A stretch of 64,000 nucleotides of DNA from a virus (taxonomy: Duplodnaviria > Heunggongvirae > Uroviricota > Caudoviricetes). This document shows, in pieces, positions 1 through 64,000 of this stretch. Numbering within the stretch: the stretch's first letter is position 1; the number at the start of each line of letters is the position of its first letter. Made by a program: the position numbers and the translations under genes. The stretch lies in IMG/VR virus record IMGVR_UViG_3300050581_000202; one strand, given 5' to 3'. The notes under the pieces were generated by a model. That model had not been told where the DNA came from. It saw only the letters and a list, made by a program, of their open reading frames with translations, and made no database searches.

Positions 1-254
1 GCCGGCATGTCGAAGTCGTAGCCTTCGGGCACCTCGTAGTCGTCGGGCGGAAATTGCTTTTCCCACCCTATGGACAACTCGGCCGCGATCTCGCTACGGG
101 CGGCCCGGTAGTTGGCCACGTAGTTCATGCGGGTCCACAGTTCCCTGCTGGGCAGTTGCCGGTCTTCCACCATGCTGTGAAACTCCGGCCAGAACTTGGG
201 GTGAATCTCATGGCGCTTGAGGATGGCGTTCAGATTGGGCACTAGCGTTCTCAT
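1..254 (-). CDS. hypothetical protein, 5' part (gene continues past the window start)
   Basis: The ORF track omits this because it has no stop within the window. Minus-strand translation from ATG at 252-254 gives MRTLVPNLNAILKRHEIHPKFWPEFHSMVEDRQLPSRELWTRMNYVANYRAARSEIAAELSIGWEKQFPPDDYEVPEGYDFDMP with no stop to position 1. A GGGAG RBS sits 7 nt upstream. Amino-acid composition is protein-like. Confidence 0.45.
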   Translation of the reverse strand, partial: MRTLVPNLNAILKRHEIHPKFWPEFHSMVEDRQLPSRELWTRMNYVANYRAARSEIAAELSIGWEKQFPPDDYEVPEGYDFDMP

Positions 255-570
255 GGGTGACTCCCAATGTCGGTTGGTGTTGCCTCTCCGCTGGGAGATC
301 GCAAAACGCCCGTGAATCTGGAGTGGGATTTCGGTTGCCGACGAGTTTTTCCAAGGCACGATAGAGTAAGTCCCACGCGAGCAGCCGCTTTCGCGGGAAA
401 CCGGCGATGGTTCCGCTTCTCCACTTGCGGCCGGCGGCATCGCACAGTTCGATGCGGTAGCTGCCCTGGGTGGGACTGCCGGTGCCGGTGTTGACGATCT
501 TGCCGGTGGCGATGACCTTGGCACGGGACTCGACGCCCCAGGGCACTAGCTCGATGGTGATGCGGAGCAT
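208..570 (-). CDS. hypothetical protein, possible small beta-barrel protein
   Basis: ORF 208..588. The likely start is the ATG at 568-570 (MLRITIELVPWG...), which overlaps the upstream stop as TGATG. Composition is protein-like for ~75 aa. The 3' third reads through conserved element copy 1, so the true C-terminus is uncertain. Confidence 0.35.
   Translation of the reverse strand: MLRITIELVPWGVESRAKVIATGKIVNTGTGSPTQGSYRIELCDAAGRKWRSGTIAGFPRKRLLAWDLLYRALEKLVGNRNPTPDSRAFCDLPAERQHQPTLGVTHENASAQSERHPQAP
284..325 (-). repeat. conserved ~42-bp intergenic element, copy 1
   Basis: CTCTCCGCTGGGAGATCG-N13-AATCTGGAGTG. About 29 nt upstream (on the minus strand) of the ATG at 254. Confidence 0.8.
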
Positions 571-809
571 CAGTAGCACTCCGGCCACGGTTCACCGTCT
601 TCGGGGTGGTGTTCTCCAGGCGTGCCGTGCCACGCCTCGCCATCTCCGCAGCAGTCGCACGCGGAAACGTCGTGGCAGGAATTGGCCGCGATCCAATCGA
701 GGATGATCTGGTGGTCGCCGGCTTCGTCGAAACGGTTCATTGTCTTGTCGTCCACCTGATGGAGGTTGAGAAAGCCGGTGCCGTCGCAGCGGGTGCAATG
801 GACGCTCAT
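570..809 (-). CDS. small Cys-rich zinc-finger protein (DnaJ-type CxxCxGxG motif)
   Basis: Internal Met of ORF 570..1046 gives MSVHCTRCDGTGFLNL...CDCCGDGEAWHG (79 aa). Its ATG at 807-809 overlaps the methylase stop (ATGA). The annotated N-terminal 80 aa of the long ORF are Arg/Pro-rich junk. Confidence 0.5.
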   Translation of the reverse strand: MSVHCTRCDGTGFLNLHQVDDKTMNRFDEAGDHQIILDWIAANSCHDVSACDCCGDGEAWHGTPGEHHPEDGEPWPECY

Positions 810-1558
810 TCGACCTCCCACAAGGCGCGATGGATGTACTCCGACCGCTTCATGCCGTGCTCTTCGACGATCTTGTCGCAGTAGCCCCGGTCGATCTCGA
901 TCAGGGTGCAGGGGTAGCCCAGCGGCCGGCAAACGCGGAGCGTCGTGCCCGTGCCGCCGAAGGGGTCTAGGACTGACTCGCCTTCTGGCGTGGTGAACTT
1001 CACGCACCGCTCGACCAATCCCTCGTTGAGTTGCGTCGGGTGCCAAGGGCGGCGTTGCTTGCTGTTGCCCACAACCCGCGTGAAATCGAACACGTCGCCG
1101 GGCACGCGGCCGCGCGGGTCAGCCCGCTTGTCGCCGTTCTCCTGCCGCCAACTTGGCACGCGGATCGCATCGGGACGCAGCGGGGCGTCAAGCCACCGCA
1201 GCCGCCAGAGCGGCCGGTGGTTGTTTCCCAGATCGTGGTGGCAATGCTGCCCGAAGGTGAAGGTCTGGACGCAGGGCTTGGCTTCCAAGCCGCTGTTCCG
1301 CCGGACGATCTCGGCCACGATGCGCCCGACCTCGAAGGTCCACTTCGCGTTGAAACTGAACCAAACGGTCTTGGCCCTGTGGACGAACAGATGCAGCCAG
1401 GTCTCCAGCAGGTTCACGTACTGGTGATCGGGCAGCTTGTCCTTGTAGGTTTCGTAGCCCAGGCCGATGTTGTCCGGCGGGTCCGCGAAGATCGTGGTCC
1501 ACGTCTGGCGGTTGCCGTTGAGGTAGTCGAGACAGTCGGCGTTAATCAGGGTGTGCAT
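806..1558 (-). CDS. DNA methyltransferase (N6-adenine/N4-cytosine, beta-class; motif IV then motif I)
   Basis: IFADPPDNIG (DPPY-type motif IV) near the N-terminus and DPFGGTGTT (FxGxG SAM-binding motif I) near the C-terminus. Confidence 0.85.
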   Translation of the reverse strand: MHTLINADCLDYLNGNRQTWTTIFADPPDNIGLGYETYKDKLPDHQYVNLLETWLHLFVHRAKTVWFSFNAKWTFEVGRIVAEIVRRNSGLEAKPCVQTFTFGQHCHHDLGNNHRPLWRLRWLDAPLRPDAIRVPSWRQENGDKRADPRGRVPGDVFDFTRVVGNSKQRRPWHPTQLNEGLVERCVKFTTPEGESVLDPFGGTGTTLRVCRPLGYPCTLIEIDRGYCDKIVEEHGMKRSEYIHRALWEVE

Positions 1559-1599
1559 GGATCAATGGCCTCGATGCTTGTCGTGGCAGACGAAAATCC

Positions 1600-1848
1600 T
1601 CACGGCCGTCTCCGCTTCACAACGACGTAGGTGCCCAGCCAGCCGCCAACGATGTAGGCCACCACGGCGGCAAAGCACTTCTCGACGATCAGGACCGTGG
1701 AGACGATGGTGCAGAGGTAGAGCAGAGCGCTCAGGTTCGCGGCCGTTACTGGCCGTCGTTGTGTCACGGCGGCGATGCACATGGCCCAGATCAGGTCCAT
1801 GAGGAAGCCGCAGATGAACGCCAGTCCAATCACCGCCAACCACGGCAT
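1600..1848 (-). CDS. small membrane protein (2-3 TM helices)
   Basis: 82 aa, strongly hydrophobic (LAVIGLAFICGFLMDLIWAMCIAAV..., VAYIVGGWLGTYVVV) with a basic C-terminus. Confidence 0.4.
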   Translation of the reverse strand: MPWLAVIGLAFICGFLMDLIWAMCIAAVTQRRPVTAANLSALLYLCTIVSTVLIVEKCFAAVVAYIVGGWLGTYVVVKRRRP

Positions 1849-1851
1849 ACA

Positions 1852-2001
1852 TCACTCCGCCAGTTCGCCCGACATGCTGCGGCACACCGGGCACTCAAGG
1901 TTCGATAGCTCACCGTCCGCCGGCACCACAGCCACCCACGTATGCGAACACACCCGGCAGCACGCGAGCCCGCTAATCCAGCCTTCGTGTCCGTCGTCCA
2001 T
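1852..2001 (-). CDS. small zinc-ribbon protein
   Basis: Internal Met of ORF 1852..2205: MDDGHEGWISGLACCRVCSHTWVAVVPADGELSNLECPVCRSMSGELAE (CxxC...CxxC). Its start overlaps the upstream stop as TAATG. The upstream part of the long ORF is Arg/Pro-rich. Confidence 0.4.
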   Translation of the reverse strand: MDDGHEGWISGLACCRVCSHTWVAVVPADGELSNLECPVCRSMSGELAE

Positions 2002-2288
2002 TACTTGCCCTTCGCGTAGCGTTCGAGGCAGTCGAGGATGAGCCAGCCGAGTTGCGCGAGGAAGCTGCCGGCACAGCCGGCTGCGAACACGATACAGGGC
2101 CGGTAGCTCAGCAGAGTCAGTCCCAAGGCAAGGCCGCACCAGAAGCCGGCGCACTGGTAGCAGTCCATGACGCGGGCCACTACGGGCAGGCGCGGCTTGA
2201 TCCATTCGTAGACCGGCCCACTGATCTCGCCGTCCACGATGATGTGGGTCATGCCCACGACGCCGAGGATGAAAAGCAAGGCGTTCAT
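2001..2288 (-). CDS. membrane protein (2 TM, Cys-containing)
   Basis: C-terminal 95 aa of ORF 2001..2891 starting MNALLFILGVVGMTHIIV... The hydrophobic segments are protein-like, and the ATG at 2286-2288 overlaps the stop of the upstream gene (ATGA). The N-terminal 200 aa of the long ORF are Arg-rich junk. Confidence 0.45.
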   Translation of the reverse strand: MNALLFILGVVGMTHIIVDGEISGPVYEWIKPRLPVVARVMDCYQCAGFWCGLALGLTLLSYRPCIVFAAGCAGSFLAQLGWLILDCLERYAKGK

Positions 2289-2545
2289 TGCGGCTCCACG
2301 TCGATTGCGTCCGCCGGCACCGGTTCCACGGCTCTCTCCTGGCGATTCAAGGAAAGCGTGATGGTCGGGATCAGGTCGCCGGAGAGCAATTTGTCGCCGT
2401 CCCTGACGTATTCGAGGTTGACGGCACAGCCGTCGATCCCGGATTTGTCCGCCACCTGCGCCAGCTTGGCGAAGGCATCGGCCACCTGCTCGCCGCTCAT
2501 AGCCGATGTCTTGATTCGGTCCAGTAGAAACAGTGGAATGGGCAC
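2285..2545 (-). CDS. hypothetical protein
   Basis: 86-aa ORF with balanced composition (MPIPLFLLDRIKTSAMSGEQVADAFAKLAQV...) in the operon context. Confidence 0.3.
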   Translation of the reverse strand: MPIPLFLLDRIKTSAMSGEQVADAFAKLAQVADKSGIDGCAVNLEYVRDGDKLLSGDLIPTITLSLNRQERAVEPVPADAIDVEPQ

Positions 2546-2548
2546 GGC

Positions 2549-3553
2549 TTAGTGAACGAACTTGGGACGGGTGACATCGTTGAACCAGTCGTCCAGGGCC
2601 GAGCCGCTGGACACCAGGCCCACGGACATTTCTTCTAGGACGGCGCAGCGGGCATCGCTGTCCTCCCGGCTGAGGCTGGAGAAGACGTGACCGCCGGTAA
2701 TGGCCTGCCAGCAGGTTGCCACCTTCGCGGCGAGCTTCTGCTGATAGTCGGCCTTGACCCGGCCGCGATGGCGGGCGTAGCGGAGCGTGGGCGGATTGCC
2801 CTCGCCCATGAACTTGGCGCACAACTCTTCGATCCCGAGCACGACATTCTCGTCGCCGATTTTCTCGCCCAAGAGCCAGCCGTAGAGGCAAAGCTGGTCA
2901 GCATATTCGTCGTTGCAGAACTCCATGTAGCCGGAATTGATTGTCAGGCCCCGGAAGTCCATCGCCTTGTACATGGCGTGCTCCTTGCCTTGGCTCCGGC
3001 TGGGCTTGTCCGAACGGAAGCCGTCCAGGCAGATCGCGTAGCCCTTCGACGGGCTGGCCCCGTACTTGGAGCAATAGCCCCGGACCTTCCAGTCGAAGAC
3101 GCATGAAACGCGGCCTTGGCCGAGGTCCAGAACGAAGCGGCAATCGGGCTTGCCGGTGAAGGGAACGCCTTCGATCAGGCCGTCCACCTTGAACTCGAAT
3201 CGCGGCGGCTCGATCGACTTGCGAAGCACGTCGAGCAGGTCGTCGTAGGCCCCCGCCAGCTTGTATGCCTTGAAGACCCGCTTGCCCGCCGTTAAGGCGA
3301 AGTCGCGGTTGTGCGGCTCCACCTGGCTCTCGAAGATCGCGCCGAACTCGAATTGGGCCGGCATGTCGCGGCCGAAAAGAGCGTGAGCCAGCATCGACTT
3401 GACATAGGCATCGAAGGCACTGCCCACAGCGGCCGGCTGCTCTTGCGGCAGGCGAGGCGCGGGGTGGTCGGCCAGATAGCGGATGTAGAATTCGTCCTGG
3501 TCCTTGTACCAGAGCGACATGGACGAATAGCTGAGGGACTTGGGGACTCGCAT
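2549..3553 (-). CDS. putative PD-(D/E)xK family nuclease (RecB/Cas4-like N-terminus)
   Basis: 334 aa. The N-terminal SLSYSSMSLWYKDQDEFY resembles the RecB-family exonuclease N-terminal motif, and internal D/E-x-K candidates are present (DWKVRG, DFRGL). Confidence 0.45.
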   Translation of the reverse strand: MRVPKSLSYSSMSLWYKDQDEFYIRYLADHPAPRLPQEQPAAVGSAFDAYVKSMLAHALFGRDMPAQFEFGAIFESQVEPHNRDFALTAGKRVFKAYKLAGAYDDLLDVLRKSIEPPRFEFKVDGLIEGVPFTGKPDCRFVLDLGQGRVSCVFDWKVRGYCSKYGASPSKGYAICLDGFRSDKPSRSQGKEHAMYKAMDFRGLTINSGYMEFCNDEYADQLCLYGWLLGEKIGDENVVLGIEELCAKFMGEGNPPTLRYARHRGRVKADYQQKLAAKVATCWQAITGGHVFSSLSREDSDARCAVLEEMSVGLVSSGSALDDWFNDVTRPKFVH

Positions 3554-3560
3554 GTCAGGC

Positions 3561-3776
3561 TCATGCTTGTTTGCCGAACGGAATCTGGTGCCAGACCCGT
3601 TCGTGGTAATAGAAGAGGATCAGCTTCACGATGAAGCAGATCAGCGTGAACACCGCACAGCCGCCCAGGTTGCCGAACGTGGCGTAGGCTAGGGCAAAGC
3701 AAACAAGATTAGAGAAGGTTTCCCAGGAGACGGCCTTGACGAAGGACCGCGTGGGCGTGCTCGGATCAGGCCGCAT
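3561..3776 (-). CDS. small membrane protein
   Basis: Internal Met of ORF 3561..3902: MRPDPSTP...FSNLVCFALAYATFGNLGGCAVFTLICFIVKLILFYY (71 aa, 2 TM). Confidence 0.3.
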   Translation of the reverse strand: MRPDPSTPTRSFVKAVSWETFSNLVCFALAYATFGNLGGCAVFTLICFIVKLILFYYHERVWHQIPFGKQA

Positions 3777-4827
3777 GGTAGTTGTCTCCGAGCAATTCAC
3801 GCCCAACCTTGTCACGAACGTGGCGTGCTTCATCAAGCGTCGGGTAGCGGCCCAAGCGATGCTTGACTCCGCAGAACATGATCTCCGGGTGATACCAACC
3901 ATCTTTGACCCAAATGCCTTTCACGCCGCTGGTGTTGTTCGACTGCTTCCCTCGGTTGTGCAAGTTGACGGCTCGCTCTGTGACGCGCAGGTTATCGCGG
4001 GTGTTGTTGAGCGGGTTGCGGTCGATATGATCGACTTGCACGGTCTCCGGGTCATACGGCAGGTTCATACGCACGACGACATCTTGGTGCATGTATCGCG
4101 TCATGCTTCGACCGGCGATTCTCACTTTGCGTTGGGCTCGCCACTTGTCGCTTCCTTGACCTCGCTGTCGTGCGTTGTTTTGCGGAGCGGCTGACCAGTT
4201 CCAACGGCTTAGGTAGGCATGGTCTTCCGGGCTAATAGAAGCGGTCAGGCCGTTCGAGATTGGTATGGTCCGTTTCCCGTATAGGGTGCCGTAGTCTAAA
4301 AACCGCCAGCGGTTGTAGGTATCAATAGGCGGCGGATCGGAAGCAACGTGCCGGACGTAGGCAATCACTTCGTCCCAAGTGCTGAACACATGCTGATGCG
4401 GCAGCGTCCCCCAGTACCAATCGGGTAGTGCGGCTTTGCCTTGTTCCATGTGGACGAGGATCGGCACCTTGCGGCGGTTGAGCAGCGCGATTTCCTCGTG
4501 TGTCCCAGTGGAGTAGACGTTCTTGTCAAGGTGAACGATGGCAAAATCACAGAGATCAGCGAGGCGCAAGTCGATGCAGCGGATCAACCGCATTTCGCGG
4601 GAAATTGTCTCGAAATCACCGCGTTTCTTCTGTTCGAGCCGACGTTGATGGTTTTCCAAGTCTTCACAGGCATAACCGGCTTGCATCGGCTTGGCACAGG
4701 GGTCCAAGAAGATCAGGTCCAGGTCGCGGAGCCGCTCCTTGATTTCATTGCGCCAGCCCGTGCCGAAGTCACTGGCGTTGTCGATAGGCCCAGACAAGTA
4801 GACGCGGTTGTAGAAGAGGCGATTCAC
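3766..4827 (-). CDS. nucleoside 2-deoxyribosyltransferase-like domain fused in frame to an HNH (HNH_3) endonuclease with a C-terminal AP2 domain
   Basis: The likely start is GTG at 4825-4827 overlapping the deoC stop (GTGA); the next ATG is at 4867-4869. N-domain: VYLSGPIDNA...GWRNEIKERL...DLIFLDP...DLCDFAIVHLDKNVYSTGTHEEIALLNRRKVPILV, a Rossmann-like NDT/DUF4406 pattern. C-domain: VQVDHIDRNPLNNTRDNLRV (HNH) followed by SGVKGIWVKDGWYHPEI...GRYPTLDEARHVRDKV (AP2). No stop and no Met lie between the domains. Confidence 0.6.
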   Translation of the reverse strand: MNRLFYNRVYLSGPIDNASDFGTGWRNEIKERLRDLDLIFLDPCAKPMQAGYACEDLENHQRRLEQKKRGDFETISREMRLIRCIDLRLADLCDFAIVHLDKNVYSTGTHEEIALLNRRKVPILVHMEQGKAALPDWYWGTLPHQHVFSTWDEVIAYVRHVASDPPPIDTYNRWRFLDYGTLYGKRTIPISNGLTASISPEDHAYLSRWNWSAAPQNNARQRGQGSDKWRAQRKVRIAGRSMTRYMHQDVVVRMNLPYDPETVQVDHIDRNPLNNTRDNLRVTERAVNLHNRGKQSNNTSGVKGIWVKDGWYHPEIMFCGVKHRLGRYPTLDEARHVRDKVGRELLGDNYHAA

Positions 4828-5472
4828 GGCAGCAACTCCTGGTAGCGGGACGAGCCGAGTCGAGTGCATCCCAGGTCCAAGTAGCGAGCGGCATCGGAAT
4901 AGGTCTTGATGCCGCCGCTGGCCTTGACTTGGGCCTCGCCATCGACGGCTACCAACATGGTCTTGACGGCTTCGGGCGTAGCCCCTCCGGGTCCGAAGCC
5001 GGTCGATGTCTTCACGAAGTCCACGCCACTCTTGACACACAGGCGGCAGGCTTCGTGGATTTGGTCCGGCGTGTAGTAGCACGCCTCCAAGATCGCCTTG
5101 ACCAACACGCCGCGCGGCCGGGCGGCCTTGACGATTGCGGCGATGTCCCAGAAGGCATCGTGTCGGCCGCTCTCAAGAAACCGGCCATAGTTGGCCACCA
5201 CGTCCAATTCCTTCGCTCCATAGTCCATCGCTGCTACGGCCTCGGCGTATTTGGCCTCGGGCAGCGTGTTTCCGTGAGGAAAGGCAATGACGGCGCACAC
5301 GTTGCCGTACAGGTCGCTCGCCATCGGCACCCAAGCCGGGGCAATGCAGACCGACTTGATCTGCCAGGCGACGGCCAGGGCACAAGCGGCTCGCACGTCG
5401 GCGGCCGTGGCGGTCGGCTTCAACACGGCCAAGTCCAGGGCAGCGGCAATCTGTTCGCGGGTGTAGCTCATA
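4824..5472 (-). CDS. deoC: deoxyribose-phosphate aldolase
   Basis: Start MSYTREQIAAALDLAVLKPTAT. DeoC signatures are SVCIAPAWV, ELDVVANYG, VKAILEACYYT, DFVKTSTGFGPGGAT and KASGGIKT. The upstream 50 aa of ORF 4824..5630 are Arg/Gly-rich junk. Confidence 0.8.
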
Positions 5473-5992
5473 GGCAGATCGAACCTTCCACTTCGTTGCC
5501 GAAGGCGTCCCAGCCGGGTCGGCGGGTGCGGGCGAACATTTCCAGGTAAGGGCCGGGAGACACCGACTCCACGAGCCGGTAGAACTCCTCGGGCTTCTCG
5601 CTGTGACGGCCTCGCGGCCAAGTGAACCATGTTCCGCCTGTCGGGCCGAAAGGATTGCCGTGGCGTGGCCCCTTGCGGCAGACCAGGACGTGCTCGCTAT
5701 TGCACTGAAAGCGGCCCACGCCCAGGCCGGGCTTGGCCCATGTAAGCATGTTCCACGGCTCGAAGTCCCAGGCCCGCGCCACCTCGTAGCCCCAATCGAC
5801 GTGCTGGTTCACCACCCACAGCCACAAATGGGCTTGCTTGGCGGCCGGCACCTTCAGGCTGCAAATGTCCCGCACGCTCATGGTCCGGTACTGCCGTTGC
5901 GGCGCGGCCTTGAAGGACGGGTGCCCCGCGTTGAGCGCCGGCGTCCAGGGCGGATCGGCGATGATCGTGCGGTAGTTACCGGCGGACGGCAT
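5468..5992 (-). CDS. MT-A70 family N6-adenine DNA methyltransferase
   Basis: IIADPPW (DPPW catalytic motif), HLWLWV, SEHVLVCRKG and HSEKPEE, which is the typical MT-A70 motif order. Confidence 0.8.
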   Translation of the reverse strand: MPSAGNYRTIIADPPWTPALNAGHPSFKAAPQRQYRTMSVRDICSLKVPAAKQAHLWLWVVNQHVDWGYEVARAWDFEPWNMLTWAKPGLGVGRFQCNSEHVLVCRKGPRHGNPFGPTGGTWFTWPRGRHSEKPEEFYRLVESVSPGPYLEMFARTRRPGWDAFGNEVEGSICL

Positions 5993-6476
5993 TACTTAGC
6001 TCTTGGAGTTTCTTCTCGCGGGCGTTGATATGGCTGTGGCCGAAGTAGGGCCAGTAGTCGTGCAGGGCTTCGTGCGCCAGCACAATGGCGGTTTCCTCGG
6101 GCGCGAAGTCGATCAACAGGCAAGTGTCGAGGGTCACGCCCGGACACCAGGGACAGTTGCAGCCGATGACCTTGCCTGCCCCGCCAGCGTTAATCACCGG
6201 CCCGGTCAGCGGCATGAACATCACGTCCCACGCGCCAACCTTGTGGTAGCGCCGAATCGTGTAATCCAAGACGCCTCGCAGATCGGGGTCGTCGCAGAAG
6301 GCCCGCATCAGCTTCAGGTGGGCGATGGAGCGGTCGAGATACCTCTGCTCGCCGCTGTGGTCGCCACTCAGGCTGTAGTACATGCCGCCAATGATCGGGA
6401 TGCTGAGTTGCACGACGAGCGAGTAGATCGCTACCCGCAGCGTCAGGCTTACCCAGTGGCGGAGTCGCAGTTTCAT
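5976..6476 (-). CDS. membrane-anchored putative zinc metallopeptidase (HExxH)
   Basis: An N-terminal TM (LTLRVAIYSLVVQLSIPIIGG) plus LAHEALHDYW (HExxH) and additional His/Cys residues. Confidence 0.45.
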   Translation of the reverse strand: MKLRLRHWVSLTLRVAIYSLVVQLSIPIIGGMYYSLSGDHSGEQRYLDRSIAHLKLMRAFCDDPDLRGVLDYTIRRYHKVGAWDVMFMPLTGPVINAGGAGKVIGCNCPWCPGVTLDTCLLIDFAPEETAIVLAHEALHDYWPYFGHSHINAREKKLQELSNAVRR

Positions 6477-6642
6477 CGGCGCGCAGTGCGAAACAGTTGA
6501 TGGTTGATAGCAAAGTGACTGGCTACTCTTTCACGTAGCCTTCGCGTTCGGCCCGGCCTTCTAGCTCGCCGGTGCCGAAGACCTCAGCCGGGTTGTAGGT
6601 TTCCCGGACGAAACCGAGAATGTTCCGTTCCGAGTACACCCA

Positions 6643-6789
6643 TCAGAACACTCCCTTCGCCTTGGCGACGATCGCCCCGATGAAGCAGATGCCGCAGACC
6701 GTGATAACGGCCACGACCGGCGGGCACGTCATGGTCACGACCACAGCACCGGCCAAGAGCGAAATCACGAGGGTCACGAGTCCGGCCAT
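6643..6789 (-). CDS. small membrane protein (48 aa)
   Basis: Not in the ORF track. Minus-strand ATG at 6787-6789 gives MAGLVTLVISLLAGAVVVTMTCPPVVAVITVCGICFIGAIVAKAKGVF*. It is strongly hydrophobic and fits exactly between the flanking genes. Confidence 0.3.
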   Translation of the reverse strand: MAGLVTLVISLLAGAVVVTMTCPPVVAVITVCGICFIGAIVAKAKGVF

Positions 6790-6790
6790 G

Positions 6791-7813
6791 TTATTCACCC
6801 TTCAAGCGTTTGATGGTTTGCAGATAGTGGCTCTCGCAGTTGCGGCAGTCCCGGCAGTAGGCCGAGTCGATGCTGCTGCACATGCTCACCAGCCGATTGC
6901 CGGCGTAACGGGACATGACCCAGCGCATGAACTCCTTGGTCGGACACCAGTAGGAATTGATGTGCCGCACGCGCCACTGGTAGCACTCGCCCTTGAAAAG
7001 CAGGTCGGCGGGCACCTGTGGCTCGTGGTCGTAGTAGGCCATGAAGGTAATCACCACCGGCACCTGGGCGGCGGTCCAGGCAGCCACCGCCTGATCCACC
7101 AGCCGCAGATTGGTTGCCGACGTGCGAAGGCGCACGAACATCAGGTTGGCGGCCGGCGAGTGCCAGTCGTCGCAGTGACGGTTCGGCATGGCGTAGCTGC
7201 CCTCTTGCTCCTCCTTGGGATTGGCCGTGAGCACGACGGGGCCGGGGAAATCGAAGCGGGGGATCGACGTGTTGAAGAAATAGCGCCGATACCGCTTGGC
7301 GGCCTCGATCACCAGGTCGCGTTGGTTGTTGCTGTCGTTGCCGCAATTCATCCGCACGATGCCGTCGCCCACGTCTTCGGGCGTCGGGACGTGTGGGCGG
7401 TCGATGGGCACGTAGTAGGCCCCCGGCCGATTGTAGAAACACTGGTTGCAGCCGATGGGGCATGGCCCGACCTGGGGAATGCAGTCGAAGAACGGCGTGC
7501 CTTCCTGTTTCGGGTTGCGTTTGAGTGCCGAGGGTCTCGCTGGCTTGCGCCGTGGGCCGGAATTGACTGAGGTGATCTCGTAGCAGGAGTCCGAGCGGTT
7601 GACGACCTTGTAGTCGCACTTGCCTTCCAGCCGAAGCTGCCGAAGGATACGATCCGGGGAGGCGGGGGCAATCTGTGTTCGGGCGGTGATGTAGTCATGC
7701 AAATCCTGGATGTAGAAACGCGGCTGCGCAGCCTGCCAGCGGTCTTGCACGAACCTTTCCACCAGATCGCCGATGTTGGCTTGGACACGCGATAGCTCTG
7801 CGGCTTGACTCAT
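6791..7813 (-). CDS. Fe-S protein with radical-SAM-like CxxxCxxC motif and a C-terminal Cys cluster
   Basis: 340 aa. Contains GPCPIGCNQCFYN (C-x3-C-x2-C) and a C-terminal CSSIDSAYCRDCRNCESHY (C-x7-C-x2-C-x2-C). The N-terminal ~110 aa are basic. Confidence 0.45.
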   Translation of the reverse strand: MSQAAELSRVQANIGDLVERFVQDRWQAAQPRFYIQDLHDYITARTQIAPASPDRILRQLRLEGKCDYKVVNRSDSCYEITSVNSGPRRKPARPSALKRNPKQEGTPFFDCIPQVGPCPIGCNQCFYNRPGAYYVPIDRPHVPTPEDVGDGIVRMNCGNDSNNQRDLVIEAAKRYRRYFFNTSIPRFDFPGPVVLTANPKEEQEGSYAMPNRHCDDWHSPAANLMFVRLRTSATNLRLVDQAVAAWTAAQVPVVITFMAYYDHEPQVPADLLFKGECYQWRVRHINSYWCPTKEFMRWVMSRYAGNRLVSMCSSIDSAYCRDCRNCESHYLQTIKRLKGE

Positions 7814-7919
7814 GGTGCGAACCTCAGTGGTCGGATCACTCCCTCAGAAATTGGCGAACAGGGCTTGCAGAAAGACGCCTTGCCGCCGTACTGGCGATAG
7901 GTTGTCGTGGGCGTTGCGG

Positions 7920-9062
7920 TCACTCGGCGTCTCTCCGTCGCCAATACCGAGCCTCTTTGGGAACGCCGTCATCGGTCAGTTCGCGGTACTTGAACGTGAC
8001 CGTCTGGCCCTTCTTGAATTGCTTGCCTTCGACCCAATAAGGAGTGTCGATGCCGGGGTTGTTGATGGCCCAATCGCGGGCCATTGGGTCGGCGAATTCC
8101 CGCTCGGTGTCGGTCAGGCCCGCCAGTTCCAATCGCTTGCCTTGGTAGTCCACGATCAGGGCACCGATCCTTCCCAAGAGCCGGCTGCCTTTGGCAGTCT
8201 CACGTCCGCTGGTGAAGCCCGTGACGCGGGCCTCTGCGTCCTGGAACGGCTTGTACTTGAGAATGGACCTGTGGCGTTTCGGCGTCCAAATGGAGTCAGG
8301 ATTGCGAATGACCACGCCTTCGCCGCCCTGATCCAGGACTCGTCCCAGGTACGCTTCCACCTGGTCGCCGGCCGCATCGGGAACGTCGATCAGCTTCGTC
8401 TGCGGATGGAGGTAGCAGACCGAGGCGTCGGTGTTCTCCAAGGCCGTATTGAGGATGGCCAATTCCTTGCCGAAGGGCTGGCCGGGTTGCAGAAAGCGGA
8501 AGTCGTCGCCAAGGCAGCGCTTCGGATGGGGCACGCCCTCGAATCGCTCGCCTCGGGAGTTGAGCCGCTGTCTGATCCACGCCTCGATGGTGAAGTAATC
8601 GACGTTGCAGACCATATTGGCGTTCTTGATCTGCCCGGTGCCAAAGACGCATCCGAGTGGCGGGCTGGAATAGACGGCGAAGACGATCTTGTCGAAGCGG
8701 TCGTCGGGTGTGTCGCCGCCGCAGATCGACCGGCAGAGTTGGAACTTGCCCCGTCCCGCCCACAATTCGCCATCCAAGGGACAGCAGGGAAGCTGATTGA
8801 GCCACCAGTCCGGGGCCATGATAGGATTGCCGTAGCGGCTCCACAGCCCGGTCGCTACGGGCTTGATCTTCGCCTTCTTCTGACCCGTCTTGGGGTCGAT
8901 GATCGAGGCCCAGGGCACCTCCTCGGTGGGCAGGCCACGGGTCACGCCGCCGTCCCAGAAACAGCGGGTGCCATCCAGCTTTTCCGACACAAACCAGCCC
9001 GCCACGTTATGCTTGCGCGGGTCGTAATGATCGGCCAGTTGCAGAAATTCGCGTCGCGCCAT
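7920..9062 (-). CDS. ATP-dependent DNA ligase
   Basis: Start MARREFLQLADHY at the ATG 9060-9062. The KxDG adenylation motif is present (SEKLDGTRC), along with GEGVVIRNP and ILKYK. The upstream 46 codons of the ORF are Arg/Gly-rich junk. Confidence 0.8.
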   Translation of the reverse strand: MARREFLQLADHYDPRKHNVAGWFVSEKLDGTRCFWDGGVTRGLPTEEVPWASIIDPKTGQKKAKIKPVATGLWSRYGNPIMAPDWWLNQLPCCPLDGELWAGRGKFQLCRSICGGDTPDDRFDKIVFAVYSSPPLGCVFGTGQIKNANMVCNVDYFTIEAWIRQRLNSRGERFEGVPHPKRCLGDDFRFLQPGQPFGKELAILNTALENTDASVCYLHPQTKLIDVPDAAGDQVEAYLGRVLDQGGEGVVIRNPDSIWTPKRHRSILKYKPFQDAEARVTGFTSGRETAKGSRLLGRIGALIVDYQGKRLELAGLTDTEREFADPMARDWAINNPGIDTPYWVEGKQFKKGQTVTFKYRELTDDGVPKEARYWRRRDAE

Positions 9063-9229
9063 CAGTAACACCTGTCCGAAAGCAGGGATCGGAGGAGCAG
9101 TTCCACGTCGGCAGTCCGCCGCGTGCGGACCCGTCGCTCGACTGCCACGGGCCGGCTGTAGACCGTCAGGCCGGGCCACCACGCGGCCCGCTCCACCCAA
9201 TCAGCCGGAATGAAGTCAACGGCGTGCAT
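9063..9229 (-). CDS. small hypothetical protein (55 aa)
   Basis: Not in the ORF track. MHAVDFIPADWVERAAWWPGLTVYSRPVAVERRVRTRRTADVELLLRSLLSDRCY*. Its stop overlaps the ligase ATG as TGATG, and a GAGGTG RBS lies 9 nt upstream. Confidence 0.3.
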
Positions 9230-9253
9230 GTACGTGTCACCTCACAAGCTGCG

Positions 9254-9862
9254 TTAGTCTCTCCGCTGGGAGATCGTAAATCCGGGTGACTTCTGGAGTG
9301 CCGCCGCGAGTTTTTCCTCCAGATACAAGCGGGGGTCTAAAGCCCAAAGGTCATTCCAGGGCCTTGGGACGGTGATGGCGTGGCCACCGTTGGCCTCGAA
9401 CCGCTCGATGTTTTCGCCGTAGTCGTCGATCAGCAGGGAGTCGGGACGAGCGAAAAGGTGCTTCCGGGGCGTGATGGCGTACTGCCGGTGCATCCACTCG
9501 GGAAAGTGGTCGTGAATCCACTCCAGCTTTCCCGCCAGGCAGTCGGGGTCTTTCGTCGGCGAGGTGGCGATGCAGACGTTCTCGCGGCCAACGGCTTGCG
9601 CGCAGGCGTCCAAGAGCCAAGGGAAGAAGTCGGACTCCGGCACCTTGATCCAGACGGAGCGCGGGATCGACGCCCAGAGCGTGGCCGGGGTGTAGCGCGG
9701 CCCACCCAACATGGCGTTGGCGGCGTCCGAGATATTGAAGCCATGCGCACGCGGATAGCGCGCATAGTCGCTCGGGCCGATGTTGCCGCCGACCGAGTGC
9801 AGCACGAACGGTGCCAGCGTATTGCACACGTCGTCCAAGTCCAGGAAGATGCGCCGGATCAT
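9254..9862 (-). CDS. HAD-superfamily 5'(3')-deoxyribonucleotidase-like protein
   Basis: N-terminal IFLDLDDVCN (HAD DxDxV motif, as in NT5C-type deoxynucleotidases), about 200 aa long. Confidence 0.55.
   Translation of the reverse strand: MIRRIFLDLDDVCNTLAPFVLHSVGGNIGPSDYARYPRAHGFNISDAANAMLGGPRYTPATLWASIPRSVWIKVPESDFFPWLLDACAQAVGRENVCIATSPTKDPDCLAGKLEWIHDHFPEWMHRQYAITPRKHLFARPDSLLIDDYGENIERFEANGGHAITVPRPWNDLWALDPRLYLEEKLAAALQKSPGFTISQRRD
9258..9300 (-). repeat. conserved ~42-bp element, copy 2
   Basis: TCTCTCCGCTGGGAGATCG-N13-CTTCTGGAGTG. Overlaps the last 14 codons of the nucleotidase gene and lies ~29 nt upstream of the small ORF start at 9229. Confidence 0.8.
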
Positions 9863-10542
9863 TCGTTGCGCAGGGCCTCCAGCTTGCGCTGCACGCGGGC
9901 GTCAATTTGCTTGGACATCCGTTGCACGGCCATGCGGGATTTGCCAATGGCGGTCCCAATCTCAACGAGCGTGTGGCCCGCTTCCCGCATGGCAACAAGC
10001 GTCCGCTCGTCTTCACCGGCGCAACACGAGTCGATCAGATCGCGGATTTCCAGTTCCTCTTGGTAGGAGGGAACCTCGAACCGCTCGGGGATGGCGTTGC
10101 AGACCTCGGGTGCTTCAAGCTCTTGACCATTCGCACGGGCGCGATACTTGGAACGAGCAGGCAGCCGGATGGTGTGTTCTGCGTCAACCAATTCTCCAAG
10201 TTCACGATTGATCCACATGCCAATGAAATCAGTTGGCGCAACGGGATCAGTGTTGCGCGGCCCCTCGCCGCGGGCCATCTTGTTGACCGCTTTGACCAGG
10301 CCGACGCATCCGGCGCTGACCAAATCATCGCGGAGATGTGCAATACTTGGGAACGAGCGGATGAAGGCTTCCACCTTCGAGAGGACCAACGGCATGTTGC
10401 CGCTAATCATGGTCTCTCGGGCCTTCTTGTCGCCGGCCGCAACGCGCGGGTGCAAGTCGGCGTTCTTCTCAGCCGTCCATGTCTCGCTGTTGGTCGCACG
10501 GTGCAGACCGGCAACTAGCTTTTCGTTGTACTGGTTACTCAC
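9859..10542 (-). CDS. sigma-70 family (ECF-like) RNA polymerase sigma factor
   Basis: Region 2 is DLHPRVAAGDKKARETMISGNMPLVLSKV...LVSAGCVGLVKAVNKM; the region 4 HTH is LVEIGTAIGKSRMAVQRMSKQ. The likely GTG start at 10540-10542 overlaps the upstream stop. The Ala/Thr/Pro-rich N-terminal 54 codons of the ORF were rejected. Confidence 0.7.
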   Translation of the reverse strand: MSNQYNEKLVAGLHRATNSETWTAEKNADLHPRVAAGDKKARETMISGNMPLVLSKVEAFIRSFPSIAHLRDDLVSAGCVGLVKAVNKMARGEGPRNTDPVAPTDFIGMWINRELGELVDAEHTIRLPARSKYRARANGQELEAPEVCNAIPERFEVPSYQEELEIRDLIDSCCAGEDERTLVAMREAGHTLVEIGTAIGKSRMAVQRMSKQIDARVQRKLEALRNE

Positions 10543-11032
10543 GGGTGCGCTCTCCAACGGGGTCAATCCGCCAGGCACAGCGGGTGTAGAACTGGTGGGC
10601 CTCGCAGGCGAGGCGGGAGTAGTCGTAGACCGACCCCTTGGGGTCGCAGATGCGCCCGTGGTCGTAGGCGACAACATGGCCGAAGCGCGCGCCGCGGCCG
10701 TCAATCACGCCACGACTCGCCCGGATCGTCTCCTCGAACCGCCGCCAGTTGTTGTTCGCATAGAGCACCGTCTTGTGCGGCCCACCTTCCGTGGGTTGCA
10801 GGACGGGGAACAGTTCCACCGGCGTGACGGCGAACCCGCGGGCCAGGGCGACTTGGATTGGCTCTTGGATGTGGAAGCACCGCCGGCGCAGCGGCTCGGA
10901 CAGACTGGGGAAGACGATCTCGCTGCCGTCGTGGCCAATGGCCGCGAGCAGATCGGCGACGGGCATATCCAAGGCCATTGCGAAGGCCAGAGGCATACAC
11001 ATCCACGGCTCGGGACGTTGTTGTAGTTCCAT
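10535..11032 (-). CDS. hypothetical protein (possible papain-like Cys/His peptidase)
   Basis: 165 aa with protein-like composition. Has an N-terminal Cys (WMCMPLAFAM) and a C-terminal His (FGHVVAYDHG). Confidence 0.3.
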   Translation of the reverse strand: MELQQRPEPWMCMPLAFAMALDMPVADLLAAIGHDGSEIVFPSLSEPLRRRCFHIQEPIQVALARGFAVTPVELFPVLQPTEGGPHKTVLYANNNWRRFEETIRASRGVIDGRGARFGHVVAYDHGRICDPKGSVYDYSRLACEAHQFYTRCAWRIDPVGERTRE

Positions 11033-11089
11033 AGGCGCAGGGTTTCTCCGCAGTTGGCGGTTCTTAGCGGGTTGAAGAGAGACGACGGG

Positions 11090-11488
11090 CTACCAGCCTT
11101 CGCGGTCTAGCTCGTCCAGCAGGGCGTCGATGTCAGGAACCTGACCCCAGGACGCCTTCCAGTAGTTGCGCCAGTTGGGCGGCGCGAACAGTTTGTCGTA
11201 TTCTTCTTGTGTCGCGGCCGTGAGTATCCAGATGCCGATGCCGAAGGCTTCCCATACGGGCCATTTCAGCTTTTGGGCCTTGGTGAAGCTGTAGTTGTTT
11301 CCCGGCCGCTTCACGTCGATCCATCGCTGGCCCCATTTGGGATGCGCGACGAACAGGTCGGGTATGCCCATCTGGAAGGCGTTGCCGATCATCCGCTCGA
11401 CGTGCCAGTCTCGAATCTTGAGGTAGGCCATCAGCGCTTGCTGGATGTGCCACTCTTGGCTGTGCTTTGGCCGGCGGATGTCACCCAC
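11090..11488 (-). CDS. VRR-NUC domain nuclease
   Basis: GIPDLFVAHPKWGQRWIDVKRPG...FTKAQKLK matches the VRR-NUC pattern. The likely GTG start at 11486-11488 overlaps the polA TAG (TAGTG); an alternative ATG is at 11429-11431. The ORF N-terminus is junk. Confidence 0.55.
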   Translation of the reverse strand: MGDIRRPKHSQEWHIQQALMAYLKIRDWHVERMIGNAFQMGIPDLFVAHPKWGQRWIDVKRPGNNYSFTKAQKLKWPVWEAFGIGIWILTAATQEEYDKLFAPPNWRNYWKASWGQVPDIDALLDELDREGW

Positions 11489-13989
11489 TACTTCATCATC
11501 TCCGGCGCTCTGATCTTGACCTGCGTGGCTCCCGACTTCTTCTCCGCCCAGTTGTTCATCCCCTCGCACCAGTCCATGCCGATCAGCGGCACGTAGGGAC
11601 GGAAATGCTCGACGGAATCCCGGACCACCTCCGTGACACTCGAAACCGTGTCCGGCCGGGTGACGCACATGATCTCGTCGTGGATATTCATGGGGGCGAC
11701 GTGCCAGTCATGGACGCCCACCGGCTGCAAGTCCCAAATCTTGCGCTGGACGTGCTTCGTGATTTCAGCGCCGGGCGATTGGATTTCGTGGTTTGCCGCT
11801 GCCCGCATGTTGGCCGCCTGCATCGAGAACGCCGCGCCGTAGAGGGCCGAGGAGACGGCACCGCCGGCCGTCTGCACGCGGTCGCGGCGGACGACCTTGA
11901 CTTTGCAGTCCTTCCAGTGCTTTGGTGTGTTGCGGGCCAAGTCGAAGATCGCGCGGGCGATGCGGTTCTCCAACGTGAAGTAGCGGCGGAATCCCAGCAT
12001 GGTCTCGGCGTAGTCGGCAGGGTCTTTCCAGACCACCTTCGTGCCGATGCCAGCCGGCTGGGTCATGGAGCAGAACGAATCGGCGACCCGCTTGCGCCAT
12101 CGCTTGACGCCCACGAACCGGCTACCAAAGTTCTCGATGGCCGCTTTGGCGACTTCTTCGCTAATGCCCAAACGGTTGACCAGCGTGCTATGGTCGCCGC
12201 CGTAGAGCATTGTGCCGAAGAAGCCCTGCTTGCCCTTCGTGTACATATCGTTGGTCGTGCTGCCGTCGCTCGACTTGACCTCTTCGTAAGTCGTGCCGGG
12301 GAAGATCGCCATGCCGAACAGGGCGTGAATCTTCCGGCCAGCAATCAACTCGGCGCGTAGTGCCTCGTCGTTGCACACGGCGTCGGCGATTGTCACCTCG
12401 AAGGAACTGAAGTCGCCGCCGCAGAGCAGATACCCGTTCCAGGCCAAGGGGAACGTCTGCCGGACTTCCTTGGTGTGCTTGATGCCCTGGGCATTCAGGC
12501 CATCCGCTCCGGCCATGCGGGACGAGAGGGCACCAATCACGACAAACGAGGCATGGAACTTGCCGGCCAAGAGCAACTTGTCGTATAGCTCGATTTCCTT
12601 GGCGGCGAACTTGACGCCGAGGATCTCCTTGGCACGGACGCCGGCCGGATGCCGGCCCACCTTCAGGCAGCCCGTGCCGCCGCAGCGTGCGCAATGCGCG
12701 TCGTCGCCCTGACACTTGCCGCACGGCTCTGACTCGCCGACGTAGCAGGCACCCTTGCACTCGGGGCAGGTGTCCGTTTCCTCGTGCAGATGGCCCTTGC
12801 CCTTGCACCTCGGGCACAACTGGCCGACCCCCCATTTGCTGATCGCTTCGAGGTTGGCCTTCTTCGTGGAGGTGTCGAGAATCAAGTGCTCGGTGCCATC
12901 CATCGCGGCCGTGATGTAGGCCCGGACCTCGCCCGGCTTGTTGATGTTCACCGGGCTGGCAGCCACCGTGGCTTCGGCCTTCGCCTTTAGGGCCTCGATC
13001 CCTTCGCGGTCGATCGTGAAGCCGTGCCAGCGGACGGCCGCCACCATGCAGGTCAGGGTCGAGTCGTTGTCCCCCGGCTCGGGGCAGCCGAAGTGCTTGT
13101 CCAGCGCCCGCGTATAAACGATGTCGTCGGTGGCGTACTCGCGGGCGTCCTGGCGGGTCGCCCAATGGTCAATGAACTGCCGAATCACGCCAGGCCAGGC
13201 ATACTTCGTGACTCTCTTGCCGGTGCCGCCCTCTTCGTCAGTTTCAATCGCCCAGCCCTTTTCGAGAGTGGACACGGCCAGGGCTGTGGGCGCATAGCCC
13301 AACTCGTAGGGTCGCCAGGCCGGGGGCGGCTCCACGTCCTTGTAGTGATACTTGGGCTTGAGCTTCAGGGCGTGCTCGGCGAGAAATTTGAGGCCGCCAG
13401 CCGGATTGAACTTCAAGACGACATCCTTGAACTCCGTGTCCAGATCGCCGAATGAATCGTGGCGGTCGAAGACCTGCCACTTGGGAGCTTCCGGGTCGGC
13501 CGAGCGGGCGAAGTAGATGTTGTCAAACTGGACGCGGGCCTCCAACTCGCGGGCCAGGGCATAGGCCAGCGCCGTGGGCACTCGCTTGATCCTGACATCC
13601 TCACGGGCCATGAGCGACTGGTAGGGGCCTTTGCGGCTGTGGAGCATCAGGTCCAGGACCGCTGCCGGCTTGATGCACGGGCCATCCTGTCCCTGGGGCT
13701 CCAGCATGGCGATCTCGTCGATGTGCTCTTGGGGTATCCAGTCCGGGTCACAGAGGCGGAAGGTCGTGTAGATTTTGCAGACGTGGAACCAGTCGAAGGA
13801 CAGGTTGAAGCCCACGACCGTGTGCTGGCATATCCACTCGATCAGCGCCAGCGTTTCGCGGATCGGCCTCCGCCAGACCTCGTACAGGACAACAGGGCCG
13901 TCTTCCACGGCGTACTGCAACAGCACCATCATGCTGTGCAACCCGCAGGTCTCCGTATCGAGGTAGAGTTTCGGCGGATGCTCGCTCAT
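11488..13989 (-). CDS. family A DNA polymerase (PolI-like, with 3'-5' exonuclease domain)
   Basis: LYLDTETCGL (Exo I), KGKQGFFGTMLYGG (motif B region) and NIHDEIMCV (motif C). A Cys-rich insertion is present: CPRCKGKGHLHEETDTCPECKG...CGKCQGDDAHCARCGGTGC. Confidence 0.9.
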   Translation of the reverse strand: MSEHPPKLYLDTETCGLHSMMVLLQYAVEDGPVVLYEVWRRPIRETLALIEWICQHTVVGFNLSFDWFHVCKIYTTFRLCDPDWIPQEHIDEIAMLEPQGQDGPCIKPAAVLDLMLHSRKGPYQSLMAREDVRIKRVPTALAYALARELEARVQFDNIYFARSADPEAPKWQVFDRHDSFGDLDTEFKDVVLKFNPAGGLKFLAEHALKLKPKYHYKDVEPPPAWRPYELGYAPTALAVSTLEKGWAIETDEEGGTGKRVTKYAWPGVIRQFIDHWATRQDAREYATDDIVYTRALDKHFGCPEPGDNDSTLTCMVAAVRWHGFTIDREGIEALKAKAEATVAASPVNINKPGEVRAYITAAMDGTEHLILDTSTKKANLEAISKWGVGQLCPRCKGKGHLHEETDTCPECKGACYVGESEPCGKCQGDDAHCARCGGTGCLKVGRHPAGVRAKEILGVKFAAKEIELYDKLLLAGKFHASFVVIGALSSRMAGADGLNAQGIKHTKEVRQTFPLAWNGYLLCGGDFSSFEVTIADAVCNDEALRAELIAGRKIHALFGMAIFPGTTYEEVKSSDGSTTNDMYTKGKQGFFGTMLYGGDHSTLVNRLGISEEVAKAAIENFGSRFVGVKRWRKRVADSFCSMTQPAGIGTKVVWKDPADYAETMLGFRRYFTLENRIARAIFDLARNTPKHWKDCKVKVVRRDRVQTAGGAVSSALYGAAFSMQAANMRAAANHEIQSPGAEITKHVQRKIWDLQPVGVHDWHVAPMNIHDEIMCVTRPDTVSSVTEVVRDSVEHFRPYVPLIGMDWCEGMNNWAEKKSGATQVKIRAPEMMK

Positions 13990-14349
13990 TCAGAAGACCT
14001 CGTAGGACCAACGGCTGCCATCTTCGTGCTTCCCGCTTACGCTGGCGGCCGTGACCGGCTTCGTGCGGTAGAGGCCATTGCGGAACCGTATTTCCAGGGT
14101 GAGCCCTTTGCCGATCCAGGAGGGGATCGGTGCTGCCGGACTCGACCAATGGAAGCCGTGAAGCACTTGCCCCACGGTGGCAATCCGCAGTGCCGGATCG
14201 CTGGAACTGATCTCCACAATGCCGTGGATCGGGTACATGACCCGCATCTCATAGAGATAGGGGTCAGCCTCCAAGAGGATGGTGGCATCCGCCTTCAGTT
14301 TGCGTATGTCGATCCCCGGCTCAGCCGGCGGCTTGATCGGCGTGCTCAT
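13990..14349 (-). CDS. hypothetical protein
   Basis: Start MSTPIKPPAEPG (ATG 14347-14349), 7 nt after the ParB-like stop. 119 aa. Its stop abuts the polA ATG (TGAATG). Confidence 0.4.
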   Translation of the reverse strand: MSTPIKPPAEPGIDIRKLKADATILLEADPYLYEMRVMYPIHGIVEISSSDPALRIATVGQVLHGFHWSSPAAPIPSWIGKGLTLEIRFRNGLYRTKPVTAASVSGKHEDGSRWSYEVF

Positions 14350-14356
14350 CAAGATG

Positions 14357-15181
14357 TCACTCCGCTGGGAGATCGGGAAGTCTCGCGCTTTCTGGAGTCG
14401 CCGCCTCAATTTCTTTCAGCAATGTCTCGTCAGAGACCTGACCGGCGCACCACGCGGCCACACGGGGCGGCAGGCCGCTGATGCCAACGGCCAACATCCG
14501 TTCGATCATGCGGTTGATTTCTTCGCGCGGCCGGACACTGCGGCGGCGTTTATACGTTCTGGCAAGACCCGGCAGGAACTTCCCCTTGCCGCGCTGCCGC
14601 GCCTCGGCGATCTTGTCGGCAGCGGCGATCTGCTCGTCGGCCGACTCGATTCCTGCCAGCGTGTCCAGGTTCCACTGCGAAAGCAGACCAGCAGCGGCCT
14701 TCTGTTGAATGGCCTCGGGCATCCGCAACAGCCGCACGCGGACCCAGACCCATCGCGTGTCCCGCTTTAGCTCGCGGGCCGCCTCCCGCACGCTCGCCCC
14801 GTGGGGATAGAGGTTCTGGATCGCACGGGCCTCTTCCAGGATGTTCAGGCTCTTGCGTTGCAGGTTCTCGACCAGATTCAGCATCCGGGCTTCATGGTCG
14901 CTCAAGCCCTCGCAGACGTAGGAGGGAATCTCCGTCCATTTCAGGAACTCGGTCACGGCCCGGAAGCGGCGGTGCCCGACGATCAGGCGGTACTGGCAGC
15001 CGGGTTCCTCCGTCCAAGGCTGGATGGCGACCGGGCAGATCAGCCGCCCTGCCTGGGCGATGCTCTCGGCCAGTTCTCTGACGGATTGCAGTGTGAACTC
15101 GCCACGACAGTTGAAGGTGGCGTCACAGTAAATGGTCGCCGCCGGGACGGGATATGCCTGGTACTGTTCCAGCGGTTTCAT
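14357..15181 (-). CDS. ParB/sulfiredoxin-like nuclease domain protein
   Basis: Start MKPLEQYQAY (ATG 15179-15181, ATGA overlap with the upstream gene). Contains the ParB N-domain motif RLIVGHRRFRAV. Confidence 0.6.
   Translation of the reverse strand: MKPLEQYQAYPVPAATIYCDATFNCRGEFTLQSVRELAESIAQAGRLICPVAIQPWTEEPGCQYRLIVGHRRFRAVTEFLKWTEIPSYVCEGLSDHEARMLNLVENLQRKSLNILEEARAIQNLYPHGASVREAARELKRDTRWVWVRVRLLRMPEAIQQKAAAGLLSQWNLDTLAGIESADEQIAAADKIAEARQRGKGKFLPGLARTYKRRRSVRPREEINRMIERMLAVGISGLPPRVAAWCAGQVSDETLLKEIEAATPESARLPDLPAE
14358..14399 (-). repeat. conserved ~42-bp element, copy 3
   Basis: CACTCCGCTGGGAGATCG-N13-TTTCTGGAGTC. Overlaps the ParB-like C-terminus and lies 9 nt upstream of the start at 14349. 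Confidence 0.8.
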
Positions 15182-15978
15182 CGCAAGGCACGGGAAAAAA
15201 GCGCAGGCCGGTTGCTGGGCAGCCATTCCCAGACGGCTGCGCTGCCGTCGTCGTTGATCCGCACGAAAGTATCGTTCGTCCTTGCCCAAGTCCCAGTGTT
15301 GAAGTGGTAGTCGCCGATCGAGCCCGGCTCGTGCGTGTGACCGTAGACCACCACGTCCGCCCCAGCCTCCTTGCGATACGCTTCTACGCCATCAAGCATT
15401 TCATCCATGCGGCCGTGCTGAAGGGTCAACTTCCGCCAGAGGGTCAAGGCCCCTTCCAACGTGCCGACGAACTGATCTTCCACGGCACGATGATTCGTCG
15501 AAAACGGCCCCCGATTGCGGTCTTCCAACAGGCCGGAAATGATCGCGGTGATCTCGCCGGTGCCGGGGTTGGCGTCGCGGCAATACGGGTCGGACTCGTG
15601 CCCGTGGAGGAAGGCAAACCGCCGACCGCCGATGGTCGCCTCGAAGGCCCTGGACATGGCGGGCAACGTAAGCCCCTGCAATTTGATCTGGGTGCCGATG
15701 AAGTCGATCAAGGCGTTGTCGTGGTTGCCGACTACCCACAAGGCCCCGAGCGGACCCATGTGTGCCATACGTGCCAGCAGGTCTTGATAGGCGCGAATCG
15801 ACCGGCTCAGGTTGACTTGCCACCAATCGAACAGATCGCCCAGGATATAGAGGAGGCCGCCTTCGGTCTCCACGTAATCCAGGAACTTGTGGAAGCGGAC
15901 CTCGCGGCCCTCCGCCGCGAAGTTATCGCGGTAGCCCCGGTCGCACAGATGCAAGTCGCTCACGCAGAAGATGGACAT
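15178..15978 (-). CDS. calcineurin-like metallophosphoesterase
   Basis: CVSDLHL, ILGDLFDWW, GNHD, LHGHE and GHTHEP motifs. Confidence 0.7.
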   Translation of the reverse strand: MSIFCVSDLHLCDRGYRDNFAAEGREVRFHKFLDYVETEGGLLYILGDLFDWWQVNLSRSIRAYQDLLARMAHMGPLGALWVVGNHDNALIDFIGTQIKLQGLTLPAMSRAFEATIGGRRFAFLHGHESDPYCRDANPGTGEITAIISGLLEDRNRGPFSTNHRAVEDQFVGTLEGALTLWRKLTLQHGRMDEMLDGVEAYRKEAGADVVVYGHTHEPGSIGDYHFNTGTWARTNDTFVRINDDGSAAVWEWLPSNRPALFSRALR

Positions 15979-16017
15979 GGGCTTTCTCCAGAATTGAGAC
16001 TGTAGCGGCCGAGGTCG

Positions 16018-16203
16018 TCACGCATGGCCTTCTCCCGCATAGCGGTGCCACAATCGGTTCAAGGTCTCTTCGATTCCATAGAGCGAGTAGACAAGCGTGT
16101 GTGGCTCGCCGAAGGCGAACAGCAGACGGTAGACGCATTGCGGATCGTCGCGCATCCCGACGTACCGATTGCGATGCACCAGGACACGTTCCTGTCCATC
16201 CAC
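16018..16203 (-). CDS. hypothetical small protein (possible gene remnant)
   Basis: 61-aa ORF next to an integrase remnant. No family recognised. Confidence 0.2.
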   Translation of the reverse strand: MDGQERVLVHRNRYVGMRDDPQCVYRLLFAFGEPHTLVYSLYGIEETLNRLWHRYAGEGHA

Positions 16204-16212
16204 CGGACCTCC

Positions 16213-16295
16213 TTATGTGGCGCAGCCAGTTATGTGGCGTCCAACACGAATCGTCCGGGATTCCAGGGGTCGTTGCTGTGCTGGACGCCACATAA
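16213..16295. repeat. direct plus inverted repeats (TTATGTGGCG x2; TTATGTGGCGTCC / GGACGCCACATAA) next to the integrase remnant
   Basis: TTATGTGGCG occurs at 16213-16222 and 16230-16239. A 13-bp perfect inverted copy GGACGCCACATAA lies at 16283-16295. Confidence 0.6.
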
Positions 16296-16303
16296 TGTCG
16301 GTT

Positions 16304-16524
16304 CTACAGGCTTCGCAGAAACTCCATGATTCCTCGATTCTTGCGCCAAGGCTTCTTCGGCTTGCCGCCCTTGATTTCGCACTTCACAAGTGCCTTGGCC
16401 TTCATTTTCAGATCGACTTCTGCATACACGTTGGTCGTGCTGAGGCATACATGACCCAGCCACGCTCGAATCGTGTTGATGTCCACGCTGGCTCGAAGCA
16501 GGTGGGTCGCCGCGCCTCGCAGGT
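16304..16524 (-). pseudogene. tyrosine recombinase (phage integrase) C-terminal remnant
   Basis: The frame translates ...THLLRASVDINTIRAWLGHVCLSTTNVYAEVDLKMKAKALVKCEI..., which is the canonical integrase C-terminus containing the catalytic Tyr (NVYAEV). An in-frame stop lies immediately upstream at 16525-16527. Only ~70 aa of the ~350 expected are present. Confidence 0.65.
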
Positions 16525-16698
16525 CTACAAGTCGGCAGGCTTCCCAGTGCGGCGCGCAATGGCGAGCGCCTGCTTGATGGCCTTCTTCTTGGCGGCCTCA
16601 CGGCTCGCTGCATCGCCAGCCGTGTAGATGTACTTGGCACCCGTAGTGCCATACTGAATCGCCGGCTTCCCGTTCTTCGTTGCGCGATGGATCGGCAT
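16525..16698 (-). CDS. small conserved hypothetical protein (57 aa)
   Basis: Not in the ORF track. MPIHRATKNGKPAIQYGTTGAKYIYTAGDAASREAAKKKAIKQALAIARRTGKPADL*; ATG at 16696-16698. Confidence 0.35.
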   Translation of the reverse strand: MPIHRATKNGKPAIQYGTTGAKYIYTAGDAASREAAKKKAIKQALAIARRTGKPADL

Positions 16699-16711
16699 GA
16701 TCTACTCCGGG

Positions 16712-18028
16712 TCAGGTCTTCAGCGGCCCCACGTCGCGGCCACCGTCGATCAGGTAGCGCCTGGGGCCGTTCTTCTCGTTCTCGTGGCGCAGCTTGCAAT
16801 TCATCCGCCAGGTGATGCCGTGCTTCGGATTGACGCCGTGAAGCCACTGGGACGGCTCGCGGTAGCCGGACAAGGAGTTGTAGGCGAAGGCGTCGGTGCC
16901 CACCCACGACCCGTTGACCAGCAGTTCGCCGTCCACGTCGGACAGGACGCTGGCGGCATGATGATGGCCGACGCAGAAATAGCGGCAGCGCTGGGCACCG
17001 GCCGCCGCACCCAGGGCGATCAGGCCCTTCTGCCGGCGGACCATGCCGTACCACGGGATGCCCAGGTTGGAGCGAACGTCGTCGCCGTGGGCGATGTTGA
17101 AGCCGACGCCGTTGATGTTGACGTTGGCGCTCCACGCATCGGGAATCGTGAAGTGGACGTTCTCCACGCCACGACAATGCAGACGCGCGACCTCACCGAC
17201 CAGATAATCCCAGTTGTCGTGCGCGCCGAGGTAGTCCTTCTTGGGTGTCCGCCGGCCGTGGTTGCCGGCCAGGTACAAGACATGGACCTCCTCGAAGTGG
17301 GCGGCCAGGTCGCGGTACATCAGGGCGTGCAACTGGCCGATGGCGAGGCAGTTCTTGAACTGGTTGCGGTAGTAGCTGCGCTCGCACGCCTTGTGGATTT
17401 CGCCGCTGGTGAAGTCGCCGTAGGCCAAGACCCACAGCACCGGGAAGTAGAACTTGGGTGCGAGGGTGTCCTGGGTCCATTCCACGACCGTGTTGACGTA
17501 CCGCTCGGCGCGACAACACGAGACGGGGAAGTTGTAGTCTTCCAGCCCGCCTACCTGATCGGGAACCACGACCTGATCGTGGTGGCCGTCCGACAGGTGC
17601 ATGACGCAGTGCTCGACGATCTGCGCCTTGCGTCGGTACTCGAAGGCCGTCGGCAGCGGCTCAAACGGCTTGATGCGTTGTTCCATTTCCGCAACGACGG
17701 CCTTGAACAAGCCGGCGATCTTCGCCCCGGCCTTGACCTTCTGCCGTTCGCGGTTTCGTTCATCGGTCAAATGGACGATCTCGGCCTCCAACTCCAAGAC
17801 CCGTTTGTCGGTCGGGTCGTAGTCCGGGAGAGTCTTGTGCTGGCCGCCGGCCCGCTTGGGCGTCGGCGGTTCCCCGCTCGGCCACTGCACGTCTTTGTGG
17901 ACCCGGCCCGTGGCGATGTCGGACACGATGGAGCGACTGACCTTGAATTGCCTGGCAATATCCGGCTGCGTGACGCCATCCGTGATGGCCTGCTTGATCT
18001 TCTCAACCTTCTTCTTGGTCAGCTTCAT
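16712..18028 (-). CDS. HTH domain fused to a PPP-type Ser/Thr-phosphatase-like metallophosphoesterase
   Basis: The N-terminal HTH is KIKQAITDGVTQPDIARQFKVSRSIVSDIATGRV. Phosphoesterase motifs follow: LSDGHHDQ, AYGDFTSGEIH, YLAGNHG, IAHGDD and VGHHH. Confidence 0.6.
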   Translation of the reverse strand: MKLTKKKVEKIKQAITDGVTQPDIARQFKVSRSIVSDIATGRVHKDVQWPSGEPPTPKRAGGQHKTLPDYDPTDKRVLELEAEIVHLTDERNRERQKVKAGAKIAGLFKAVVAEMEQRIKPFEPLPTAFEYRRKAQIVEHCVMHLSDGHHDQVVVPDQVGGLEDYNFPVSCCRAERYVNTVVEWTQDTLAPKFYFPVLWVLAYGDFTSGEIHKACERSYYRNQFKNCLAIGQLHALMYRDLAAHFEEVHVLYLAGNHGRRTPKKDYLGAHDNWDYLVGEVARLHCRGVENVHFTIPDAWSANVNINGVGFNIAHGDDVRSNLGIPWYGMVRRQKGLIALGAAAGAQRCRYFCVGHHHAASVLSDVDGELLVNGSWVGTDAFAYNSLSGYREPSQWLHGVNPKHGITWRMNCKLRHENEKNGPRRYLIDGGRDVGPLKT

Positions 18029-18042
18029 GGTGTGTCCTTGTC

Positions 18043-18288
18043 TCAGTCGAAGGCCCAGGCATCCAGGCGTTTGTCATGTGATTCTGGATTCTGTTTGGCT
18101 TTCCGCCGGTTCTTGCGATGAAGCGCCTTCTTGAAGTCGCGTTTCGCCTTCGGGGCGTCACAGGCCCGCGTCGTTCGCTTCCAACTATTCGGTCGTCCCA
18201 TCAGCGGCCTCGCAGAGCAGTCCACAGAAAGCAGGACGCATACGCCGCCGCAAAAGGGAGCACGCCATTGCCGAGAAGGCGAAGCCAA
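18043..18288 (-). CDS. hypothetical small basic protein
   Basis: 81-aa Lys/Arg-rich ORF. Weak support. Confidence 0.2.
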   Translation of the reverse strand: MASPSRQWRAPFCGGVCVLLSVDCSARPLMGRPNSWKRTTRACDAPKAKRDFKKALHRKNRRKAKQNPESHDKRLDAWAFD

Positions 18289-18469
18289 TGGGCACGATCT
18301 CGGGCCAACCCATCAGCCAGCAAACGAACCTTGTTGTTGAGCTGCTGATCCACACGCCTGTTGCTGCGCTGAAGGATTAGAGAGGCCGGATGGCGCTGCC
18401 CGCCGCCACCCGGCTCAAGTGCTGTCGGTCACAAGAGGCAGAGCAAGGGGCAGATCAAGAGGGACGACC

Positions 18470-19432
18470 TCAAGAGGACCGACGCCCCGCGCGGTTGAAC
18501 AGTCGCTCGACCCAGTTGATAGCGTCGTTGAAGGTAGACGGCGGCCTGAAGGCAGGCGGCTCGTCGGGGCCGGCGGCCGGATTGCGGTCGGGGTAGCCAC
18601 CCGGCGACTGGCCGGCGTCTTCCACCGGGATCGCCTCGATCTCTTTCAAGCTGGGCATCGGCACCGCGGGGTCGATGGCCCATTCGATCTTCGACTGCTT
18701 TGCCCAGGCATGGATGCGCCGCACGGGAACAACGAAGTTGAAGCCCTGCAACTGCATGACGCCCTGCGTCAACATGCCGATGTACAGGCCGTTGTCCTTC
18801 AAGTACATGCCGCCGCCAGAGGAGCCGGGGAACGAGACGGTCGTGACCTGATCGAAGACCTTGACGTTGGCACCCTTCATGGGCAACGTGCGGCCGACCT
18901 GGGAGAGCACACCGGTCGTGTAGCTGTTGGCCCCGAACTGGCCCAGGAGACTGCCGCAATGACTCAGATCGACGCCGATGGGCGGGATGTAGTTCGGGTC
19001 TTTGTGGAACTTGGCGCAGATGTTCAGGGGGTACGCCCCTTTGCAGCGGACCATGAGCACCGCCAGGTCTTCACCGTAGTCGGCATCGCTGACCTTGATG
19101 ATCTTGCAGTCGTACTTGACCTCGCCCACGCGGCGGCCGTCTTGCTGCCGTTCCTGGACGATCTCGGCGTCCTTGTACTCGACGAGAATCCTCGGGGTTC
19201 CTTGCGGCGTGACCACGGTGCGCGTGGTGCGGAGGCCATCAATGACATGCGCGGCTGTCCAGATGAAGGTCACGGTATCGTCGCCTACCTGCCGGGTGAC
19301 GAGGGTGCCGGAGCCTTGGGCGCGGCCCGCCTTGATGGTGACGCTCACCTTCTGCAAGTCATCGGGGACACCGGCGACCGCCGGGCCGGCAGCCAGGGCG
19401 ATCAGGGTCAGGACCAACAGCACGTACTTCAT
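18470..19432 (-). CDS. secreted trypsin-like (S1 family) serine protease
   Basis: A signal peptide (MKYVLLVLTLIALAAGPAVAG) and a catalytic triad context: WTAAHVI (His), GEDLAVLMV (Asp) and FPGSSGGGMY (GDSGG-like Ser). The C-terminal tail is Pro-rich. Confidence 0.8.
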   Translation of the reverse strand: MKYVLLVLTLIALAAGPAVAGVPDDLQKVSVTIKAGRAQGSGTLVTRQVGDDTVTFIWTAAHVIDGLRTTRTVVTPQGTPRILVEYKDAEIVQERQQDGRRVGEVKYDCKIIKVSDADYGEDLAVLMVRCKGAYPLNICAKFHKDPNYIPPIGVDLSHCGSLLGQFGANSYTTGVLSQVGRTLPMKGANVKVFDQVTTVSFPGSSGGGMYLKDNGLYIGMLTQGVMQLQGFNFVVPVRRIHAWAKQSKIEWAIDPAVPMPSLKEIEAIPVEDAGQSPGGYPDRNPAAGPDEPPAFRPPSTFNDAINWVERLFNRAGRRSS

Positions 19433-19468
19433 CGTTGCAACTCCAGGGGTCAGAGAAGGTTTTGCAGA

Positions 19469-19855
19469 TCAATGCCAGACTCGTCGAATTCGGCCGAACT
19501 TCCCAAGATCGCCCGCGTCGTCCCAAACATGGTCACACGAATCGCCGAAAGGGTCTTCAGGCTCGTAGGTGACTTCAACTTCTACTTGGCTGTCGTATTC
19601 CGGCCGCAAGTGCTGAACGAGGTCCGTGACAATGGTGTCGCCCACGGCTTCGTCATGGCCCCAATATCGAAAACAAGACTCCAAGAGAACTACAGCCTCG
19701 CACTCGACGGCCACGTCTTCATCCGGTTTCACGAACTCCAAATCGCAAAGCGAATCCGACAAGACCCATCGCAACACGCTTCGCACGGATGTTTGCGTGA
19801 CGGCACGCTCATATCGGCCCACGGCAAGCACAATTCGGCATCGAACACGACTCAC
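19469..19855 (-). CDS. hypothetical acidic protein
   Basis: 128 aa, Asp/Glu-rich (VEVEVTYEPEDPFGDSCDHVWDD). The ATGA overlap with the SNF2 gene places it in the same operon, immediately upstream of the secreted protease. Confidence 0.4.
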   Translation of the reverse strand: MSRVRCRIVLAVGRYERAVTQTSVRSVLRWVLSDSLCDLEFVKPDEDVAVECEAVVLLESCFRYWGHDEAVGDTIVTDLVQHLRPEYDSQVEVEVTYEPEDPFGDSCDHVWDDAGDLGKFGRIRRVWH

Positions 19856-21888
19856 GATGCGACCTCCTCCACCGACATCTCGCCTTCTTCACCGGCATCC
19901 TTCCAATCGACGCCTTGGAGGAATTCACCCATCGTCATTAGCTCCAACTTCCGGTTGGCGCGGATCACGTCGAGCACGCGGCTGTCACTCGGCAGATGGA
20001 TCAGGTCCACGATGGTGCATCCCAGGTTCTCGTCCATGCCCTTGCGGTGGATGCGGTCTTCGCTTTGCACCCGGTATTCCGGCTTCCAACTGTTGGACCA
20101 GTACACCGCCATGCGGGCCTCCACCAACGTCAGGCTCATGCCGCCTGACTCCGGGTTGGCCACAAAAGCAACCTTGCCGTGGCCTTCCAAGTTGGCCCAG
20201 TAGTCCAGTGGCTCTTCTTCCGTTGCCAACGCGCCGTCCGGGCCGTCGCTCTTGGCGCGAAACACCTGGAAGTTCCCCTGGTCGCAGCGCACCACGTCCC
20301 ACTTTTCCTTGAGGCACAGCCTGACGATGCGATCCACCGAGCCGGTGAAGCCGGCGAAGATCACCAACCGCCCGACTTCCTCGTTCTCGTCCAACAGCAT
20401 CTTCAGGGCGGCGTCCTTCGGACACGGGACTTCCCGCGCAACACGGACCATCCGCGGTACTTCCCGCTTGCCGCCGCATGCCGGGCAAGGAACGGTCTGC
20501 TTGACCAACCGGGCCTTCAACTCGGGGTCCAGCAAGTCGATGGCCTGGTAAGTGGCCTCGGGATCGTCCGGGTCCACCCATTCGGCGACGGTGCCGTCCG
20601 CGCAATGCGTGCATTTCGTCACGCCGTCTTGCTGTTCGCGGTACTGGAAGCCGTCGCTCAGTTCCCGCAGCAGGGTCATGCCCGTCACGGCGTTGGGTGC
20701 CGCGCCGAAAAGGGCCTCGGCCACGCGCAACGTGCTGGCGGACGGCTTGCAAACGACCTTCCGGTATCGTTTTTCCGGCAGTTGCAGGCAGTCCTTCTTG
20801 TGCTTGATGACGACCAGCCCTTTGAGCCGGTCGTAGAGGTAGGCAACCTCGTTGGTGCTGGCGACGAACTTGTGGTAGCTGTCCGGGTCCGTTACGCCGT
20901 CCAATTCGTGCGGTCCCTCCTCGAACGTCTCTCCACACTGGGCGCATTTCCTCTGGTCGTCCTTCCAGCCGATGCGCTTCTTGAACTTGCCGGCATCGAA
21001 CTGCTGCTCAACCATGAAGGCCAAGCGTTCTTCCATCGCGCGGCGGCTGCCCTCTTTCAGGAAGCCCGGCCAGGCAATCTCGCACTGGCTCCACCAGTCG
21101 CACGGCGTCTTCGGCGACGGCGTGCCCGACATCTCGATCACGTAGCCCTCGTGGCCAAACGTCGTGCGGATCAGGTCCGCGAGCTTCTGGCAGGCTTTGG
21201 AGCGCTGCGAGGTGTCGTTCTTGCACCGGCTCGATTCATCCGCCACGAAGAACCGCGGCAAGGTCTGCGAGCCGTCCCACTCGTCCATAACGCGGACCAG
21301 ACCTTCATAGGTGAAGAACTCCACCTGGATGCGGTCGAAGGGAAAACCCCACAGCTTGAACTCACGCTTGATGTTCGGAATGCTGGTCTTCGGCCCCGCC
21401 CACCACACCAGATCGACGCCCGACTTCTCAATCACCATCTGGGCGGCCAGGGTCTTGCCCGTGCCCATCTCGGCACCGAATATCTGGTAGTGATACGTCA
21501 GGCCGGCGTCGGCCATGTCTGCCTGATGCGGCATGAAGTTCTGCGGCACGCCGCCGCGCATCAGCGGGCGGTACTCGTGACGCACAAGCGGGCGGTCGAA
21601 CCAGGCGTAGACATCCTCGCCGCAGAGATAGCCGATTTGGAAACGATTGCGCTGGCAGTCGTCCACGGACCACACTTTGATCTTGGCGTACTCGCCCTCG
21701 TCGTCGTAGCCGTGGAAGTGCGCGCCGCGCATGGCCTTGACTTCCGCCATCAGCCCGTAGCGAGTCTTCGTGCCGACCTTGCCGTCCCAGAAATAGATGC
21801 GGCCATCCTTTCTTTCCAACAGCACGGGCACACGAATCCTCGTGCCGCTGGATGTCTGGGCTTCAACCTTCACGGACTCAAGCGACAT
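19852..21888 (-). CDS. SNF2-family DEAD/DEAH-box helicase with zinc-ribbon insertions
   Basis: GAEMGTGKT (Walker A), FFVADESSRC (DExx) and a C-terminal helicase domain (LTLVEARMAVYWSNSWKPEYRVQSEDRIHRKGM). Inserted Cys pairs: CAQCG, CTHCADG and CPACGG. Confidence 0.85.
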   Translation of the reverse strand: MSLESVKVEAQTSSGTRIRVPVLLERKDGRIYFWDGKVGTKTRYGLMAEVKAMRGAHFHGYDDEGEYAKIKVWSVDDCQRNRFQIGYLCGEDVYAWFDRPLVRHEYRPLMRGGVPQNFMPHQADMADAGLTYHYQIFGAEMGTGKTLAAQMVIEKSGVDLVWWAGPKTSIPNIKREFKLWGFPFDRIQVEFFTYEGLVRVMDEWDGSQTLPRFFVADESSRCKNDTSQRSKACQKLADLIRTTFGHEGYVIEMSGTPSPKTPCDWWSQCEIAWPGFLKEGSRRAMEERLAFMVEQQFDAGKFKKRIGWKDDQRKCAQCGETFEEGPHELDGVTDPDSYHKFVASTNEVAYLYDRLKGLVVIKHKKDCLQLPEKRYRKVVCKPSASTLRVAEALFGAAPNAVTGMTLLRELSDGFQYREQQDGVTKCTHCADGTVAEWVDPDDPEATYQAIDLLDPELKARLVKQTVPCPACGGKREVPRMVRVAREVPCPKDAALKMLLDENEEVGRLVIFAGFTGSVDRIVRLCLKEKWDVVRCDQGNFQVFRAKSDGPDGALATEEEPLDYWANLEGHGKVAFVANPESGGMSLTLVEARMAVYWSNSWKPEYRVQSEDRIHRKGMDENLGCTIVDLIHLPSDSRVLDVIRANRKLELMTMGEFLQGVDWKDAGEEGEMSVEEVAS

Positions 21889-23101
21889 GCAATCTCCCTC
21901 GGGCGATCTCGCAATTGTGTTCGGTCAACTCGACGCCGATGCAGCGGCGGCCCAGGCGCTTGGCGGCCAAAAGCGTGGTGCCGCTGCCAGCGAAGGGGTC
22001 CAGAATCACGCCGCCATCCGGGGTCGAGAGCAGGGTCAGCAGGTACTCCATGAGGCCCAGTGGCTTAACGGTCGGATGGTCGTTGCCCGGCCCGCGCTCC
22101 GTGCGCGTCGCTTTGGCACAGTAGAAAAACCGGCTCGCTCCGCCCGAGTCGCCATAGCTCACCTGCACGTCGCCCGCCCTGCCGATGCCACCGTGATAGC
22201 CGTCGCCCGACTTGGTGCGGACGCAGTTGGTGCCACTGGTTAGCGTGCCGGTCTGTGCATCGAGTTGGACTGCCACCTCGTCGTCAAGCAACAGATTCGC
22301 CGGCCAACGTCCGCACTCCGATCCGCCTACAGGTGAGCGATTCGTGCTGGCCCAGCCGGCATCCGTTAGGCTGTCGCCGCGCTTGCGCACCGTGCTTTCG
22401 GTGCCGATCCGGCAAGCGTCGATGTTCATGCCGGCCACACCCCAGGTCAGGGCATTGTGGGCAATCGTGCCATCCAGCGGTTTCATCGCCAGGACGATTG
22501 GCTCCCAGGCCGGCTTGAGGGCCATTGCCCAGCCGGTCCACCGCGCGGCCTCGGGAGTGGCGGGAGCCGTTATCTGCGCGGCGCGAAGCCGAGCGTCGGT
22601 GCCAGGGGCATGAAGGCCGTTGCCACCGCCGTAGCATCCGTTCCCCTTGCCCTCGTGCAGGTGGTAGCCGGGACGGTCGAGCTTGTCGCCAATGACCTGT
22701 CGCTCCGCACCTTTCGATTTGTCAATCAGTTTGCCGATGTCGCCACACTTGGGCATCCCCTGGCCGTAAAGCCACATCAGCGCATCCCGAATCTCCCAGC
22801 CGGCATCCTCGATGGCGCAGCACAGCCGGTGATAGGTCCGCGTGCCGCCGAACGCCAGCAAGAGAGCACCGGGCTTGGACACGCGGGCGATGGCCCGCCA
22901 ATACTCGGGGCCAGGAACCTCGTGGTCCCAGTCCTTCTCCATGAAGCTGAGCCCGTAGGGCGGGTCCGTCGCCACGAAGTCTACCGATGCCTCGGGCAGC
23001 GTAGGCAGCACGTCGAGGCAGTTGCCGCAGTACAGGCTCAGGTTGTTCTGCTCGAAGAAGGGCTGCATGATAGGCGCTGACTCGAAAGCAATGACAGTCA
23101 C
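21878..23101 (-). CDS. DNA methyltransferase (N6A/N4C, DPPY + FxGxG)
   Basis: FVATDPPYG (motif IV) and DPFAGSGTT (motif I). The ORF start is GTG at 23099-23101, inside conserved element copy 4. An alternative ATG (MQPFFEQNN) is at 23066-23068. Confidence 0.85.
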   Translation of the reverse strand: MTVIAFESAPIMQPFFEQNNLSLYCGNCLDVLPTLPEASVDFVATDPPYGLSFMEKDWDHEVPGPEYWRAIARVSKPGALLLAFGGTRTYHRLCCAIEDAGWEIRDALMWLYGQGMPKCGDIGKLIDKSKGAERQVIGDKLDRPGYHLHEGKGNGCYGGGNGLHAPGTDARLRAAQITAPATPEAARWTGWAMALKPAWEPIVLAMKPLDGTIAHNALTWGVAGMNIDACRIGTESTVRKRGDSLTDAGWASTNRSPVGGSECGRWPANLLLDDEVAVQLDAQTGTLTSGTNCVRTKSGDGYHGGIGRAGDVQVSYGDSGGASRFFYCAKATRTERGPGNDHPTVKPLGLMEYLLTLLSTPDGGVILDPFAGSGTTLLAAKRLGRRCIGVELTEHNCEIARGRLHVA

Positions 23102-23140
23102 TCCGCTGGGAGATCGTAAAACGGACCTGAATCTGGAGTG
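23099..23140 (-). repeat. conserved ~42-bp element, copy 4
   Basis: CACTCCGCTGGGAGATCG-N13-AATCTGGAGTG. Lies directly after the stop of gene 23141..23734 and directly upstream of the methyltransferase start. Confidence 0.8.
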
Positions 23141-23734
23141 CTACCGGCCCCTTTTGTCTTCCAAGAGCAGAAAAGTCTGGTCCGGGGCGCTGCGGGGCGA
23201 GTAGTCGCCCCAGACGTTCAGGCCGGCGGCCGTGAAGAGGCCGTGCAACTTGTTGAAGCAGTGCCGGACGGGCGTTGGGACGCCTTTGCCGCATCCCGAG
23301 ACAACAGCATCCCGCCACTGGGAGAGAGTGCCGGTGACGACGGCCGCTTGGACGCCCCGCACGACCGTTTCTGCCACGACAAACGACATCCCCGCGCAAA
23401 GCTGAAGGATGTCGAGCATGTCCCGCTCGTCGGCCCCGATGAAGGCGCTGAACGAGACGTGCTTCAGTAGATGGGGCGACAGTCCTACGGGTGCCCGCTC
23501 GTCGCGCATCGCCGCCAAGCAGCTTAGGAACCGCTCGGCATCCGATAGCTGCCGCCGGCAAGCATCCGAAGGCGCAGCCGGCGAGCGGCCCAACACTTTA
23601 TGGCTGAGGCCAATGAAGGTGCGGAAGTCAATGCTGGGGACTTGGATCAATACGGCGTCGGGCATCATGGTTTCACAAAGGCTCCGCTTGCTGGAATCCC
23701 CTTCACCGACAATCCGGTTGAGGCCGTGGCACAC
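23141..23734 (-). CDS. hypothetical protein
   Basis: 197 aa with protein-like composition. No family recognised. Confidence 0.35.
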   Translation of the reverse strand: MCHGLNRIVGEGDSSKRSLCETMMPDAVLIQVPSIDFRTFIGLSHKVLGRSPAAPSDACRRQLSDAERFLSCLAAMRDERAPVGLSPHLLKHVSFSAFIGADERDMLDILQLCAGMSFVVAETVVRGVQAAVVTGTLSQWRDAVVSGCGKGVPTPVRHCFNKLHGLFTAAGLNVWGDYSPRSAPDQTFLLLEDKRGR

Positions 23735-23839
23735 CTGTTCCAGCTTCCCACGGTCAGGCCGCGCTTAGGCCGAGGCCAAGCGGAAGAGAAAGAGCAGCCG
23801 AGGGCGGTCGCCATCGCCGCCCGCGGCCTAAAGAGGAGA

Positions 23840-24652
23840 CTACCGGGCACGGGCCGGCTTGCTGTCCTGGACCTTCTCGACGCCGTTGTCCTTGACAGTA
23901 AGGAACTTGACAATCTCCCGGCGGATCACATCGTCGGCGGGCAGCCGGGTGAATGGCGTGGAGCACATCACCACCACGGGAACGTGCCAGGTGCCTTTGC
24001 GGTTCTCGGCCACCTTGACCTTCAAGGTGACGGGGATCGGGCCGTGCGGCTTCAGATCGCCGACCGCGTTGCCGGCCACCGCCTTGGCGTCGATGTCCGT
24101 CTGGGTGAGCGGAAGGAAAGGAAAGAGTTTCTTCGCCTCGATGCGGCTCGACTTGTTGCCGCAGAAGAACTCCAGGAACCGGCCGGTGCTCCGCTCGTAG
24201 ACGAGAAAGCTGGGACCGTACTGGCAGTGCGAATCGGCTTCGGTGGACTTGGCGGCGATCCGCTTGAACTCCTCGGATTCCATGTCGTAGGAGATGACCA
24301 GGGCCTCCATGTCGGTCATGTCGATGGCCTTCGGCCGGCGGGCCAGCGGGAGCAGGTCCGCGGACGGCCCCAGGTCGATGATCTCTTCATCGGACTCCGG
24401 GATGCCATAGTGGCCCTGCGGAATGAGGCCCTTCATGTTGGCCTTCGACTTCGTGTAGAGTTGCATCCGGCCGATGTAGTCGCCGCCCTTGGCGAGTTCC
24501 GCGAACTGGTCGTCGGTGCCGATCTGGGTGGAGGGAAGCTGGTCGAGATTGATGGGAACCAAAGCGGTGTCGGACATGGTTGTTCTTTCAGGGTTCAGGG
24601 TTCGGGATTCAGAGTTCAGGCGTCGAGAAGGTAGGTCACTCGTTGTCGTCAC
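23840..24652 (-). CDS. hypothetical protein
   Basis: 270 aa. A GGAGGG RBS precedes the ATG at 24650-24652; an alternative ATG is at 24575-24577 (MSDTALVPINLD). Function unknown. Confidence 0.4.
   Translation of the reverse strand: MTTTSDLPSRRLNSESRTLNPERTTMSDTALVPINLDQLPSTQIGTDDQFAELAKGGDYIGRMQLYTKSKANMKGLIPQGHYGIPESDEEIIDLGPSADLLPLARRPKAIDMTDMEALVISYDMESEEFKRIAAKSTEADSHCQYGPSFLVYERSTGRFLEFFCGNKSSRIEAKKLFPFLPLTQTDIDAKAVAGNAVGDLKPHGPIPVTLKVKVAENRKGTWHVPVVVMCSTPFTRLPADDVIRREIVKFLTVKDNGVEKVQDSKPARAR
24578..24626. repeat. short direct repeats (GTTCAGGG-like, 4 copies) immediately downstream of the ParB-like gene
   Basis: GGGTTCAGGGTTCGGGATTCAGAGTTCAGG. Confidence 0.4.
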
Positions 24653-25565
24653 ATGGCTCTACCCTCCGTCTCAAGAGATTCGCGCGACTTCGCGCCAGGA
24701 TTCTCTCTCGCTGCTGGCGGATGCTTTCCTCATCCAGGTTCAGCGCCCACTCCAGCGCCAGATACCAGCCGTCCACCGGCGTCTTGCAGCCAGCCTTCGT
24801 GAGTGCCAAACCGCCAAGCTGATGCTCGCGGTACTCGGCCAGCACTTCCTTCAAGGGCCGCAAGTGAGGCACCGGCTCGAAGTCCTTGCACAGGTCGTGC
24901 AGTTTTCCTTGACGGGCGGCCTCTTGAATCTGCTTGAGCAGGCAAGCCGCCACGGGGACGAACTCCCGTGCGGGGGCCGTCTTCGCCAATTCCATCAACT
25001 GCGTCTGATGGATGCGCGGCAGCTTGGCGAGCGTGTAGGCCGACTTCAGCGGTATCTCGCCACGTTCCACGGCCCTTTGGATGTCCGGCCGCAGACTTAG
25101 CAGCCTCAGTTGGTCGCCGATCCAGGCGGTCCCTTTGTGGATCAGATTGCTCACGTCGGCCAGCGTTGCGTCCATGCCCTGCCGGGTCGTGAGGGCGTCC
25201 ATGATCCGTTTGACCTGCCGCGCGTACTCCACGGCCGTCGTCTCGGGCCGCAAGGCATTGGCCTGAATCTGAAGCGCCAGCACGTCGTCGTCCGTGAGGT
25301 TGTGCTTCACGATGCAGGGCAGCGACGGCAGCCGTAATTCCGCGGCGGCCGTGTACCGATAGAGGCCGTCCACGACTTCGTAGCAGTCGGGCCGCTGCAC
25401 GGAAGGCCGCACGCAGATGGAATTCAGCGGGCCGACCGCCGCCAACGAATCACGTAGTTCCAGGTACTCAATCGACTCCCGGTTCACGATCCGCAGAACG
25501 ACCCACGGCTCGATGATCTGGTCCAGGGAAATCAGCCGGAACTCGTCGGGCAGTTGCTCGGGCAT
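24636..25565 (-). CDS. ParB-like nuclease domain protein
   Basis: ISLDQIIEP...LRIVNRESIEYLELRDSLAAVGPLNSICVRP...YEVVDGLYRYTAAAEL (ParB N-domain). Likely ATG at 25563-25565 (MPEQLPDEF). The ORF-track GTG start at 25592 lies inside an inverted repeat. Confidence 0.65.
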   Translation of the reverse strand: MPEQLPDEFRLISLDQIIEPWVVLRIVNRESIEYLELRDSLAAVGPLNSICVRPSVQRPDCYEVVDGLYRYTAAAELRLPSLPCIVKHNLTDDDVLALQIQANALRPETTAVEYARQVKRIMDALTTRQGMDATLADVSNLIHKGTAWIGDQLRLLSLRPDIQRAVERGEIPLKSAYTLAKLPRIHQTQLMELAKTAPAREFVPVAACLLKQIQEAARQGKLHDLCKDFEPVPHLRPLKEVLAEYREHQLGGLALTKAGCKTPVDGWYLALEWALNLDEESIRQQRERILARSRANLLRRRVEPCDDNE

Positions 25566-25587
25566 CGGTGCATCCGCGTCATACGTT

Positions 25588-25672
25588 GACACCTATACAA
25601 GACTGCCAAAGTCCCGTTTTTTCCCAACATTTCTGGGAAACTGCGAGCTTTTGGCAGTCTTGTATAGGTGTC
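25588..25672. promoter_or_regulatory. 24-bp near-perfect inverted repeat with a nested palindrome, in the divergent ParB-like / primase-helicase intergenic region
   Basis: GACACCTATACAAGACTGCCAAAG (25588-25611) and CTTTTGGCAGTCTTGTATAGGTGTC (25648-25672) are reverse complements with a single T indel. The 36-nt spacer contains TTCCCAACATTTCTGGGAA (TTCCCA-N7-TGGGAA). Confidence 0.7.
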
Positions 25673-25758
25673 TACGCGGCCCGCTCTTCGAGGCCGGATG
25701 CCATGCGCGTTTATACGCCCACTACGGATCGACCGACGCGGCCATTCAGAGAGATGTC

Positions 25759-28425
25759 ATGCCCTTAGTCAGCCAATCGCTCCAAAGTTTCCTCCAAGCC
25801 CGCAAGACGCTGGCCAATGCCGATCTGGTGGATCGCTGGTCCACGGCGATGGAAACGCAAGTGAACGTGATGGCCGGCGACGGCGAGCCGGTGGCCGGGA
25901 AGAAGTCCACCTGGACGAATGGCAGCGACACTTGGCACTCCATTCGCATCCCGAAGAACGCCGCCACGGACCCGACGTGGGAAGACTACAGGATCGGCTA
26001 TCCCTTCGACCTGTATGCCGAAGGGATCGGGATGACAGGCTGGGATTGGCAAGCCCGCTGCTCCCGGCACTTCGGCTATGACTTCGATGCCCTGACCGGA
26101 CACGCCCAAGGCATTGGCATCGACGATGCCCAATTAGAGAAAGTCAAACAGGCCGCTTGCGCCCTGCCCTACGTCGAAGTCCGCCGCAGCACGGGCGGCG
26201 GCGGCATCCACCTCTATGTCTATCTTGACGATGCTGGCGTGCCGACCGCCAACCACACCGAGCACGCCGCCCTGGCTCGCTGCATCCTGGGGATGATGTC
26301 GGCCGAGGTGGGCTTCGACTTCGCCAGCGCGATCGACGCCTGTGGCCACGTCATGTGGATTTGGCACCGCAAGATGTCGGCCGAGAACCACGGGCTGGAG
26401 ATTATCAAGCCGGCTGAGAAGCGACTGTGCCTCAACGACTTGCCGGCCAACTGGCGGGACCATATTGAAGTCGTCAAGGGACGCCGCACAAAGGTCCGCA
26501 TCAACGAGGTCGCCGAAGACGACACCGACCCTTTCGAGGCCCTGGCCTCCAGCCGGAAGATCATTCCCCTGGACGACAGCCACAAGGCGCAGATCGAGGC
26601 CCTGATGCGCTCTGGGGCCACCACGCTCTGGGTGGCCGACCACCATCTCCTGCAAACGCATACCACAGCGCTCCGCGAACTCTTGAACGGCCCGGAGGGC
26701 AAAGCCTTGAAGCTCGTGGGCGTCTTCAAGACGAACTCGGAGGGCCGCGACCCCGGCACGCCCAACTGTTTCTTGTTTCCGCTGCCCAACGGCGCTTGGA
26801 GGGTCTATCGCTTCTCGCCCGGCATCGCCGAGGCCGACACCTGGACCCAAGACGGTCAAGGTTGGACCACTTGCCACTTCAACCGCTACCCGGACCTGAA
26901 GACCGCGTGTACGTTGCTCGGCGGTGTGGAGCGCGAGCAAGGCGGCTTTGTCTTTGCCTCGGCGGAGGCCGCCGTCCAGGCCGCGAAAAGCCTGGGCGAA
27001 GACCTCAAATTGGACCCGAGCGTCATGGACCGCAAGGTGACGCTCAAGGCGCACAAGGACGGCCGGCTGGTCGTGGAGATCGAGCGGAAGAAGAAAGACG
27101 AAGAGCCGTTGAAAGGCTGGGAGGAGAAGAAAGGGAAGTACGTCAAGATTTTCCAGATCAAGACGGCCCCCAAGGAAGACAGCGACCTGGATTCTAACGA
27201 ATTCGACGGAATCATCCGCGCGCTGGAGACCGCCGCCGTCGAGCACGCCGGCTGGGTCGTGAAGAAGCAGAAGGAATGGGTCCGGCAGCCGGCCGCCAAC
27301 GTGAAGATGATCCTGCAAAACCTGGGGCAGCCCAAGGCCGACGCCGAGGCCATCATGGGCGGGGCCGTGGCCCGTGGCTGGCGCTTGGTCAACCTCCCCT
27401 TCCGCGAAGAATACCCCGGCGGCCGGCAATGGAACATGGACGCCGCCCAGTTCAAGTACAAGCCCGCCGAGTTGGCCGACGACGAGATTCCCCACCATCC
27501 GCATTGGGACTTGATCTTCGAGCACATCGGCCACGAACTGACGCCGATGCTGCGGGAACTGCCCTGGGCCATCAACGCCAACATCCGTAGCGGGGCCGAT
27601 TATCTCCGTGCCTGGATCGCCTGCGCCTTCCGCGATCCCTTTCAACCTACGCCGTACCTCTTCTTCTTTGGTCCTGAGAACAGCGGCAAGAGCATTTTCC
27701 ATGAAGCCCTGCAACTGTTGGTGACAAAAGGCGTGGTCCAGGCCAAACGGCCGCTTGAAGGGCGCGATGGTTTCAACGGCGAACTCTCCGGGGCAATCAT
27801 CTGTGCCGTGGAAGAGGTGGACATCTCCAAATGCCCTGGTGCCCGCGAACGACTCAAGGCATGGGTGACTGGCCGGACCATCTCCATCCGCAAGCTGCGC
27901 CAGGACAGTTTCGAGCAGCCCAACGCGACCCATTGGGTGCATACGGCCAACAGCCTGGAGAATTGTCCGATCTTCCCCGGCGACACCCGCATCACGGCCA
28001 TCTACGTCGCCGATCTGTTGGACGAACAACGCATCGCCAAGCCCAAGATGGAGGCGTTCCTTGAGCAGGAGGCCCCGCATTTCCTCCACACGCTGATGCA
28101 CCTGGAATTGCCACCGATGATCGACCGGCTCCGGCTGCCGGTGGTGACGACCGCCAGCAAGCTCTCCGCGGAAGAGGCAAACCAAACGGAACTGGAGCAC
28201 TTCGTCGCCGAGTGCTGCGAAACCACACCCGACAAGCATACGCCGTTCGCGGAATTCTACGACCGCTTCCAGCAATGGCTCCCGCCCAACGAAAAGCACG
28301 CCTGGTCCAAGAAGCGAGTCAGCAAGGAATTGCCCGTCCGCCACTCGACAACGGTTGGATACGCCAACCAGAAATTCGTTTCCCATGTGACCCTGAAGCC
28401 GGCCAAGGAAGGGGACCGCAAATGA
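25759..28425 (+). CDS. bifunctional primase-polymerase (AEP/Prim-Pol) fused to SF3 (D5/P4-alpha-like) helicase
   Basis: The likely start is the in-frame ATG at 25759 (MPLVSQSLQ); upstream ORF sequence overlaps the divergent ParB gene. The Prim-Pol motif is RRSTGGGGIHLYVYLDD. The Walker A is FFFGPENSGKS, with a Walker B / SF3 helicase region around AIICAVEEVD. Confidence 0.8.
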   Translation: MPLVSQSLQSFLQARKTLANADLVDRWSTAMETQVNVMAGDGEPVAGKKSTWTNGSDTWHSIRIPKNAATDPTWEDYRIGYPFDLYAEGIGMTGWDWQARCSRHFGYDFDALTGHAQGIGIDDAQLEKVKQAACALPYVEVRRSTGGGGIHLYVYLDDAGVPTANHTEHAALARCILGMMSAEVGFDFASAIDACGHVMWIWHRKMSAENHGLEIIKPAEKRLCLNDLPANWRDHIEVVKGRRTKVRINEVAEDDTDPFEALASSRKIIPLDDSHKAQIEALMRSGATTLWVADHHLLQTHTTALRELLNGPEGKALKLVGVFKTNSEGRDPGTPNCFLFPLPNGAWRVYRFSPGIAEADTWTQDGQGWTTCHFNRYPDLKTACTLLGGVEREQGGFVFASAEAAVQAAKSLGEDLKLDPSVMDRKVTLKAHKDGRLVVEIERKKKDEEPLKGWEEKKGKYVKIFQIKTAPKEDSDLDSNEFDGIIRALETAAVEHAGWVVKKQKEWVRQPAANVKMILQNLGQPKADAEAIMGGAVARGWRLVNLPFREEYPGGRQWNMDAAQFKYKPAELADDEIPHHPHWDLIFEHIGHELTPMLRELPWAINANIRSGADYLRAWIACAFRDPFQPTPYLFFFGPENSGKSIFHEALQLLVTKGVVQAKRPLEGRDGFNGELSGAIICAVEEVDISKCPGARERLKAWVTGRTISIRKLRQDSFEQPNATHWVHTANSLENCPIFPGDTRITAIYVADLLDEQRIAKPKMEAFLEQEAPHFLHTLMHLELPPMIDRLRLPVVTTASKLSAEEANQTELEHFVAECCETTPDKHTPFAEFYDRFQQWLPPNEKHAWSKKRVSKELPVRHSTTVGYANQKFVSHVTLKPAKEGDRK

Positions 28426-28604
28426 TCCTTCGCATTTACCGTTCCGCCGGCTTCCTTTCCCGCTCCGTGTTGCGGGCCGAGTTCGTCGCCGAAGTTGAAG
28501 TAGACGAGCGGCCGGAAGACGAAGCGGCCTTCGCCGACGAGTACGGCGGCGACATCGTTGACGTTGCACCCACTGATTCAGAGAGCCTCGGAGAAGATCC
28601 ATGA
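28422..28604 (+). CDS. small acidic protein (60 aa)
   Basis: MILRIYRSAGFLSRSVLRAEFVAEVEVDERPEDEAAFADEYGGDIVDVAPTDSESLGEDP. ATGA overlaps at both ends (primase stop and next gene start). Confidence 0.35.
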   Translation: MILRIYRSAGFLSRSVLRAEFVAEVEVDERPEDEAAFADEYGGDIVDVAPTDSESLGEDP

Positions 28605-29026
28605 GCAGGTACGGCATGACCGACAGCGGCAAACGGCAATCCTTCGGCAAGGGCATGGCGATCCGCGACACAGCAGATGACAAGCCCCGGCCGGACCTAA
28701 TCTCCCCTTTCGCCGAAGAGCGGCAAGGGCACTGGCTGCTCATGGGTGCCAAGAAGTACGCCGAGCGCAATTGGGAAAAGGGGATGCCCTTCAGCCGTTG
28801 CGTGGCCTCGCTCAAGCGGCACGTAATGAAGTACCAGCAGGGAAAACGGGACGAGGACCACCTGGCGGCGATCATGTTCAACGCAATGGCCTTGATCCAT
28901 TACGAGGAGATGATCGAGCGCGGCCTGTTGCCGGCGGAATTGAACGACATGCCCAACTACCAGTCGGCCGCCCGTGAGCCGTCGCGCAAGCCTGTCAGGA
29001 AGGGGAGGAAGACCCGCCGTGGCTGA
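28601..29026 (+). CDS. DUF5664-like phage protein (domain associated with the N-terminus of phage dATP/dGTP diphosphohydrolases)
   Basis: DSGKRQSFGKG...DLISP...GAKKYAERNWEKG...SLKRH...DEDHLAAIMFNAMALIHYEE matches the conserved pattern of that family as I recall it. I could not verify this by search. Confidence 0.45.
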   Translation: MSRYGMTDSGKRQSFGKGMAIRDTADDKPRPDLISPFAEERQGHWLLMGAKKYAERNWEKGMPFSRCVASLKRHVMKYQQGKRDEDHLAAIMFNAMALIHYEEMIERGLLPAELNDMPNYQSAAREPSRKPVRKGRKTRRG

Positions 29027-29639
29027 TTCCGTTGTCTATCCCGGTCTGGTCCATCTCAACGGTTGCCTGATGGCCGCCGTGGACTTGGAGACTACCGGCA
29101 CGCGGCCCGGCTATCACGAGATCATCCAGATTGCCGTGGTGCCGCTGGACTCGGACTTCAGGCCCCTTGTCAGCGTGCGGCCGTTCTACACCCGCGTCAA
29201 GCCTAAGCACCCTGAGCGGGAATCGGCCGGCGCGAAACATAAGCACAAGATTCCCATGACGGAACTTCTGCTCCACGCCCCAGAGGCCGAACAGGTGGCG
29301 GATTGGCTTCACGACTGGTTCTTGAACTTGAAGCTCCCCTTCAAGAAGTGCCTCGTGCCGCTGGCCCACAACTGGGCCTTCGAGTCCAGCTTCCTCAAAG
29401 CCTGGCTCGGCGTGGAGGAAATGGACCTATTGTTCCACAGCCACGCCCGCGACGGAATGCTCTACGCGATCTCGCTCAACGACAAGGCCGCCTTCGCGGG
29501 CGAGCCGGTGCCGTTCCCGTTCGTCGGCCTGGGTGCCATGTGCAAGAAGTTGGGGATCGTCAACACGAATCCCCACGATGCCTTGGCCGACTGCATTGCC
29601 GAGGCGGAGGTCTACCACGCCATGCTGCGGATGTTCTGA
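29019..29639 (+). CDS. DnaQ-like (DEDD) 3'-5' exonuclease
   Basis: AAVDLETTG (Exo I) and PHDALADC...Y (Exo III). The start is either GTG at 29019 overlapping the upstream stop, or ATG at 29070. Confidence 0.65.
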   Translation: MADSVVYPGLVHLNGCLMAAVDLETTGTRPGYHEIIQIAVVPLDSDFRPLVSVRPFYTRVKPKHPERESAGAKHKHKIPMTELLLHAPEAEQVADWLHDWFLNLKLPFKKCLVPLAHNWAFESSFLKAWLGVEEMDLLFHSHARDGMLYAISLNDKAAFAGEPVPFPFVGLGAMCKKLGIVNTNPHDALADCIAEAEVYHAMLRMF

Positions 29640-29650
29640 GGGGACGCCCA

Positions 29651-30142
29651 ATGTCAACATCTGAAAAGAACCAGTACCCGCCTTGTCCGAAGCGCCTTAC
29701 CGGCGCGGACATGCACGCGAAGTGCAACAATCCTACGAAGGGCCATTTTCAGCGACCGGTGCGAGAGACGGAATGCCGTCGCTGCCTCGGCCTTGACCCC
29801 ATGCCGACCGCTGCGGCGGCGGGTGAATCATCGCAGCCCGAGCCGCCACTTGCGCCGTTGTCTCAGCCTTTGCCACATTCTGAACCGCCCACGACGCCGG
29901 GATTAGTTCGTCGGGCCGTCTCCTACACCGAGGCCCTGGCCCGCTGGACGGCAGCCGGTCGGCCGGAGCGCTCCGACAAGGATGTCGAGCGGATATTCCA
30001 CGAGCACTGCAAGCCGTGCAAGTGGTATGACTCCGAGAAGCACATCTGCCGAGGCTGTGGCTGCCGGGTCGCCGACAGCGGTGTCGCCGTCCTGAACAAG
30101 ATCAGGATGGCCACGGAGCATTGCCCCCGAGACCTGTGGTGA
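29651..30142 (+). CDS. Cys-rich zinc-finger-like protein
   Basis: MSTSEKNQYPPCPKR...CNNPTKGH...CRRC...HCKPCKWYDSEKHICRGCGCRV...HCP. The earlier part of ORF 29303..30142 overlaps the exonuclease gene. Confidence 0.4.
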   Translation: MSTSEKNQYPPCPKRLTGADMHAKCNNPTKGHFQRPVRETECRRCLGLDPMPTAAAAGESSQPEPPLAPLSQPLPHSEPPTTPGLVRRAVSYTEALARWTAAGRPERSDKDVERIFHEHCKPCKWYDSEKHICRGCGCRVADSGVAVLNKIRMATEHCPRDLW

Positions 30143-30147
30143 AAGCC

Positions 30148-30537
30148 ATGCCGTGCGACTGCCCCGAAGACCTCCCCCGTCCCAAAGCAACGGGCGGCTG
30201 CAACTACCTGTGCTATTCCGGCGGTTCGGCTGCCGGCATCTACTCCCTCGTCGAAGAAGCACTCCCGGACGTGGAGATGGCCCACGGTCGTCCCGTCGTC
30301 CACTCCGACGGCTCTCTGGAGTTCCCCGGCCCTCCACCCGCGATCCTCGGCTACCGCCAGGAGGGCAATCGGCTCTATCCCGCCTGGCCGCCCTGTAAGC
30401 TGCGGATGCTGAGAATCGCAGTTGTTGACGGCGTGCTGACCATTGCCGGCATTTGCGGTGAGCAAGCGGCAGGGGCGTTCGGGCAGGAAGTCGCGCCGGG
30501 TCAATGTCACGCCTGTCCCACGCGCCGATTCTCCTGA
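30148..30537 (+). CDS. hypothetical Cys-containing protein
   Basis: Start MPCDCPEDLPRP right after the upstream stop. 129 aa. Confidence 0.3.
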   Translation: MPCDCPEDLPRPKATGGCNYLCYSGGSAAGIYSLVEEALPDVEMAHGRPVVHSDGSLEFPGPPPAILGYRQEGNRLYPAWPPCKLRMLRIAVVDGVLTIAGICGEQAAGAFGQEVAPGQCHACPTRRFS

Positions 30538-30643
30538 CTGGCGCGTCCAGATCGCGCAATTCTGTCCTACGTTCGGCATTCCGGGAAGTGCCGACTGTCG
30601 GGGTCGCAGAGGGCGTGCTATCCTTGCGGGGAGGATAGCGCTC

Positions 30644-31120
30644 ATGCCGACGAGGATAGGACGAAACAGCCCGTGCCCCTGCGGTAGCGGAAGGAAGTAT
30701 AAGAGTTGCTGCTACGGACGACAGTTCGACTGGGTTGAAGACGAGGACGGCCAGATTCTCCGCCGGGTGCCGGTCCCGGAAGAAATGGTCGATATGCTCA
30801 ACGGCCTCTTTGTTGCTTCCCACGGCCGGGAACCGGGACCAGGAGATCGCCTGTTCGACGGGGCACCGCCCTTGGAGTGGATCGAGCACCAGACCATCCA
30901 GGCGATGAAGAAGGCCAGGATCGACCCGGCCCTTATCCACGCCCACGAGCAGACGGGTCTGCTTCTCTCCACCGAGAACGAGTCGAAATGCACGACGATG
31001 GACGTGGCCGAATGGGACGCCGCCATCGACGCCTATGAACGAGAGACCGGCACGAAAGCCACGCGCCGCCGCTTGAGCGACGACGACCTCATGGCAGTGC
31101 TCGCCAACGGGCCGAAGTGA
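30644..31120 (+). CDS. SEC-C motif protein
   Basis: MPTRIGRNSPCPCGSGRKYKSCC, the SEC-C metal-binding motif, at the N-terminus. Confidence 0.5.
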   Translation: MPTRIGRNSPCPCGSGRKYKSCCYGRQFDWVEDEDGQILRRVPVPEEMVDMLNGLFVASHGREPGPGDRLFDGAPPLEWIEHQTIQAMKKARIDPALIHAHEQTGLLLSTENESKCTTMDVAEWDAAIDAYERETGTKATRRRLSDDDLMAVLANGPK

Positions 31121-31145
31121 CCGCGAGGCCGGAGGAAACGCGGCG

Positions 31146-31673
31146 ATGAGCGATGTCCGAAGCGACTGGCTGTACCACAATCCCGAACACTTCGTCCTAG
31201 CGAACGGGCGTCCCTTCACTCCGCAGCCGAGACCCAAAGGGATCAGGACGGGCAGTTTCAGGCAGTGCTTCGACAACGCCTTCCGCCTGGCGCGGCGGCG
31301 GAAGCTGATCTACGTCGAAGGGTATGCGATCCGAGGATGGGACGATTGGAAGTCCTTCCCGGTACTCCACGCCTGGTGCGCCACACGCGATGGCCTGGTC
31401 ATTGACAGCACTTGGAAGGACGGCTTGGAATACTTCGGCGTGCCCCTCGACATGGGCTACGTTGAGCGCAGCCGAAAAGCATCAGGTCAATTCAGCGTTT
31501 TGGAGAATTGGGAACAACTGTACCCCATCCTCCGGGACCACACGACCGACTGGCGGTATCGCGGCGAGATCGACCCGTCGGCGCATACTCCGAGCGAGGT
31601 CATTGATTGGCTGAAGGGGATCAAGGAGCACTTTGACAGCGAGGGCGAGGCCCAGCGGCCACAGGAGTCTTGA
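31146..31673 (+). CDS. hypothetical protein
   Basis: 175 aa with protein-like composition. It is the last plus-strand gene before the convergent junction. Confidence 0.4.
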   Translation: MSDVRSDWLYHNPEHFVLANGRPFTPQPRPKGIRTGSFRQCFDNAFRLARRRKLIYVEGYAIRGWDDWKSFPVLHAWCATRDGLVIDSTWKDGLEYFGVPLDMGYVERSRKASGQFSVLENWEQLYPILRDHTTDWRYRGEIDPSAHTPSEVIDWLKGIKEHFDSEGEAQRPQES

Positions 31674-31705
31674 CCGACATCGGTGAACCCTCGCCGATCC
31701 CACGG

Positions 31706-32281
31706 CTACTGATAGAACTGGTGCGTCGCCATCCCTTGGCGATCCGCCTGGGAAGTGAGCAGCTTGTAGACCTTGCAGTCGGAGAAGTCCACCAGCTTGC
31801 AGCGGGTGACGTGGACGCCGAACTGCCGCAACTCACGGCGGACTTCTTTGGTCAAGGTCTTGGTGAGCGATTCGTCTCGGATGCCCGCCATGATCTCGTC
31901 ATAGGTGTGCGTGGCAATCACGCGGACCACGGCGGATTGCGTCAGGTCGTTGATCGTGGTGTCCACGTCCCAGTTCAGCTTGCCGATGGCCCGCACGGGA
32001 TCGGGAATCCGATAGACCACGAGCGTCTTGACGACGACCTTCGTGCCATCCTTGGTGGCCATCACCTGATCGGGGATGGCGAGCGTCTGTCGGGCCGTCA
32101 CGATGACTTCCACGTCCGTCGTGAGCGGCCAATAGACGTGCAGCCCCGGCACGAGCAGCTTGACTCGTTTGCCGCGCACCCATCTCACGCCGCCGTGTGT
32201 GGCCCGCACAATGAGGATGCGGGGAAAGAATTGGTAGACCGCCTGGAACAACTGGTTCAGCCAAGCAAACGCGCTTTCCAT
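31706..32281 (-). CDS. SPFH/Band-7 (stomatin/prohibitin-like) domain protein
   Basis: FFPRILIVRATHGGVRWVRGKRVKLLVPGLHVYWPL...VEVIVTARQTLAIPDQVMATKDGTKVVVKTLVVYRIPDPVRA matches the SPFH consensus pattern. Confidence 0.55.
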   Translation of the reverse strand: MESAFAWLNQLFQAVYQFFPRILIVRATHGGVRWVRGKRVKLLVPGLHVYWPLTTDVEVIVTARQTLAIPDQVMATKDGTKVVVKTLVVYRIPDPVRAIGKLNWDVDTTINDLTQSAVVRVIATHTYDEIMAGIRDESLTKTLTKEVRRELRQFGVHVTRCKLVDFSDCKVYKLLTSQADRQGMATHQFYQ

Positions 32282-32451
32282 AAGATGCTCCTCTCAAGAA
32301 ACGACAAGTGCCCCGGCGATAGTCACCTGGGCACCTTGTCCAACCGCACTTGCCGCTTGCACCGTAATCTACTTGCCGCGACTTGACCCTGGCGCGTCTT
32401 CGCCGCCCATATCTCGCTTTTCATCGTTCGGACAGGCCGCGGACGGCTGCC

Positions 32452-33285
32452 TTACGCCGGGCACTGGAACAGCGACCAGTACGAGAAGTAATACCAGTAC
32501 GCATCGACCTCGAAGTATCCGATCAATCGGCTTTCATACCATCGGTGCTCAATGTAGTCGTAGAGATACTGAGTGAACATCGGCTGATCGTAATAGGTGG
32601 TCGATCCAACCGACGTGCTGCTCCCATAGCTGGAAGCCAGGGACGGCACTCGCCCCAGGTAGGTGACTTCATCCGGGTCTTCACCGCATGTACTCCAATA
32701 CTCGTCTCCTCTCGGCGCGCCGTTGTCCAGCCAGTAGTCCCGGTAGACGCAGTTCACCCAATGAGCGTGGTGGTAGCTGTGGGCAATGTAGCCCTGACCG
32801 CTGCCGTAGCATTCGACCAAATGGGCCATGACGCCTTCTGGAAGGGCCGCTTCCGCCGCCCCGTAGTCGATGTTCCCGAAAAGGTACTGCTCGATGACCT
32901 GCCAATACGGGATGGTCACGTAATAGCCGCCGCCGGGGCCTTCGATCCAGACGGTTCCTTGCCCGTTGGGTATGCAGCACGGCAACTGCGGCTCGCAGTT
33001 GCACCAGCCGTTGTCGATGGCCGCATCCACCTCGTCGATGTAGAGCTTCCGCCATTTGCCACCGGGCACGCCAGCAGTGGGCGTCGTGAATGTATTGTCC
33101 GAGCAGATCTCCTTGAGTTTGTCCTGAGCCGCCGTGATGTCCCGCGCGCTCCACTTGTGCGGCGCACTGACAAGCGATAGCGGCGCTACCGGATCGCAGC
33201 CCTCGGGCGGATAGGAGGCAAGGCTATTGATTCGCCCGAGCAGACTGTTCCAAGCGTCAAGCGTCAGAGGATAGAGGGCGGCCAT
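32452..33285 (-). CDS. Cys/Tyr/Trp-rich protein (putative structural or tail-associated)
   Basis: 277 aa with many Cys, Tyr and Trp residues (CNCEPQLPCCIPNGQG, YYDQPMFTQYLYDYIEHRWY). Located immediately downstream of the tail tip gene. Confidence 0.4.
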   Translation of the reverse strand: MAALYPLTLDAWNSLLGRINSLASYPPEGCDPVAPLSLVSAPHKWSARDITAAQDKLKEICSDNTFTTPTAGVPGGKWRKLYIDEVDAAIDNGWCNCEPQLPCCIPNGQGTVWIEGPGGGYYVTIPYWQVIEQYLFGNIDYGAAEAALPEGVMAHLVECYGSGQGYIAHSYHHAHWVNCVYRDYWLDNGAPRGDEYWSTCGEDPDEVTYLGRVPSLASSYGSSTSVGSTTYYDQPMFTQYLYDYIEHRWYESRLIGYFEVDAYWYYFSYWSLFQCPA

Positions 33286-33288
33286 GAC

Positions 33289-36192
33289 TCACTCCTCGCT
33301 TTGCAGGAAGGCGGTCCCCGCACCGAACTTCTCGGTGATAAAGTCGAAGGCGAAATCGAACTCGTGCTCGCCGTAGGTCGAGTCCCACATGGAAACGTCC
33401 GTGCGGATCGCCAGATAGTCGTCTCCGTTCTTGAGCACGTCCGACAACGGCTGGCCTTCCTCATGCTCGTCGTCGGCGACCAGCGCCGAGCGGTCAATCG
33501 TCAGATCGCCGTCCTCATTGATGCCGTGGAAGATCGACGACAAGGAGGCCACCTTCGGCTCGTCCCCGGATGTGTCGAGAACCTTCGTCTTGTGGAGATC
33601 AACCGTGACCTCCGTGGTCGTCGTCTTGTACGGAGTGATGGCCGGCAGGCCGCGCCGCTTGTAGACGTTCAGGTTCAATCTCGGCCGCGATCCTGGCGAG
33701 AGGTTGATGTAGGTGGAGCTATCGACCACGGGTTGGGCGGCAAAGCCGGCGTCCGTAGGCGTGCTGTCGCCCCAATCGCTACGGGCCTTGAAGACGACGT
33801 TCGGCCCGCCTACGAAAACGATGCTGCTGGCGGGAATCGCCGACGTGTCGCCCACGGGCAGGCTGCCGGTCGCCCCTCCGCCGATGCCGCCGCCTCCGGC
33901 CTGCCCCGCCGCGATCTCGTCGGCGGGCGGCCAGGTGTCGCTCTCCGGCAAGGCCGCCGGCCAGAAGAAACGGTACTGCTCCATCTTCCCGGACAAGACC
34001 GGCACAAGGCACTCGAAATCCACCAGGTTGTCCGCCGAGTTGTAGTTGGCCTTCTCCACAATCGCCAGCACGGGACCGCTTGCCACGTATTGGCCGGCGA
34101 AGTCCAACGTCACGGCGTCGAACGTTTCCAGGTTCAGCTTGTTCAGGAAGGTTTTGAACTTGATCCGCTTCCAGGTGTTCGACTTGCGAATCAGCCAAAA
34201 CGTCGCGCACTTGTACGCGATGTCGGGCTGATTGAAGATGTACCAGTCGTATTCCCGCTCTTGCGTGCCGTACTTGGCGACGTTGTGGCGGAGGATGATG
34301 GTCTTTTCGTTCGTGTCCTGCTTCCGATCCGAGGCGGCGGCCCAACTCAGCCGCCACTTCACCTTCATCTTCGTCACGATTTCTTCCGTGCTCGTCAACT
34401 CGACTTCGATGCCGTTCTCGGCGTCGATGTCGCTCACCCGGATCGTGTCGGCCGGGACGGGCTGCTCCGGCAGGTACTTCAAGTAGAATTTGCCGTTGCT
34501 GATCCAAATGGCGCAGCGAGCCTGGAAGGCAAGTTCCTGCAACACGTCGATGGTGTTCTTCCGGTCCAGGATCGGAAAGTTGGCCGGGAACGGAGCGAGC
34601 TTCGTCTGAACGTGGTTGAAGCTGGCGGTGTCCCACGCCAGGTCCGTGTAGTGGGAGATCAGGTACTTGAGGATGTCCACGATGTCCGGGCCGACGTTCG
34701 ACTCGAACGTGACGTAGAGATCGTCGCTCCATCCTTGGTCGGTGATCGTCGAGAGCGGCTTGTTGACGACGATCTCGACCGCCGTGACCGTCCCGTAGGT
34801 CTTCGTCTGGACCGTGTACAGGTCGGTCGGCACGTCCACCAGACGGCGCTCGCCGGTAAGCTGCTTGTAGGCCCGCACCGCCAGGACCGTGCCCGGCACG
34901 ATGGAAGCGATGTAGGTAATCGGCTCGTCACTGGCGAGCGTGACGCTCGCGCCGGGATCGACCCAAAAGTGCTGGGCCACCGGCGAAGTGTCCATTTCGC
35001 TGACCGTAGCGCTCGTGTTGGTAATCACGACGCCCTGGTCGAGAATCTTGTTGCCCCTGGGGAAGCCGTCGCCGCAGCCATTGGGCACCTCATCTTCCCA
35101 GCGGTAGTAGGTCGTCTGCGTCGGCTCGTTGCAGACCGCCGGCTCGGTGGTCTTCTCCGTGTAGGCGGCCTGGGCCGCCGCATCATTCGCCGGGTGCGTG
35201 CGGCTGGTCACGTAGAACAGGTCGCCCTCGAAATGGCCGGTGAACAGGCCGCCGTTGATGTTCAGCGTAATCGCCTTGTTCTGCGGGAAGTCTTCTCCGC
35301 CGAGGATATGGACGGGGTTCTCGCCGACGCCCTTGGCGTTGGCCTCGTCGATCTGCTGCCGCTTGCGGGCCAGGGCACAGGCCCGTTGCTTGCTCTGCCG
35401 CGCGATCGCCTGCTGGACCTGTTGGTTGAGCGAGTCGATCTGCTTCTGGAGATCGTCCGCCTTCTTCCGGTCCACGGCCGGGTGGAAGGCCGGTGCCCAG
35501 CAGTCTTTCACTTTCTTCAAGTGGCTGATCTGCGCGAGCATCACCAACAGGCTCATGGTGAACTGCGAGTCGTCGGCCCCGTCCGAAAGCGTCTCCCACA
35601 ACTGCATCCCGCTGAGGATGCCCGTGGCGGTCAGCGTGGTGCCGGACACGGCCTTGTTGACTTGCAGTGCGGGGCAGTTGACCACCTTGCCGAAGATCAT
35701 CGGCCACGCCTTTCCCACCATGTCCGCCGGCAGGTAAGGAAACTGCCCCTCTTCCGCGGAGAAGCCGATTTCCTTGTCCTCAAGCTGCGAGAGGATCGTG
35801 AACTTGACCGTCCGATCCCGCTCGCTCCACGTAATGGGCGAACTCACCTTGCCGGCGAACAGCAGGAACCTGTCGGACAGCGCGAGTCCACTGAAATACT
35901 GGTAGACCCGCGCCGTCCGCTTGTGAACGTCGTGGCTATCCAGGATGGCCTTGATCGTGCCGTCCGTGTCGTCCAGCGTGATGGAAAGCTGCTGCGAACC
36001 GCTGTTGTCGCTCACGTTGACGACGTTATCGAGATCGCCGACCTCGATGATCCGCCCAGGGATCGTGCTCACGTCGCGGTCGGCGTAGACGGCCGTGTTG
36101 CCGTTCACCCAATCCACTTCGATGATGGTGATGGGTTCGGTGCCGCAGCGGGCCGCCAGCTTCGCCAGTCCAGCGGGGGATATGTTTCTCAC
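33289..36192 (-). CDS. large tail tip / host-specificity (J-like) protein
   Basis: 967 aa at the distal end of the tail module. An ATGA overlap links it to the upstream gene. Confidence 0.55.
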   Translation of the reverse strand: MRNISPAGLAKLAARCGTEPITIIEVDWVNGNTAVYADRDVSTIPGRIIEVGDLDNVVNVSDNSGSQQLSITLDDTDGTIKAILDSHDVHKRTARVYQYFSGLALSDRFLLFAGKVSSPITWSERDRTVKFTILSQLEDKEIGFSAEEGQFPYLPADMVGKAWPMIFGKVVNCPALQVNKAVSGTTLTATGILSGMQLWETLSDGADDSQFTMSLLVMLAQISHLKKVKDCWAPAFHPAVDRKKADDLQKQIDSLNQQVQQAIARQSKQRACALARKRQQIDEANAKGVGENPVHILGGEDFPQNKAITLNINGGLFTGHFEGDLFYVTSRTHPANDAAAQAAYTEKTTEPAVCNEPTQTTYYRWEDEVPNGCGDGFPRGNKILDQGVVITNTSATVSEMDTSPVAQHFWVDPGASVTLASDEPITYIASIVPGTVLAVRAYKQLTGERRLVDVPTDLYTVQTKTYGTVTAVEIVVNKPLSTITDQGWSDDLYVTFESNVGPDIVDILKYLISHYTDLAWDTASFNHVQTKLAPFPANFPILDRKNTIDVLQELAFQARCAIWISNGKFYLKYLPEQPVPADTIRVSDIDAENGIEVELTSTEEIVTKMKVKWRLSWAAASDRKQDTNEKTIILRHNVAKYGTQEREYDWYIFNQPDIAYKCATFWLIRKSNTWKRIKFKTFLNKLNLETFDAVTLDFAGQYVASGPVLAIVEKANYNSADNLVDFECLVPVLSGKMEQYRFFWPAALPESDTWPPADEIAAGQAGGGGIGGGATGSLPVGDTSAIPASSIVFVGGPNVVFKARSDWGDSTPTDAGFAAQPVVDSSTYINLSPGSRPRLNLNVYKRRGLPAITPYKTTTTEVTVDLHKTKVLDTSGDEPKVASLSSIFHGINEDGDLTIDRSALVADDEHEEGQPLSDVLKNGDDYLAIRTDVSMWDSTYGEHEFDFAFDFITEKFGAGTAFLQSEE

Positions 36193-36608
36193 TGCTCTAC
36201 TCCCTCAAACTCCAAGTCGATCATTTGCGCTTCGCCGAACGGCATCGGCGCAATGGCCGGTGCCGCTCGGCCCGTCGTCTCAAACTCGAACGGGTTGTTG
36301 GTGAAGTTGCCGATCCAGATTCGCCCGTCGTGGTCGATCACCTTCACCGTTGAAGCGAAATAGTCGAAAAGAAAGGCCCGCAGTTCGAGGCCCTTATTTC
36401 GCATCATGCGGAAGGTCCACTTCAGCTTTCGCCGGTCCCCTTTGCGCTTAACGTAGGCGTAGCGCGTGCCGTCCATCGCCGTCTTGCGCGTGACGGTCGC
36501 GGTCAGGCTCTCTTGATTGCTGAACTGCGGGTTGGGCAGCAGCGTCGTGGTCTGTAGCATCGGGTACGGGGCTGCAAGCGTGAACATGGGGCTCTCCTCG
36601 CTAGGCAC
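36189..36608 (-). CDS. minor tail protein
   Basis: 139 aa between two large tail genes. Called from gene order only. Confidence 0.4.
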   Translation of the reverse strand: MPSEESPMFTLAAPYPMLQTTTLLPNPQFSNQESLTATVTRKTAMDGTRYAYVKRKGDRRKLKWTFRMMRNKGLELRAFLFDYFASTVKVIDHDGRIWIGNFTNNPFEFETTGRAAPAIAPMPFGEAQMIDLEFEGVEQ

Positions 36609-36629
36609 TGAGTTGGCACCAAGTTGGCA

Positions 36630-39002
36630 CTATGCCGGCACCAACTCACCCTCGAACTCCATGCTGGCGGTGTAGCTATCCTTGCCGTCCTGGACTACTG
36701 CGTCGGCTGGCGTCGTGATGATGCCTTTCCACGTCCGGCCTTCCCAATCCAGCAGACCGATCTCTTCACCGAGGTGCGCGTCCAGGAAGGCGAGCAACTG
36801 CCGGGTCTGAGCGTTGCGTAGGCCGGAAAATGTCAGCACGAGAGTCTGAATCTTCGGCCAGATCGGATCGGCGAAGACGATTAGCGTGCCGCCTCGTGTC
36901 TCCCGGAGGATGCGGTTGAACGCAAGGCGATCCTTGTTGCCGAAGTTCGGTGCCCGCAGCACGACCGAATCCGTTACGACGCCTTCGGCCGGGTAGAACA
37001 ACTGGAACGGCAGGGCGACGTGCTCCGGCGCTTCCAACAGCGGCGGGGGCGGCGTCGGCGATCCATCCGCCCCGGCCCCGACGAACGGGCTGTACCGTTG
37101 GAGGGCACCCCGCGAGACGATGGTGTAGGCCGCCGCCTGCTGCAAGCCGAGGGCCGAGGCCGCCCCGCGGGGGACGCTGACCAGCACGGCCGCCGCCTGC
37201 GACAGGTCCAGGACCGAGCGCACGATCTTGCATTTGTTTACCGTGGCCGACTGGCCCAGTGCCAGCCAGTTGCCGGCCCCGCCGGTCTGGTTGAGGCGAA
37301 CTTCGCCCAGCAGGTCCAGGACGCTTTCGGCCGAAACGCTGATCGCGGTCGGCTTGACGCGAACCGCCGAGGCCAACTGCGCCAACGAGATCGCCTGGTG
37401 GACCGAGGTCGCCAGCGGCCGAGCCGGATGGGCCGAATCCCGCAGTCCCTCGTAGACTGGATAAAACGTGTCGGTCGCCTGATCGTACTGGTAGCCGACC
37501 GTCTGCAACGGGCTTTCAGCGGACAAGTGCCAGGGTCGGGCCGTGTGCTCGGTCTGGACCAGATTGATCGTGTTCCGTGCGGACACCTTCCGCACCACGC
37601 TCACCGCGGCCTCGTCGTAGAGGAAAACCCAGTCCCAGCACTCCGCGTTGTGGACGGCGGTTTTGATGGCGCTGGCCGCATCGGTCAGCGATAACTCGCT
37701 GGTTGCCGCCGCCTCCAACAATCGGCCGACTTGTTCGCCCGTCGCGCCGAGGCTGAGGATCGACTCGGCACTGACCGGGAGAATCTGGTTGCGCGCGGCC
37801 GTGCCCGTCAGGCTGATCGCGGACTCGGCACCGACGCACAATATGTTGTTGCGCCCAGCCGCACCGTCCAAGTCGAGCGTGTTGGACGCCGCGACGGCGT
37901 AAGCCACTGTGAAACCTGCTTCGATGCTCAATCCCAAAAGCGATTCGGCGGCAACGTCAAAGACCGTTCGGCCGGTCATCTCGGCGGCATCGGTTAGAGC
38001 GACAACGCTCTCGGCCGACAGCGACCGCACGGCCTTGAATCCGGCCGCATCGGTCATGGGGATATTACTCGACGCCACCACCGCCCTTGCAACCGAAAAG
38101 CCGGCCGCCGTGTCCAGGTTCAGCGTAGAGAGGGCACTGGCGTCGAGAAGGCTGTTGCGGCCAGCGGCGTCCGTCAAGCTGATCGGCGATGCAGCCGAAA
38201 CGCTAAGGAGGTTGTTTCGGCCGGCGGCATCGGTCAAGCTGAGTACCGATTCTGCCGTTGCCGGCCGGGCGACCGCCGCTGCGGCCGTCTGCGACAGCGA
38301 CAATTCGCTGGCGGCATCGGCGTAGACGAAGGCCGTCGTGCCCTCGCCCTCTTGCAGGCCGAGAGCCAAACGCACGCCGCCCAGCAGCGAGTTGGCCGTG
38401 CCCAGTTTCCCGGTCAGGCTGCCGGTCAACGGCCGGGCGTCGGCTGGACCATCAGAGGCCAGCGTCACGCCGCCCAGGCAGGAATCCTGGCCGCCCAAGA
38501 CCCAACGAGGGGACGAACGGGGTGCGAAGGTTGGAGTAGGATCGGCCGTCTGCGCGATCGCCAACGCGCTTTCGGCCGAAAGATGAAAGACCCGAGGGCC
38601 GGCTACTCCGTCCAGGCCGAAAACCACGTCACCCAGGGCCGTGCCCAGTTGACCGCTCTGCGTGGTGGGCGTCGGAAGCGAGGGCGGCGCGCCATCGAAG
38701 GCCGGCACCAGGCCGCCGAATTGCGAGTCGTGCCCACCGAGTACCCAATCCGGCGTGGAATGGGCTGCGAAGGTCGGATCGGATGCCGCCGTGTGCGCAA
38801 GCGAAAGCGCGCTCGCGGCCGAGACGTTGAAGGTCAATCGACCTTCCCCGCCCGCCGAGGCGAGAATCGTAGCTCCCAGTTGACCACCGAGTTGCCCGCT
38901 CTGCGTCGTGATTGCCGGCGCGCTCGGGGCGGCACCGGCAAACGCCAACTCGACGTTCGCCAGCAGGGAGTCGCCAGTGCCTAGCTTGCTGGTCAGCGCC
39001 AT
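36630..39002 (-). CDS. repeat-rich tail protein (N-terminal ~75-aa duplication plus ~11 tandem 20-aa repeats)
   Basis: 790 aa. Residues ~30-105 and ~108-185 are near-duplicates (TTQSGQLG...WVLGG.DS..GG). Residues ~228-452 consist of 20-aa repeats of consensus SAESxLSLTDAAGRNxLLxV. Confidence 0.55.
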   Translation of the reverse strand: MALTSKLGTGDSLLANVELAFAGAAPSAPAITTQSGQLGGQLGATILASAGGEGRLTFNVSAASALSLAHTAASDPTFAAHSTPDWVLGGHDSQFGGLVPAFDGAPPSLPTPTTQSGQLGTALGDVVFGLDGVAGPRVFHLSAESALAIAQTADPTPTFAPRSSPRWVLGGQDSCLGGVTLASDGPADARPLTGSLTGKLGTANSLLGGVRLALGLQEGEGTTAFVYADAASELSLSQTAAAAVARPATAESVLSLTDAAGRNNLLSVSAASPISLTDAAGRNSLLDASALSTLNLDTAAGFSVARAVVASSNIPMTDAAGFKAVRSLSAESVVALTDAAEMTGRTVFDVAAESLLGLSIEAGFTVAYAVAASNTLDLDGAAGRNNILCVGAESAISLTGTAARNQILPVSAESILSLGATGEQVGRLLEAAATSELSLTDAASAIKTAVHNAECWDWVFLYDEAAVSVVRKVSARNTINLVQTEHTARPWHLSAESPLQTVGYQYDQATDTFYPVYEGLRDSAHPARPLATSVHQAISLAQLASAVRVKPTAISVSAESVLDLLGEVRLNQTGGAGNWLALGQSATVNKCKIVRSVLDLSQAAAVLVSVPRGAASALGLQQAAAYTIVSRGALQRYSPFVGAGADGSPTPPPPLLEAPEHVALPFQLFYPAEGVVTDSVVLRAPNFGNKDRLAFNRILRETRGGTLIVFADPIWPKIQTLVLTFSGLRNAQTRQLLAFLDAHLGEEIGLLDWEGRTWKGIITTPADAVVQDGKDSYTASMEFEGELVPA
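37650..38320 (-). repeat. tandem ~60-bp (20-codon) repeats inside tail gene 36630..39002
   Basis: About 11 degenerate copies encoding SAESxLSLTDAAGRNxLLxV. Recurring nucleotide strings such as CGGCCGCATCGGTCA and CGGCGGCATCGGTCAAGCT are present. Confidence 0.6.
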
Positions 39003-39005
39003 CGC

Positions 39006-40001
39006 TTAGCTCTCTTCCCAATGGAGCAACGTCAGGGAAATCCTGTTGTTGTTGCTCAGCGGGTCGATGAAGATGCCGTGTTGATTAGGGGCGTTCGCCG
39101 AATCGAAGGTAAGCTCGCCCCATTTGATCCAATTCACGCCGTCTGTTGACCAGTACCAGCGCTTGTAGTTCCCCTCCCAGGAGAATTTGACCCAGAACAC
39201 GCGCCACAGCGGCCAGAGGGTCCGGTTGTCTGCCGTGGGCGTGGACTCCGAAGCGGTTGGCGAGTAGTAATTGACGTTTTCGAGGAACGGATAGGTGCTG
39301 GTCTGCCAGAAGCGCAGGCCCCAGGTCGTGAAGTTCCCGTAGTCCGTAGTCCCGCCCGTGCAACGCGAGACGAAACCGCACTTCGGGCCGTTCATCGAAG
39401 CCGCCCCGTTGTAGGCGAAGGCCGCCACGACGCTTTGCACGCCGGGCATCAGCGACCGGACGTAAAGCCGCAGTTCGGGAGCGATGGTATCCAGGTCGGG
39501 GTCTTCGAGAACCAACGCCCCGCCAACGAAGGTTGCAGTGGCGTTGCCCTGATTGACCCATTCCCACCCGGTTTGCGGCGGAGCCTTGAAGCGTTTATAC
39601 GGCCCGTACTTGTGCCAGGCCGCCCCATCGTCGTACTCCAAGAAGAGGCCGTCCGTGGGAAGAAACAGCCGCCCCCTCACCCCGGCGGCCGGCTTGTTGG
39701 CGTAGATGTCCGAGACAAACCGGTTGGCGACCCGCGCCTCCAAGCCGCCTTTGGTGAGCAGGTGAACCACGTCGGCCCCGCTGTCGTGGCTGGCCGCCAC
39801 GGTGCCCTCCGCACCCCGCGTGACGGTGAACGTGCTGCCGGCCACGCCGGTCACGATTAGGATTTCGCCGTCGATCTTGATGCGAAAGCTGCCCGAGGCG
39901 GGAAACGCCGAGGCGTCCGTCACCGTGCAACTGGTGGCGGTCGGCGTCTCAATCGCGGCGGACAACGTAGTCGTAGCGTTGTTGGCAAACTTCTCGGTCA
40001 T
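39006..40001 (-). CDS. putative tail fibre / receptor-binding paralog C2
   Basis: Start MTEKFANNATTTLSAAIE (TGATG overlap). About 330 aa, ~70% identical at the N-terminus to C1. Ends in LLHWEES. Confidence 0.55.
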   Translation of the reverse strand: MTEKFANNATTTLSAAIETPTATSCTVTDASAFPASGSFRIKIDGEILIVTGVAGSTFTVTRGAEGTVAASHDSGADVVHLLTKGGLEARVANRFVSDIYANKPAAGVRGRLFLPTDGLFLEYDDGAAWHKYGPYKRFKAPPQTGWEWVNQGNATATFVGGALVLEDPDLDTIAPELRLYVRSLMPGVQSVVAAFAYNGAASMNGPKCGFVSRCTGGTTDYGNFTTWGLRFWQTSTYPFLENVNYYSPTASESTPTADNRTLWPLWRVFWVKFSWEGNYKRWYWSTDGVNWIKWGELTFDSANAPNQHGIFIDPLSNNNRISLTLLHWEES

Positions 40002-41002
40002 CAGTATTGCCTCCAACTGAGGACGGTCATGCCAGTGTTGACCTGACCGCTCGACGAGGAATAGCCGGCATAGGAGTTGACGCCTATCCCGATCTGGTTG
40101 GGCGTTATCCAATCCGTCCGCACGATGCTCACCATCTGCGTCCAGTTGATGCCGTCGTGCGAGAACGAGATCACGCGGTTGGTGGTGCCGTCGTCGTAAT
40201 ACCGCAACCAGATCAGCGGCGAGTCGTAGCAATGTCGATTACTTGGCCAGCCGGTGACTTCGCCGCTTACCGAGGTGGGGCTGTTGTACTTGACGCCCCT
40301 TGTCTCCATGCTGCTCGAACTGCCGCCAACGCCGTAGGCCACAATCTTGCCGCTCCCGGAATCTCGGATGCACAGGCCGGCAGTAGCGTATGCGCCCCCG
40401 TAGCCCCAGGCATTGACCAGGAAGGCCATCTCCACGGTAAAGGGCGCGGCAGGATACGCCTTGACCTGGCAGCGCAGGTTCTCGCCACTGGTGGCCGGAC
40501 CTGAATCCAGGAAGATCGCCCCTTTGTTGTCCACAATGGTCGCGCTTCCCTGATTCACCCACGTCCCGAAGTCGGCCGCCGCCGGAGGCGTCATGGGCCA
40601 GATCGGGCCGAACTTTTCCCAGGCCGCACCATTGTCGCGTTCGAGGAACAGGCCATCGGTCGGCAGGAAGATGCGCCCCGGCACCCCGGCCGCGGGCCGA
40701 CTGGCCAGCGCATCGTAAGCCGCCAAGTCGTTCTGGTCGCGGGCGTCCAGTGCCCCGGCCGTCAGGACATGCTTCACGTCCGCTCCGGTGCCGTGGGCGA
40801 CGGCCGACGTTCCTTCCTGGTGGCGCGAGACGGTCAATGTCGTCCCGCTGACGCCCGTGACCAGCATGATCTCGTTGTCGATCAGGATGCGGAAGTTGCC
40901 GCCGGTGAAGCCCATTGCGCTGGCCACGTCGAACTCGGTGGCCGCATCGTCGATGTCTTCGCTCAGCGTGGTGCTGGCAAGATTCTTGAACTGCTCGGCC
41001 AT
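40001..41002 (-). CDS. putative tail fibre / receptor-binding paralog B2
   Basis: Start MAEQFKNLASTTLSEDIDD (TGATG overlap with A2). Paralog of B1. Ends in VLSWRQY. Confidence 0.55.
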   Translation of the reverse strand: MAEQFKNLASTTLSEDIDDAATEFDVASAMGFTGGNFRILIDNEIMLVTGVSGTTLTVSRHQEGTSAVAHGTGADVKHVLTAGALDARDQNDLAAYDALASRPAAGVPGRIFLPTDGLFLERDNGAAWEKFGPIWPMTPPAAADFGTWVNQGSATIVDNKGAIFLDSGPATSGENLRCQVKAYPAAPFTVEMAFLVNAWGYGGAYATAGLCIRDSGSGKIVAYGVGGSSSSMETRGVKYNSPTSVSGEVTGWPSNRHCYDSPLIWLRYYDDGTTNRVISFSHDGINWTQMVSIVRTDWITPNQIGIGVNSYAGYSSSSGQVNTGMTVLSWRQY

Positions 41003-41979
41003 CAGGTTTCCCTCCAATGCAGAACGGAGACCACGCGCGGGATGCCATACGAGGTCTTCCAGTTGTTGGCAAACAAGCCGACCTGGTTCGGCGTAAGGAA
41101 AACCGTTCGCCCTTGGGGAGGCTGGACCGGCACCCAGTTGAACCCGTCGCTGGAGATTTCCACCGTCCGGTAGGTGCCGTCGTCTCCGAAGCGAACCCAG
41201 TAGGGTGCCATCGTCGGCGCGCTGAAGTTGTACTGGCTGCCTTGAAGGGTCGTCTCGTTCGTCCACCAGGCGTACAGGAAGAGTTTGGGGTAGTTGCTCG
41301 ATCCCCAGCCATAAGTGAGCAGCTTGCCCGAACTGCTTTCTCGCCAGCAGACGCCGAACTGCGGGACGTTCCACGCATTGAGATAGAGCGGGTCTTGCGC
41401 CAAGAAGCCCACGGTAATCTTGTAGGGCGTGGCCGGAGCCGACTTGACCAGACAGTGCAGGCCGTCCGCCGACGCATGGCTTGGCGCGGTCACAACCAGG
41501 ATGCCCTTCGTGTCCGCGACCGTGGCGGTTCCCTGGTTGACCCAGGTGAAGTCGCCGCTGCTGGGCGGCGTCACCTTGTTCAAGGGCAGCGTGTCCCATA
41601 GCGAGCCGTTGTCTTGATGCACGAGGCCCTCGGTCGGCAGATAGAGACGGCCGGCTTGCCCCGCTGCATCACGGTCGGCAATGGCCCCGGCGGCAAACTG
41701 CTCGGCCTCCCGCCGCGCCAGGGCACCGGCCGTCAGGACGTGATTGACGGCGACATCGGCGTCGTGGCTGGCGGCACTGGTCCCTTCCTGCGCCCGCGTG
41801 ACGGTGAAGACGTTGCCCTGCACGGCCGTCACCAGCATGATCTCGCTCTCGACGAGGATGCGGAAGTCGCCGCCGGTGGGAAAGCCGGCGGCCGACTTCA
41901 CCGTCAGGCTGAGATCGTTGCTGCCGATCCCCGCGGAGAGCGAAGAGAGTCCGCCGTTTGCAAATCGTTCGTAGGCCAT
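41002..41979 (-). CDS. putative tail fibre / receptor-binding paralog A2
   Basis: MAYERFANGGLSSLSAGIGSNDLSLTVKSAAGFPTGGDFRILVESEIMLVTAVQGNVFTVTRAQEGTSAASHDADVAVNHVLTAGAL. Paralog of A1. A GAGGGA RBS is present. Confidence 0.55.
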   Translation of the reverse strand: MAYERFANGGLSSLSAGIGSNDLSLTVKSAAGFPTGGDFRILVESEIMLVTAVQGNVFTVTRAQEGTSAASHDADVAVNHVLTAGALARREAEQFAAGAIADRDAAGQAGRLYLPTEGLVHQDNGSLWDTLPLNKVTPPSSGDFTWVNQGTATVADTKGILVVTAPSHASADGLHCLVKSAPATPYKITVGFLAQDPLYLNAWNVPQFGVCWRESSSGKLLTYGWGSSNYPKLFLYAWWTNETTLQGSQYNFSAPTMAPYWVRFGDDGTYRTVEISSDGFNWVPVQPPQGRTVFLTPNQVGLFANNWKTSYGIPRVVSVLHWRET

Positions 41980-41991
41980 CGGTGGTCCCTC

Positions 41992-42984
41992 TTAGGCTTC
42001 TTCCCAGTGGACCAGGGACATCGACACCTTTTGGGCGTTGTTCACCGGGTCGATGAAGACGCCGAACTGGCTCGGCGTGTTGTAGGAGGAGAAGGTATCC
42101 TCGTACCATTTCGTCCACCACACGCCATCCTGGGAAAAGTACCAGCGTTTGTAGTTCCCCTCCCACGAATACTTCACCCAGAACAGCCGCATGGGAAACA
42201 ACTGGTGGCCGTCCGTCGAAGGACTCGATTCAATGGCCGTGGGTGACGTGTAGTGCTTGAAGTGCAGGAAGGTCATGGGGTTGCTCGGCGAGGGCTGAAG
42301 CCGGAGGCCCCAACCCGTGAAGTTCCCATCGTCCGAGCCGCCGACGCACCGCGAGCAAAGGCCCATGATCGGGTAGTCCGTCCCGATGCCGTTGTACGTG
42401 AAAGCCACCGCCACGCTCGTCACGCCCACGCCCAAGCAGCGGACGTAAAGCCGAAGCTGTGGAGTCGTAGCGTCGAGGTCGGGGTCTTCGAGCACCAGCG
42501 CGCCGCCCACGAAGGTCGCCGTGGCGTTGCCCTGGTTGACCCACGACCATCCCGTTTGCGGCGGCGCTTTGAGCCGCTTGTACGGCCCGTACTTGTGCCA
42601 GGCGGCCCCGTCGTCGTACTCCATGAAGATGCCGTCCGTGGGGAGGAACAAGCGTCCCTTGACGCCGGCCGCCGGTTTGTTGTCGTAGATGTCTGAAATG
42701 AACCGGTTGGCGACCCGCGCCTCCAAGCCGCCTTTGGTGAGCAAATGCCGCACGACCGCGCCGCTGGCGTGGGTTGCCGCCACGGTGCCCTCGGCCCCGC
42801 GCGTGACGGTGAACGTGTTGCCGGAGACCTCCGTGACGATGAGGATTTCGTCGTCGATCTTGATACGGAAGCTGCCGCCGGCAGGGAAGCTGAACGGGTC
42901 CGTCACCGAGCAGATGGTGGCAGTCGTTGTCGCAATTGAGGCCGACAGCGTGTTGACGGCAAAGTTGGCGAACTTCTCGATCAT
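41992..42984 (-). CDS. putative tail fibre / receptor-binding paralog C1
   Basis: Start MIEKFANFAVNTLSASIA (TGATG overlap). Ends in LVHWEEA. Confidence 0.55.
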   Translation of the reverse strand: MIEKFANFAVNTLSASIATTTATICSVTDPFSFPAGGSFRIKIDDEILIVTEVSGNTFTVTRGAEGTVAATHASGAVVRHLLTKGGLEARVANRFISDIYDNKPAAGVKGRLFLPTDGIFMEYDDGAAWHKYGPYKRLKAPPQTGWSWVNQGNATATFVGGALVLEDPDLDATTPQLRLYVRCLGVGVTSVAVAFTYNGIGTDYPIMGLCSRCVGGSDDGNFTGWGLRLQPSPSNPMTFLHFKHYTSPTAIESSPSTDGHQLFPMRLFWVKYSWEGNYKRWYFSQDGVWWTKWYEDTFSSYNTPSQFGVFIDPVNNAQKVSMSLVHWEEA

Positions 42985-43973
42985 CAGTATTGCCTCCAGT
43001 GCAGCAGGGTGAGGGCCGTGTCGCATTGGCCGCTGCTCAGCGAGTAGCCGCAGTAAGAGTTGACGGCGATGCCAAGCTGATTGGGCACGATCCAGTCCGT
43101 CCGCGAAATGCTGAGGGCCTGCACCCAGTTGTAGCCGTCCACGGAGTACGACATGACGCGGTTGTTCCCGTCGTCCGCGTACTTGAGCCACACGATGGCC
43201 GTTTCGCCAAAGTGGCAGGCCGCCGCCCCCGTGACATTGCCGCTGGAAGACGTGGGGCTGTTCCAGTTGTAGCACTGGACTTGCAGATCGCCGTTACTGC
43301 CCCCGATGCCGAGGGTGACGAGTTTCTGGCTGATTGAATCACGGAGCATCAGGCCGCCAACCCCGGTGCCGTTGTACGGCCAGGCGTGGAGCAGATACGC
43401 CATTTCGATGGTGAACGGCGGGGCGGGATAGTCCTTCACCCGGCAGCGGAGGTTGGTATTGCTGTTGACCGGCGCGACGAGAAGCGGCGCGCCTCTGTAA
43501 TCGGTGAATGTCGCCGTCCCCTGGTTCACCCACGTCGGGAAGTCGGCCGCCAGGGGAGGTGTCAGGGGCCAGATCGGGCCGAACTTCTCCCAGATCGAGC
43601 CGTTGTCACGTTCGAGGAAGATGCCATCGGTCGGCAGGAAGATGCGGCCCGGCACTCCGGCCGCCGGCCGGTTGGCGTAGGTATCGTAGGCGGCCAAGTC
43701 GTTCTGGTCATGGGCGTCCAAGGCCCCGACCGTCAAGACGTGCTTCACCGCCGCGCCGTTGCTGTGCGCCGTGGCAGGCGTCCCTTCCTGGCCGCGCGCG
43801 ACCGTCAAGGTCGTGCCGCTGACGCCCGTGACCTTCATAATCTCGCTGTCCACGAGGATGCGGAAGTCGCCGCCGGAGAAGCCCATCGCGCTGGCCACGT
43901 CAACGTCGGTTTCCGAGGCGTCAAGGTCTTCGGCGAGAGTGGTGCTGGCAAGGTTCTTGAATTGCTCGGCCAT
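42984..43973 (-). CDS. putative tail fibre / receptor-binding paralog B1
   Basis: Start MAEQFKNLASTTLAEDLD (TAATG overlap with A1). Ends in LLHWRQY. Confidence 0.55.
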   Translation of the reverse strand: MAEQFKNLASTTLAEDLDASETDVDVASAMGFSGGDFRILVDSEIMKVTGVSGTTLTVARGQEGTPATAHSNGAAVKHVLTVGALDAHDQNDLAAYDTYANRPAAGVPGRIFLPTDGIFLERDNGSIWEKFGPIWPLTPPLAADFPTWVNQGTATFTDYRGAPLLVAPVNSNTNLRCRVKDYPAPPFTIEMAYLLHAWPYNGTGVGGLMLRDSISQKLVTLGIGGSNGDLQVQCYNWNSPTSSSGNVTGAAACHFGETAIVWLKYADDGNNRVMSYSVDGYNWVQALSISRTDWIVPNQLGIAVNSYCGYSLSSGQCDTALTLLHWRQY

Positions 43974-44950
43974 TACGCTTCCCTCCAATGCAGGAAAGAG
44001 ATATTTCGGGCCAGGACATTGCTCGTCTTCCAGCTATTGGCGAAGACCCCCACTTGGTCGGCCGTAAGAAACACGGTGCGGCCCTGCGGCGCGGCCACTG
44101 GCTCCCAGTTGAATCCGTCCAGCGAGATTTTCACCGTCCGGTTGGCCCCGTCGTCCGCGAACCGAATCCACACGATACCGGATGCGACCATGCTGGCTTG
44201 CAGCACATTCGTCGAAACGGTCGTAGGGTTCGTCATTTGGGTGTAGTTGAACGTGGTCGGGTAGCTCGCCATGCCCGGACCATAGAGAAGGAGTTTGCCG
44301 GAGCCGCTTTCTCGCCAGCAAACGCCGTACTGCGCCATCGCGCTGGCGGTGGTGTAGGTCGGCGAGAGGGCCAACATGGCGACGGTGATCTCATAGGGGG
44401 TCGCCGGCGCGGTCTTGACGAGGGCGCGAATGTTCTCGCCGGACGCCACGCCGGGCGTCGAGAGCACCATCATGCCCTTGCTCATGGCCACCGTCGCGCC
44501 GCCCTGATTCACCCAACTGAAGTCGGCGCTGTCGGGAGGGGTGAAGCGGCTCAAGGGCATCATGTCCCACGACAAGCCATTGTCTTGATGCACGAATCCT
44601 TCGGTCGGCAGATAGAGCCTGCCCGCCTGCCCGGCCGCATCGCGGTTGCCGACCGCGCCGGTGGCGAACTGCTCGATGTCCCGCTGGGCCAAAGCGCCGG
44701 CCGTGAGGACGTGGAAGACGGCAGCGTCGGCGTCGTGACTGACCGCGCTGGTCCCCTCCTGCGCCCGCGTGACGGTGAAGGTCTTGCCCTGCACGGCCGT
44801 GACCAACATGATCTCGCTGTCAACAACGATGCGGAAGTTGCCGCCGGTGGGGAATCCAATGGCCGATTTGACGGTCAGGCTGAGATCGTCGCCGTCGATC
44901 CCCGCCGAGAGCGAGGAAAGGCCGCCGTTTGCGAAGCGTTCGTAGGCCAT
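43973..44950 (-). CDS. putative tail fibre / receptor-binding paralog A1
   Basis: MAYERFANGGLSSLSAGIDGDDLSLTVKSAIGFPTGGNFRIVVDSEIMLVTAVQGKTFTVTRAQEGTSAVSHD... Ends in FLHWREA. Confidence 0.55.
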   Translation of the reverse strand: MAYERFANGGLSSLSAGIDGDDLSLTVKSAIGFPTGGNFRIVVDSEIMLVTAVQGKTFTVTRAQEGTSAVSHDADAAVFHVLTAGALAQRDIEQFATGAVGNRDAAGQAGRLYLPTEGFVHQDNGLSWDMMPLSRFTPPDSADFSWVNQGGATVAMSKGMMVLSTPGVASGENIRALVKTAPATPYEITVAMLALSPTYTTASAMAQYGVCWRESGSGKLLLYGPGMASYPTTFNYTQMTNPTTVSTNVLQASMVASGIVWIRFADDGANRTVKISLDGFNWEPVAAPQGRTVFLTADQVGVFANSWKTSNVLARNISFLHWREA

Positions 44951-44992
44951 TGGGATTCCTCAAGGAGAGCAGAAGGGCGAAAGAAAGGCCGA

Positions 44993-45016
44993 GCGGGGCT
45001 TCTTGCGAAGCCCCGC
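44993..45016 (-). terminator. GC-rich hairpin (10-bp stem, 4-nt loop) followed by CUUUCUUUC on the transcript: candidate intrinsic terminator
   Basis: GCGGGGCTTC-TTGC-GAAGCCCCGC between the stop of 45041..45646 and the start of fibre paralog A1. The minus-strand downstream sequence is CTTTCTTTCGCCC. Confidence 0.5.
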
Positions 45017-45040
45017 CCGACCTGTGGCGAGGGAATACGT

Positions 45041-45646
45041 TTACGCCGAGACGGTGTACGTCACCTTCAACTGGTCGTCGGTGTTGACGGCCACGTCGCC
45101 CGTGCCGAACAGGGCCGTGGCCCAGAGGATCGCTCCGGCCGCCGCATTGTCGCCCTTCGTTTGGGCACCGGCGGCACCGCCGACCAGAAAGAGACCCTTC
45201 ACCGTGCCGCTACCGGTGATGTTGAAGACCACCGGGCTGGCGTTGGTAATCGACTGGCCGGAGGCCGCACCCTCGGTCCACTCGGGGCGGGTCGTGGCGT
45301 TGTCGCTGTTGGCGGCGTCGGTGTAGTCCGTGAACTCGGCCCAGCCGTTGCTGCCGCCGATCTGCGCGTACACGTCACCGGCTGCCAAGGCGGTGTAGCC
45401 GCTGTTGGAGATCAAGCCCAGCCACCAGGTCGTGATGGCCGAGACGCCGTGGAACATCACGTCCAGCAGCTTGTTTTTGCCCTGGTTGACGATCCCGTTG
45501 GGAAACTCGTAGTGGCCGATCTTCACGCCCTTGCGGAAGTGCTCGACCACGAACTTGCCACGGGGCTGGAGTTGGTCTTCGGCCTTGCGGGCGCGGACCA
45601 TGCTGCAACCCGCACTCTGGCCCAATTTCATCTGGCTGACACTCAT
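45041..45646 (-). CDS. putative tail-associated beta-sandwich protein
   Basis: 201 aa, Gly/Thr/Asn-rich (SITNASPVVFNITGSGTVKGLFLVGG). Located between the tape measure and the fibre array. Confidence 0.4.
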   Translation of the reverse strand: MSVSQMKLGQSAGCSMVRARKAEDQLQPRGKFVVEHFRKGVKIGHYEFPNGIVNQGKNKLLDVMFHGVSAITTWWLGLISNSGYTALAAGDVYAQIGGSNGWAEFTDYTDAANSDNATTRPEWTEGAASGQSITNASPVVFNITGSGTVKGLFLVGGAAGAQTKGDNAAAGAILWATALFGTGDVAVNTDDQLKVTYTVSA

Positions 45647-45669
45647 GGTTGTCCTCTCGATACAAAGGG

Positions 45670-48600
45670 TTACAAGGTTGCCGTACCACGCCGCAATTCA
45701 CGCCTTAGCTCAGCGGCGATGGACCGAGCCGTCTGGCGGCTGGTTCCGCCGCCCGTTACCGTCACGTTGATGTCACCGATGTTGGTGACGCTGCCGCCTT
45801 CGCTGCGGTACACCGGCTGGACGCCGGCATTGATGGCAGTCAGTTGCGCGGCGAACTTCCGCGCGGAGGCGGCATTGATAACCACCTCGCCCGGCGAGAG
45901 CATCGCCGGGATCACATCTGTGCCCTGGGCCTGGCCGCCAAGGGACAAGAAGTTCCACGCGATCCGGCCCTTGGCGGCAGTCAGGGCCGATGGCGGGGCT
46001 TGCACGCTCCACGAGGCGGCAGCCAAGTCCCACATGGCCGTGGCCGCCGCCTGGATGTCGCCGGCCAGGCTCGCCATGCTCGGCATTGCGCTTAGGGACG
46101 TTTGTGCCGCCTTCGCGCCTTCACCCATTTCGGTCGCCGCCTGGGGATTCAATTTGTCGATCAATTCCTTGAGGCGGTCGGCCTCTTGCCGGGCTTTCAG
46201 CAACTCCGCCTCCACATTGCGGGTCTGACCTTGCGGCGTCTGCAACTTCTTCATCGCCTCCGCTTGATCGGCCAGGAACTTCAAGTTGGCCATCTGGTTG
46301 GTGATGAAGGTCTGGTCCCATCCTGTCACGGTGGGCATGGCCATCACGGCGGTGGCCTTCTTCTGCAATTCCTCAAACTCTTTCAGGCCGAAGCCTTTGC
46401 CGCCGGTCTCCTGCAACTGCCGAAACTGCCCGACCAATTCTGCCAGGGCCTTTGTCTCCTTCTGGATGTCCCCGCCGCCGAGGATCGCGCCTTTGGCCTT
46501 GGCCGCCGCTTGCATCAAGAAGGTCGATGTCTTCTCCATGCCTTCCTGGTAGATTGCGTTGTTCGCGCCCAGGGCACCCACGGCCGCTTTCTGCCTAGTC
46601 GTGGCCTCCGTGAGTGTCGTTTGCTCGGCCGTGAGCTTCTTGACCAGTTCTGTCTGCTTCGCGTACTCCGCGTTCTGTCGCGTGAGGTACGCCTCCTTGT
46701 CGGGCAAAGGCATTTCTCCCAACAGCCTCTTGGCAAGGTCGGGAGAGGCGACGGGCAGCAGGACGGAGACATCCACCGGCTTCAGGCCCGCCTCGATCTG
46801 GCTGCGCAGGTCGTCAATCGCCTTCGGCGCGGCCAAGAGCTTCTGGACCTCCGCCTCCGAGACGCCGCCCTCCAAGGCCGTCTTGACCCGTTGGCTGAGG
46901 GCGTCGAACTTCAGCATCTCGTCCAGGCTGAGATCAGCCGTGCCGTCCATCCATTCCTTCTTGAAAGCAGCCATCTTCTGCTTCAAGTCTTCCGACATGG
47001 CGGCTGATTTCTTCGGGTCCACCGGGCCGCGCTTATCGAACAAGTCCAGGTCCGTGAGGATGCCCTTCATCAAGACCTTCATCCGGTCCACGCGCTCTTG
47101 CTCTTTCGCCGCCGCTTGGGCCGCGGCCGAGGCGCGGGAATCGCTGTTGCGCTGAAGTTCCTTTTCCGCGTCGATCTGCTTGCGGATGATCGACTCCACG
47201 GTGTTCGCGGCGTCTTTCCGCAGCCACTCGTTCTCCGTCCCCTTGGCGATCTGCTCGGCTTCCTGGGCGTAGGCCGTCGCCCGCTGGAAGATCGCCTGGG
47301 CCGTTCGCTCTTGGTCCGGGGTCTCCGCCTTGGCCAAGAGGCCCGCTGCTTGCTGCGCCAGTTCGAGCGCACGCCGGCCGTACATATCCGACGTGACTTC
47401 GGGCTGCTTGTAGTAGCTGTCGTACTTCTGACGCTCTTCGAGTCGTCGCTTGAAGAGCAGATCGTCCAGCTTGGCTTGCGAGTCCGCCTGGCGCTTCACG
47501 GAGTCTTCGGCCGCCTTGTTGGCGTCCTGGGCGGCCGCGCGGAACTGCTGCACGACCTTTTCGCGGGTCGAGATCATCGCCTGCATCGTGGTCCGCGAGG
47601 AGATCACCAACTCCTCATTGGTCTTTCGCGCCTGGTCCACCTGGGCGTTGTACGCCTTGCGGACCTCCGCCGTGTACTGTTCTAGGCGACGGCCCGCTTC
47701 GTCGTAGACCTTCATCTCGGCGTCCAGCCGCTCTTGGGCGGCCTTTCTCTGCGCCTGTACGGTCTCCTCAACCTTCGCACGGAAGTTCGCGTTGGCATTG
47801 TCCAGCATCGACGCCATGCGCTGATCGAGGAATTCGGTAGTCCACACCGCCATGCTCAGCGGCGCAACGACGTTGTTGAAGAGGACGCCCCCGAGGCCGG
47901 TGAATCCCGCCAACTTGGCGCGGAGCGAGAACGCCGCCAGCGCGCCGCCGGCAATCGCTAGCGGCTCGGCCAATTGGCTTGCCGTCATCGCAACGCCCTT
48001 CAGCGCGGCGGCCAACCCCTCCGCCCCGCCCGCGGTCTTCAAGAGGGTGCCAAGGAACTTGACCAGTTCCGGCCCAACCTCGGTGGCCAGCGAGACCTTA
48101 AACTTGTTCAACTCCGCCATGTACTGCTGGGCGTCGGTGGAGGTGAACGTCTTGAATATCTCGTTGAAGTTGTCCGTGAGCGTCCCGTCGCTCATCGCCT
48201 TCATGGCCTCGGCCGCTTGTTCCGCGCCCGAGCCGGTCAAACGCAACTCAGCGTTCAGGGCACGGATGTTGCGGAACATTTTGGCAGTGGCCGCCACATC
48301 CTCGTTCACGCTATCACGCAGCGCAAGGAAAGTCCCTTGCAGGCCCAGCGCATGGATCATCTGCTGACCCGTCTCATAGCCCAAACCATGCAACTCCTTC
48401 TTCAAGTCCTCGGAGGGCTTGATGAGGGCCGACATCGCCGACCGGAAGCTGGTCGCCGCCTCGGGGACGCGCATAGAGCTAATGGTCAGCGCGACCATCG
48501 AGGAATTGACTTCATCCAGGTTGACGCCCAACTCGCTGGCAATCGGCACAAGGCGACCAATCACCGGCGTCAACTCGGCACCGCGGGTACGGCCCAATTC

Positions 48601-49482
48601 GATGGTCTTGAAGAACTTGGCGGCCACCGTCTCGGCCTGGTTGGACGCCATGCCGTAGCCGTTGAGCGTGCCAGTCAAGAGCATCGCCGCCTCATTCAAG
48701 TCCATCACGCCGACCTTAGCCAGCTTCGCGGAGGCCGTCATAATGTCCGCACGTTGCTGCGCCGAGGTGAACTGGTTGGACAGCGTTTGATACACAGCCT
48801 CGGCCACGTCGGGCAGCGGGAAGTTGAACTCGCGCGAGATGTCGGCGACTTCCTTGCTCAACCCCTGGAAACTCTTGTCGATGCTCGGGGCAATGGTCTG
48901 GATTTCCGCGATTTTCGTGGAGAACTTCAATGCCTGGTCCACCGACTCTCGCAAGAGATCGCGGATTTGGCTTAGCGCACGGACGATGGCCTGGGTCATT
49001 ACCACCCGCGTCAGGGTCTCCCAGGTGACGGTCCACGCCTTGGTCTTCTCGGCAGCATCTTTCGCCGCGCTACCGGCATCCGAGCCGGCCTTCTTGCCCT
49101 TCTGCCCTGCCTCGCGCATCTTGTCCCCGGCGGCAGCCGCCGTGTTGCCAAGCTGATCCATCGTCTGGTTGGCTTTCTGGGCCTCCGCCGTTACATCGGG
49201 CGGCAGCCAGAGCTTCGAGGTGGGCGCAGCCACCGTCGCGGCGGGAGTCACTGGGCCGTTGCCCATCTTCGCCATCGAGTTGGCCAGCCGCGAGGCGGCC
49301 GAGGCCATGTCCTTCATCCGGTTCAGCGCGCCTTCCGCCTGGTTGTTCCAAGCGTTCATCCGCTCGCCGAACGTCTGGAAGGCCGTGCCCGACGATTGCA
49401 GCGCAGAGTCCAAGCGCTGAAGCTGCTTGAGAGCATCTTCGACGCTGAAGCCGAGTTTATTGACAATGGTTTCGTCGGCCAT
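45670..49482 (-). CDS. tail tape measure protein
   Basis: 1270 aa. Alpha-helical, Ala/Gln/Lys/Glu-rich coiled-coil composition with Gly-rich segments. Located between the chaperone genes and the distal tail genes. Confidence 0.85.
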   Translation of the reverse strand: MADETIVNKLGFSVEDALKQLQRLDSALQSSGTAFQTFGERMNAWNNQAEGALNRMKDMASAASRLANSMAKMGNGPVTPAATVAAPTSKLWLPPDVTAEAQKANQTMDQLGNTAAAAGDKMREAGQKGKKAGSDAGSAAKDAAEKTKAWTVTWETLTRVVMTQAIVRALSQIRDLLRESVDQALKFSTKIAEIQTIAPSIDKSFQGLSKEVADISREFNFPLPDVAEAVYQTLSNQFTSAQQRADIMTASAKLAKVGVMDLNEAAMLLTGTLNGYGMASNQAETVAAKFFKTIELGRTRGAELTPVIGRLVPIASELGVNLDEVNSSMVALTISSMRVPEAATSFRSAMSALIKPSEDLKKELHGLGYETGQQMIHALGLQGTFLALRDSVNEDVAATAKMFRNIRALNAELRLTGSGAEQAAEAMKAMSDGTLTDNFNEIFKTFTSTDAQQYMAELNKFKVSLATEVGPELVKFLGTLLKTAGGAEGLAAALKGVAMTASQLAEPLAIAGGALAAFSLRAKLAGFTGLGGVLFNNVVAPLSMAVWTTEFLDQRMASMLDNANANFRAKVEETVQAQRKAAQERLDAEMKVYDEAGRRLEQYTAEVRKAYNAQVDQARKTNEELVISSRTTMQAMISTREKVVQQFRAAAQDANKAAEDSVKRQADSQAKLDDLLFKRRLEERQKYDSYYKQPEVTSDMYGRRALELAQQAAGLLAKAETPDQERTAQAIFQRATAYAQEAEQIAKGTENEWLRKDAANTVESIIRKQIDAEKELQRNSDSRASAAAQAAAKEQERVDRMKVLMKGILTDLDLFDKRGPVDPKKSAAMSEDLKQKMAAFKKEWMDGTADLSLDEMLKFDALSQRVKTALEGGVSEAEVQKLLAAPKAIDDLRSQIEAGLKPVDVSVLLPVASPDLAKRLLGEMPLPDKEAYLTRQNAEYAKQTELVKKLTAEQTTLTEATTRQKAAVGALGANNAIYQEGMEKTSTFLMQAAAKAKGAILGGGDIQKETKALAELVGQFRQLQETGGKGFGLKEFEELQKKATAVMAMPTVTGWDQTFITNQMANLKFLADQAEAMKKLQTPQGQTRNVEAELLKARQEADRLKELIDKLNPQAATEMGEGAKAAQTSLSAMPSMASLAGDIQAAATAMWDLAAASWSVQAPPSALTAAKGRIAWNFLSLGGQAQGTDVIPAMLSPGEVVINAASARKFAAQLTAINAGVQPVYRSEGGSVTNIGDINVTVTGGGTSRQTARSIAAELRRELRRGTATL

Positions 49483-49493
49483 GAGACACCCTG

Positions 49494-50420
49494 CTAGGAC
49501 TTCACTCGCACGATACGCAGATGGGGCTTGACGGCAGGAAGGTCCACGCTTTCCGCAAACCGTAGGAAGGCCGTGGCCCCTTTGATCTGGAAGTTGTAGG
49601 GGCCGGGTTCAAGCAGCCGGTAGAACAGCGTCGGGTCGGGATCGACGTTGGCGTTGTGGTACTCGTTCCAGATCAGCCAGGGCAGTGTCGTCGTGTAGGT
49701 GAACGTGTACTCGCCGGTCTCCTTGTCCGTCGTCAGCTTGCCGTCGCTATGCGCCATACCCATCCAGGCACGGTCCATTCGTTCCGTGAACAGCCCGTGA
49801 GCCGCATTGACGGCCGCCGGCGCTACGGGCAGACTGTAGCCAATCTGCCCGGCCAGCTTCACAAACGTCGCCCGAGACGCCCCGCTCCACACCGGAATCT
49901 CCGCCAAGACCGCCTCCAGCCACTCCATGAGGCCCTGGGCAATCGCGGCCTTCAGGTGCGAATCGAGCGTGTTGCGGTAGGCCGCCACGTCGATGCGCGG
50001 GATGGAGAACTGGGCCGTGAACTTCATGGTGCCCTCCAGGTAGGCAGCCGCATTGAGCAAAGACTGCGGATCGTCCTTGAAAGCGCCCAACCCGGTGTTA
50101 CACCTATTGCACAAGAGACCACGCACTTCGCCGGTCGCGTGGTCGTGGTCAACGCAAAACTGGCCTTTTGCATTGGTGCCGGGATCAAAGCTGCCACAAA
50201 TTGCACATGCACCTCCCTGCTGCCTCAGCATCCGCTCGTATTCATCCCGGCTGAGGCCAAACTTCTTCTGAAGCTGGTAGTCCCGGCAACATTCCTTGCA
50301 CCACGGACGACCTCGGCCTCGTAACTGGGCCTTCTGATAGGCTGTACGAGGCTTCTCCTGCTTACACACCCAGCAACGCAGTGATCCAGATTCGGTCAAG
50401 CTCGTTTCACTGCTTATCAT
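49494..50420 (-). CDS. endonuclease VII-like (Endo VII) N-terminal domain fused to a ~180-aa domain of unknown function
   Basis: CAICGSFDPGTNAKGQFCVDHDHATGEVRGLLCNRCNTGLGAFKD matches the Endonuclease_7 motif (CxxC...D.DH.TG.VRGLLC..CN..LG). A C-terminal domain starts around MKFTAQFSIPRID. Confidence 0.65.
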   Translation of the reverse strand: MISSETSLTESGSLRCWVCKQEKPRTAYQKAQLRGRGRPWCKECCRDYQLQKKFGLSRDEYERMLRQQGGACAICGSFDPGTNAKGQFCVDHDHATGEVRGLLCNRCNTGLGAFKDDPQSLLNAAAYLEGTMKFTAQFSIPRIDVAAYRNTLDSHLKAAIAQGLMEWLEAVLAEIPVWSGASRATFVKLAGQIGYSLPVAPAAVNAAHGLFTERMDRAWMGMAHSDGKLTTDKETGEYTFTYTTTLPWLIWNEYHNANVDPDPTLFYRLLEPGPYNFQIKGATAFLRFAESVDLPAVKPHLRIVRVKS

Positions 50421-50582
50421 CCGCCCCTCTCTCAGAACGCCCGAAAGGCATCCTCACCCCGGCCAATTGAGCCTCCCGCTCCGCTTCGTCGTGACTTCGC
50501 AGTTGGTCGAAGGCGACGATCAAAGCCTGGGTCTCAACACCGCACTCGTCCCAGGACGGCCTGACGCCCGGCGGCCGGATAG

Positions 50583-51110
50583 CTAGCCGTTCGCAGGCCC
50601 GCCAGACAGCGAACTCGGCGGTTCGATAACTGGGCCAGAGAATTCGGGCGGCATTGGAGCTTGACCAGCAAGAAAAACCTCGCGCGCCCGTTGCAGCTTC
50701 GCGTCGTCCAGGGCATTCGCCTCCAGGACCAGGGCCAGCACGCGGTTGCACTCCACCTGGGTCAGGCCGGCGCTTTTCAGGTCTTCCTCCCACTTGGACC
50801 AGGTGCGGGGATCATTCTCTTTGACCGTATCCCACTCGATCTCGGACGGGGCCAGGGACTTGACGACCATGTAGCCAAGCCGCTTCTTCGCCCACTCGCT
50901 GAGGATTTGCTGGTAGGTGGGGTCGGTGAGATTGGGAATCCAGCCGTCTTTGGTGAACTTGCCCGGCGGCTTGGGGTTCGGGCACAGGGCCTCGAATTCC
51001 ACCATGTCGGGCAAACCCTTGGCGCGGAAAATGATCTCGCTCTCGCCGCGCGGCAGGACCAGCAGCACTTCGTTGGAGAGTGTCTTGGGGTCGATACCGG
51101 CAATCTTCAT
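50583..51110 (-). CDS. putative tail assembly chaperone (gpG-like)
   Basis: Start MKIAGIDPKTLSNEVLLVLP (ATG 51108-51110). 175 aa, acidic, positioned between the major tail protein and the tape measure. The upstream part of the ORF is junk. Confidence 0.5.
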   Translation of the reverse strand: MKIAGIDPKTLSNEVLLVLPRGESEIIFRAKGLPDMVEFEALCPNPKPPGKFTKDGWIPNLTDPTYQQILSEWAKKRLGYMVVKSLAPSEIEWDTVKENDPRTWSKWEEDLKSAGLTQVECNRVLALVLEANALDDAKLQRAREVFLAGQAPMPPEFSGPVIEPPSSLSGGPANG

Positions 51111-51232
51111 GTTGTTCCCTCGCTGAAAGGAATGAGAAAGCTGCGGTGCCGGCACCGCTGCCGGCACCGCATATCTGGCCTTCTTGAAAAAACGGCCAGA
51201 GAAACCGGCCTCAAGGGGCCAGGGAGTCGTCA

Positions 51233-51982
51233 CTACGCCGCCGCCTCGCGCTCGACGAGCGGTTCGGTCGCCTTGCACTTGCCCGTAATCGAGATCGTGG
51301 ACTCCTTGTAGTTGATCTCGCGGGTCTCCGAGCGGAAGTCGGGGAACGTCACGCGCTCAAGCTCGGACGTGCCGCAGGGCGGCGTGTGCAGGACCACCAC
51401 GTCCACGCAGTACGGCTCGCACAAGTCGCTCGACGCACTCACCCACTCCGCCGCCCCGCCGATGCCCTTCAAGGCGTCCATCGGGCTGACCGGCTCGCCC
51501 GTGCCCTGGGTGATATGCTCGAAGACGGCCTCCAGCTTCACGTCCATCGGCACTTCGTCGCCTTCCTTCACGGTGTCCAGGTTCCCCCGGTCCTTGAGGT
51601 ATTCGTACTCGTTGTGCTCGGTGTAGGTGATGTTCCCTTCCCCGATCTTGATGTCGAGGTTCTGGGGATAGAACGTCACGACCGCGCCGTCCGCGTAGGT
51701 GCCCGCCCCGAGGGCCGGCGAAAACGTGATCTCGGTCGTTGGGCCGGCGTCGGCCGGAGTGCGAGCCGTGACGGTGTGATACACCGGAGTCGTCTCGCCC
51801 GCGATCTTGAAACGCGCCCCCACGGGCACCTTGTCGGTGTCGGCCGTGTTCAGGACGATGGTGTCGATGGCAAAGCTGGTGTCGGTCGCAGCGGGCGGGG
51901 TCACGGGTTCGTTGACCGCCGCCGTGCCGCTGAGGCCGTCCTGCAAAATGACATCGCAGTCACGAAGCTCTATGCGTGCCAT
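51233..51982 (-). CDS. putative major tail protein
   Basis: 249 aa with protein-like, Thr/Gly/Val-rich composition. It follows the connector genes and precedes the chaperone. Confidence 0.45.
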   Translation of the reverse strand: MARIELRDCDVILQDGLSGTAAVNEPVTPPAATDTSFAIDTIVLNTADTDKVPVGARFKIAGETTPVYHTVTARTPADAGPTTEITFSPALGAGTYADGAVVTFYPQNLDIKIGEGNITYTEHNEYEYLKDRGNLDTVKEGDEVPMDVKLEAVFEHITQGTGEPVSPMDALKGIGGAAEWVSASSDLCEPYCVDVVVLHTPPCGTSELERVTFPDFRSETREINYKESTISITGKCKATEPLVEREAAA

Positions 51983-51997
51983 GTTTGGGTTCTCCTG

Positions 51998-52495
51998 TCA
52001 TTGGTTGGTGGAAATCTCCATCCGGTAGCGAGCGTCTACCATTGATTGCTTCAAGCGGTCGGTCGGATTGATCTGGCCGAAGTGCATCACGCGGATAGCG
52101 TCATGTCGGCCTTGGACCGGCGCGAGGCAGCCGACAAGAACGTGCTCGTCGTCGTCTGCCCCGCTTCCGTACTTGTAGACGGCGATGGCTCCATCCATTG
52201 CCTCCTGAAACACGCCGGTCTTCTGAATGATGGCGTATTGGTTCTTCTGCTCTTCGTAACGGCTCACGAACAAGACGTTCACCACGACTTCGACCTGGAA
52301 GTAGTCGCGGCTCAATTCCCTGGTGAACGGCCCCGTGATGCGCACCTCGCACCGATCCGTGGCGCTCATAAACTCCGTGGTTCGCTCGTCCAGCCCTTCA
52401 ATCAGAACGGGAAGCTGCTGCTGTTGAGCAACTTGCTTCAAGTACGTCGCCACGGATGCGAAAACCCAGCGTGCCCAGTTGGGATTGGCGGGCAT
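51998..52495 (-). CDS. putative tail terminator / tail completion protein
   Basis: Internal start MPANPNWARW (ATG 52493-52495), 2 nt after the upstream TAG. 165 aa. Confidence 0.35.
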   Translation of the reverse strand: MPANPNWARWVFASVATYLKQVAQQQQLPVLIEGLDERTTEFMSATDRCEVRITGPFTRELSRDYFQVEVVVNVLFVSRYEEQKNQYAIIQKTGVFQEAMDGAIAVYKYGSGADDDEHVLVGCLAPVQGRHDAIRVMHFGQINPTDRLKQSMVDARYRMEISTNQ

Positions 52496-52497
52496 GG

Positions 52498-53013
52498 CTA
52501 CACCTCCCCTTCGGCTTGAGAGCCGAGTGTCAAGGAGACGTTGGCTTCGGCGAGCGTCCCTGCGCCACCAATCGACTCGCCCACCAATTCCTTGCCGTGG
52601 ATGATGTAGGCCGCATCGAACTCGTACTCCTCGAAGTTCTCGATGGCGTACTTGCGGCCGAGATAGACGAGCCAGTCGCTTTCCTTCAGCACCAGGTTGG
52701 GGCAGTCGCGGCGCTCGACGATGAACAGACGTTTGCCCGCCTCGTATCCTCCGCCCGTGACCATCTGCTTGTTCGCGGAGATCAGTGAGATCGACTGCTT
52801 CACTTCGCGGCTGACGGTTTCGGGGAGGACGACGGCCCGCTGAATCCGAGTCGCCGTCTTCGTCCGGGTCACTTCGCCGGTCTTCGTATCCGCAGTCACC
52901 GCGCCATTCTGATAAATGACAAGCGTGCCGCCGTACTGACGCTTCAGCGCGTAGAGCACGCGCCGCATCTGCTGGTTCAGTCCGTGGTTGGCAGGATACG
53001 TCATGGGCGTCAC
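52498..53013 (-). CDS. putative head-tail connector protein
   Basis: 171 aa. Called from gene order only. Confidence 0.35.
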   Translation of the reverse strand: MTPMTYPANHGLNQQMRRVLYALKRQYGGTLVIYQNGAVTADTKTGEVTRTKTATRIQRAVVLPETVSREVKQSISLISANKQMVTGGGYEAGKRLFIVERRDCPNLVLKESDWLVYLGRKYAIENFEEYEFDAAYIIHGKELVGESIGGAGTLAEANVSLTLGSQAEGEV

Positions 53014-53017
53014 GCAC

Positions 53018-53314
53018 TCAGGCTTGTTGCGAGCACTTAGGCCGCCAAGGACACTCGAATCGCTCGTCCAGGGCCTTCTCCAGCCGCTCCATCATCAAGG
53101 TGTTCTGGGCGATTACGTCCGCACACCGTTCGACGAGCGGCATGAGCACGTTGCGCTGCTCGTCTTCGAGCTTCACGATCCGTTTGTTCATGCGACACTC
53201 GCGGACCCAGCTTTGCCAGAGCAAGACGGCAGTCACCAGGACCAGCGGACCATACTGCTTGAGCAAGGCAATCGCATCGGCAAACGTATCGGCTTGGGCA
53301 AAGAGCAATTCCAT
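53018..53314 (-). CDS. hypothetical protein with one TM segment
   Basis: 98 aa; GPLVLVTAVLLWQSW is hydrophobic. Confidence 0.3.
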   Translation of the reverse strand: MELLFAQADTFADAIALLKQYGPLVLVTAVLLWQSWVRECRMNKRIVKLEDEQRNVLMPLVERCADVIAQNTLMMERLEKALDERFECPWRPKCSQQA

Positions 53315-53417
53315 GAGGCATTTCCGGCAAGCTCGCAGGGCAGTTGATGGTAGAGGGGCCGCCCGGCTCGCTGTTGACGAGCCGGGCGGCCGTTCGTTCG
53401 CTCGACGGAGATCAGCC

Positions 53418-54815
53418 TTAGCCGAGCACGGGGACCAGCAGGCCGCTGTTCAGGACCGCCACACCCGCGAGGATGTCGCAGTTGACGATCAGGCCGCCCG
53501 CGTTGATGTCGTACTGGGCCAAGACCCGCATGGTGACGCCGTTGTAGGCGGCATGTCCGGCCATGACGCCCGCGCGGGTGTCCGGCAGAGCCAGCGGGCG
53601 GGTCACGAGGGCCAGGGCGTCCCGGTGGAACGCGAGGTTCATCGCGCCGTAGGGGCCGGGGAACGCATCGGCACCGTTGCCAACGGCAGCCGCAAGCGGC
53701 CGATCGAGGTAGACCGTGCAAGACGTGCCGCTTCCCTCGGACTCGATCACCGTGTAGGTGTGCCGAGTGCCGGGGGTCGCGCCGAAGGCGAGCAACTGGC
53801 CGACCTGCGGGGCCTTACCCTCGGTGACGGTCAGGGCGATGCCCTCGCTGTAGCCGGCCGCGTAGGCGGCAGCAGTCACGCACTTCACGTAGCGCGTGGC
53901 CACGGCATTGTCCAGCGTGGCGTACTTGAGGGCCTCGTTCAGGCTAAACCAGGCCGCGTCGGTTCCCGTCGCCCAGGTCGGTTGGTCGTTGCCGGCCACG
54001 ACCACGAACTCACCGGCCGTGGGAGCAAGGACAGACGCGATGTGCGTCCCAGCGGCGGTCCCCGCCTCATACGGCTCCGTGACCGGATCGCTGTCGGTGT
54101 CCGACCCCGACAGGACGCAGTTGACGTTCTGGTCCATGTAGGTGTCGAAGCCGAGGATGCGGCCGAGGATGGCGCTCTCCAGCGCCGAGCCGCCGTCGCC
54201 GCGCTCGTTGGCCTTGACGAACAGGTCGGTCTTGAGCATGGCCGTCTCGCTCGTGGGGGCCATGACCAGCTTGCGGCCATCCACGGGGGCCTTGTTGATG
54301 TTCAGCCGCTCGCGGGCGTCCAGCACATAGTCCTTGGCGGTGCTGGCGGTCAGTCCGCCCAGCTTGCCTACGCGGTTCGCCGGCCCGCCCAGGTAGGCAT
54401 GGACTTGGCCCAGCAAGGCGCGATCGACGCCCTCGGCGATGGTCTTCATCGCAGGCTGGAGGTAAATCTGGCTCAACTCCTTGAAGGACTTGCTGCCTTC
54501 CCCGTCGCGGATGACGAAGGAGTTGTAGAACCACTGGTTCAACGGCACTTGCACGTTGGTGGCCACGGCGTCCTGCTGGACCAGCGTGGTGCCGTCCTTC
54601 TTCCGGCGAATCTTGAACTCGCCGGGGCGGCGAGTGTTGACCACATCGCCGAACTTGGCGATCTGGTCCTCGAAGTCCCGGTGGACCATGTTGGCCATGA
54701 CCATGTTGGCTTCCAACATGCGCAAGCCCTCGTCCGCCCACAACTCGGGGATGAAGGCATCGAGTTGGTTTTCGTAGCAAGCCGTGAACGGCTGGCTGAG
54801 GTACAAACGGTTCAT
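53418..54815 (-). CDS. major capsid protein
   Basis: Start MNRLYLSQPFTACYENQLDAFIPELWADEGLRMLEANMVMANMV (ATG 54813-54815, GGAGAG RBS). 465 aa, positioned immediately after the scaffold gene. Confidence 0.65.
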   Translation of the reverse strand: MNRLYLSQPFTACYENQLDAFIPELWADEGLRMLEANMVMANMVHRDFEDQIAKFGDVVNTRRPGEFKIRRKKDGTTLVQQDAVATNVQVPLNQWFYNSFVIRDGEGSKSFKELSQIYLQPAMKTIAEGVDRALLGQVHAYLGGPANRVGKLGGLTASTAKDYVLDARERLNINKAPVDGRKLVMAPTSETAMLKTDLFVKANERGDGGSALESAILGRILGFDTYMDQNVNCVLSGSDTDSDPVTEPYEAGTAAGTHIASVLAPTAGEFVVVAGNDQPTWATGTDAAWFSLNEALKYATLDNAVATRYVKCVTAAAYAAGYSEGIALTVTEGKAPQVGQLLAFGATPGTRHTYTVIESEGSGTSCTVYLDRPLAAAVGNGADAFPGPYGAMNLAFHRDALALVTRPLALPDTRAGVMAGHAAYNGVTMRVLAQYDINAGGLIVNCDILAGVAVLNSGLLVPVLG

Positions 54816-54918
54816 CGCTACTCTCCGAAGTTCCTTGTGTGACCTCTGCTCGCCGCACCTCGTCACCGTGACGTGCGCCGGGTCCGAGCAGACCTTTGGT
54901 GTGCCGACCCCCGAACGG

Positions 54919-55800
54919 TTAGCGGCCCTTCTTGGGCAAAGGATCGAGTCCGAGCCATTCAGGGTGGTTGGCCCGAATCTCGCGGAACTGCTCTTGCGTC
55001 AGCTTGCGAATCGCCGCCGCATCCAGTTTGCCGCCTTGACCCGGCATGAGGCCGCCGGTAGCCGTTCCCGCGCCGATGCCCGAAACCACGCCGCTGCGGA
55101 AGAGATTGCCCCATGTCTCAGGGGTGTCCTTCATCTTCTTCACGGCGTCCTCGGGCGTGTACGCCTTGGTCTCCATTTCACCGCTCGTCGTGTTGACGGC
55201 CTGCATCTCGACCATCGGCTTGTACTTGCCGGTCAACTTGCCGGTCTTGGGGTCCGTCTCCTCCAGCATCTTCGTCTGCCCGCGGAGCAGGGTGACGACC
55301 TGCGAAGGACTCCACGCCTCGTGCTTGACGGCGGCGTCTTGGAGCGCCCGCTCAATGGTGGAATCACGGTACAACGTCTCGAAGAACGACGCCTTCTTCT
55401 CCATCTCCTGCAACTTGCCGGCGTAGACCTCTTCGACCTGCTTCTTTTCCAGAAGGAGCTGCTCTTCCTTCGACCGCAGTTGGCCTTGCACCATTTCCAG
55501 GTTCGCTTGCAAAGCCTTCCGCTCCTGCTCGGTGAGACTCTGGCTGGCCAGCAAATCCTTGTACTGCTTTTCGGTCTTCTTCAGCGACTCCTCCAACTTG
55601 CGGCGATCGGCCGCCACGATGCGATTCACATCTTCTTGGGTAAACACCTTGGCAGCGGCAGCGGCAGCGGCAGCCTCGGCTGTGGCCTTCTCAGCAGCAG
55701 CCTTCTCAACGGCGGCCTTCTCGGCGGCGGCCTTCGCTGCATCGTCTTCACCCTCGAAACAGGCGGACCACGGACGGGACAGGTACAGAGAGATGGACAT
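54919..55800 (-). CDS. scaffolding protein
   Basis: Ala/Glu/Lys-rich, predicted coiled-coil (AAKAAAEKAAVEKAAAEKATAEAAAAAAAAK), directly upstream of the capsid gene. Confidence 0.55.
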   Translation of the reverse strand: MSISLYLSRPWSACFEGEDDAAKAAAEKAAVEKAAAEKATAEAAAAAAAAKVFTQEDVNRIVAADRRKLEESLKKTEKQYKDLLASQSLTEQERKALQANLEMVQGQLRSKEEQLLLEKKQVEEVYAGKLQEMEKKASFFETLYRDSTIERALQDAAVKHEAWSPSQVVTLLRGQTKMLEETDPKTGKLTGKYKPMVEMQAVNTTSGEMETKAYTPEDAVKKMKDTPETWGNLFRSGVVSGIGAGTATGGLMPGQGGKLDAAAIRKLTQEQFREIRANHPEWLGLDPLPKKGR

Positions 55801-55905
55801 AGCACTTCCTTACACCCGAAAGAAACTCACAGAGCATTCGCCTATTCGGTGTTCAGCGGACTCTGACCCGGCAGTGGGCCGGTAAAAGGGAACCAGGGCA
55901 CGCGC

Positions 55906-56430
55906 CTAGCTCACTCGTGACAATTTCAGGGCGTCCGAGTCGCGCAGAAAAGGCTTGAGCAAGCGCCACGCGGCAGAACTCGGCACCAGATTGATGATGT
56001 GTTCGATGGGCAGTTGCGACCGCTCGTAGCTGGTCTTCACCGCCCCGTACCCCATTGCATTGACGGCCAGGTTCTCCAACTCCAACTCAGGGTCTTTGCC
56101 GTCCAAGAGAGCGTAGGCGATCTCGTAAGAGGCCACGCGGACGGCCTCGGGAACCGCGGTGTCGGCCCCGCGCGGAAATTCCAACGCCTGACTTGCCTCG
56201 GCCGCTCTGATCGTGTCTTGCGAGGCAGATGGGTTTGCCTGCGAGAGCGTATAGACACTGTGTTTGTTTCCCTTGAACGACAACGCATCAATGACGCTGC
56301 GGGCGGCAATTAAAGCCTTCTCACGATCCACTGCGGACGCACCGCTCCAAGCAACTTCGTGAAGTCGCTTGGCAAAATACGAGTCGGCTTCCTCCAAGGT
56401 GCCATAGAACGTCAGATTGAGCGACATCAC
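55906..56430 (-). CDS. hypothetical head-module protein
   Basis: 174 aa with protein-like composition. Confidence 0.35.
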   Translation of the reverse strand: MMSLNLTFYGTLEEADSYFAKRLHEVAWSGASAVDREKALIAARSVIDALSFKGNKHSVYTLSQANPSASQDTIRAAEASQALEFPRGADTAVPEAVRVASYEIAYALLDGKDPELELENLAVNAMGYGAVKTSYERSQLPIEHIINLVPSSAAWRLLKPFLRDSDALKLSRVS

Positions 56431-56918
56431 GCCACCTCATTCAACCGGGCAAAGCTCCCAAACAGTCGTAGCGCCGCCTCGTTGTATGCTAGCGCCGCTT
56501 CTTCCCGCGTGTAGAAGTACCCTAAATGGTGCCGTTCCTTTGCGCACGCGATTCGGGCCGCCCAACACTTTGCTCGATTCCTGACCTTCGTGACGCCCTT
56601 GAACCCCGCTCGATTCGTTACGCACTTGTTGCGGTTTGCTCGCTGTTGCGTAATGGTGGCGGCACGGAGATTGCAGCGGCGATTGTCGAGGCGGTCCATA
56701 TTCCTGTGGTCAACTTGCAGTGACCCATCCAATCCCATCCGCCCCGCCACGACGCGGTGCATCAAAGCGAGCCTTTGCTTACCACCGCTGCCACGTATCC
56801 AACAACCCCGCACCGCGTAGCCTTGCGCACTGACGCACCACTTCCACTGCATCAGGTACTCATAATCCACGTCATCCAGTAGCGCCTCCTTGCCTTGCGT
56901 CAAAGGAATTCGCTTCAT
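56427..56918 (-). CDS. HNH (HNH_3) homing endonuclease with AP2 domain
   Basis: QGYAVRG...QRLALMHRVVAG...VDHRNMDRLDNRRCNLR (HNH), followed by AGFKGVTKVRNRAKCWAARIACAKERHHLGYFYTREEAALAYNEAA (AP2). Confidence 0.8.
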   Translation of the reverse strand: MKRIPLTQGKEALLDDVDYEYLMQWKWCVSAQGYAVRGCWIRGSGGKQRLALMHRVVAGRMGLDGSLQVDHRNMDRLDNRRCNLRAATITQQRANRNKCVTNRAGFKGVTKVRNRAKCWAARIACAKERHHLGYFYTREEAALAYNEAALRLFGSFARLNEVA

Positions 56919-56919
56919 A

Positions 56920-57519
56920 TCAACAAGCCACCCACGAGTAGCCTTGATCCGCCGCCCCGCCGACGATGTACAGCTTGTTCAAGTTGTCCACATGAAGTGG
57001 CGGGCTCTGCTGGCCGGCGGAGAGGATGAAGCCGTCCTCGACGTTGGCGGCCGTGTTGCCGATCATAATGACGTTCCCATTCGCTCCGTTGGCCCGGAGC
57101 ATGACGTACTTCTTTACCGGCCACCCGACCGCGTGCCCTCGCTCGCTGACCGTCACCATGACCGCGTGGCCTTCCCCTTCCAGGTCCACGTCCACTGCCG
57201 TCATGGCCGCGATAAGTTGCCACCGCAGCGCGCCTGCGAAATCCACGGTCCACGGCCCACCGGCATTGCCCGAGACCACGACGTTCCCTTCGCCCACGAC
57301 CGCTTCCAAGCCCGTTTGCACGGCCGCCGCCGCAGCATCGAAGGAAATGGCATCCGTCTCGGACTCCCCGACGCCCAGCTTGAACGTGCCGGCTGTCACG
57401 TCGGTGAGCGTCACCGTCTGCCGCGCACTGGCCGCGCCAAGACGCACAACACTCAGACCAACGGTGCCGCTGCCGGTGCGAAATTCGGCTTGTGATTCAC
57501 GATCAATGTCAACCAGCAT
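56920..57519 (-). CDS. hypothetical head-module protein (Gly-rich beta protein)
   Basis: 199 aa. Positioned between the portal gene and the HNH gene. Confidence 0.35.
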   Translation of the reverse strand: MLVDIDRESQAEFRTGSGTVGLSVVRLGAASARQTVTLTDVTAGTFKLGVGESETDAISFDAAAAAVQTGLEAVVGEGNVVVSGNAGGPWTVDFAGALRWQLIAAMTAVDVDLEGEGHAVMVTVSERGHAVGWPVKKYVMLRANGANGNVIMIGNTAANVEDGFILSAGQQSPPLHVDNLNKLYIVGGAADQGYSWVAC

Positions 57520-57522
57520 GGG

Positions 57523-59310
57523 CTACTCTCCTGCGAAGCGGCCTTTGCCGCGCACTCGCTGGGCCGTGGTGTCCTGTAAGTCGGTATTGCGGCTGGCGGC
57601 CTTTTCTTCCTTGCCGGCGTTGGGATCGGCCGAAAGGTCGGCGATGCCTCGGGCCGCCGGATCGCTGCCGCCCTTTTCCATTCCCTGGGCCTCGGCGATG
57701 CGTTTGACGCGCTCCGCATGGTCTTTGCGAGCCTCCAAATACTCGTCGTCGTCAAAACCCAAGGCCACGGAACTCGTCTTCTCGCCGACCAGCCCCGCTT
57801 GTGCCGCCTGGATGATCGTCTGCGGGTCGCTGGTAGTGTAATGGGCGTTGTCGATCTCACGGTTGATTGCAGCCAGGTCGTCCATGCTGATCTTGCCGCC
57901 CAGGAGCGTCTGGACGATGCCCTTGGCCAGTTCCCGCTTGACTCGACGGCCTGGCACCTTCGCCATCAGCTTCTCCAAGTCCTGCGCTTCCTTGATCCGG
58001 TCGGCATCCGATTTCAGGCTATACCGCTCAGGGTACTTGATCGTCGCCACTTCGCGCTTGCTCAGGCTTCGCTCTTCATAGGCGGCCCAGAACTCGGCGA
58101 TCTGCCGCTCGGCGCTTTCCAAGAGCAGCCCGATGTACGACAGACCCGCCTCAAGCCCTTGGTTGTCCATCGCCTTCGACTCGGCCGAGACACGTACCGC
58201 TAAGCTCGACACGGCCAGGTTTACTAACTCGCGGATGTCCCGCTTCAGCCGGTCCTGCAATTCCAGGCTTGCCCGCAGCGGCTCGGCCGAGGGATTGATG
58301 AAGGCCGGCGGATTCATCCCTTTGTCGTAGGTGCGGCCGTGCGTCGCGCCGACCGTGATGCTCGCGTCGGCCGCGCCTTGGCCGCCAGACGTGGATGTCC
58401 CGTCTTCCGCGGCGGCGTGTTTCAAGTGGGCACCCGTCGCACGCAAGTCCTTCTGCTCGATGTAGAAGGGGAAGTTGCTTCGCAGGGCGTAGTTCACGTC
58501 GCTCGAACCGAGGTTCAGCAGCGCGATCTGCTGTTGGCACACGTCTTTAATCAGGCTCCCGCCGATGTCCAAGAGCACGAAGGGAATGCGATCCAGTTCC
58601 AGTTGCATCGGCCCACCGGGCAACCCCGCGCCGTCCACCTCCTCCTTCTTGAGGTTGTAGAACTGCAAGTGAACGCGCCCACCCTCGATCCACATATAGC
58701 GGTATCGCTCGACCGAGAGCGAAGGCAACATCGTGGACTGGTCGTACTGCATCACTGTGTCGCGCAGCAGGATCGCCTGGAACTCGGACGGGGCTTCGGG
58801 CTTCGAGCAGGTCCAGGAAAGGATGTCTTCGATGTCGTACTTGTACAGGTACGGCGAGGGCCGGCTGACGTTGGCCAAGGTCGCACCCGCCGGGATCAAC
58901 GGGTGATCGACAAACACGCCCACCCGTCCCATGACCAATAGTTCGGTCAAGACCTTCACGCCGAGAAAGGCGTTCATGGTCGAGCCGCGATGGTCCACAC
59001 CCAGGTTGCTGCCGTTGACGGCGGCCTGGTAGACCTCGCTGCCACCCTTGCGAACCACATCCCTGAGGCGCTGATAAATCGCGTTGCGAATGTCGTTGAT
59101 CGCCGCTTTGGCGAACGCCGGCACGGGCGTGATTGCCTTGCGGACGCCATAGTCCTCCTGATCCTCGCGGGTCGAAAACCGCTCCAAGTAGGAATCGCGA
59201 AAGCCGTCGCCGCCTTCGTAGGTCAAGCGCCACTTGCGCCAGTCTGTCATGCCGGAGAGGTAGCCGGGATGTCGGCTGTCGATCAGGCTGAGCGTTTGAC
59301 TTTCGGCCAT
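57523..59310 (-). CDS. putative portal protein
   Basis: Start MAESQTLSLIDSRHPGYLSGM (ATG 59308-59310, 14 nt after the terminase stop). 595 aa, called portal from size and position. The upstream 33 codons of the ORF overlap the terminase gene. Confidence 0.6.
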   Translation of the reverse strand: MAESQTLSLIDSRHPGYLSGMTDWRKWRLTYEGGDGFRDSYLERFSTREDQEDYGVRKAITPVPAFAKAAINDIRNAIYQRLRDVVRKGGSEVYQAAVNGSNLGVDHRGSTMNAFLGVKVLTELLVMGRVGVFVDHPLIPAGATLANVSRPSPYLYKYDIEDILSWTCSKPEAPSEFQAILLRDTVMQYDQSTMLPSLSVERYRYMWIEGGRVHLQFYNLKKEEVDGAGLPGGPMQLELDRIPFVLLDIGGSLIKDVCQQQIALLNLGSSDVNYALRSNFPFYIEQKDLRATGAHLKHAAAEDGTSTSGGQGAADASITVGATHGRTYDKGMNPPAFINPSAEPLRASLELQDRLKRDIRELVNLAVSSLAVRVSAESKAMDNQGLEAGLSYIGLLLESAERQIAEFWAAYEERSLSKREVATIKYPERYSLKSDADRIKEAQDLEKLMAKVPGRRVKRELAKGIVQTLLGGKISMDDLAAINREIDNAHYTTSDPQTIIQAAQAGLVGEKTSSVALGFDDDEYLEARKDHAERVKRIAEAQGMEKGGSDPAARGIADLSADPNAGKEEKAASRNTDLQDTTAQRVRGKGRFAGE

Positions 59311-59323
59311 GACGAACCTCTCG

Positions 59324-60997
59324 CTAAGTGACCTTGCCGACGTTTTCCCCGTTGCCACCAATCGGAGCCAGCGCCAGGCCGATGTCGGCATAGCACAGGG
59401 AGTGTGCAAAGTGGTCGGCCCCCGTGTTCACGTACTCGGCTGCCAGGTTGCCCGTGTCGTCTTTCTTGTAGGTGCGGACCAGGTTCTTGACGTGTTCCCG
59501 GTACTCGAACGAAATATCCCGCGGCAGCAGGATGCGGGGCGGCATCGTCTTGAACCGCCCCAGCGCGCAGCTAAGCCAATTGGTGCGGTCCACAGTGGCG
59601 AAGGGCGAACCTGTGTCCTCCTCACTGATGGCGATTTCCTTGGCCGTCTGCCCCCGCCGGTATCGCGTCAGCCACACGTAGCCGTGAAACTTCTTGGCAA
59701 AGCGGCGGGCGTCGTTGGTGAACGGATCAGCGTCCACCACGCAGGCCAAGACCTGCCACTCCCGCATCAACTCGTCGAGATAGCTCCACTCCTCCCCGGA
59801 GAACTTGCCGAACCAGAGCAACTTGCCGATGGCCGCCGCATTGATGTCCTTGCCGGGGTGCTGATCGAACAGCCAGTCCACGACCGAAATGTAACCCGTC
59901 TTTCCCTGATCCACGCCCATCGTTATCAGGCGGTCGCCGCCGATCTGTGGGCGTTTGTCGTTGATCGAGTGCGACTTGACGCAGGCTTCGATCATCTCGT
60001 CCGTAACTTGAGCACCTTCGCCGATGAACGGCACGCCCAGTTTGCTGCAATGGAACTCCGTATTGGCCGCTTCGTCGCCCAGCCCGCGATGGTAGGCGAT
60101 CACCAACTCGCCGGGCGTCACCGTGGACGAGTAAAGCTGATTGATGTAGAACCCCCGCGATTCCTCCGCCGAGACGTTCGGTTCCGTCGTCTGCCACTTG
60201 CCGCCGGCCAGGAACTCCGGTTTGGCCTCCTGGTCCAGCTTGTGCCTGCACTCCTTGCACTTGATGAACGAATCTTGGCAGCGGGGGTCATTGACCGACT
60301 CGCCGATGATCTCCACACAGTCGGGCCAAACCAACTCGGTCCATCGGCCGCAGTGCGGACACTGAAAGCAGAAGTGCTCCTGGGTGCTGGTCAGGTACAG
60401 TTTGTGGATGCCGTACTTCGGCACGGTCGGCGTCGAGATCGCCAGGATGTGCTTCTCGATCTGTCCCGACAGCCGCTCCAAGGCCAGCCACACCGCATGG
60501 GTGTCCATCTCGTCCAACTCGTCCAAGACCAACTCGGACACCGGGATGGACTTCAGGTTGCTGTCGCCGCGGCTGCCTCGGATGTACAGGACGTTCGTGC
60601 CCGTCGATTTCAGCCCCACGGTGTTCGTATCAACGAACAGGTCTTTGAGGTACGGACTGAGCTTCAGGGCAGTGGCGAAGCGGGCCTTGGAAAAGTCGCT
60701 TGCGTTTAGCGCCGTCGGCAAAACGTACAGCACGTCCCGCTTCGACTGGTCGAGCGTGAAGAAGGCCCGGTTGATTCCCGTCTCCGTCACGCCCAACTGG
60801 GCCGCCTTCATGGCGATGGTCCAGGCCGCCTTGCTGTCGTGAATCTCACGGCACCACGGGTGACGCGCGAAACTGTAAGGACCGTTAAAGGGTGCCCCCA
60901 TCACCCGTCGATGTTCTGCCCACCGGCTGCACGACCGCAGGTTGTTGCTCCGCAGCCCCTCTCCGAAGCTCTGCCACAACTCGTCCACGAAATTCAT
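59324..60997 (-). CDS. terminase large subunit
   Basis: An N-terminal ATPase with ELVLDELDEM (Walker B region) and a C-terminal RNaseH-like nuclease (MGVDQGKTGYISVVDW, CVVDADPF). 557 aa. Confidence 0.8.
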   Translation of the reverse strand: MNFVDELWQSFGEGLRSNNLRSCSRWAEHRRVMGAPFNGPYSFARHPWCREIHDSKAAWTIAMKAAQLGVTETGINRAFFTLDQSKRDVLYVLPTALNASDFSKARFATALKLSPYLKDLFVDTNTVGLKSTGTNVLYIRGSRGDSNLKSIPVSELVLDELDEMDTHAVWLALERLSGQIEKHILAISTPTVPKYGIHKLYLTSTQEHFCFQCPHCGRWTELVWPDCVEIIGESVNDPRCQDSFIKCKECRHKLDQEAKPEFLAGGKWQTTEPNVSAEESRGFYINQLYSSTVTPGELVIAYHRGLGDEAANTEFHCSKLGVPFIGEGAQVTDEMIEACVKSHSINDKRPQIGGDRLITMGVDQGKTGYISVVDWLFDQHPGKDINAAAIGKLLWFGKFSGEEWSYLDELMREWQVLACVVDADPFTNDARRFAKKFHGYVWLTRYRRGQTAKEIAISEEDTGSPFATVDRTNWLSCALGRFKTMPPRILLPRDISFEYREHVKNLVRTYKKDDTGNLAAEYVNTGADHFAHSLCYADIGLALAPIGGNGENVGKVT

Positions 60998-61204
60998 GTG
61001 GCTGTTTCATTGATCTAATTGAGGTTGCATCTCAGGTTCGCGTGGGTCAGCGGCAAGTGCGGCTCGCTGGTTGCTTCGGCGTTCGGCCCGGTGCAACCTC
61101 GTGTTTCGTTCTCGGCGACGACGGGAGCCAACCGTCCTTATCGTCCTTGGTTCCGGTGTCGGTCCCGGCTCCTCGGGACAGTTGCGACAGCGGCGGCGTG
61201 CCAT

Positions 61205-61552
61205 CTACTTGCACCCAAAGCGAGTCAGGGAGACAACCACCAGGATGTCGTTGGTCCGCACCGGGGCTTTCCCGCAGACGTAGACAATGAAGGTCGGCAC
61301 GCTGGTGACGCCGTATTTCTTCGCCAAGTCGGGATGGTCGTCGATGTCGATGATCTCCACTTCCACCCCGGCGGCCTGAACTTGGATCAAGGCAGGCTTC
61401 GCACGCTGACACGGGGCGCACCAAGAGGCGGTGAAGGCCAGCACCTTGGGGCGACGGCAACCGCCTTGGTTCTGCTGTTGCTGCGGCGCTTCGCAGCCCG
61501 CGACCAGCGCAAGCAGCATCGCGGCGATCAGAAGACTTCGACGATTCATCAT
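61205..61552 (-). CDS. thioredoxin-fold lipoprotein (CxxC)
   Basis: A lipoprotein signal (MMNRRSLLIAAMLLALVAGC) and a WCAPCQ active site. GGAGG RBS. Confidence 0.7.
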   Translation of the reverse strand: MMNRRSLLIAAMLLALVAGCEAPQQQQNQGGCRRPKVLAFTASWCAPCQRAKPALIQVQAAGVEVEIIDIDDHPDLAKKYGVTSVPTFIVYVCGKAPVRTNDILVVVSLTRFGCK

Positions 61553-61558
61553 TGACCT

Positions 61559-61609
61559 CCGGTTCTCGGATGGCTCGCGGCAAGTTGTCGGGAGCCATCG
61601 GAGAACCGG
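61559..61609 (-). promoter_or_regulatory. long imperfect hairpin (18-bp stem, 1 mismatch) abutting the RBS of the thioredoxin-lipoprotein gene
   Basis: CCGGTTCTCGGATGGCTC-N15-GAGCCATCGGAGAACCGG. The 5' arm overlaps the GGAGG Shine-Dalgarno sequence. Confidence 0.5.
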
Positions 61610-61653
61610 CCCGGTGAGCGTATGACCGCAGCCGGGCGCGGTGAATCAGTCGG

Positions 61654-62076
61654 CTACGACTTGGCCGGGGCCGCAACGGGCTTCGGGGCCTCGGCAGCGG
61701 GTGCCGGGGCGGCCTCAACCTCGGCGATCCGCGCCTTGATGTAGGCCAGGCCCTCGGGCGTAGCGAGCTTCCGGGCCAGGACGTTCTCGTAGGTCTGCTC
61801 CAGTTCTTTGAGGATGGCATCGCTGCCCGCATCGACGATCTTGCAGACATCGTGAATCTTCTCCACCATGTCTTGCACGTCGCCCACGGCAAAGTCTTCC
61901 AGCAACGCGGGCAACAGCCGCAGGCCGTTGTCGCGGAGGATGCCGGCCAATTTCTGCGCGGCCCGCTTCTTGGTCATCAGCTTCTCGTTGGTGCCGAAAA
62001 GCCACTTGCCGACTTCACGCCCGACGAGCACGGCCACTGCAACGGCCAGAATCCAGATCACAACGGTGGGGTTCAT
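61654..62076 (-). CDS. membrane protein with one N-terminal TM (possible holin/antiholin or spanin component)
   Basis: MNPTVVIWILAVAVAVLVGREV followed by a helical soluble domain. Located in the putative lysis region. Confidence 0.4.
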   Translation of the reverse strand: MNPTVVIWILAVAVAVLVGREVGKWLFGTNEKLMTKKRAAQKLAGILRDNGLRLLPALLEDFAVGDVQDMVEKIHDVCKIVDAGSDAILKELEQTYENVLARKLATPEGLAYIKARIAEVEAAPAPAAEAPKPVAAPAKS

Positions 62077-62155
62077 CTTTTTTTCTCCAGGTGTTCGAGA
62101 GTGGCCGCTCAGGCGGCCGGATGGTCACAAGACAACAGACAGGAAACGCACGCGA

Positions 62156-62863
62156 CTACTTCACCGAACGCAGCTTCGCCGCCAGCTTGCGGCCATAGCC
62201 CGCCGCCAGACCGACAAGGAAGCCACCGTTCACGAGCAGGGCCAGGCCCCAGAGTGGCCAGCCCTCGGCCGCTGGCTGCGGGTCCAGATCGGGTGCCCCG
62301 CCGTCGTCAATCGGCTGCGGCTCGGGGTCCGGCTGCGGACCAGGGTTCGGCTGCGGATTGGGCGTAGGGCAAGGTCCAGGTCCGGGGCAGCGCCGCTCCA
62401 TATCGCGCCGCCAGGGGAGAATCGGTCGGATGCCTTGGGCCGTGTTGACCGCACCGGCGATCGCGCCGTAAAGACCTTCGGCCGTCATAGGGAGATTCTT
62501 GCCGGACGCCTCATAGACCACCGTGCCATCCGGCGTCTGGACCCGCACAGTCGGCAGGCCCTTCACGTTCGCGGCGTACCGTTCCTGATAGATTGGGGTG
62601 CCGGCCGTGACTGGGCAGAAATGGACCTTGTTCTTCAGGCCCTTGAGGCTGGCGGTCGCCTCGAACCAGCCAAGCACGCGGAGATACGCGGCGTCGTTGG
62701 CATTGCCAACCACGCTGATGTACCACTTGCCCTGATCGTTGGGCAGATTGACGACTCGCTGTTCGGCCAGCACGCCGTTGGCCGTGGCGGTGTCCGCGAA
62801 GGACGGGACGACTGCCGCCGACACACCGAGCAACAGACAGACGCTCAAAAGGACTCGATTCAT
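62156..62863 (-). CDS. secreted Pro-rich protein with a C-terminal TM anchor (u-spanin-like architecture)
   Basis: Internal start MNRVLLSVCLLLGVSAAVVPSFA (signal peptide). A Pro-rich linker follows (PGPGPCPTPNPQPNPGPQPDPEPQP), then a C-terminal TM (LWGLALLVNGGFLVGLAAGYG). The upstream part of ORF 62156..63292 overlaps the next gene. Confidence 0.45.
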   Translation of the reverse strand: MNRVLLSVCLLLGVSAAVVPSFADTATANGVLAEQRVVNLPNDQGKWYISVVGNANDAAYLRVLGWFEATASLKGLKNKVHFCPVTAGTPIYQERYAANVKGLPTVRVQTPDGTVVYEASGKNLPMTAEGLYGAIAGAVNTAQGIRPILPWRRDMERRCPGPGPCPTPNPQPNPGPQPDPEPQPIDDGGAPDLDPQPAAEGWPLWGLALLVNGGFLVGLAAGYGRKLAAKLRSVK

Positions 62864-62895
62864 TGGTTTCCTCTCAGGGTTAGTGACTCGGTGAC

Positions 62896-63453
62896 TTACT
62901 GGGGCAGCGGGGCCGCCGGGGTGTAGATCGGCGTCACCGCCCACCCGTAACTGGCTTTCCACTCCGCGATCAGCGTCTCGCGGGGAACCCAGATAGACTT
63001 GGAGACGTTGTTGTTGTCGAGCACGGCGGCCCACTTGTCGTCCAGATGGACAAGGGCAACCATGTGGGCACCGCCCATGACCGTGATGCCGCAGCCGCGC
63101 CGCGTGCGGCAGGCCCATTCCAGGAACCGCACGTCTCCATTCTCGACGTATGCGTAACGGATGCCCTCGCGGTCGAACTTGGCGGCCATATCCTCGGGCC
63201 ATTCGCCGTTGCCGTAAGTCTTTCGCCAGTAGTCGGCGGTTCTGTAACGGCCTTGCCAGCGGAAGAGCGAGATCATGGAAGCATGGACGCACGAGCCTTC
63301 GCGGTTGCTGCCCAGCCAGTTGCTTTGCCGCAGCGCCAGCGGGACGTTGACGACCGGGCGTTCTTTCTTGACCACTCGGTTTCCGGGATTCTCGACGACT
63401 TCGCAGCCCGCAACCGAAACCAGCAGGACTAGCGCGAAGAGGATTCGTTTCAT
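62896..63453 (-). CDS. lipoprotein, putative papain-like cysteine peptidase
   Basis: Start MKRILFALVLLVSVAGC (lipobox), preceded by a GGAGG RBS. Candidate catalytic Cys (GSCVHAS) and His (GGAHMVALVH). Confidence 0.45.
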   Translation of the reverse strand: MKRILFALVLLVSVAGCEVVENPGNRVVKKERPVVNVPLALRQSNWLGSNREGSCVHASMISLFRWQGRYRTADYWRKTYGNGEWPEDMAAKFDREGIRYAYVENGDVRFLEWACRTRRGCGITVMGGAHMVALVHLDDKWAAVLDNNNVSKSIWVPRETLIAEWKASYGWAVTPIYTPAAPLPQ

Positions 63454-63905
63454 TTGAGCCTCCGAGGTTTGCAGAGGATTCGATGCCAGCGCAAGTGACG
63501 GCAGAGCCGGTTCGGATTCCAACGGCTCACGTTGTCGGTCGGGTGCAGTCCAGTCACCGCATACGCCGCCGCAACCCACTCGGAACAGAAGATCGTGTGG
63601 AGATTCGATGGATGAAACCACGACTCAATCCACGACAGGCCGACGCCGGCTGAGCGGAACGCCCCCATCGCGTCGTAGGGGACGTGAATCGTCTCCGTCA
63701 GGAACTCGGTCAGCCGCTCGTCTTCGTTGGGATAGAGCGGCCGATAAAGCGAATAGTGATACGCCTTGCCGTCATACGCCCGCACAATGTCGTCGAGCAG
63801 GTGGGCCTGCGTGCCGGTGAAGTTCTCGCGGCTGATCTCGCAGGGTAGGTTTTCCAGCGACGTGCTCTCGAAAATCAGCAGGCGGCCGTCCGAGGCATTC
63901 GCCAT
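63450..63905 (-). CDS. putative permuted papain-fold peptidase (C92/YiiX-like), candidate endolysin
   Basis: IFCSEWVAAAYAVTGL resembles the C92-family catalytic Cys motif. The call is tentative and the gene start is near the window edge. Confidence 0.35.
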   Translation of the reverse strand: MANASDGRLLIFESTSLENLPCEISRENFTGTQAHLLDDIVRAYDGKAYHYSLYRPLYPNEDERLTEFLTETIHVPYDAMGAFRSAGVGLSWIESWFHPSNLHTIFCSEWVAAAYAVTGLHPTDNVSRWNPNRLCRHLRWHRILCKPRRLK

Positions 63906-64000
63906 GATCCCGACGTGGCTGATTCCCCAAAACGGAATCCCGTAGGTGGCGACGTTGATGCCGGCGCTGATCCAGCTTCGTCCGCTGAACCCGATGATGT

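Follow-up and report, generated by a model that had tools for sequence, protein, structure and literature searches.

A two-box element at gene starts in the replication module of an uncultured Planctomycetota phage family: candidate phage-specific middle promoters

The replication module of an uncultured Planctomycetota phage carries four copies of a 42-bp element that reads [C/G]ACTCCAGA-N15-CGATCTCCCAGCGGAG[A/T]G on the minus strand. In dozens of contigs from related phages, recovered from metagenomes and from Planctomycetota MAGs, the corresponding gene junctions carry versions of this element, of which at least 14 are distinct. The four-copy element is confirmed as a real feature of this genome. 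From its sequence, we propose that the four copies may serve as promoters of the middle module, which comprises replication and nucleotide-metabolism genes, and that they may be used by the host core RNA polymerase in association with a phage-encoded sigma factor. Our confidence in this proposal stands midway between acceptance and doubt, and several other readings are weighed against it below. The relevant features of the window, by which we mean the whole 64-kb stretch of DNA analysed, are as follows.

284..325, minus strand: copy 1 (box 1 at 317-324, spacer at 302-316, box 2 at 286-301, followed by AG), 5' of a gene whose ATG is at 254 and which extends past the window edge
9259..9300, minus strand: copy 2 (box 1 at 9292-9299, box 2 at 9261-9276), within the last 15 codons of an NT5C-like gene (stop 9256-9254)
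14358..14399, minus strand: copy 3 (box 1 at 14391-14398, box 2 at 14360-14375), within the terminal codons of a ParB-like gene (stop TGA 14359-14357)
23099..23140, minus strand: copy 4 (box 1 at 23132-23139, box 2 at 23101-23116), directly after a TAG stop (23143-23141) and 5' of a DNA methyltransferase gene (ATG 23068)
9859..10542, minus strand: sigma-70-family gene, 227 aa, with sigma2 and sigma4 domains; candidate reader of the elements

The 16-mer CGATCTCCCAGCGGAG that constitutes box 2 occurs four times in the 64 kb, against an expectation of approximately zero, and this count was reached by none of 100 dinucleotide shuffles. In all four copies box 2 is exact and the spacer that separates it from box 1 measures exactly 15 nt, its sequence being variable. 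An earlier note on this DNA had described four copies at these places and two conserved boxes flanking a variable spacer of fixed length, and both descriptions were borne out. A motif search over the 64 kb returned the four copies, all 5' of genes, with the same picture in relatives; no further copy of the two-box element exists in the window, where matches to box 2 with three mismatches amount to two chance-level sites. A fifth ACTCCAGA, at 30315-30322, stands without box 2 and is attributed to chance.

All four copies lie on the coding strand and are confined to the interval between 1 and 23 kb of the window. Copies 2 and 3 overlap the end of the upstream gene, as had been noticed, and to these must be added copy 1, which is read through by an upstream ORF at 208-588. 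Downstream of copy 2 lies a small ORF (ATG 9229) that precedes the DNA ligase gene, and copy 3 is followed by a small gene (ATG 14349) that precedes polA. The position upstream of start codons, previously put at 9-32 nt, holds, with gaps of 31, 31, 10 and 32 nt for copies 1 to 4 when measured from GGAG to the ATGs at 254, 9229, 14349 and 23068. Counted from box 1, the distance is nearly constant at three copies (70, 70 and 71 nt) and is 49 nt at copy 3. In the gap that leads to the ATG, an SD-like sequence is present at copies 1 and 2, and none was seen at copy 4. At copy 3, where it stands 10 nt before the ATG, the GGAG doubles as the sole SD-like sequence. The reading frame is the same for copies 1 and 3 and different for copy 2, and copy 4, which follows a stop codon, falls in the third register; their conservation is therefore not at the protein level. 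The inverted repeats first ascribed to the element fared less well. The outer pair, CACTCC/GGAGTG, is complete in copy 4 only, since copies 1 and 2 end in GGAGAG and copy 3 starts with GACTCC instead of CACTCC. The inner CTCC-N4-GGAG palindrome (4+4) is present in this lineage only, and inverted repeats are not conserved in other lineages.

The different versions have box 1 (ACTCCARA) and a fixed register in common; they also share a stretch rich in T, a CG(A/T)TnT core at 15 nt from box 1 and a tail rich in purines, and the remainder of box 2 is lineage-specific. The consensus of 36 curated elements, which represent at least 14 types, opens with ACTCCARAww, followed by a spacer rich in GC, a stretch rich in T (positions 20-22) and C24 G25 W26 T27 n T29, with T29 present in 29 of the 36; positions 34-42 are 76% purine. 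GC content is 43% at positions 19-33, lower than in the spacer (61%) and in the genome (62%), and this low value fits a melting region. The core reads CGT in types B and E and CGAT in types A and C. Elements from eight lineages can be aligned without gaps in a single register, with box centres about 22-23 bp apart, and in all lineages the copies lie on the coding strand upstream of starts, 10-45 nt before the start codon, at a density of 2-5 copies per 20 kb. These comparative data back both the promoter-like two-box architecture and the placement 5' of genes that had been suggested from the single genome.

In close relatives, which were identified by protein homology and have an amino-acid identity of about 90%, neither box varies, unlike the spacer and flanks. 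It is the junctions located by protein homology that provide unbiased support for box conservation; an early count was partly circular, as its instances had been chosen by exact box 2. We regard selection on the boxes and their in-register conservation as established and, judging from these alignments, selection acts on the DNA rather than on the protein. Box 2 is conserved over 16-20 nt within one genome and is wholly different between phages whose polA is 91% identical. Single-copy matches to the 16-mer elsewhere in IMG/VR lie in unrelated contexts, without box 1, and look like chance. When 24 kb were compared with cultured phages by megablast, there was no match; tblastn of polA and the sigma gene against known phages gave identities of only about 24-39%, and no annotated relative emerged. 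Relatives sit in Planctomycetota contigs of 0.48-1.07 Mb, which suggests that the phage family is probably temperate. In one relative, L031, the operon 3' of copy 1 contains small unknown genes, an exonuclease and an HTH_17 protein.

The protein encoded at 9859-10542 is a genuine sigma-70-family factor. Its alignment profile matches sigma region 2 of SigF, RpoS and RpoD (E = 1e-12). All top Foldseek matches of its AlphaFold model (pLDDT 81) are sigma factors. The top PDB matches of the protein are SigF, RpoS and RpoD. In the predicted model, helices at 24-121 form sigma2 and those at 159-226 form sigma4, with one short helix and no sigma3 domain between them, a layout that agrees with ECF sigmas; the helix-turn-helix of region 4 is present. 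The NCBIfam matches, to SigF/G and to the generic TIGR02937, fall under the cut-off of every model (39.9 bits versus 42.9 for TIGR02937), and PF07638 matches 2 of 24 members at E = 0.04. Of the designation sigma-70/ECF-like given by the earlier note, the first half stands and the second is not supported: the protein fails the models of the ECF class (group 4), and SigF/SigG are the best-scoring specific ones. A homologue is found in 69 of 80 polA-anchored relatives, a prevalence that leaves no usable sigma-less relative among them as a natural control. Sigma identity is about 60% where that of polA is 91%; the sigma gene thus evolves much faster, as would be expected if promoter specificity diversifies. 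Domain and annotation searches found no phage RNA polymerase gene among the ORFs of the window, the large ones encoding a helicase, a primase, a tape measure protein, a portal, a terminase and unknowns. Several lineages read ...ATAGGGAG, reminiscent of a T7-like promoter, but such a promoter was rejected given the missing phage polymerase and the varying distance from ATAG to box 1.

In the mechanism that we favor, host core RNA polymerase carrying the 227-aa sigma factor would bind at the elements, with box 1 (ACTCCAGA) acting as a −35-like element and the beginning of box 2, CGATCT after the T-rich stretch, acting as a −10-like element. The geometry, that is the 15-nt spacer and the separation of box centres, matches that of a sigma-70-family promoter. 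Transcription might start near GGAG, some 6-9 nt further on, where box 2 has its tail of purines. The resulting transcripts would cover four blocks, namely methyltransferase-helicase, polA-sigma, ligase and the one that lies beyond the start of the window. Since the sigma gene is downstream of copies 4 and 3, its initial supply would come from read-through from an upstream host-type promoter, after which the factor could boost its own expression and that of the module. Scanning the module for sigma-70-consensus promoters yielded nothing above shuffles. Both initiation at the elements and the role of the 227-aa protein as their reader are what we infer from this arrangement. Two points fit less easily. 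A box 2 of 16-20 nt is far longer than a −10 element and is more than sigma recognition by itself would explain, and a start near position 36-38 would place the GGAG of copy 3 at the extreme 5' end of the mRNA, an awkward location for an SD role.

The classical cases of phage sigma factors are gp28 of SPO1, which reads middle promoters, and gp55 of T4, which reads late ones. Our elements resemble phage-sigma promoters in being a handful of near-identical motifs 5' of gene blocks in a phage that also encodes a divergent sigma-70-family protein. Among bacterial promoters, those of the sigma28 (FliA) class (group 3) read TAAA-N15-GCCGATAA and ECF promoters (group 4) GAAC-N16-17-CGTC. The CG(A/T)T core recalls the CGAT of the former or the CGT of the latter, the spacers are similar in length and the phage sigma has two domains. 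Unlike in these promoters, box 1 resembles neither TAAA nor GGAAC, and the sigma scores under all family cut-offs; box 1 has no ECF-like AAC, and the ECF-type label that had been envisioned is not supported. An experimental precedent is offered by Salmonella phage 7-11, in which eight promoters of the form GTAAtg-(16)-aCTA are read by host RNA polymerase and the phage sigma factor gp47, at genome positions that match those of the differently sequenced promoters of its relative phiEco32, where the gp36 promoter reads tAATGTAtA (PMC8948821). There too the promoters are bipartite, with a spacer of about 16 nt, and relatives have different sequences at the same positions. The present elements differ in that they would target the replication module, not late genes, in that the downstream box extends over 16-20 nt through the presumed start site, and in that a single family displays at least 14 specificity variants. 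They also differ in belonging to phages of a Planctomycetota host with no cultured member and in having a function that is proposed from sequence.

One could take the promoter hypothesis further and envision that the elements and the fast-evolving sigma make up a large natural set of mutually orthogonal sigma/promoter pairs in one family of temperate Planctomycetota phages, with at least 14 specificities at corresponding gene junctions, driven by competition between related phages and with the long box 2 read beyond the −10 hexamer. Diversification would then be the transcriptional analogue of heteroimmunity. The contacts with box 2 might be made by the sigma factor, reaching through the start site along the non-template strand, or else by another phage factor. 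We find this extension rather doubtful. Weighing against the phage sigma as the reader of the elements in general, element type does not follow sigma similarity in a simple way: L190 and L104 have an element type in common with sigmas that are only about 60% identical, type D is found in both L191 and L077 despite differing sigma2 halves, and L068 combines two types in one genome, type B where polA is and type C at the remaining two junctions. A Mantel/AUC test on 20 genomes, in which sigma, both its halves, ParB, g3, pX1, pX2, ligase and polA were the proteins compared, did not favor sigma over ParB, pX1, pX2 or polA; in this test box 2 distances saturate, same-type pairs number only 12 and physical linkage dominates.

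In an alternative that we judge unlikely, the elements are operators or stoperator-like sites where a phage DNA-binding protein blocks or modulates read-through at gene boundaries. The protein could be an immunity repressor, either of the two ParB-like HTH proteins (encoded at 14357-15226 and 24636-25565) or the HTH-exonuclease (16712-18028), its specificity differing between lineages as in heteroimmunity. A model is provided by the stoperators of Cluster A mycobacteriophages, single 13-bp sites that are present in more than 20 copies genome-wide and are bound by a monomeric two-domain repressor (PMC9283540; PMC6550527). Like these, our elements are asymmetric, oriented in one way relative to transcription, placed in short inter-gene positions and lineage-specific, with a box 2 that diverges by lineage among close relatives, as stoperators themselves do (PMC9283540). 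The probable temperate nature of the family, the location of copy 3 at the 3' end of the ParB-like gene in all lineages and the excess of box 2 over the length of a −10 element also speak for this reading. However, there are only four sites here, bipartite (8 + 16 nt) and gathered in one module, as opposed to the genome-wide distribution of stoperators (PMC9283540), and the variable spacer of fixed 15-nt length, the family-wide invariant C and T, the AT-rich centre and the purine tail are typical of promoters and not of one 13-bp site. Furthermore, the sites of ParB (parS) and KorB are palindromes of 13-16 bp, whereas the element is asymmetric and its CTCC-N4-GGAG is confined to this lineage. 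No repressor candidate is evident in the Pfam/PHROG annotation.

The same promoter-like architecture would equally fit promoters that are read by an alternative sigma factor of the host, or that need another phage factor, with the phage sigma serving a different class. The lack of a simple relationship between element type and phage sigma similarity agrees with this, as does the fact that no motif was seen upstream of late genes; having no copies of the element 5' of late genes, the phage could use its sigma for some late promoter class instead. Still, host specificity should not shift so fast as to make box 2 wholly different between phages with 91%-identical polA, and in nearly all relatives the sigma gene lies inside the element-bearing module. 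On balance, we hold this possibility to be quite unlikely.

An action at the RNA level appears decidedly improbable. Placed at cistron boundaries and on the strand that is transcribed, the elements could be sites of RNA processing, nut-like signals for antitermination or translation signals tied to the start, in which GGAG recruits ribosomes. The combination of a conserved box 1 with a box 2 specific to each lineage recalls the boxA/boxB pattern of lambdoid nut sites; unlike in λ nut, no boxB hairpin is maintained. As for translation, start codons lie at a near-constant distance from box 1, the purine-rich SD-like tail is the sole SD at copy 3, and comparable start-associated repeats, with no assigned function, exist in Cluster K mycobacteriophages, where the 13-bp SAS is associated with the site of translation initiation and is extended in the ESAS by 17-bp inverted repeats (PMC3203893). 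SAS and ESAS are likewise one-orientation repeats at gene starts, with an SD-like GGAG and an upstream part that differs between subclusters. They differ from our element, which has no conserved inverted repeat and, copy 3 excepted, is 31-32 nt away from the start codon; of these three copies, two (copies 1 and 2) have an SD-like sequence of their own. Nor did folding, a further check proposed at the outset, lend support to a hairpin: z-scores range from −1.4 to +0.8 for the four copies, and in the set of 36 elements their mean is −0.5 (box 2) and 0.07 (entire element). RNAalifold finds no pairs, pairing in the two candidate helices is kept in 51-53% of cells and does not differ from that in shuffled and slid controls, and there is no Rfam match. 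With no conserved RNA structure, the inverted repeats are peculiar to this lineage. The terminator once considered for these sites is contradicted in addition by the absence of a U-run and by an intrinsic terminator scan of the module, which gave nothing above shuffles and no match at the element sites. The fixed spacing of two unpaired boxes is more easily explained on duplex DNA.

Finally, that the elements are module-boundary sequences providing short homology patches for recombination between related phages, as their location, the mosaic L068 (types B and C) and the discordant divergence of sigma and polA might suggest, is very improbable: the boxes span only 8 and 16 bp around a non-conserved spacer that conversion or recombination would homogenise too, a box 2 differing between lineages would hinder rather than promote exchange, and strict conservation of strand and register would be unneeded.

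To our knowledge, almost nothing is known about gene control in phages of Planctomycetota. Should the elements be confirmed as promoters, they would represent, together with the 227-aa factor, the first promoter and sigma pair for these phages, and would show where the middle transcription units lie in a phage family that is widespread and uncultured. The many lineage-specific versions at fixed positions would constitute a natural library in which the evolution of sigma/promoter specificity could be studied and from which orthogonal expression parts could be built. If the elements turned out to be repressor sites instead, they would point to a novel type of immunity system. Under either reading, they provide useful landmarks for the annotation of this phage family.

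A 42-bp signal, in which an 8-nt upstream part (box 1) and a 16-nt downstream part (box 2) flank a 15-nt spacer, occurs four times in the window. An earlier note had located four copies, and a minus-strand reading of all four bears this out:

284-325, minus strand: copy 1, traversed by an upstream ORF; 31 nt from GGAG to the next start codon
9259-9300, minus strand: copy 2, within the last codons of an NT5C-like gene; 31 nt
14358-14399, minus strand: copy 3, within the last codons of a ParB-like gene; 10 nt
23099-23140, minus strand: copy 4, beginning immediately past a stop codon; 32 nt

The element reads [C/G]ACTCCAGA, 15 variable bases, then CGATCTCCCAGCGGAG[A/T]G. Because the copies occupy different reading frames, what is conserved must be DNA or RNA, not protein. 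The box 2 16-mer has exactly four exact occurrences in the 64 kb, a count reached by 0 of 100 dinucleotide shuffles, and the only two further matches, each with three mismatches, are at chance level. Box 1 occurs five times, four of them inside elements and the fifth, at 30315, without box 2. Within the 64-kb window the full element is found only at these four sites. The surrounding siphovirus-like genome (62% GC) is organized as follows:

1-25.6 kb, minus strand: replication and nucleotide-metabolism module (two ParB-like genes, methyltransferases, helicase, exonuclease, polA, sigma-like gene, NT5C, ligase)
25.7-31.7 kb, plus strand: second block (primase, MazZ-like protein, exonuclease)
31.7-64 kb, minus strand: structural module (terminase, portal, major head protein, tape measure, six tail-fibre paralogues)

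Some other features of this genome deserve mention. The plus-strand primase block and the first minus-strand gene (ParB-like, ATG at 25565) diverge from a stretch of roughly 130 bp that holds an inverted repeat (25584-25676; 43-nt arms, 84% complementary, perfect 23-bp core GACACCTATACAAGACTGCCAAA) with TTGACA within one arm; it could be an origin or the early promoter/operator region. Inside the replication module, the ORF at 3766-5082 (minus strand) has an HNH_3 endonuclease domain and is possibly a mobile homing endonuclease. At 28601-29026 (plus strand) lies a MazZ-like dATP/dGTP diphosphohydrolase N-terminal domain (PF18909, E = 1e-19); no ORF scanned matched PurZ (adenylosuccinate-synthetase-like), and there is thus no indication of a Z-base genome. 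The six tail-fibre-like genes are tandem paralogues of about 1 kb each (39006-44950; 63-84% DNA identity). A related contig, L031 (IMGVR_UViG_3300048599_000872), encodes, beyond the point matching the window start, a reverse transcriptase (13251-14276; PF00078, E = 6e-16), which might belong to a diversity-generating retroelement, of interest given these paralogues.

A search for a close relative among cultured phages found none. The relatives are metagenomic, several lying within Planctomycetota MAG contigs (Planctomycetaceae, Thermoguttaceae). Two such contigs, of Thermoguttaceae (L104, JAXGPP010000005.1, 480,920 bp) and Planctomycetaceae (L105, CAWBLA010000006.1, 1,068,209 bp), are very large, and the phage modules inside them suggest integrated prophages; a planctomycete host and a temperate family are therefore probable.

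Five IMG/VR contigs with proteins about 90-97% identical have the element at all four corresponding gene boundaries. At boundaries located through the downstream proteins, and hence independently of the motif, boxes 1 and 2 are unaltered, and substitutions fall in the spacer and both flanks, a pattern that speaks for selection on each box and against recent duplication or gene conversion. In more distant relatives the same three genes are preceded by two-box elements whose sequence depends on the lineage.

Lineage-specific versions of the element; several more types exist.
Type A (the window): ACTCCAGAw-N14-CGATCTCCCAGCGGAG
Type B: ACTCCAGAA-N14-CGTCATAGnnGGTAG
Type C: AGTTCCGAw-N14-CGATCTATwGAsTGCC
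Type D: ACTCCAAA-N15-CAGTCTATCyrGTG
Type E: ACTCkCGAA-N14-CGTTGTyyCTkATAG
Type F group: ACTCTAAs-N-TTGCTGATnTA / GTTGATGTG
Type G: AAAACCAG-N-GCAACTCTCTTAGTGGAG
Type H: ACTCCAAA-N15-CGAAATGGTA

In all lineages the copies lie on the coding strand, each with a start codon just 3' of it, and their density is 2-5 per 20 kb. A gap-free alignment of eighteen elements from eight lineages shows an invariant T at position 3, C at 24 and T at 29. The consensus of 36 curated elements is ACTCCARAww, a GC-rich spacer, a T-rich stretch at 20-22 and C-G-W-T-n-T at 24-29; positions 34-42 are 76% purine, and positions 19-33 are 43% GC against 62% for the genome. Two neighbouring motifs were also seen. About 15-25 nt ahead of the ATG that opens the small gene before ligase lies CTTTTGAG (9230-9250 in the window), present at the same boundary in six related contigs (L058, L068, L077, L065, L067, L104) and kept despite a completely different box 2; it is a leader signal separate from the element. 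In L080 and L158, a tandem GAGTGAGGAT repeat array directly follows the element before the small gene preceding polA.

We think it probable that the elements are promoters. Two unlike boxes separated by about two helical turns, a spacer fixed in length and free in sequence, a locally AT-rich box 2 with near-invariant positions, a purine-rich stretch in which initiation would fall, and strict co-orientation with genes together characterise sigma-70-family promoters. The promoter interpretation proposed earlier is the best-supported reading. The -10 element of sigma28 is GCCGATAA and that of ECF sigmas CGTC; the CG(A/T)T core appears to resemble both.

The protein encoded at 9859-10542 (227 aa) is a sigma-70-family member with a two-domain layout. 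A profile built from 24 homologues hits sigma region 2 of SigF (E = 1e-12), RpoS, RpoD and SigA; in an AlphaFold model (pLDDT 81), a helical sigma2 domain and an HTH sigma4 domain are present but a full sigma3 is not. Pfam matches to regions 2 and 4 are weak. The ECF label suggested earlier is not supported: the NCBIfam SigF/G models and the generic TIGR02937 match 24/24 members, all below cut-offs, and the top Foldseek matches are all sigma factors of groups 1-3. Homologues number more than 100 (40-97% identity), and the genes around them keep their order: ParB, small gene, polA, two small genes, sigma, (NT5C), small gene, ligase. With polA instead of sigma as the anchor, the sigma gene lies downstream and in the same orientation in 69 of 80 related loci, and most of the remaining loci are truncated. 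Among the window ORFs no phage RNA polymerase gene was found. The sigma evolves far faster than its neighbour: against L058 and L061, two related contigs, identity is about 60% for sigma and 91-92% for polA (11488-13989). Phages that share 91% polA identity have different box 2 sequences, which points to a fast-evolving phage-encoded specificity factor, not a host sigma. That the elements are promoters read with the phage sigma seems to us about an even proposition. Between polA and sigma lie two small conserved minus-strand genes, one (11090-11490) with a PD-(D/E)xK-like motif (GIPDL...DVK) noticed by eye, the other (10535-11032; 165 aa) overlapping the sigma start; the 165-aa protein, for which a family search gave no match, could be a sigma partner.

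One could also envision a stoperator-like operator (cf. PMC9283540). This possible alternative (the earlier note had raised a repressor operator) agrees with the asymmetry, orientation, boundary position and lineage specificity of the element and with a temperate family, but fits less well with four bipartite copies confined to one module and with their promoter-like composition. Like the SAS/ESAS of Cluster K mycobacteriophages, which are associated with the translation initiation site (PMC3203893), the element is start-associated and contains GGAG; however, such placement is true only of copy 3. Action as RNA, through a terminator, processing hairpin or nut-like signal, is not supported, since folding of the four copies is no better than that of shuffled sequences, RNAalifold yields zero consensus pairs, Rfam has no match, and the copies show no U-run or terminator signal. 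The two inverted repeats described earlier fare no better, pairing in 51-53% of cells, equal to shuffled and slid controls; over 36 elements, folding z averages -0.5 in box 2 and 0.07 across the whole element. Recombination at module boundaries is unlikely, given a spacer that has not been homogenised and a box 2 that varies by lineage.

Within the promoter reading, several observations bear on the sigma link. It is weakened by the length of box 2, far longer than a -10 element, and by the near-constant distance (70-71 nt at three copies) from box 1 to the start codon. When module proteins of 20 genomes were compared with element type, none stood out by co-variation; genes adjoining the scored boundary did best, owing to physical linkage. 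Natural mosaics complicate the pairing further. L068 has type C at two boundaries and type B at a third; L191 and L077 both have type D, with nearly identical sigma4 halves and differing sigma2 halves; L190 and L104 share type J, though their sigmas are only about 60% identical. Judged by sequence, the L191 sigma (P0007) looks like a chimera, with a sigma2 half that resembles the window lineage and a sigma4 half nearly identical to the one in L077.

Salmonella phage 7-11 has eight bipartite promoters, GTAAtg-(16)-aCTA, read by host RNAP with a phage sigma, and their positions match those of its relative phiEco32, whose promoter sequences differ (PMC8948821). The present elements would represent a candidate sigma/promoter system of apparently the same kind in an undescribed Planctomycetota phage family, differing from that of 7-11 in its unusually many specificity variants and unusually long downstream box.

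Follow-up and report, generated by a model that had tools for sequence, protein, structure and literature searches.

A conserved DeoC and NDT-like gene pair in the replication region of a Planctomycetota phage, a putative route for deoxynucleotide disposal

DmtZ, a phage enzyme of the NDT superfamily, belongs with DutZ/DUF5664 to the PurZ0 Z-genome phages (Gordonia phage Ghobes, Arthrobacter phage Wayne; Nucleic Acids Res 2026, PMC12884076). Like DNPH1, DmtZ converts dNMP to a free base and 2-deoxyribose-5-phosphate (dR5P); it also transfers dR5P to 2-aminoadenine, thus having both hydrolase and transferase activity, and the in vitro assay of this enzyme used DeoC to consume the dR5P product (PMC12884076). 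The Asp/Asn by which nucleoside transferases hold the 5'-OH is missing from dNMP hydrolases, and the standalone DUF5664 protein of phage Wayne hydrolyses dATP and dGTP (PMC12884076). Our analysis concerns a window of 64,000 nucleotides from a phage whose host is Planctomycetota and which has no relative in culture. Here, a DeoC gene and an NDT-like gene sit among the phage DNA-replication genes, and the functional core of the region is best explained as this two-gene unit rather than as a seven-gene pathway.

The initial annotation had listed DeoC, an NDT-like domain at the N-terminus of the 3766-4827 ORF, an HAD deoxyribonucleotidase, a PD-(D/E)xK nuclease, a radical-SAM-like CxxxCxxC protein with a second Cys cluster, methyltransferases, and a DUF5664-like domain on the other strand. 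This gene set is real and almost all of the assignments stand. A coordinate check of the window placed every listed gene where it had been reported and on the reported strand, with two corrections: DeoC ends at 5471 rather than 5472, and the methyltransferase at 806-1558 carries the motif DPPD instead of DPPY.

DeoC (4824-5471, minus strand), a deoxyribose-phosphate aldolase of 215 aa, scored 193.4 bits against the TIGR00126 equivalog (cut-off 117.3) and matched the DERA structure PDB 3ngj at 1e-43. Residues D90, K125, K154 (the Schiff-base Lys) and K183 were invariant among 28 phage-clade homologs of 59-93% identity, and the protein is a genuine member of the aldolase family under purifying selection. 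Because homologs of ~60% identity occupy the same phage synteny, DeoC is an old gene of the lineage and not a recent acquisition. No PHROG family was found for it, and 50,697 GenBank phage records contained no credible match, barring host-like fragments and one 735-kb megaphage.

The first 177 aa of the adjoining ORF (4297-4827, minus strand) adopt the NDT fold, and Tyr10, Asp86 and Glu112 make up a Tyr/Asp/Glu triad that is invariant, as are D16 and D94. The window protein scores under the Pfam thresholds, and its triad lines up with residues of DmtZ that have been validated by experiment, including the P-[IV]-D-x-A motif. The residue six before the catalytic Glu is S, T or A in 18/18 NDT-like members and never Asp. 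The putative activity of the domain is that of a dNMP N-glycosidase or a dR5P transferase. Its best fold matches are YtoQ and nucleoside transferases, with DNPH1 ranked 18th, and therefore nucleoside substrates are also conceivable for this enzyme. An HNH_3 homing-endonuclease domain (~aa 237-353; 3766-4117, minus strand; Pfam HNH_3 1.7e-6, phrog_99 2.3e-25) is fused in frame at the C-terminus; it was missing in loci L001-L008 and seen solely in loci with the same NDT allele class.

Adjacency of these two genes exceeds chance, since an NDT-like gene adjoins DeoC, within ~0.8 kb downstream, in 36 of 37 DeoC-anchored independent viral loci. Among 29 loci, the two genes overlap in 9 (gap of -4 nt) and are spaced 5-26 nt apart in 12. 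NDT-like genes were found without an intact DeoC in several loci (L031, L005/L014) and the reverse only in L127, a pattern consistent with DeoC working at a step after the NDT-like product. The NDT-like gene is followed in 27/30 loci by the gene for a small DUF2061 membrane protein (3561-3776, minus strand; 71 aa from an internal ATG; Pfam DUF2061 4.5e-10), and tblastn matches to the long form of this ORF start at aa 39-43. Synteny inside one phage clade is in part vertical inheritance and, taken alone, no proof of functional coupling.

The reading to which we give about even chances is that the pair edits or sanitises the nucleotide pool, as a dNMP N-glycosidase followed by an aldolase. The NDT-like enzyme would cut the N-glycosidic bond of a dNMP via Tyr10/Asp86/Glu112, yielding base and dR5P, and DeoC would then cleave dR5P to glyceraldehyde-3-phosphate and acetaldehyde. 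Accumulation of dR5P is toxic; the DeoC step would clear this sugar phosphate, render disposal irreversible and feed carbon back to glycolysis. The DUF5664 dNTP diphosphatase could supply the route by converting dNTP to dNMP, NT5C would provide a parallel exit from dNMP to nucleoside, and the net effect would be editing of the dNTP/dNMP pool during replication, with the removal of one unwanted deoxynucleotide. Every nucleotide-metabolism gene identified in the phage is catabolic, which favours this reading. The conservation and translational coupling of the pair fit a dNMP N-glycosidase rather than a nucleoside-level NDT. The enzyme families, their catalytic residues and the coupling of DeoC to the NDT-like gene are shown; that the substrate is dNMP, which way flux runs and what the pair serves for are inferred. 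Destruction of dNMP looks wasteful for a replicating phage unless it is aimed at one unwanted nucleotide.

NT5C, an HAD-type 5'(3')-deoxyribonucleotidase of 202 aa (9254-9862, minus strand), exceeded the Pfam NT5C cut-off (34.2 versus 24.8 bits), matched phrog_2643 at 1e-10 and PDB 3bwv at 0.04, and carries the HAD motifs DLDDV(8) and IDD(145). It was present in 23/34 clade loci and missing in 11/34, L006/L007 among the loci lacking it, and is a variable, dispensable member of the module. The 141-aa DUF5664/dGTP_diPhyd_N protein (28601-29026, plus strand; PF18909, equivalent to DUF5664, 1.1e-19; phrog_801 'dATP/dGTP pyrophosphohydrolase' 1.6e-19), a putative dATP/dGTP diphosphatase, is encoded on the opposite strand, at a distance of 24 kb from DeoC and the NDT-like gene. 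DUF5664 is also found in phages with canonical genomes.

The MT-A70 DNA methyltransferase (5468-5992, minus strand; motif DPPW; Pfam MT-A70 2.4e-16, phrog_359 3.5e-37) lies immediately upstream of DeoC; it is deleted in L005/L014 and is near the family gene in only 14/62 loci. The N6/N4 DNA methyltransferase (806-1558, minus strand) matched Pfam N6_N4_Mtase at 2.2e-24. Methyltransferase genes differ between close relatives of the phage, and these enzymes are variable anti-restriction accessories. The RecB-like PD-(D/E)xK protein of 334 aa (2549-3553, minus strand) had no match in the HMM search of the window protein itself; PF12705 was matched by 8/15 of its orthologs (best 3.2e-5), and P136-D137, D154-W155-K156, Q220 and Y224 are invariant. 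It is a conserved recombination-type nuclease of the replication/recombination module, outside nucleotide metabolism. An ATP-dependent DNA ligase (7920-9065, minus strand; phrog_114 9.5e-36, NF006592 7.4e-49, DNA_ligase_OB_2 1e-9) lies between NT5C and the Fe-S protein.

Most of these genes had been described as coupled by ATGA or GTGA overlaps. Such overlaps were verified at three junctions, where the NT5C start meets the stop of a sigma-factor gene (ATGA), the DeoC start meets the MT-A70 stop (ATGA) and the DeoC stop meets the NDT-like start (GTGA), whereas three other junctions carry gaps of 106-190 nt. A single operon including all genes is plausible because they share one strand and no terminator signal rose above chance level.

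The Fe-S protein (6791-7813, minus strand) combines a winged helix (aa 1-85) with a radical-SAM-like core (aa 96-340), in which the motifs CPIGCNQC (7439-7462) and NCGNDSN (7328-7348) and a C-terminal Cys cluster including CRDCRNC (6836-6856) were read on the minus strand. No Pfam match was obtained, Radical_SAM included, and its 227 representatives form an isolated family. It shares with small radical SAM enzymes (spore photoproduct lyase, QueE, PFL-activase, viperin, NifB core) a CxxxCxxC placed in the loop that follows the initial strand of a partial barrel, a similar size (~245 aa) and a GG(E/D)-like motif, here NCGNDSN, 33 residues past the cluster, and SGGDSN in the family member P0174; a further likeness is the auxiliary cluster to which the second group of Cys residues points. 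Unlike these enzymes, the protein lacks an aromatic residue in the stretch from the second to the third Cys, is helix-poor and, in the window's subclade, is fused to the winged helix; the hhalign alignment to E. coli PflA covers the Cys motif alone.

This protein is central to an alternative that we consider unlikely, in which the NDT-like enzyme mainly transfers dR5P from a canonical dNMP to a non-canonical base that the radical-SAM-like protein or the product of an unannotated ORF might make or mature, while DUF5664 and NT5C deplete the competing canonical nucleotide and DeoC clears dR5P from side reactions. The dual activity of DmtZ would be consistent with such a route, as would the alignment of D16 with the base-reading Asp12 of DmtZ, the ~8 replication-module ORFs without annotation, the contiguity of DeoC, the Fe-S gene and the NDT-like gene in the rearranged locus L035, the position of NT5C and DUF5664 directly after the Fe-S gene in L012/L013, and the few distant phages with DUF5664 or NDT-family genes beside it. 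However, the Fe-S family is mostly seen apart from DeoC and NDT-like genes, in phages whose GC content spans 26-62% and which have neither gene nearby (0/28 distant loci within 10 kb), the Fe-S gene lies within 6 kb of DeoC in only 25/37 DeoC-anchored loci, leaving 12 in which the pair has no Fe-S gene close by, and DeoC can be lost from the pair (L005/L014, L031). The Fe-S protein is a separate, widespread replication-module gene, genomically independent of DeoC/NDT. Among ~45 scanned ORFs, there was no match to PurZ, thymidylate-synthase-like, DpdA/Que (including QueCDE), kinase or glycosyltransferase families; PurZ/PurZ0, PurB and DutZ were not found by tblastn (E>0.01), nor were hydroxymethylase or deazaguanine genes. 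The DNA hypermodification pathway raised in the initial annotation is unsupported because PurZ, hydroxymethylase, deazaguanine and glycosyltransferase genes were not found; the Fe-S gene is independent and the methyltransferases are variable.

It is similarly improbable that there is no pathway at all, with independent morons gathered in the replication module and an adjacency that reflects the shared ancestry of one clade. The variation of NT5C, MT-A70 and other methyltransferases among close relatives and the independence of the Fe-S family would fit this explanation, and all loci carrying the pair fall in one broad clade, the megaphage homologs of DeoC and the NDT-like protein not being adjacent to one another. 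Yet the adjacency outlasts mosaicism: the distance from Fe-S gene to DeoC ranges from 1 to 6.8 kb, an NDT allele was swapped for one of 50% identity between neighbouring genes that are >88% identical, L035 is rearranged, DeoC divergence goes down to 45% identity, and stop/start overlaps occur in 9 loci.

Nucleoside-level salvage, in which NT5C dephosphorylates dNMPs from degraded host DNA, bases on deoxynucleosides are swapped or freed by the NDT-like enzyme and DeoC takes the sugar, is very doubtful. Confirmation of the NT5C and NDT folds speaks for it. The initial annotation's catabolic logic for deoxynucleotides is supported. Its chain from nucleotidase through nucleoside exchange to DeoC fails chemically, because DeoC requires dR5P, which a nucleoside-level NDT never makes; transfer or hydrolysis would give another nucleoside or deoxyribose. 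The ORFs scanned yielded no deoxyribokinase, phosphopentomutase or nucleoside phosphorylase, NT5C is dispensable in contrast to the near-invariant pair, and the 5'-OH-holding position is never Asp. An auxiliary metabolic function in which host DNA is broken down in bulk as a source of energy and carbon, without selectivity for a nucleotide, would suit enzymes that jointly turn dNTP/dNMP into glyceraldehyde-3-phosphate and acetaldehyde in a phage whose identified nucleotide-metabolism genes are all catabolic, with no anabolic ones among the ORFs scanned, but is most unlikely given that phages usually keep dNMPs for their own synthesis, that the pair has no link to an exonuclease system for degrading host DNA and that the NDT-family hydrolases characterised to date select for the base (PMC12884076).

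Pool editing by the pair can be set against several known systems. The phage DeoC has the same family (DERA, TIGR00126), length class and catalytic residues as DeoC of the bacterial deo operon, but it is found without deoA, deoB or deoD and is paired with an NDT-family gene, not with phosphorylases and a mutase. Phages drain dNMP through nucleotidases of the T5 Dmp type or the PBS2 dTMPase type, and NT5C resembles phage 5'-deoxyribonucleotidases (PHROG 2643) in its early/replication-region position and its capacity to drain dNMP, although it is dispensable among close relatives. DNPH1/Rcl (2'-deoxynucleoside 5'-phosphate N-hydrolase) and MilB (CMP/hmCMP hydrolase) are cellular and have no aldolase link, their pockets being compared by motif alone. 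With DmtZ the window protein shares NDT-superfamily membership in a phage, P-V/I-D-x-A after the Tyr, a triad of Tyr, Asn or Asp, and Glu, and, on the reading proposed here, the cleavage of dNMP to base and dR5P; both systems have a dNTP diphosphatase alongside and contain a DUF5664 protein, and DeoC is the natural consumer of the dR5P product. The hhalign comparison of the two proteins was not significant (probability 1.2%), the middle triad residue is Asp here and Asn in DmtZ, and the window phage has no PurZ0, PurB or DutZ. Unlike the DmtZ gene, the NDT-like gene is fused to an HNH endonuclease, and this phage, unlike the Z-phages, encodes its own DeoC in an operon with it.

Among the loci related to the window, deoxyribose-phosphate aldolase (DeoC, 4824-5471, minus strand) and the nucleoside 2-deoxyribosyltransferase-like (NDT-like) protein encoded by the following gene form the unit, whereas the Fe-S protein, the deoxyribonucleotidase NT5C and the methylases stand apart from it; this conclusion follows from gene adjacency in two independent locus samples, from the junctions between the two genes and from their pattern of loss. 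The first sample comprised 62 IMG/VR loci anchored on homologs of the Fe-S protein, 34 of which shared the synteny of the window in the order PolA, sigma factor, (NT5C), ligase, Fe-S gene, a variable stretch, DeoC, NDT-like gene, DUF2061, PD-(D/E)xK nuclease and methylase. Of these syntenic loci, 30 had the NDT-like gene, 29 had DeoC, 23 had NT5C and a smaller number had MT-A70. In the remaining 28 loci, which ranged from 26 to 62% G+C, the Fe-S gene had neither DeoC nor NT5C nor an NDT-like gene of the window family within 10 kb, and it neighbored generic genes of replication and nucleotide metabolism, namely DUF5664, DHH and SbcC-like genes (four each), NDT-family genes (two), RNR, dUTPase and RecA. 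In the second sample, of 37 DeoC-anchored loci, the NDT-like gene lay no more than ~0.8 kb downstream of DeoC in 36, and the Fe-S gene was within 6 kb in just 25. The two genes overlapped by 4 nt in nine loci and were separated by 5-26 nt in 12 others. DeoC was truncated in loci L005 and L014 and missing from L031, with the NDT-like gene kept in all three, and the sole viral locus with DeoC and no adjacent NDT-like gene (L127) had an NT5C-like gene instead, 1.6 kb farther downstream. The single pathway proposed in the initial annotation, which joined the pair to the nucleotidase, the Fe-S protein and the methyltransferases, is thus not sustained, given that the Fe-S gene occurs without either member of the pair in 28 loci and that NT5C and the methylases are variable.

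Several loci carried further genes. A ribosomal protein S21 homolog follows the ligase in L009 and L011 (5233-5403), and in L009 an AAA_28 kinase-like gene, a second Radical_SAM gene (weak Pfam match) and an RNA ligase are inserted between the Fe-S gene and DeoC (8889-12007). Beside the Fe-S, NT5C and DUF5664 genes of L012 and L013, a divergent block at 9946-14078 encodes a PfkB kinase, a cytidylyltransferase-like protein and two Glyco_transf_9 proteins; this arrangement is typical of heptose and LPS genes, and could represent flanking host DNA or a sugar pathway of the phage.

The product of 4824-5471 is a deoxyribose-phosphate aldolase by family, with a predicted conversion of deoxyribose-5-phosphate (dR5P) to glyceraldehyde-3-phosphate (G3P) and acetaldehyde. 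It scored 193.4 bits against the TIGR00126 equivalog (cut-off 117.3; residues 8-209 of 215 aligned), which upholds its first identification (only the end coordinate is corrected, from 5472 to 5471), and it matched solved DERA structures in the PDB down to 1e-43. The class I aldolase residues (Asp, Lys, Schiff-base Lys and Lys) align to 3ngj, and the corresponding D90 (ELDVV), K125 (VKAILE), K154 (VKTSTG) and K183 (VKASGG) are invariant across 28 phage homologs of 59-93% identity. The protein has no PHROG family. Recent uptake of DeoC from a host was rejected because homologs of ~60% identity occupy the same phage synteny, and in megaphages the homologs of the two proteins (LR756501 for DeoC, LR756511 for the NDT-like protein) proved unlinked.

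The partner gene (3766-4827, minus strand) encodes a fusion of an NDT-like domain (residues 1-177) with an HNH_3 homing endonuclease (residues ~237-350). As first proposed, its N-terminus has the Rossmann-like NDT fold; it also carries the Tyr/Asp/Glu triad, though its scores against PF05014 and PF15891 (16.2 and 15.2 bits) are under the gathering cut-offs of 28.8 and 30. Across the family, sub-threshold matches were obtained to PF05014 in 16 of 18 members and to PF15891 in 14 of 18 (best 2.4e-5); PDB searches returned noise only with the single sequence and, with the family profile, the NDT 2a0k at E=0.17 only. Tyr10, Asp16, Asp86, Asp94 and Glu112 are invariant, with the nucleophile Glu in a G-x-x-x-E context, and the position six residues ahead of E112 is occupied by S, T or A, never by Asp, in every one of the 18 members. 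We take this position to be Asp92 in the L. leichmannii NDT and Ser87 in rat DNPH1. The dNMP hydrolases lack the Asp or Asn residues with which nucleoside transferases bind the 5'-OH (PMC12884076), a rule that S, T or A fits at this putative position, the one of the two determinants that could be placed by sequence. Residues Y10, D16, D86 and E112 are also in register with Y6, D12, N77 and E103 of the phage NDT-family enzyme DmtZ, all four of them validated by mutation (PMC12884076), the profile alignment itself being not significant.

Two allele classes of the NDT-like gene were observed. For the HNH-fused allele of the window (3766-4827), identity to others of its class (L018, L019, L029, L030 and L042) is 80-89%, although their flanking genes are at only 51-86%; for the HNH-less alleles of L014-L017 it is just 45-51%, although their flanks are at 88-98%. 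This pattern looks like allele replacement driven by the homing endonuclease, with co-conversion. In 27 of 30 loci the next gene after the NDT-like one encodes a small DUF2061 membrane protein (window 3561-3776), which may belong to the DeoC-NDT unit.

Two other nucleotide-related genes of the initial annotation were confirmed. The 5'(3')-deoxyribonucleotidase NT5C (9254-9862) scored 34.2 bits in Pfam (cut-off 24.8) over an aligned span limited to residues 94-170, has HAD motifs I (D8-x-D10) and IV (D146-D147), and had as its best PDB match a putative deoxyribonucleotidase (3bwv, 0.04). The DUF5664 (dGTP_diPhyd_N) protein at 28601-29026 matched PF18909 with 70.6 bits (cut-off 27).

DeoC acts on dR5P. 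To our knowledge, pentose-5-phosphate release in the NDT superfamily is confined to the hydrolase/phosphodeoxyribosyl branch (DNPH1, MilB and DmtZ) and does not occur in nucleoside transferases. The catabolic logic of the enzyme chain first suggested for these genes stands, but since DeoC needs dR5P its nucleoside-level step would be replaced by a dNMP glycosidase. In such a route, DUF5664 would convert dNTP to dNMP, the NDT-like protein would hydrolyze dNMP to base and dR5P, and DeoC would pass the sugar phosphate on as G3P and acetaldehyde, with NT5C as a putative side exit. From the conserved coupling to DeoC we infer the NDT-like hydrolysis step, and the catabolic route through a dNMP glycosidase and DeoC seems to us about equally likely to be right or wrong. 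In classical deoC genetics dR5P build-up is toxic, which would be a reason to carry the aldolase along with the glycosidase. Scanning of the ORFs by Pfam and PHROGs revealed no anabolic nucleotide genes, and the nucleotide genes found in the phage are therefore all catabolic. The route could serve to exclude a canonical base or to sanitize methylated or damaged dNMPs. DmtZ, reported in 2026, converts dAMP to adenine and dR5P and can move dR5P onto 2-aminoadenine; its partner is a dATP/dGTP diphosphatase, either Dut-like or a standalone DUF5664, and its activity was measured in an assay coupled through E. coli DeoC (PMC12884076).

The Fe-S family is the most novel single item of the region. The window member (6791-7813, minus strand) had no sequence match in Pfam, PHROGs, NCBIfam or the PDB, none of its 642 homologs has a Pfam domain, and the family amounts to only 227 cluster-50 representatives among 1.84 billion proteins, with none in GenBank phages by tblastn with the Fe-S core. 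Its structural model (pLDDT 87.8) has a winged helix at the N-terminus, followed by a partial (beta/alpha) barrel in which the CxxxCxxC motif lies on the loop after beta-1. The C118-x3-C122-x2-C125 motif is invariant in the family. Six C-terminal cysteines are almost invariant, and so is an N-C-G-N-D-S-N motif at the end of the predicted beta-2; in the member P0174 this motif reads S-G-G-D-S-N and there resembles the GGE SAM-binding motif. The radical-SAM-like Cys motif and the C-terminal Cys cluster initially described were thus recovered, but a match to the superfamily in sequence was not: the window protein had no Pfam match at E<=10, PF04055 (Radical_SAM) included, P0174 reached Radical SAM at 0.047 only, alignment of the family to E. 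coli PflA by hhalign gave a probability of 0.9% with the Cys motif alone aligned, and an exhaustive HMM search with the family did not reach the radical SAM superfamily. A fold search of BFVD yielded nothing at E<=1e-3; its top viral match was a Campylobacter-phage radical SAM protein at 8e-3. From the fold, the position of the cluster and the N-C-G-N-D-S-N motif, and despite these negative sequence comparisons, our best guess is a divergent two-cluster radical SAM enzyme.

Another family member, P0150, contains a ~350-aa intein with HNH_3 between ...ARLN and CGNDSNN..., exactly at this motif (window 7328-7348); inteins usually occupy active-site motifs of essential replication enzymes. The C-terminal extension of P0174 (residues ~250-381) contains segments that look NDT-like by eye (VFLISPVR...ADEVHIIWD...SAGSKFDLG). 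Its identification as an NDT/DUF4406-type Rossmann domain, and hence as a possible Rosetta-stone fusion, was rejected and not used as evidence because neither a phmmer search of the PDB nor an hhalign comparison with the NDT-like family gave a match.

The same genes had first been read as a possible hypermodification pathway. Some evidence would be consistent with DNA hypermodification by these phages: DmtZ provides a precedent for NDT-family transfer of dR5P, the DeoC, Fe-S and NDT-like genes are contiguous in locus L035, NT5C and DUF5664 directly follow the Fe-S gene in L012 and L013, and ~8 ORFs are unannotated. However, no known modification-system gene was found in the ~45 ORFs scanned. 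Pfam and PHROGs searches of these ORFs, which left ~8 without any match, detected no thymidylate-synthase-like hydroxymethylase, no deazaguanine genes (DpdA/QueC/D/E), no 5-HMUDK or other kinase families and no DNA glycosyltransferase, and we consider hypermodification improbable. In its most elaborate form, which we view as unlikely, the widespread Planctomycetes phage clade would swap or decorate one DNA base by an undescribed route. An NDT-like dR5P transferase, working as DmtZ does, would take dR5P from a canonical dNMP and join it to a non-canonical base; the canonical nucleotide displaced in this way would be removed by DeoC, NT5C and DUF5664; and the orphan winged-helix/radical-SAM-like Fe-S enzyme would produce or mature the new base, or else act on it within DNA. 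A Z-genome (2-aminoadenine), an idea prompted by the presence of DUF5664 and the NDT-like protein, was rejected because PurZ0, PurB and DutZ were not found, with no Adenylsucc_synt match for PurZ/PurZ0 in the ~45 ORFs and tblastn of Ghobes PurZ0, PurB and DutZ yielding E>0.01 only.

Every gene of the initial list is present, with minor corrections. The PD-(D/E)xK nuclease at 2549-3553 had no HMM match itself and its profile gave only noise against the PDB; its assignment relies on residues P136-D137, D154-W-K156, Q220 and Y224 (PD ... (D/E)xK ... QxxxY), conserved without exception in 15 orthologs (42-89% identity), and on sub-threshold PF12705 matches in eight of these 15 (best 3.2e-5). The MT-A70 methyltransferase (60.6 bits, above the Pfam cut-off) has DPPW as motif IV, and the protein at 806-1558 is an N6_N4 methyltransferase (87.1 bits, likewise above its cut-off) in which the motif reads DPPD instead of the DPPY first given. 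The translational overlaps were also verified, with ATGA at the sigma/NT5C and MT-A70/DeoC junctions and GTGA at DeoC/NDT-like; a promoter and terminator scan of the region gave counts at or under chance. Between the Fe-S and MT-A70 genes (5976-6476) lies a conserved 166-aa protein with an N-terminal hydrophobic helix and a HEALH (HExxH) motif, which had no family match in HMM searches and may be a membrane-anchored metallopeptidase. A VRR-NUC-like motif (GIPDLFV...WIDVKRPG) was seen by eye at 11090-11500, and PolA (11488-13989) has an insertion at 12667-12816 (residues 392-441) of four CxxCxGxG-like repeats (CPRCKGKG...CPECKGAC...CGKCQG...CARCGGTGC) resembling a DnaJ-type zinc finger.

HMM annotation of the window (~62% G+C) identified a P22-like coat protein and a gpA-type large terminase, together with endonuclease VII, a family A polymerase, helicase, a primase-like protein and ligase; a sigma-70-like factor (9859-10704) and ParB-like proteins (14357-15289 and 24636-25592) are also encoded. 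By megablast, the region had no relative at the nucleotide level in 50,697 GenBank phages, and the polymerase was less than 27% identical to all GenBank phage polymerases. Close relatives occur among IMG/VR viral contigs 57-146 kb long. The host phylum is Planctomycetota because prophage-like relatives occur in Planctomycetaceae and Thermoguttaceae MAGs, one of them on a 1.07-Mb contig, and at least some members of the clade appear to integrate. In L006/L078, from a Thermoguttaceae MAG (JAXGPP010000005.1, ~10.9-12.6 kb), the HExxH gene, MT-A70 and DeoC show identities of only 41-51% and are missing from the gene calls, and numerous phage genes of L077, from the Planctomycetaceae MAG contig CAWBLA010000006.1, are broken into pieces; this damage could reflect decaying prophages or long-read indel errors.

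We know of almost no characterized phages of Planctomycetota, and the anchoring of both the DeoC-NDT pair and the Fe-S family in a phage group of this phylum gives these loci value as a resource. The Fe-S family, strongly conserved and found in the replication modules of highly diverse uncultured phages, is a promising place to look for new chemistry on DNA or nucleotides. The pair would supply the phage with a full route from dNTP to glycolysis, points to some nucleotide that these phages must dispose of, and constitutes a ready-made coupled assay. Phages are known to control the deoxynucleotide pool through dCTPase, DatZ/MazZ and, most recently, DmtZ. The literature searched contained no description of a phage deoxyribose-phosphate aldolase joined to an NDT-family enzyme, and the DeoC-NDT pair is a new variation on this manipulation of the nucleotide pool by phages.

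Follow-up and report, generated by a model that had tools for sequence, protein, structure and literature searches.

Does the truncated tyrosine recombinase gene that lies beside a cluster of repeats, between the metallophosphoesterase and HTH-phosphatase genes of this uncultured phage, mark the place of a lost lysogeny module? The first-pass annotation of the 64,000-nucleotide stretch analysed here (the window) had proposed a truncated integrase/attP scar, and took this as a hint of a prophage, defective or domesticated, or of a phage that had lost lysogeny. The truncated recombinase, the repeats and the joint of that proposal are all present, but their attribution to a lysogeny module of the phage itself does not hold, as related phages have no integrase there. 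Positions 16213-16511 are very probably a stump, the right end of a RIT (recombinase-in-trio) transposon that was inserted in the phage and then mostly deleted.

The minus-strand frame at 16304-16546 ends in ...THLLRASVDINTIRAWLGHVCLSTTNVYAEVDLKMKAKALVKCEIKGGKPKKPWRKNRGIMEFLRSL* in translation, and its last 68 codons (16304-16511, with the stop at 16304-16306) correspond to residues 269-336 of RitC; an in-frame stop was found further upstream in the same frame, as had been noted before. The Pfam Phage_integrase profile matched the fragment over positions 132-169 of 172 with an E-value of 2.9e-6 and a score of 27.6 bits, narrowly over the gathering score. The best database homologues reached E=3e-35 and up to 94% identity, and 97% amino-acid identity was obtained with residues 269-336 of RitC from the related phage contig L031 (tblastn). 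The similarity to integrases is significant, and the breakpoint falls at RitC residue 269. The remnant retains the LGH and catalytic Tyr motifs, as first described. [quoted passage not shown] Arg-I, the HxxR box and the entire N-terminal 80% of RitC are missing, and the peptide encoded by the stump cannot be catalytic. Searches of the 64 kb with RitA, RitB and RitC (tblastn) found no other Rit-like sequence. Of the three adjacent same-strand genes ritA-ritB-ritC of an intact RIT, only RitC residues 269-336 are left, and the overlaps between the rit genes disappeared with the deleted genes. The GC content is 0.52-0.55 across 16275-16499 versus about 0.62 in the rest. Next to the remnant, and outside it, lies orf57 (16525-16698, minus strand), an intact conserved phage gene found in about 50 of the 80 related contigs with 60-88% amino-acid identity. 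With orf57 in place, there is no space for the 268 recombinase codons that are missing.

The origin of the fragment became apparent from a comparison with these 80 related phage contigs. Recombinase genes between the HTH-phosphatase and metallophosphoesterase genes occur only in L031, and about 79 of the 80 contigs lack them. L031 carries a complete RIT of about 3.4 kb at exactly the site of the remnant, with three same-strand tyrosine recombinase genes encoding 416, 312 and 336 amino acids (ritA, ritB and ritC); ritA and ritB overlap by 4 bp (9117-9120), and ritB and ritC by 8 bp if ritC starts at the ATG at 10048. The ends of the element are inverted and built from TTATGTGGCG motifs as in the window, and an exact 27-mer inverted repeat is located at both ends in opposite orientation, 3.35 kb apart. 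Window positions 16213-16511 (299 bp) could be aligned with L031 10851-11149 at 98.0% nucleotide identity, whereas the phage flanks of the two are merely 86-91% identical, and both have an identical right junction. The close relatives L007, L008, L010, L079 and L054 have an empty site at the very nucleotide at which L031 is filled; their homology to the window stops exactly at 16512 and resumes at 16212. All close relatives other than L031 have orf66 where the window has the 299 bp, and 16512 and 16212 are the exact breakpoints. The phage family thus contains one intact RIT, one stump at the same site and another RIT at a different site. Intact recombinases do exist in a related phage, as the first-pass annotation had suggested looking for, but they belong to a three-gene RIT and not to a phage-type integrase. 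Apart from the copies in L031, the 27-mer is absent from other IMG/VR contigs, and the stump is known from one genome. Among GenBank phages, we obtained no DNA similarity match and no protein with more than 42% identity to RitC.

The joint between the metallophosphoesterase and HTH-phosphatase genes, previously noticed as a recombination joint, can be mapped as a deletion joint at 16511/16512, where phage DNA (the 3' end of orf57 and a spacer) reaches to 16512 and ritC follows with codon 269 from 16511 downward. In the alignment, the window follows L007 up to ...GAGGCGC and ritC thereafter from GGCGACCCACC. Relative to L031, the window lacks L031 7518-10850 (3333 bp). The joint shows 1 nt of microhomology together with a GACC(C)AC.TGC similarity nearby. 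Because no arm motif of the RIT ends was present in the alignment at either breakpoint, the deletion looks illegitimate, and we rejected a Rit-mediated site-specific origin. The stump could also have been acquired by recombination with an L031-like phage instead of by insertion and subsequent deletion. An assembly error at a multi-copy element is formally still conceivable for the joint. Assemblers would rarely make a chimeric join on an overlap of just 1 nt.

The other boundary of the stump falls within a conserved ORF. In the relatives, this gene encodes 72 amino acids with the conserved N-terminus MKYRALF(V/I)GGP, and the insertion point lies between codons 8 and 9. In the window the gene is 5'-truncated (16018-16203, minus strand), leaving 61 codons after an internal GTG, with an in-frame TAA directly upstream that comes from the RIT end; the 61 residues are 100% identical to those of L007. 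The 61-aa ORF that had been placed in the integration module does exist, but it belongs to the phage, lost its 5' end through the insertion and is no part of such a module. The target hexamer GGAGGT (16207-16212, minus strand) adjoins the outer arm of the RIT end and makes up codons 9-10 (Gly-Gly) of the disrupted gene. The empty site in L007 reads TTTTTGTC-GGAGGT-CCGGTGG, and in L031 GGTGG flanks the element on both sides, with its reverse complement within the left end. The flanking hexamers of other RIT copies match as well, being identical in 11 of 17. From this pattern, the hexamer is presumed to be the crossover or overlap region of the insertion.

Between the hexamer and the ritC fragment lies a complete RIT terminal unit of 83 nt, the right (ritC-side) end of the element (16213-16295, minus strand). 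Read on the minus strand, it consists of an inner arm TTATGTGGCG at 16286-16295, a middle arm CGCCACATAA at 16230-16239 and an outer arm CGCCACATAA at 16213-16222, the latter two separated by a 7-nt spacer. Even with one mismatch allowed, TTATGTGGCG occurs just three times in the 64 kb, at 16213 (plus), 16230 (plus) and 16286 (minus), and all three copies adjoin the recombinase fragment; their number is not unusual for the window (at least three in 48 of 100 shuffles), but their clustering is. The inner and middle arms with their extensions constitute an imperfect palindrome (16230-16295, minus strand) with 18-nt arms at 16278-16295 and 16230-16247 and a 30-nt loop. These arms are 94% complementary with one mismatch. 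The direct and inverted repeats of the first-pass annotation are confirmed, and the inverted repeat is longer than had been described. As single-stranded DNA, the palindrome has a dG of -22.3 kcal/mol (z = -3.97). No T-run follows it and it was scored as no terminator; since searches for an intrinsic terminator, a promoter and a known RNA at the palindrome all came up empty, these assignments were dropped.

The same unit recurs at other RIT ends in genomes and metagenomes, where we found 95 distinct versions, nearly always of 82-83 nt. It lies downstream of ritC in L031, L088, L089, L091-L093, L095 and L105, and in the window the ritC fragment is directly followed by this unit typical of intact RIT ends. 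An inverted end on the other side is absent from the window, which has the right end at 16213-16295 only. Because the same motifs stand unchanged at both ends of RIT copies from Planctomycetota and metagenomes, the repeats are, as judged by this conservation, motifs that belong to the termini of RIT elements. For the same reason they most likely are recombinase sites, as had been supposed, and we infer that the three TTATGTGGCG-type arms are putative binding sites of the Rit recombinases.

Full trios with the same TTATGTGGCG end architecture were found by a protein-based scan in Pirellulales, Thermoguttaceae and Planctomycetia MAGs, with RitC proteins of 82-88% amino-acid identity; the exact 27-mer inverted repeat is absent from 185,579 representative genomes, a search covering exact matches only. 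RitC is also 56-61% identical to the third gene product of trios on rhizobial, Paraburkholderia and Cupriavidus plasmids. The trio on the Paraburkholderia plasmid pBPHY02 (413, 309 and 331 aa, overlaps of 4 and 8 bp) has the same layout as in L031. For the three Rit proteins, XerC and XerD give the best NCBIfam matches, all under the cut-off.

On this evidence, a decayed integrase/attP module of the phage itself, and with it a defective prophage or lost lysogeny, is very unlikely. Such a module would account for a tyrosine recombinase C-terminus beside direct and inverted repeats, and for the failure to find an intact integrase in the window: the Pfam search of 20 mid-size ORFs revealed none (small, very divergent or serine recombinases in unscanned ORFs could escape it), and neither a phage integrase nor an attP was found. 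The window contains no tRNA genes. However, about 79 relatives are free of a phage integrase at this locus, the sole filled relative carries a RIT of three genes bounded by inverted ends of its own, the nearest kin of the fragment are RitC proteins of bacterial RIT trios, the repeats coincide with conserved RIT termini, and the insertion breaks a phage ORF. As the remnant is a RIT stump, nothing in it points to lost lysogeny or to a prophage that is defective or domesticated.

The database matches raised a different possibility. The best 120 protein matches to the fragment are all short, and some recombinase C-termini stand alone in bacterial chromosomes (L110, L001, L100 and L101). Phages 21 and e14 restore icd upon integration, and in a similar manner the fragment might be an attP equipped with a spare copy of the 3' end of a recombinase gene from the host, so that integration would restore the target gene. 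The idea was suggested by the short matches and by a VDLR upstream of THLLR in L001, seemingly shared with the window; VDLR is, however, the end of the phage orf57 and the resemblance is due to chance. The short matches proved to be contig-end truncations, frameshifted trios (L108 and L109), a mini-RIT of 1.4 kb in which RitA 1-234 is fused to RitC 169-336 (L002-L006), and solo tails; frameshifts or internal deletions thus explain many of them. The solo fragments break at differing residues (239, 269, 270, 273 and 280). Moreover, no integrase for such integration was found among the 20 mid-size ORFs of the window, no prophage junctions with this phage inside ritC at codon ~268 were found in Planctomycetota genomes, and the intact RIT at the same site in L031 accounts for the fragment directly. 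We consider this explanation extremely improbable.

The insertion of a RIT followed by its deletion would then have proceeded in two steps, in an order that we infer. In the first step, a complete RIT of about 3.4 kb (left end-ritA-ritB-ritC-right end), from the family resident in Planctomycetota, would have entered GG(A/T)GGT by tyrosine-recombinase site-specific recombination, between codons 8 and 9 of the 72-aa gene, which belongs to the variable region that separates the HTH-phosphatase gene from the metallophosphoesterase gene. In the second step, an illegitimate deletion of about 3.3 kb on 1-nt microhomology, from the start codon of orf66 to ritC codon 268, would have taken away orf66 and, of the RIT, its left end, ritA, ritB and the first 268 ritC codons, sparing the last 68 ritC codons and the complete 83-nt right terminal unit. 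The stump cannot move because it has one end only and no recombinase, and it is most likely an immobile fossil, recent and still undecayed.

The intactness of the 83-nt end unit, which is essentially free of mutations, could alternatively mean that the stump was kept for a function in cis. The end unit and its hybrid core would then be recognised by Rit recombinases of host RITs, allowing recombination or integration of the phage at host RIT copies or re-capture of a RIT. The dif-like RIT cores and the abundance of RITs in the likely host phylum are compatible with such a role, and dif sites are used in trans by integrating elements such as the CTX phage. However, the 98% identity to the intact copy indicates a recent event, so the undecayed state needs no selection; the stump occurs in one genome only, L031 alone among other IMG/VR contigs has the 27-mer, and there is no evidence of integrated forms. 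A retained function in cis is very improbable.

What the locus reveals about RIT insertion is a separate matter. About 120 metagenomic RIT ends were considered for the insertion pattern. The outer arm with the hexamer resembles half of a dif-like core CGCCACATAA-N6-TTATGTGG, and the expected junction of a RIT circle would be outer arm-hexamer-TTATGTGG-N4-CCACATAA-hexamer'-outer arm. A second palindrome of 20 bp with an inverted hexamer, which resembles earlier target sites, occurs on the ritA or the ritC side of RITs. The 4-nt centre of the small end palindrome was predicted to be oriented according to the side of the element on which it lies; this failed, as both orientations occur irrespective of side. 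The simple circle model with two core sites leaves this pattern unexplained and is thus incomplete. RIT transposition has never been reproduced by experiment (PMC10214605), and the roles of arms and hexamer are therefore deductions from sequence patterns.

With these reservations, it is possible, though rather doubtful, that RITs actively invade and ride Planctomycetota phages and that their ends imply a junction with two mirror-image dif-like cores. We are equally tentative about the insertion pattern within that reading, a fixed three-arm unit of 82-83 nt per end and a 6-bp hexamer on both flanks. In a bolder variant, the complete end unit in the window might still be a usable docking site for host Rit recombinases. 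We found no description of such insertion chemistry for RITs in the literature, and RITs in phage genomes seem undescribed so far. The stump, a transposon scar, removes a false lead about a lost lysogeny module or domesticated prophage in the window. RIT elements are widespread and their mechanism is uncharacterised; this phage family supplies clean natural filled/empty pairs that reveal the mode of RIT insertion, a mapped insertion point in an ORF and a recent deletion derivative. The data suggest that phages can ferry RITs among Planctomycetota and indicate a planctomycete as the likely host of this uncultured phage group.

How does the stump compare with known systems? RIT elements have been described by Van Houdt et al. 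(2009, 2012; PMC3414803) and Ricker et al. (2013, Plasmid 70:226). L031 matches the published definition (PMC3414803) in the ritA-ritB-ritC order, gene sizes, overlaps and terminal inverted repeats, the last being 34 bp long in RITs (PMC10214605), and the window retains the C-terminus of RitC and one terminal repeat unit. In contrast, the window has a one-ended 299-bp stump in a phage genome, where the 2012 survey listed no phage members in RIT families (PMC3414803), and the host phylum is Planctomycetota and not the well-studied alpha- and beta-proteobacteria. Like IS remnants, solo LTR-like scars and other internal-deletion derivatives of transposons, the stump is what an illegitimate deletion left behind, a non-autonomous piece that retains one terminal repeat and part of a transposase-type gene; the mini-RIT of L002-L006 and the solo RitC tails in L110 and L001 are further decay products of this RIT family. 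It differs from IS remnants and solo LTR-like scars in that its enzyme is a tyrosine recombinase instead of a DDE transposase, and in that the deletion also removed a neighbouring phage gene.

Lambda-type integrase/attP modules and the stump have in common the catalytic domain of a tyrosine recombinase and a cluster of repeats, which most likely are recombinase sites. Unlike such modules, the stump has no arm-binding N-terminal domain family, Xis or tRNA, its exact 27-mer gave no match to a host attB in the representative genomes, it is absent in relatives, and its repeats are transposon termini. In the Xer system, dif reads GGTGCGCATAA-TGTATA-TTATGTTAAAT, and the RIT arms around the 6-bp hexamer, CGCCACATAA-N6-TTATGTGG, resemble it, a resemblance in sequence only. 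Tn554 and SEs have a 6-bp footprint (PMC10214605), of which the RIT hexamer that resembles earlier target sites is reminiscent. In contrast to Xer/dif, Tn554, SE and GInt, a RIT encodes three recombinases, and its ends have three arms each, with a small palindrome in addition.

On the minus strand, positions 16304-16546 give a stop-free translation ...WEACRLVDLRGAATHLLRASVDINTIRAWLGHVCLSTTNVYAEVDLKMKAKALVKCEIKGGKPKKPWRKNRGIMEFLRSL* with an in-frame stop further upstream, and this frame overlaps the end of a distinct 57-aa ORF (orf57, 16525-16698) in a different frame. The peptide matches positions 132-169 of 172 of the Pfam Phage_integrase domain, its last quarter (E=2.9e-6); LGH and the catalytic Tyr are retained, but Arg-I, the HxxR box, and the two DNA-binding lobes are absent. 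The GC content is 0.52-0.55 across the fragment, whereas it is ~0.62 elsewhere. The 64-kb window has three copies of TTATGTGGCG, all inside 16213-16295, and an 18-nt inverted repeat with one mismatch encloses a 30-nt loop. Translation, the Pfam match, motif counts, and the GC dip thus confirmed the truncated integrase C-terminus and the neighbouring repeats described in the first-pass annotation. Because these parts are missing, as is any convincing start or Shine-Dalgarno sequence for the peptide, the sequence makes a functional protein very unlikely.

With the adjacent 438-aa HTH-phosphoesterase gene as query, 80 related viral contigs were retrieved, and the presence of the local genes was recorded in each. 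Orf57 was found in about 50 of the 80, the conserved phage gene orf66 in at least 44, and the 61-aa ORF in about 30, and an integrase between the two phosphoesterase genes was absent in all of them except one related phage, L031. The closest relative, L007 (96-98% nucleotide identity across the neighbouring genes), lacks any recombinase sequence here: its gene order is orf57, a 66-aa ORF (orf66), and the 61-aa ORF gene. In L031, orf66 and the 61-aa ORF gene are separated by an insert of 3.6 kb that encodes three tyrosine recombinases in a row, at 7870-9120 (ritA, 416 aa), 9117-10055 (ritB, 312 aa), and 10048-11058 (ritC, 336 aa), with gene overlaps of 4 bp and 8 bp. Both ends of the insert bear the exact 27-mer TTATGTGGCGCAGCCAGTTATGTGGCG, in opposite orientation and 3.35 kb apart. 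Adjacent ritA, ritB, and ritC genes with overlaps of 4-8 bp define the recombinase-in-trio (RIT) transposons (PMC3414803), for which terminal inverted repeats of 34 bp have been reported (PMC10214605), and by its gene layout the L031 insert matches this definition. Among the relatives, the distance separating the HTH-phosphoesterase gene from the metallophosphoesterase gene (15979-16711 in the window; the corresponding stretch in L007-L086) varies from about 0.4 kb to >5 kb, and the small ORFs within it differ; this accessory region is hypervariable and tolerates both insertions and deletions.

In all close relatives, homology to the window is lost exactly at 16512 and regained at 16212, and they hold a 223-bp segment of orf66 where the window has 299 bp. 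These 299 bp (16213-16511) are 98.0% identical to L031 10851-11149, which comprises the last 68 ritC codons and the right terminal unit, whereas the phage flanks of the window and L031 are only 86-91% identical. The right junction is the same in both, with the outer arm CGCCACATAA abutting GG(A/T)GG. The feature is the remnant of a RIT right end, a known element type in an unusual phage context. The first-pass annotation was therefore right in part: its reading as a scar of the phage's own integrase and attP gave way in the comparison with related phages, which revealed the intact three-gene RIT of L031.

The empty site in L007 reads TTTTTGTC-GGAGGT-CCGGTGG, and the downstream gene there encodes 72 aa, (V/M)KYRALFVGGPVDGQ..., which places the RIT between codons 8 and 9. 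An in-frame TAA from the RIT end directly precedes GGPVDGQ in the window. The insertion and the TAA that it supplied therefore make the "61-aa ORF" a truncated phage gene, which at best restarts at an internal GTG. After the insertion, 3 nt separate the Gly-Gly codons GGAGGT (16207-16212) from a downstream in-frame GTG (16201-16203); as a putative Shine-Dalgarno sequence, GGAGGT could allow synthesis of the truncated 61-aa protein. At the left joint (16511/16512), the spacer that follows orf57 runs directly into ritC codon 269; the microhomology there is 1 nt, and close by the orf66 start and ritC show a GACC(C)AC.TGC similarity. A deletion of 3333 bp would have taken out orf66, the left end, ritA, ritB, and 268 ritC codons. 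Because the RIT arm motif is absent from both breakpoints, this deletion looks illegitimate rather than Rit-mediated. With a single end and no recombinase, the stump is presumably unable to transpose. It is at most a hypothetical residual cis docking site for the Rit recombinases of host-resident RITs; the 98% identity to the intact copy marks the stump as a recent event, and recency alone suffices to explain its undecayed state.

A protein search with the fragment returned 1046 matches, the best 120 of which all had lengths of 60-139 aa and identities of 70-94%. The idea of a distinct group of short proteins, or of an attP with a spare gene end, was rejected when these short matches proved to be a mixture of genes truncated at the ends of contigs, frameshifted trios (L108 and L109), a recurrent 1.4-kb internal-deletion derivative (L002-L006), and a few solo tails in chromosomes (L110 and L001). 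A motif upstream of THLLR common to L001 and the window was a chance likeness, the window sequence being the conserved 3' end of orf57. The 1.4-kb mini-RIT (e.g. L002 8983-10340) has both ends and a single chimeric, frameshifted gene in which RitA 1-234 is fused to RitC 169-336. It is identical across contigs of several samples and one NCBI MAG and looks like a non-autonomous deletion derivative. Solo RitC C-terminal tails lie in bacterial chromosomes at L110 4956-5252, L001 762-965, L100 5001-5171, and L101 5001-5183, beginning at residues 239-280 with no ritA or ritB nearby; the carriers include Cupriavidus necator and an Arenicellales MAG. Right-end stumps like that of the window therefore recur, perhaps through detection bias or because this path of decay is preferred.

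The window, a phage genome, encodes the terminase large subunit (59324-60997), a P22-type coat protein (53418-54866), PolA (11488-13989), DNA ligase, endonuclease VII, two DNA methylases (806-1558 and 21878-23101), an HNH protein (3766-5082), and, on the minus strand, two ParB-like proteins (ParB_N and HTH_ParB; 14357-15289 and 24636-25592). A scan of 20 mid-size ORFs and tblastn with the Rit proteins yielded no integrase, and the window has no tRNA genes. A defective prophage or lost lysogeny, also proposed initially, was not borne out, since the remnant is a RIT end and therefore carries no information on lysogeny.

In a scan of genomes, MAGs of Pirellulales, Thermoguttaceae, Planctomycetia, Ca. 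Kuenenia, and Ca. Anammoximicrobium proved to encode RitC with 82-88% identity, and the RitA-RitB-RitC trio is complete wherever the contig reaches far enough. The RIT family of the stump thus points to a Planctomycetota host for the phage. Downstream of ritC, every copy has TTATGTGGCG, about 46 nt, CGCCACATAA, N7, and CGCCACA(G/T)AA, and the mirror image precedes ritA. In all, 95 distinct end units were collected from genomes, viral contigs, and 120 loci in metagenomes (together L002, L031, L088-L095, L105-L109, and L111-L230), 80 of them 82-83 nt long; the units are built of three 10-bp arms with freely varying sequence between them; three arms per end and three recombinases is a suggestive match. 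In its motifs, window 16213-16295 corresponds to one complete end unit, and the repeats are evidently RIT termini. The 18-nt extended palindrome, a trait of the ritC-side unit in the planctomycete family, folds well as computed for ssDNA and has no T-tract, terminator score, promoter score, or Rfam match. Nielsen et al. described imperfect palindromes of 47-51 bp at RIT ends (PMC5737581).

Over the ends of about 119 RIT copies, the hexamer outside the outer arm usually agrees between the two flanks (identical in 11 of 17). One RIT end bears an extra 20-bp palindrome, TTATGTGG-N4-CCACATAA, adjoined by an inverted hexamer, which equals the flank hexamer in 41 of 118 cases. Non-matching inner hexamers resemble targets at other copies of the same sub-family (e.g. 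GAATTA, GAACTC, and GACCTC), as if the inner hexamer were a memory of earlier sites. The small palindrome lies on the ritA side in 29 and the ritC side in 37, and on both in some contigs, and its 4-nt centre occurs in both orientations irrespective of side. A joined-ends intermediate could present two mirror-image cores, either usable for insertion, but this model leaves the side-independent flip of the centre unexplained. One sub-family (metagenome contigs L129, L179, L188, and L189) sits within seemingly homologous coding motifs, ...ATC GA(A/C/G) (T/C)T(A/C) AAG A.. GG. AAG, or I-(E/D)-L-K-x-G-K, which suggests gene-specific targeting.

The same phage family holds a second, different RIT (L105 3729-9874, and L106; IMGVR_UViG_3300031524_001228 and IMGVR_UViG_3300050010_000747), with RitC 87% identical in amino acids to that of L031, at the equivalent of window ~53,126-53,165 near the coat-protein region. 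Two different insertion sites mean that RITs entered this family at least twice. Beyond the second RIT lie ~2.75 kb of additional DNA, which may be cargo, and a distal small palindrome, TTATGTGGTCCACCACATAA. In another contig, L107 (IMGVR_UViG_3300050026_000687), a RIT has the same phage sequence on both sides, inverted (1280-3317 and 6519-8554; 90.3% identity over 2 kb); the arrangement may stem from chimeric assembly of two strains in which the RIT occupies one site in opposite orientations, or the inverted duplication may be genuine. A 2012 survey listed no phage members among RIT families (PMC3414803), and no RitC homologue above 42% identity was found in GenBank phages. L031 RitC is 56-61% identical to the third gene of RIT trios on 594 plasmids of Rhizobia, Paraburkholderia, Cupriavidus, and others, and the pBPHY02 trio has the same gene sizes and overlaps as that of L031. 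The outer arm-hexamer-TTATGTGG arrangement of the RIT resembles a dif core.
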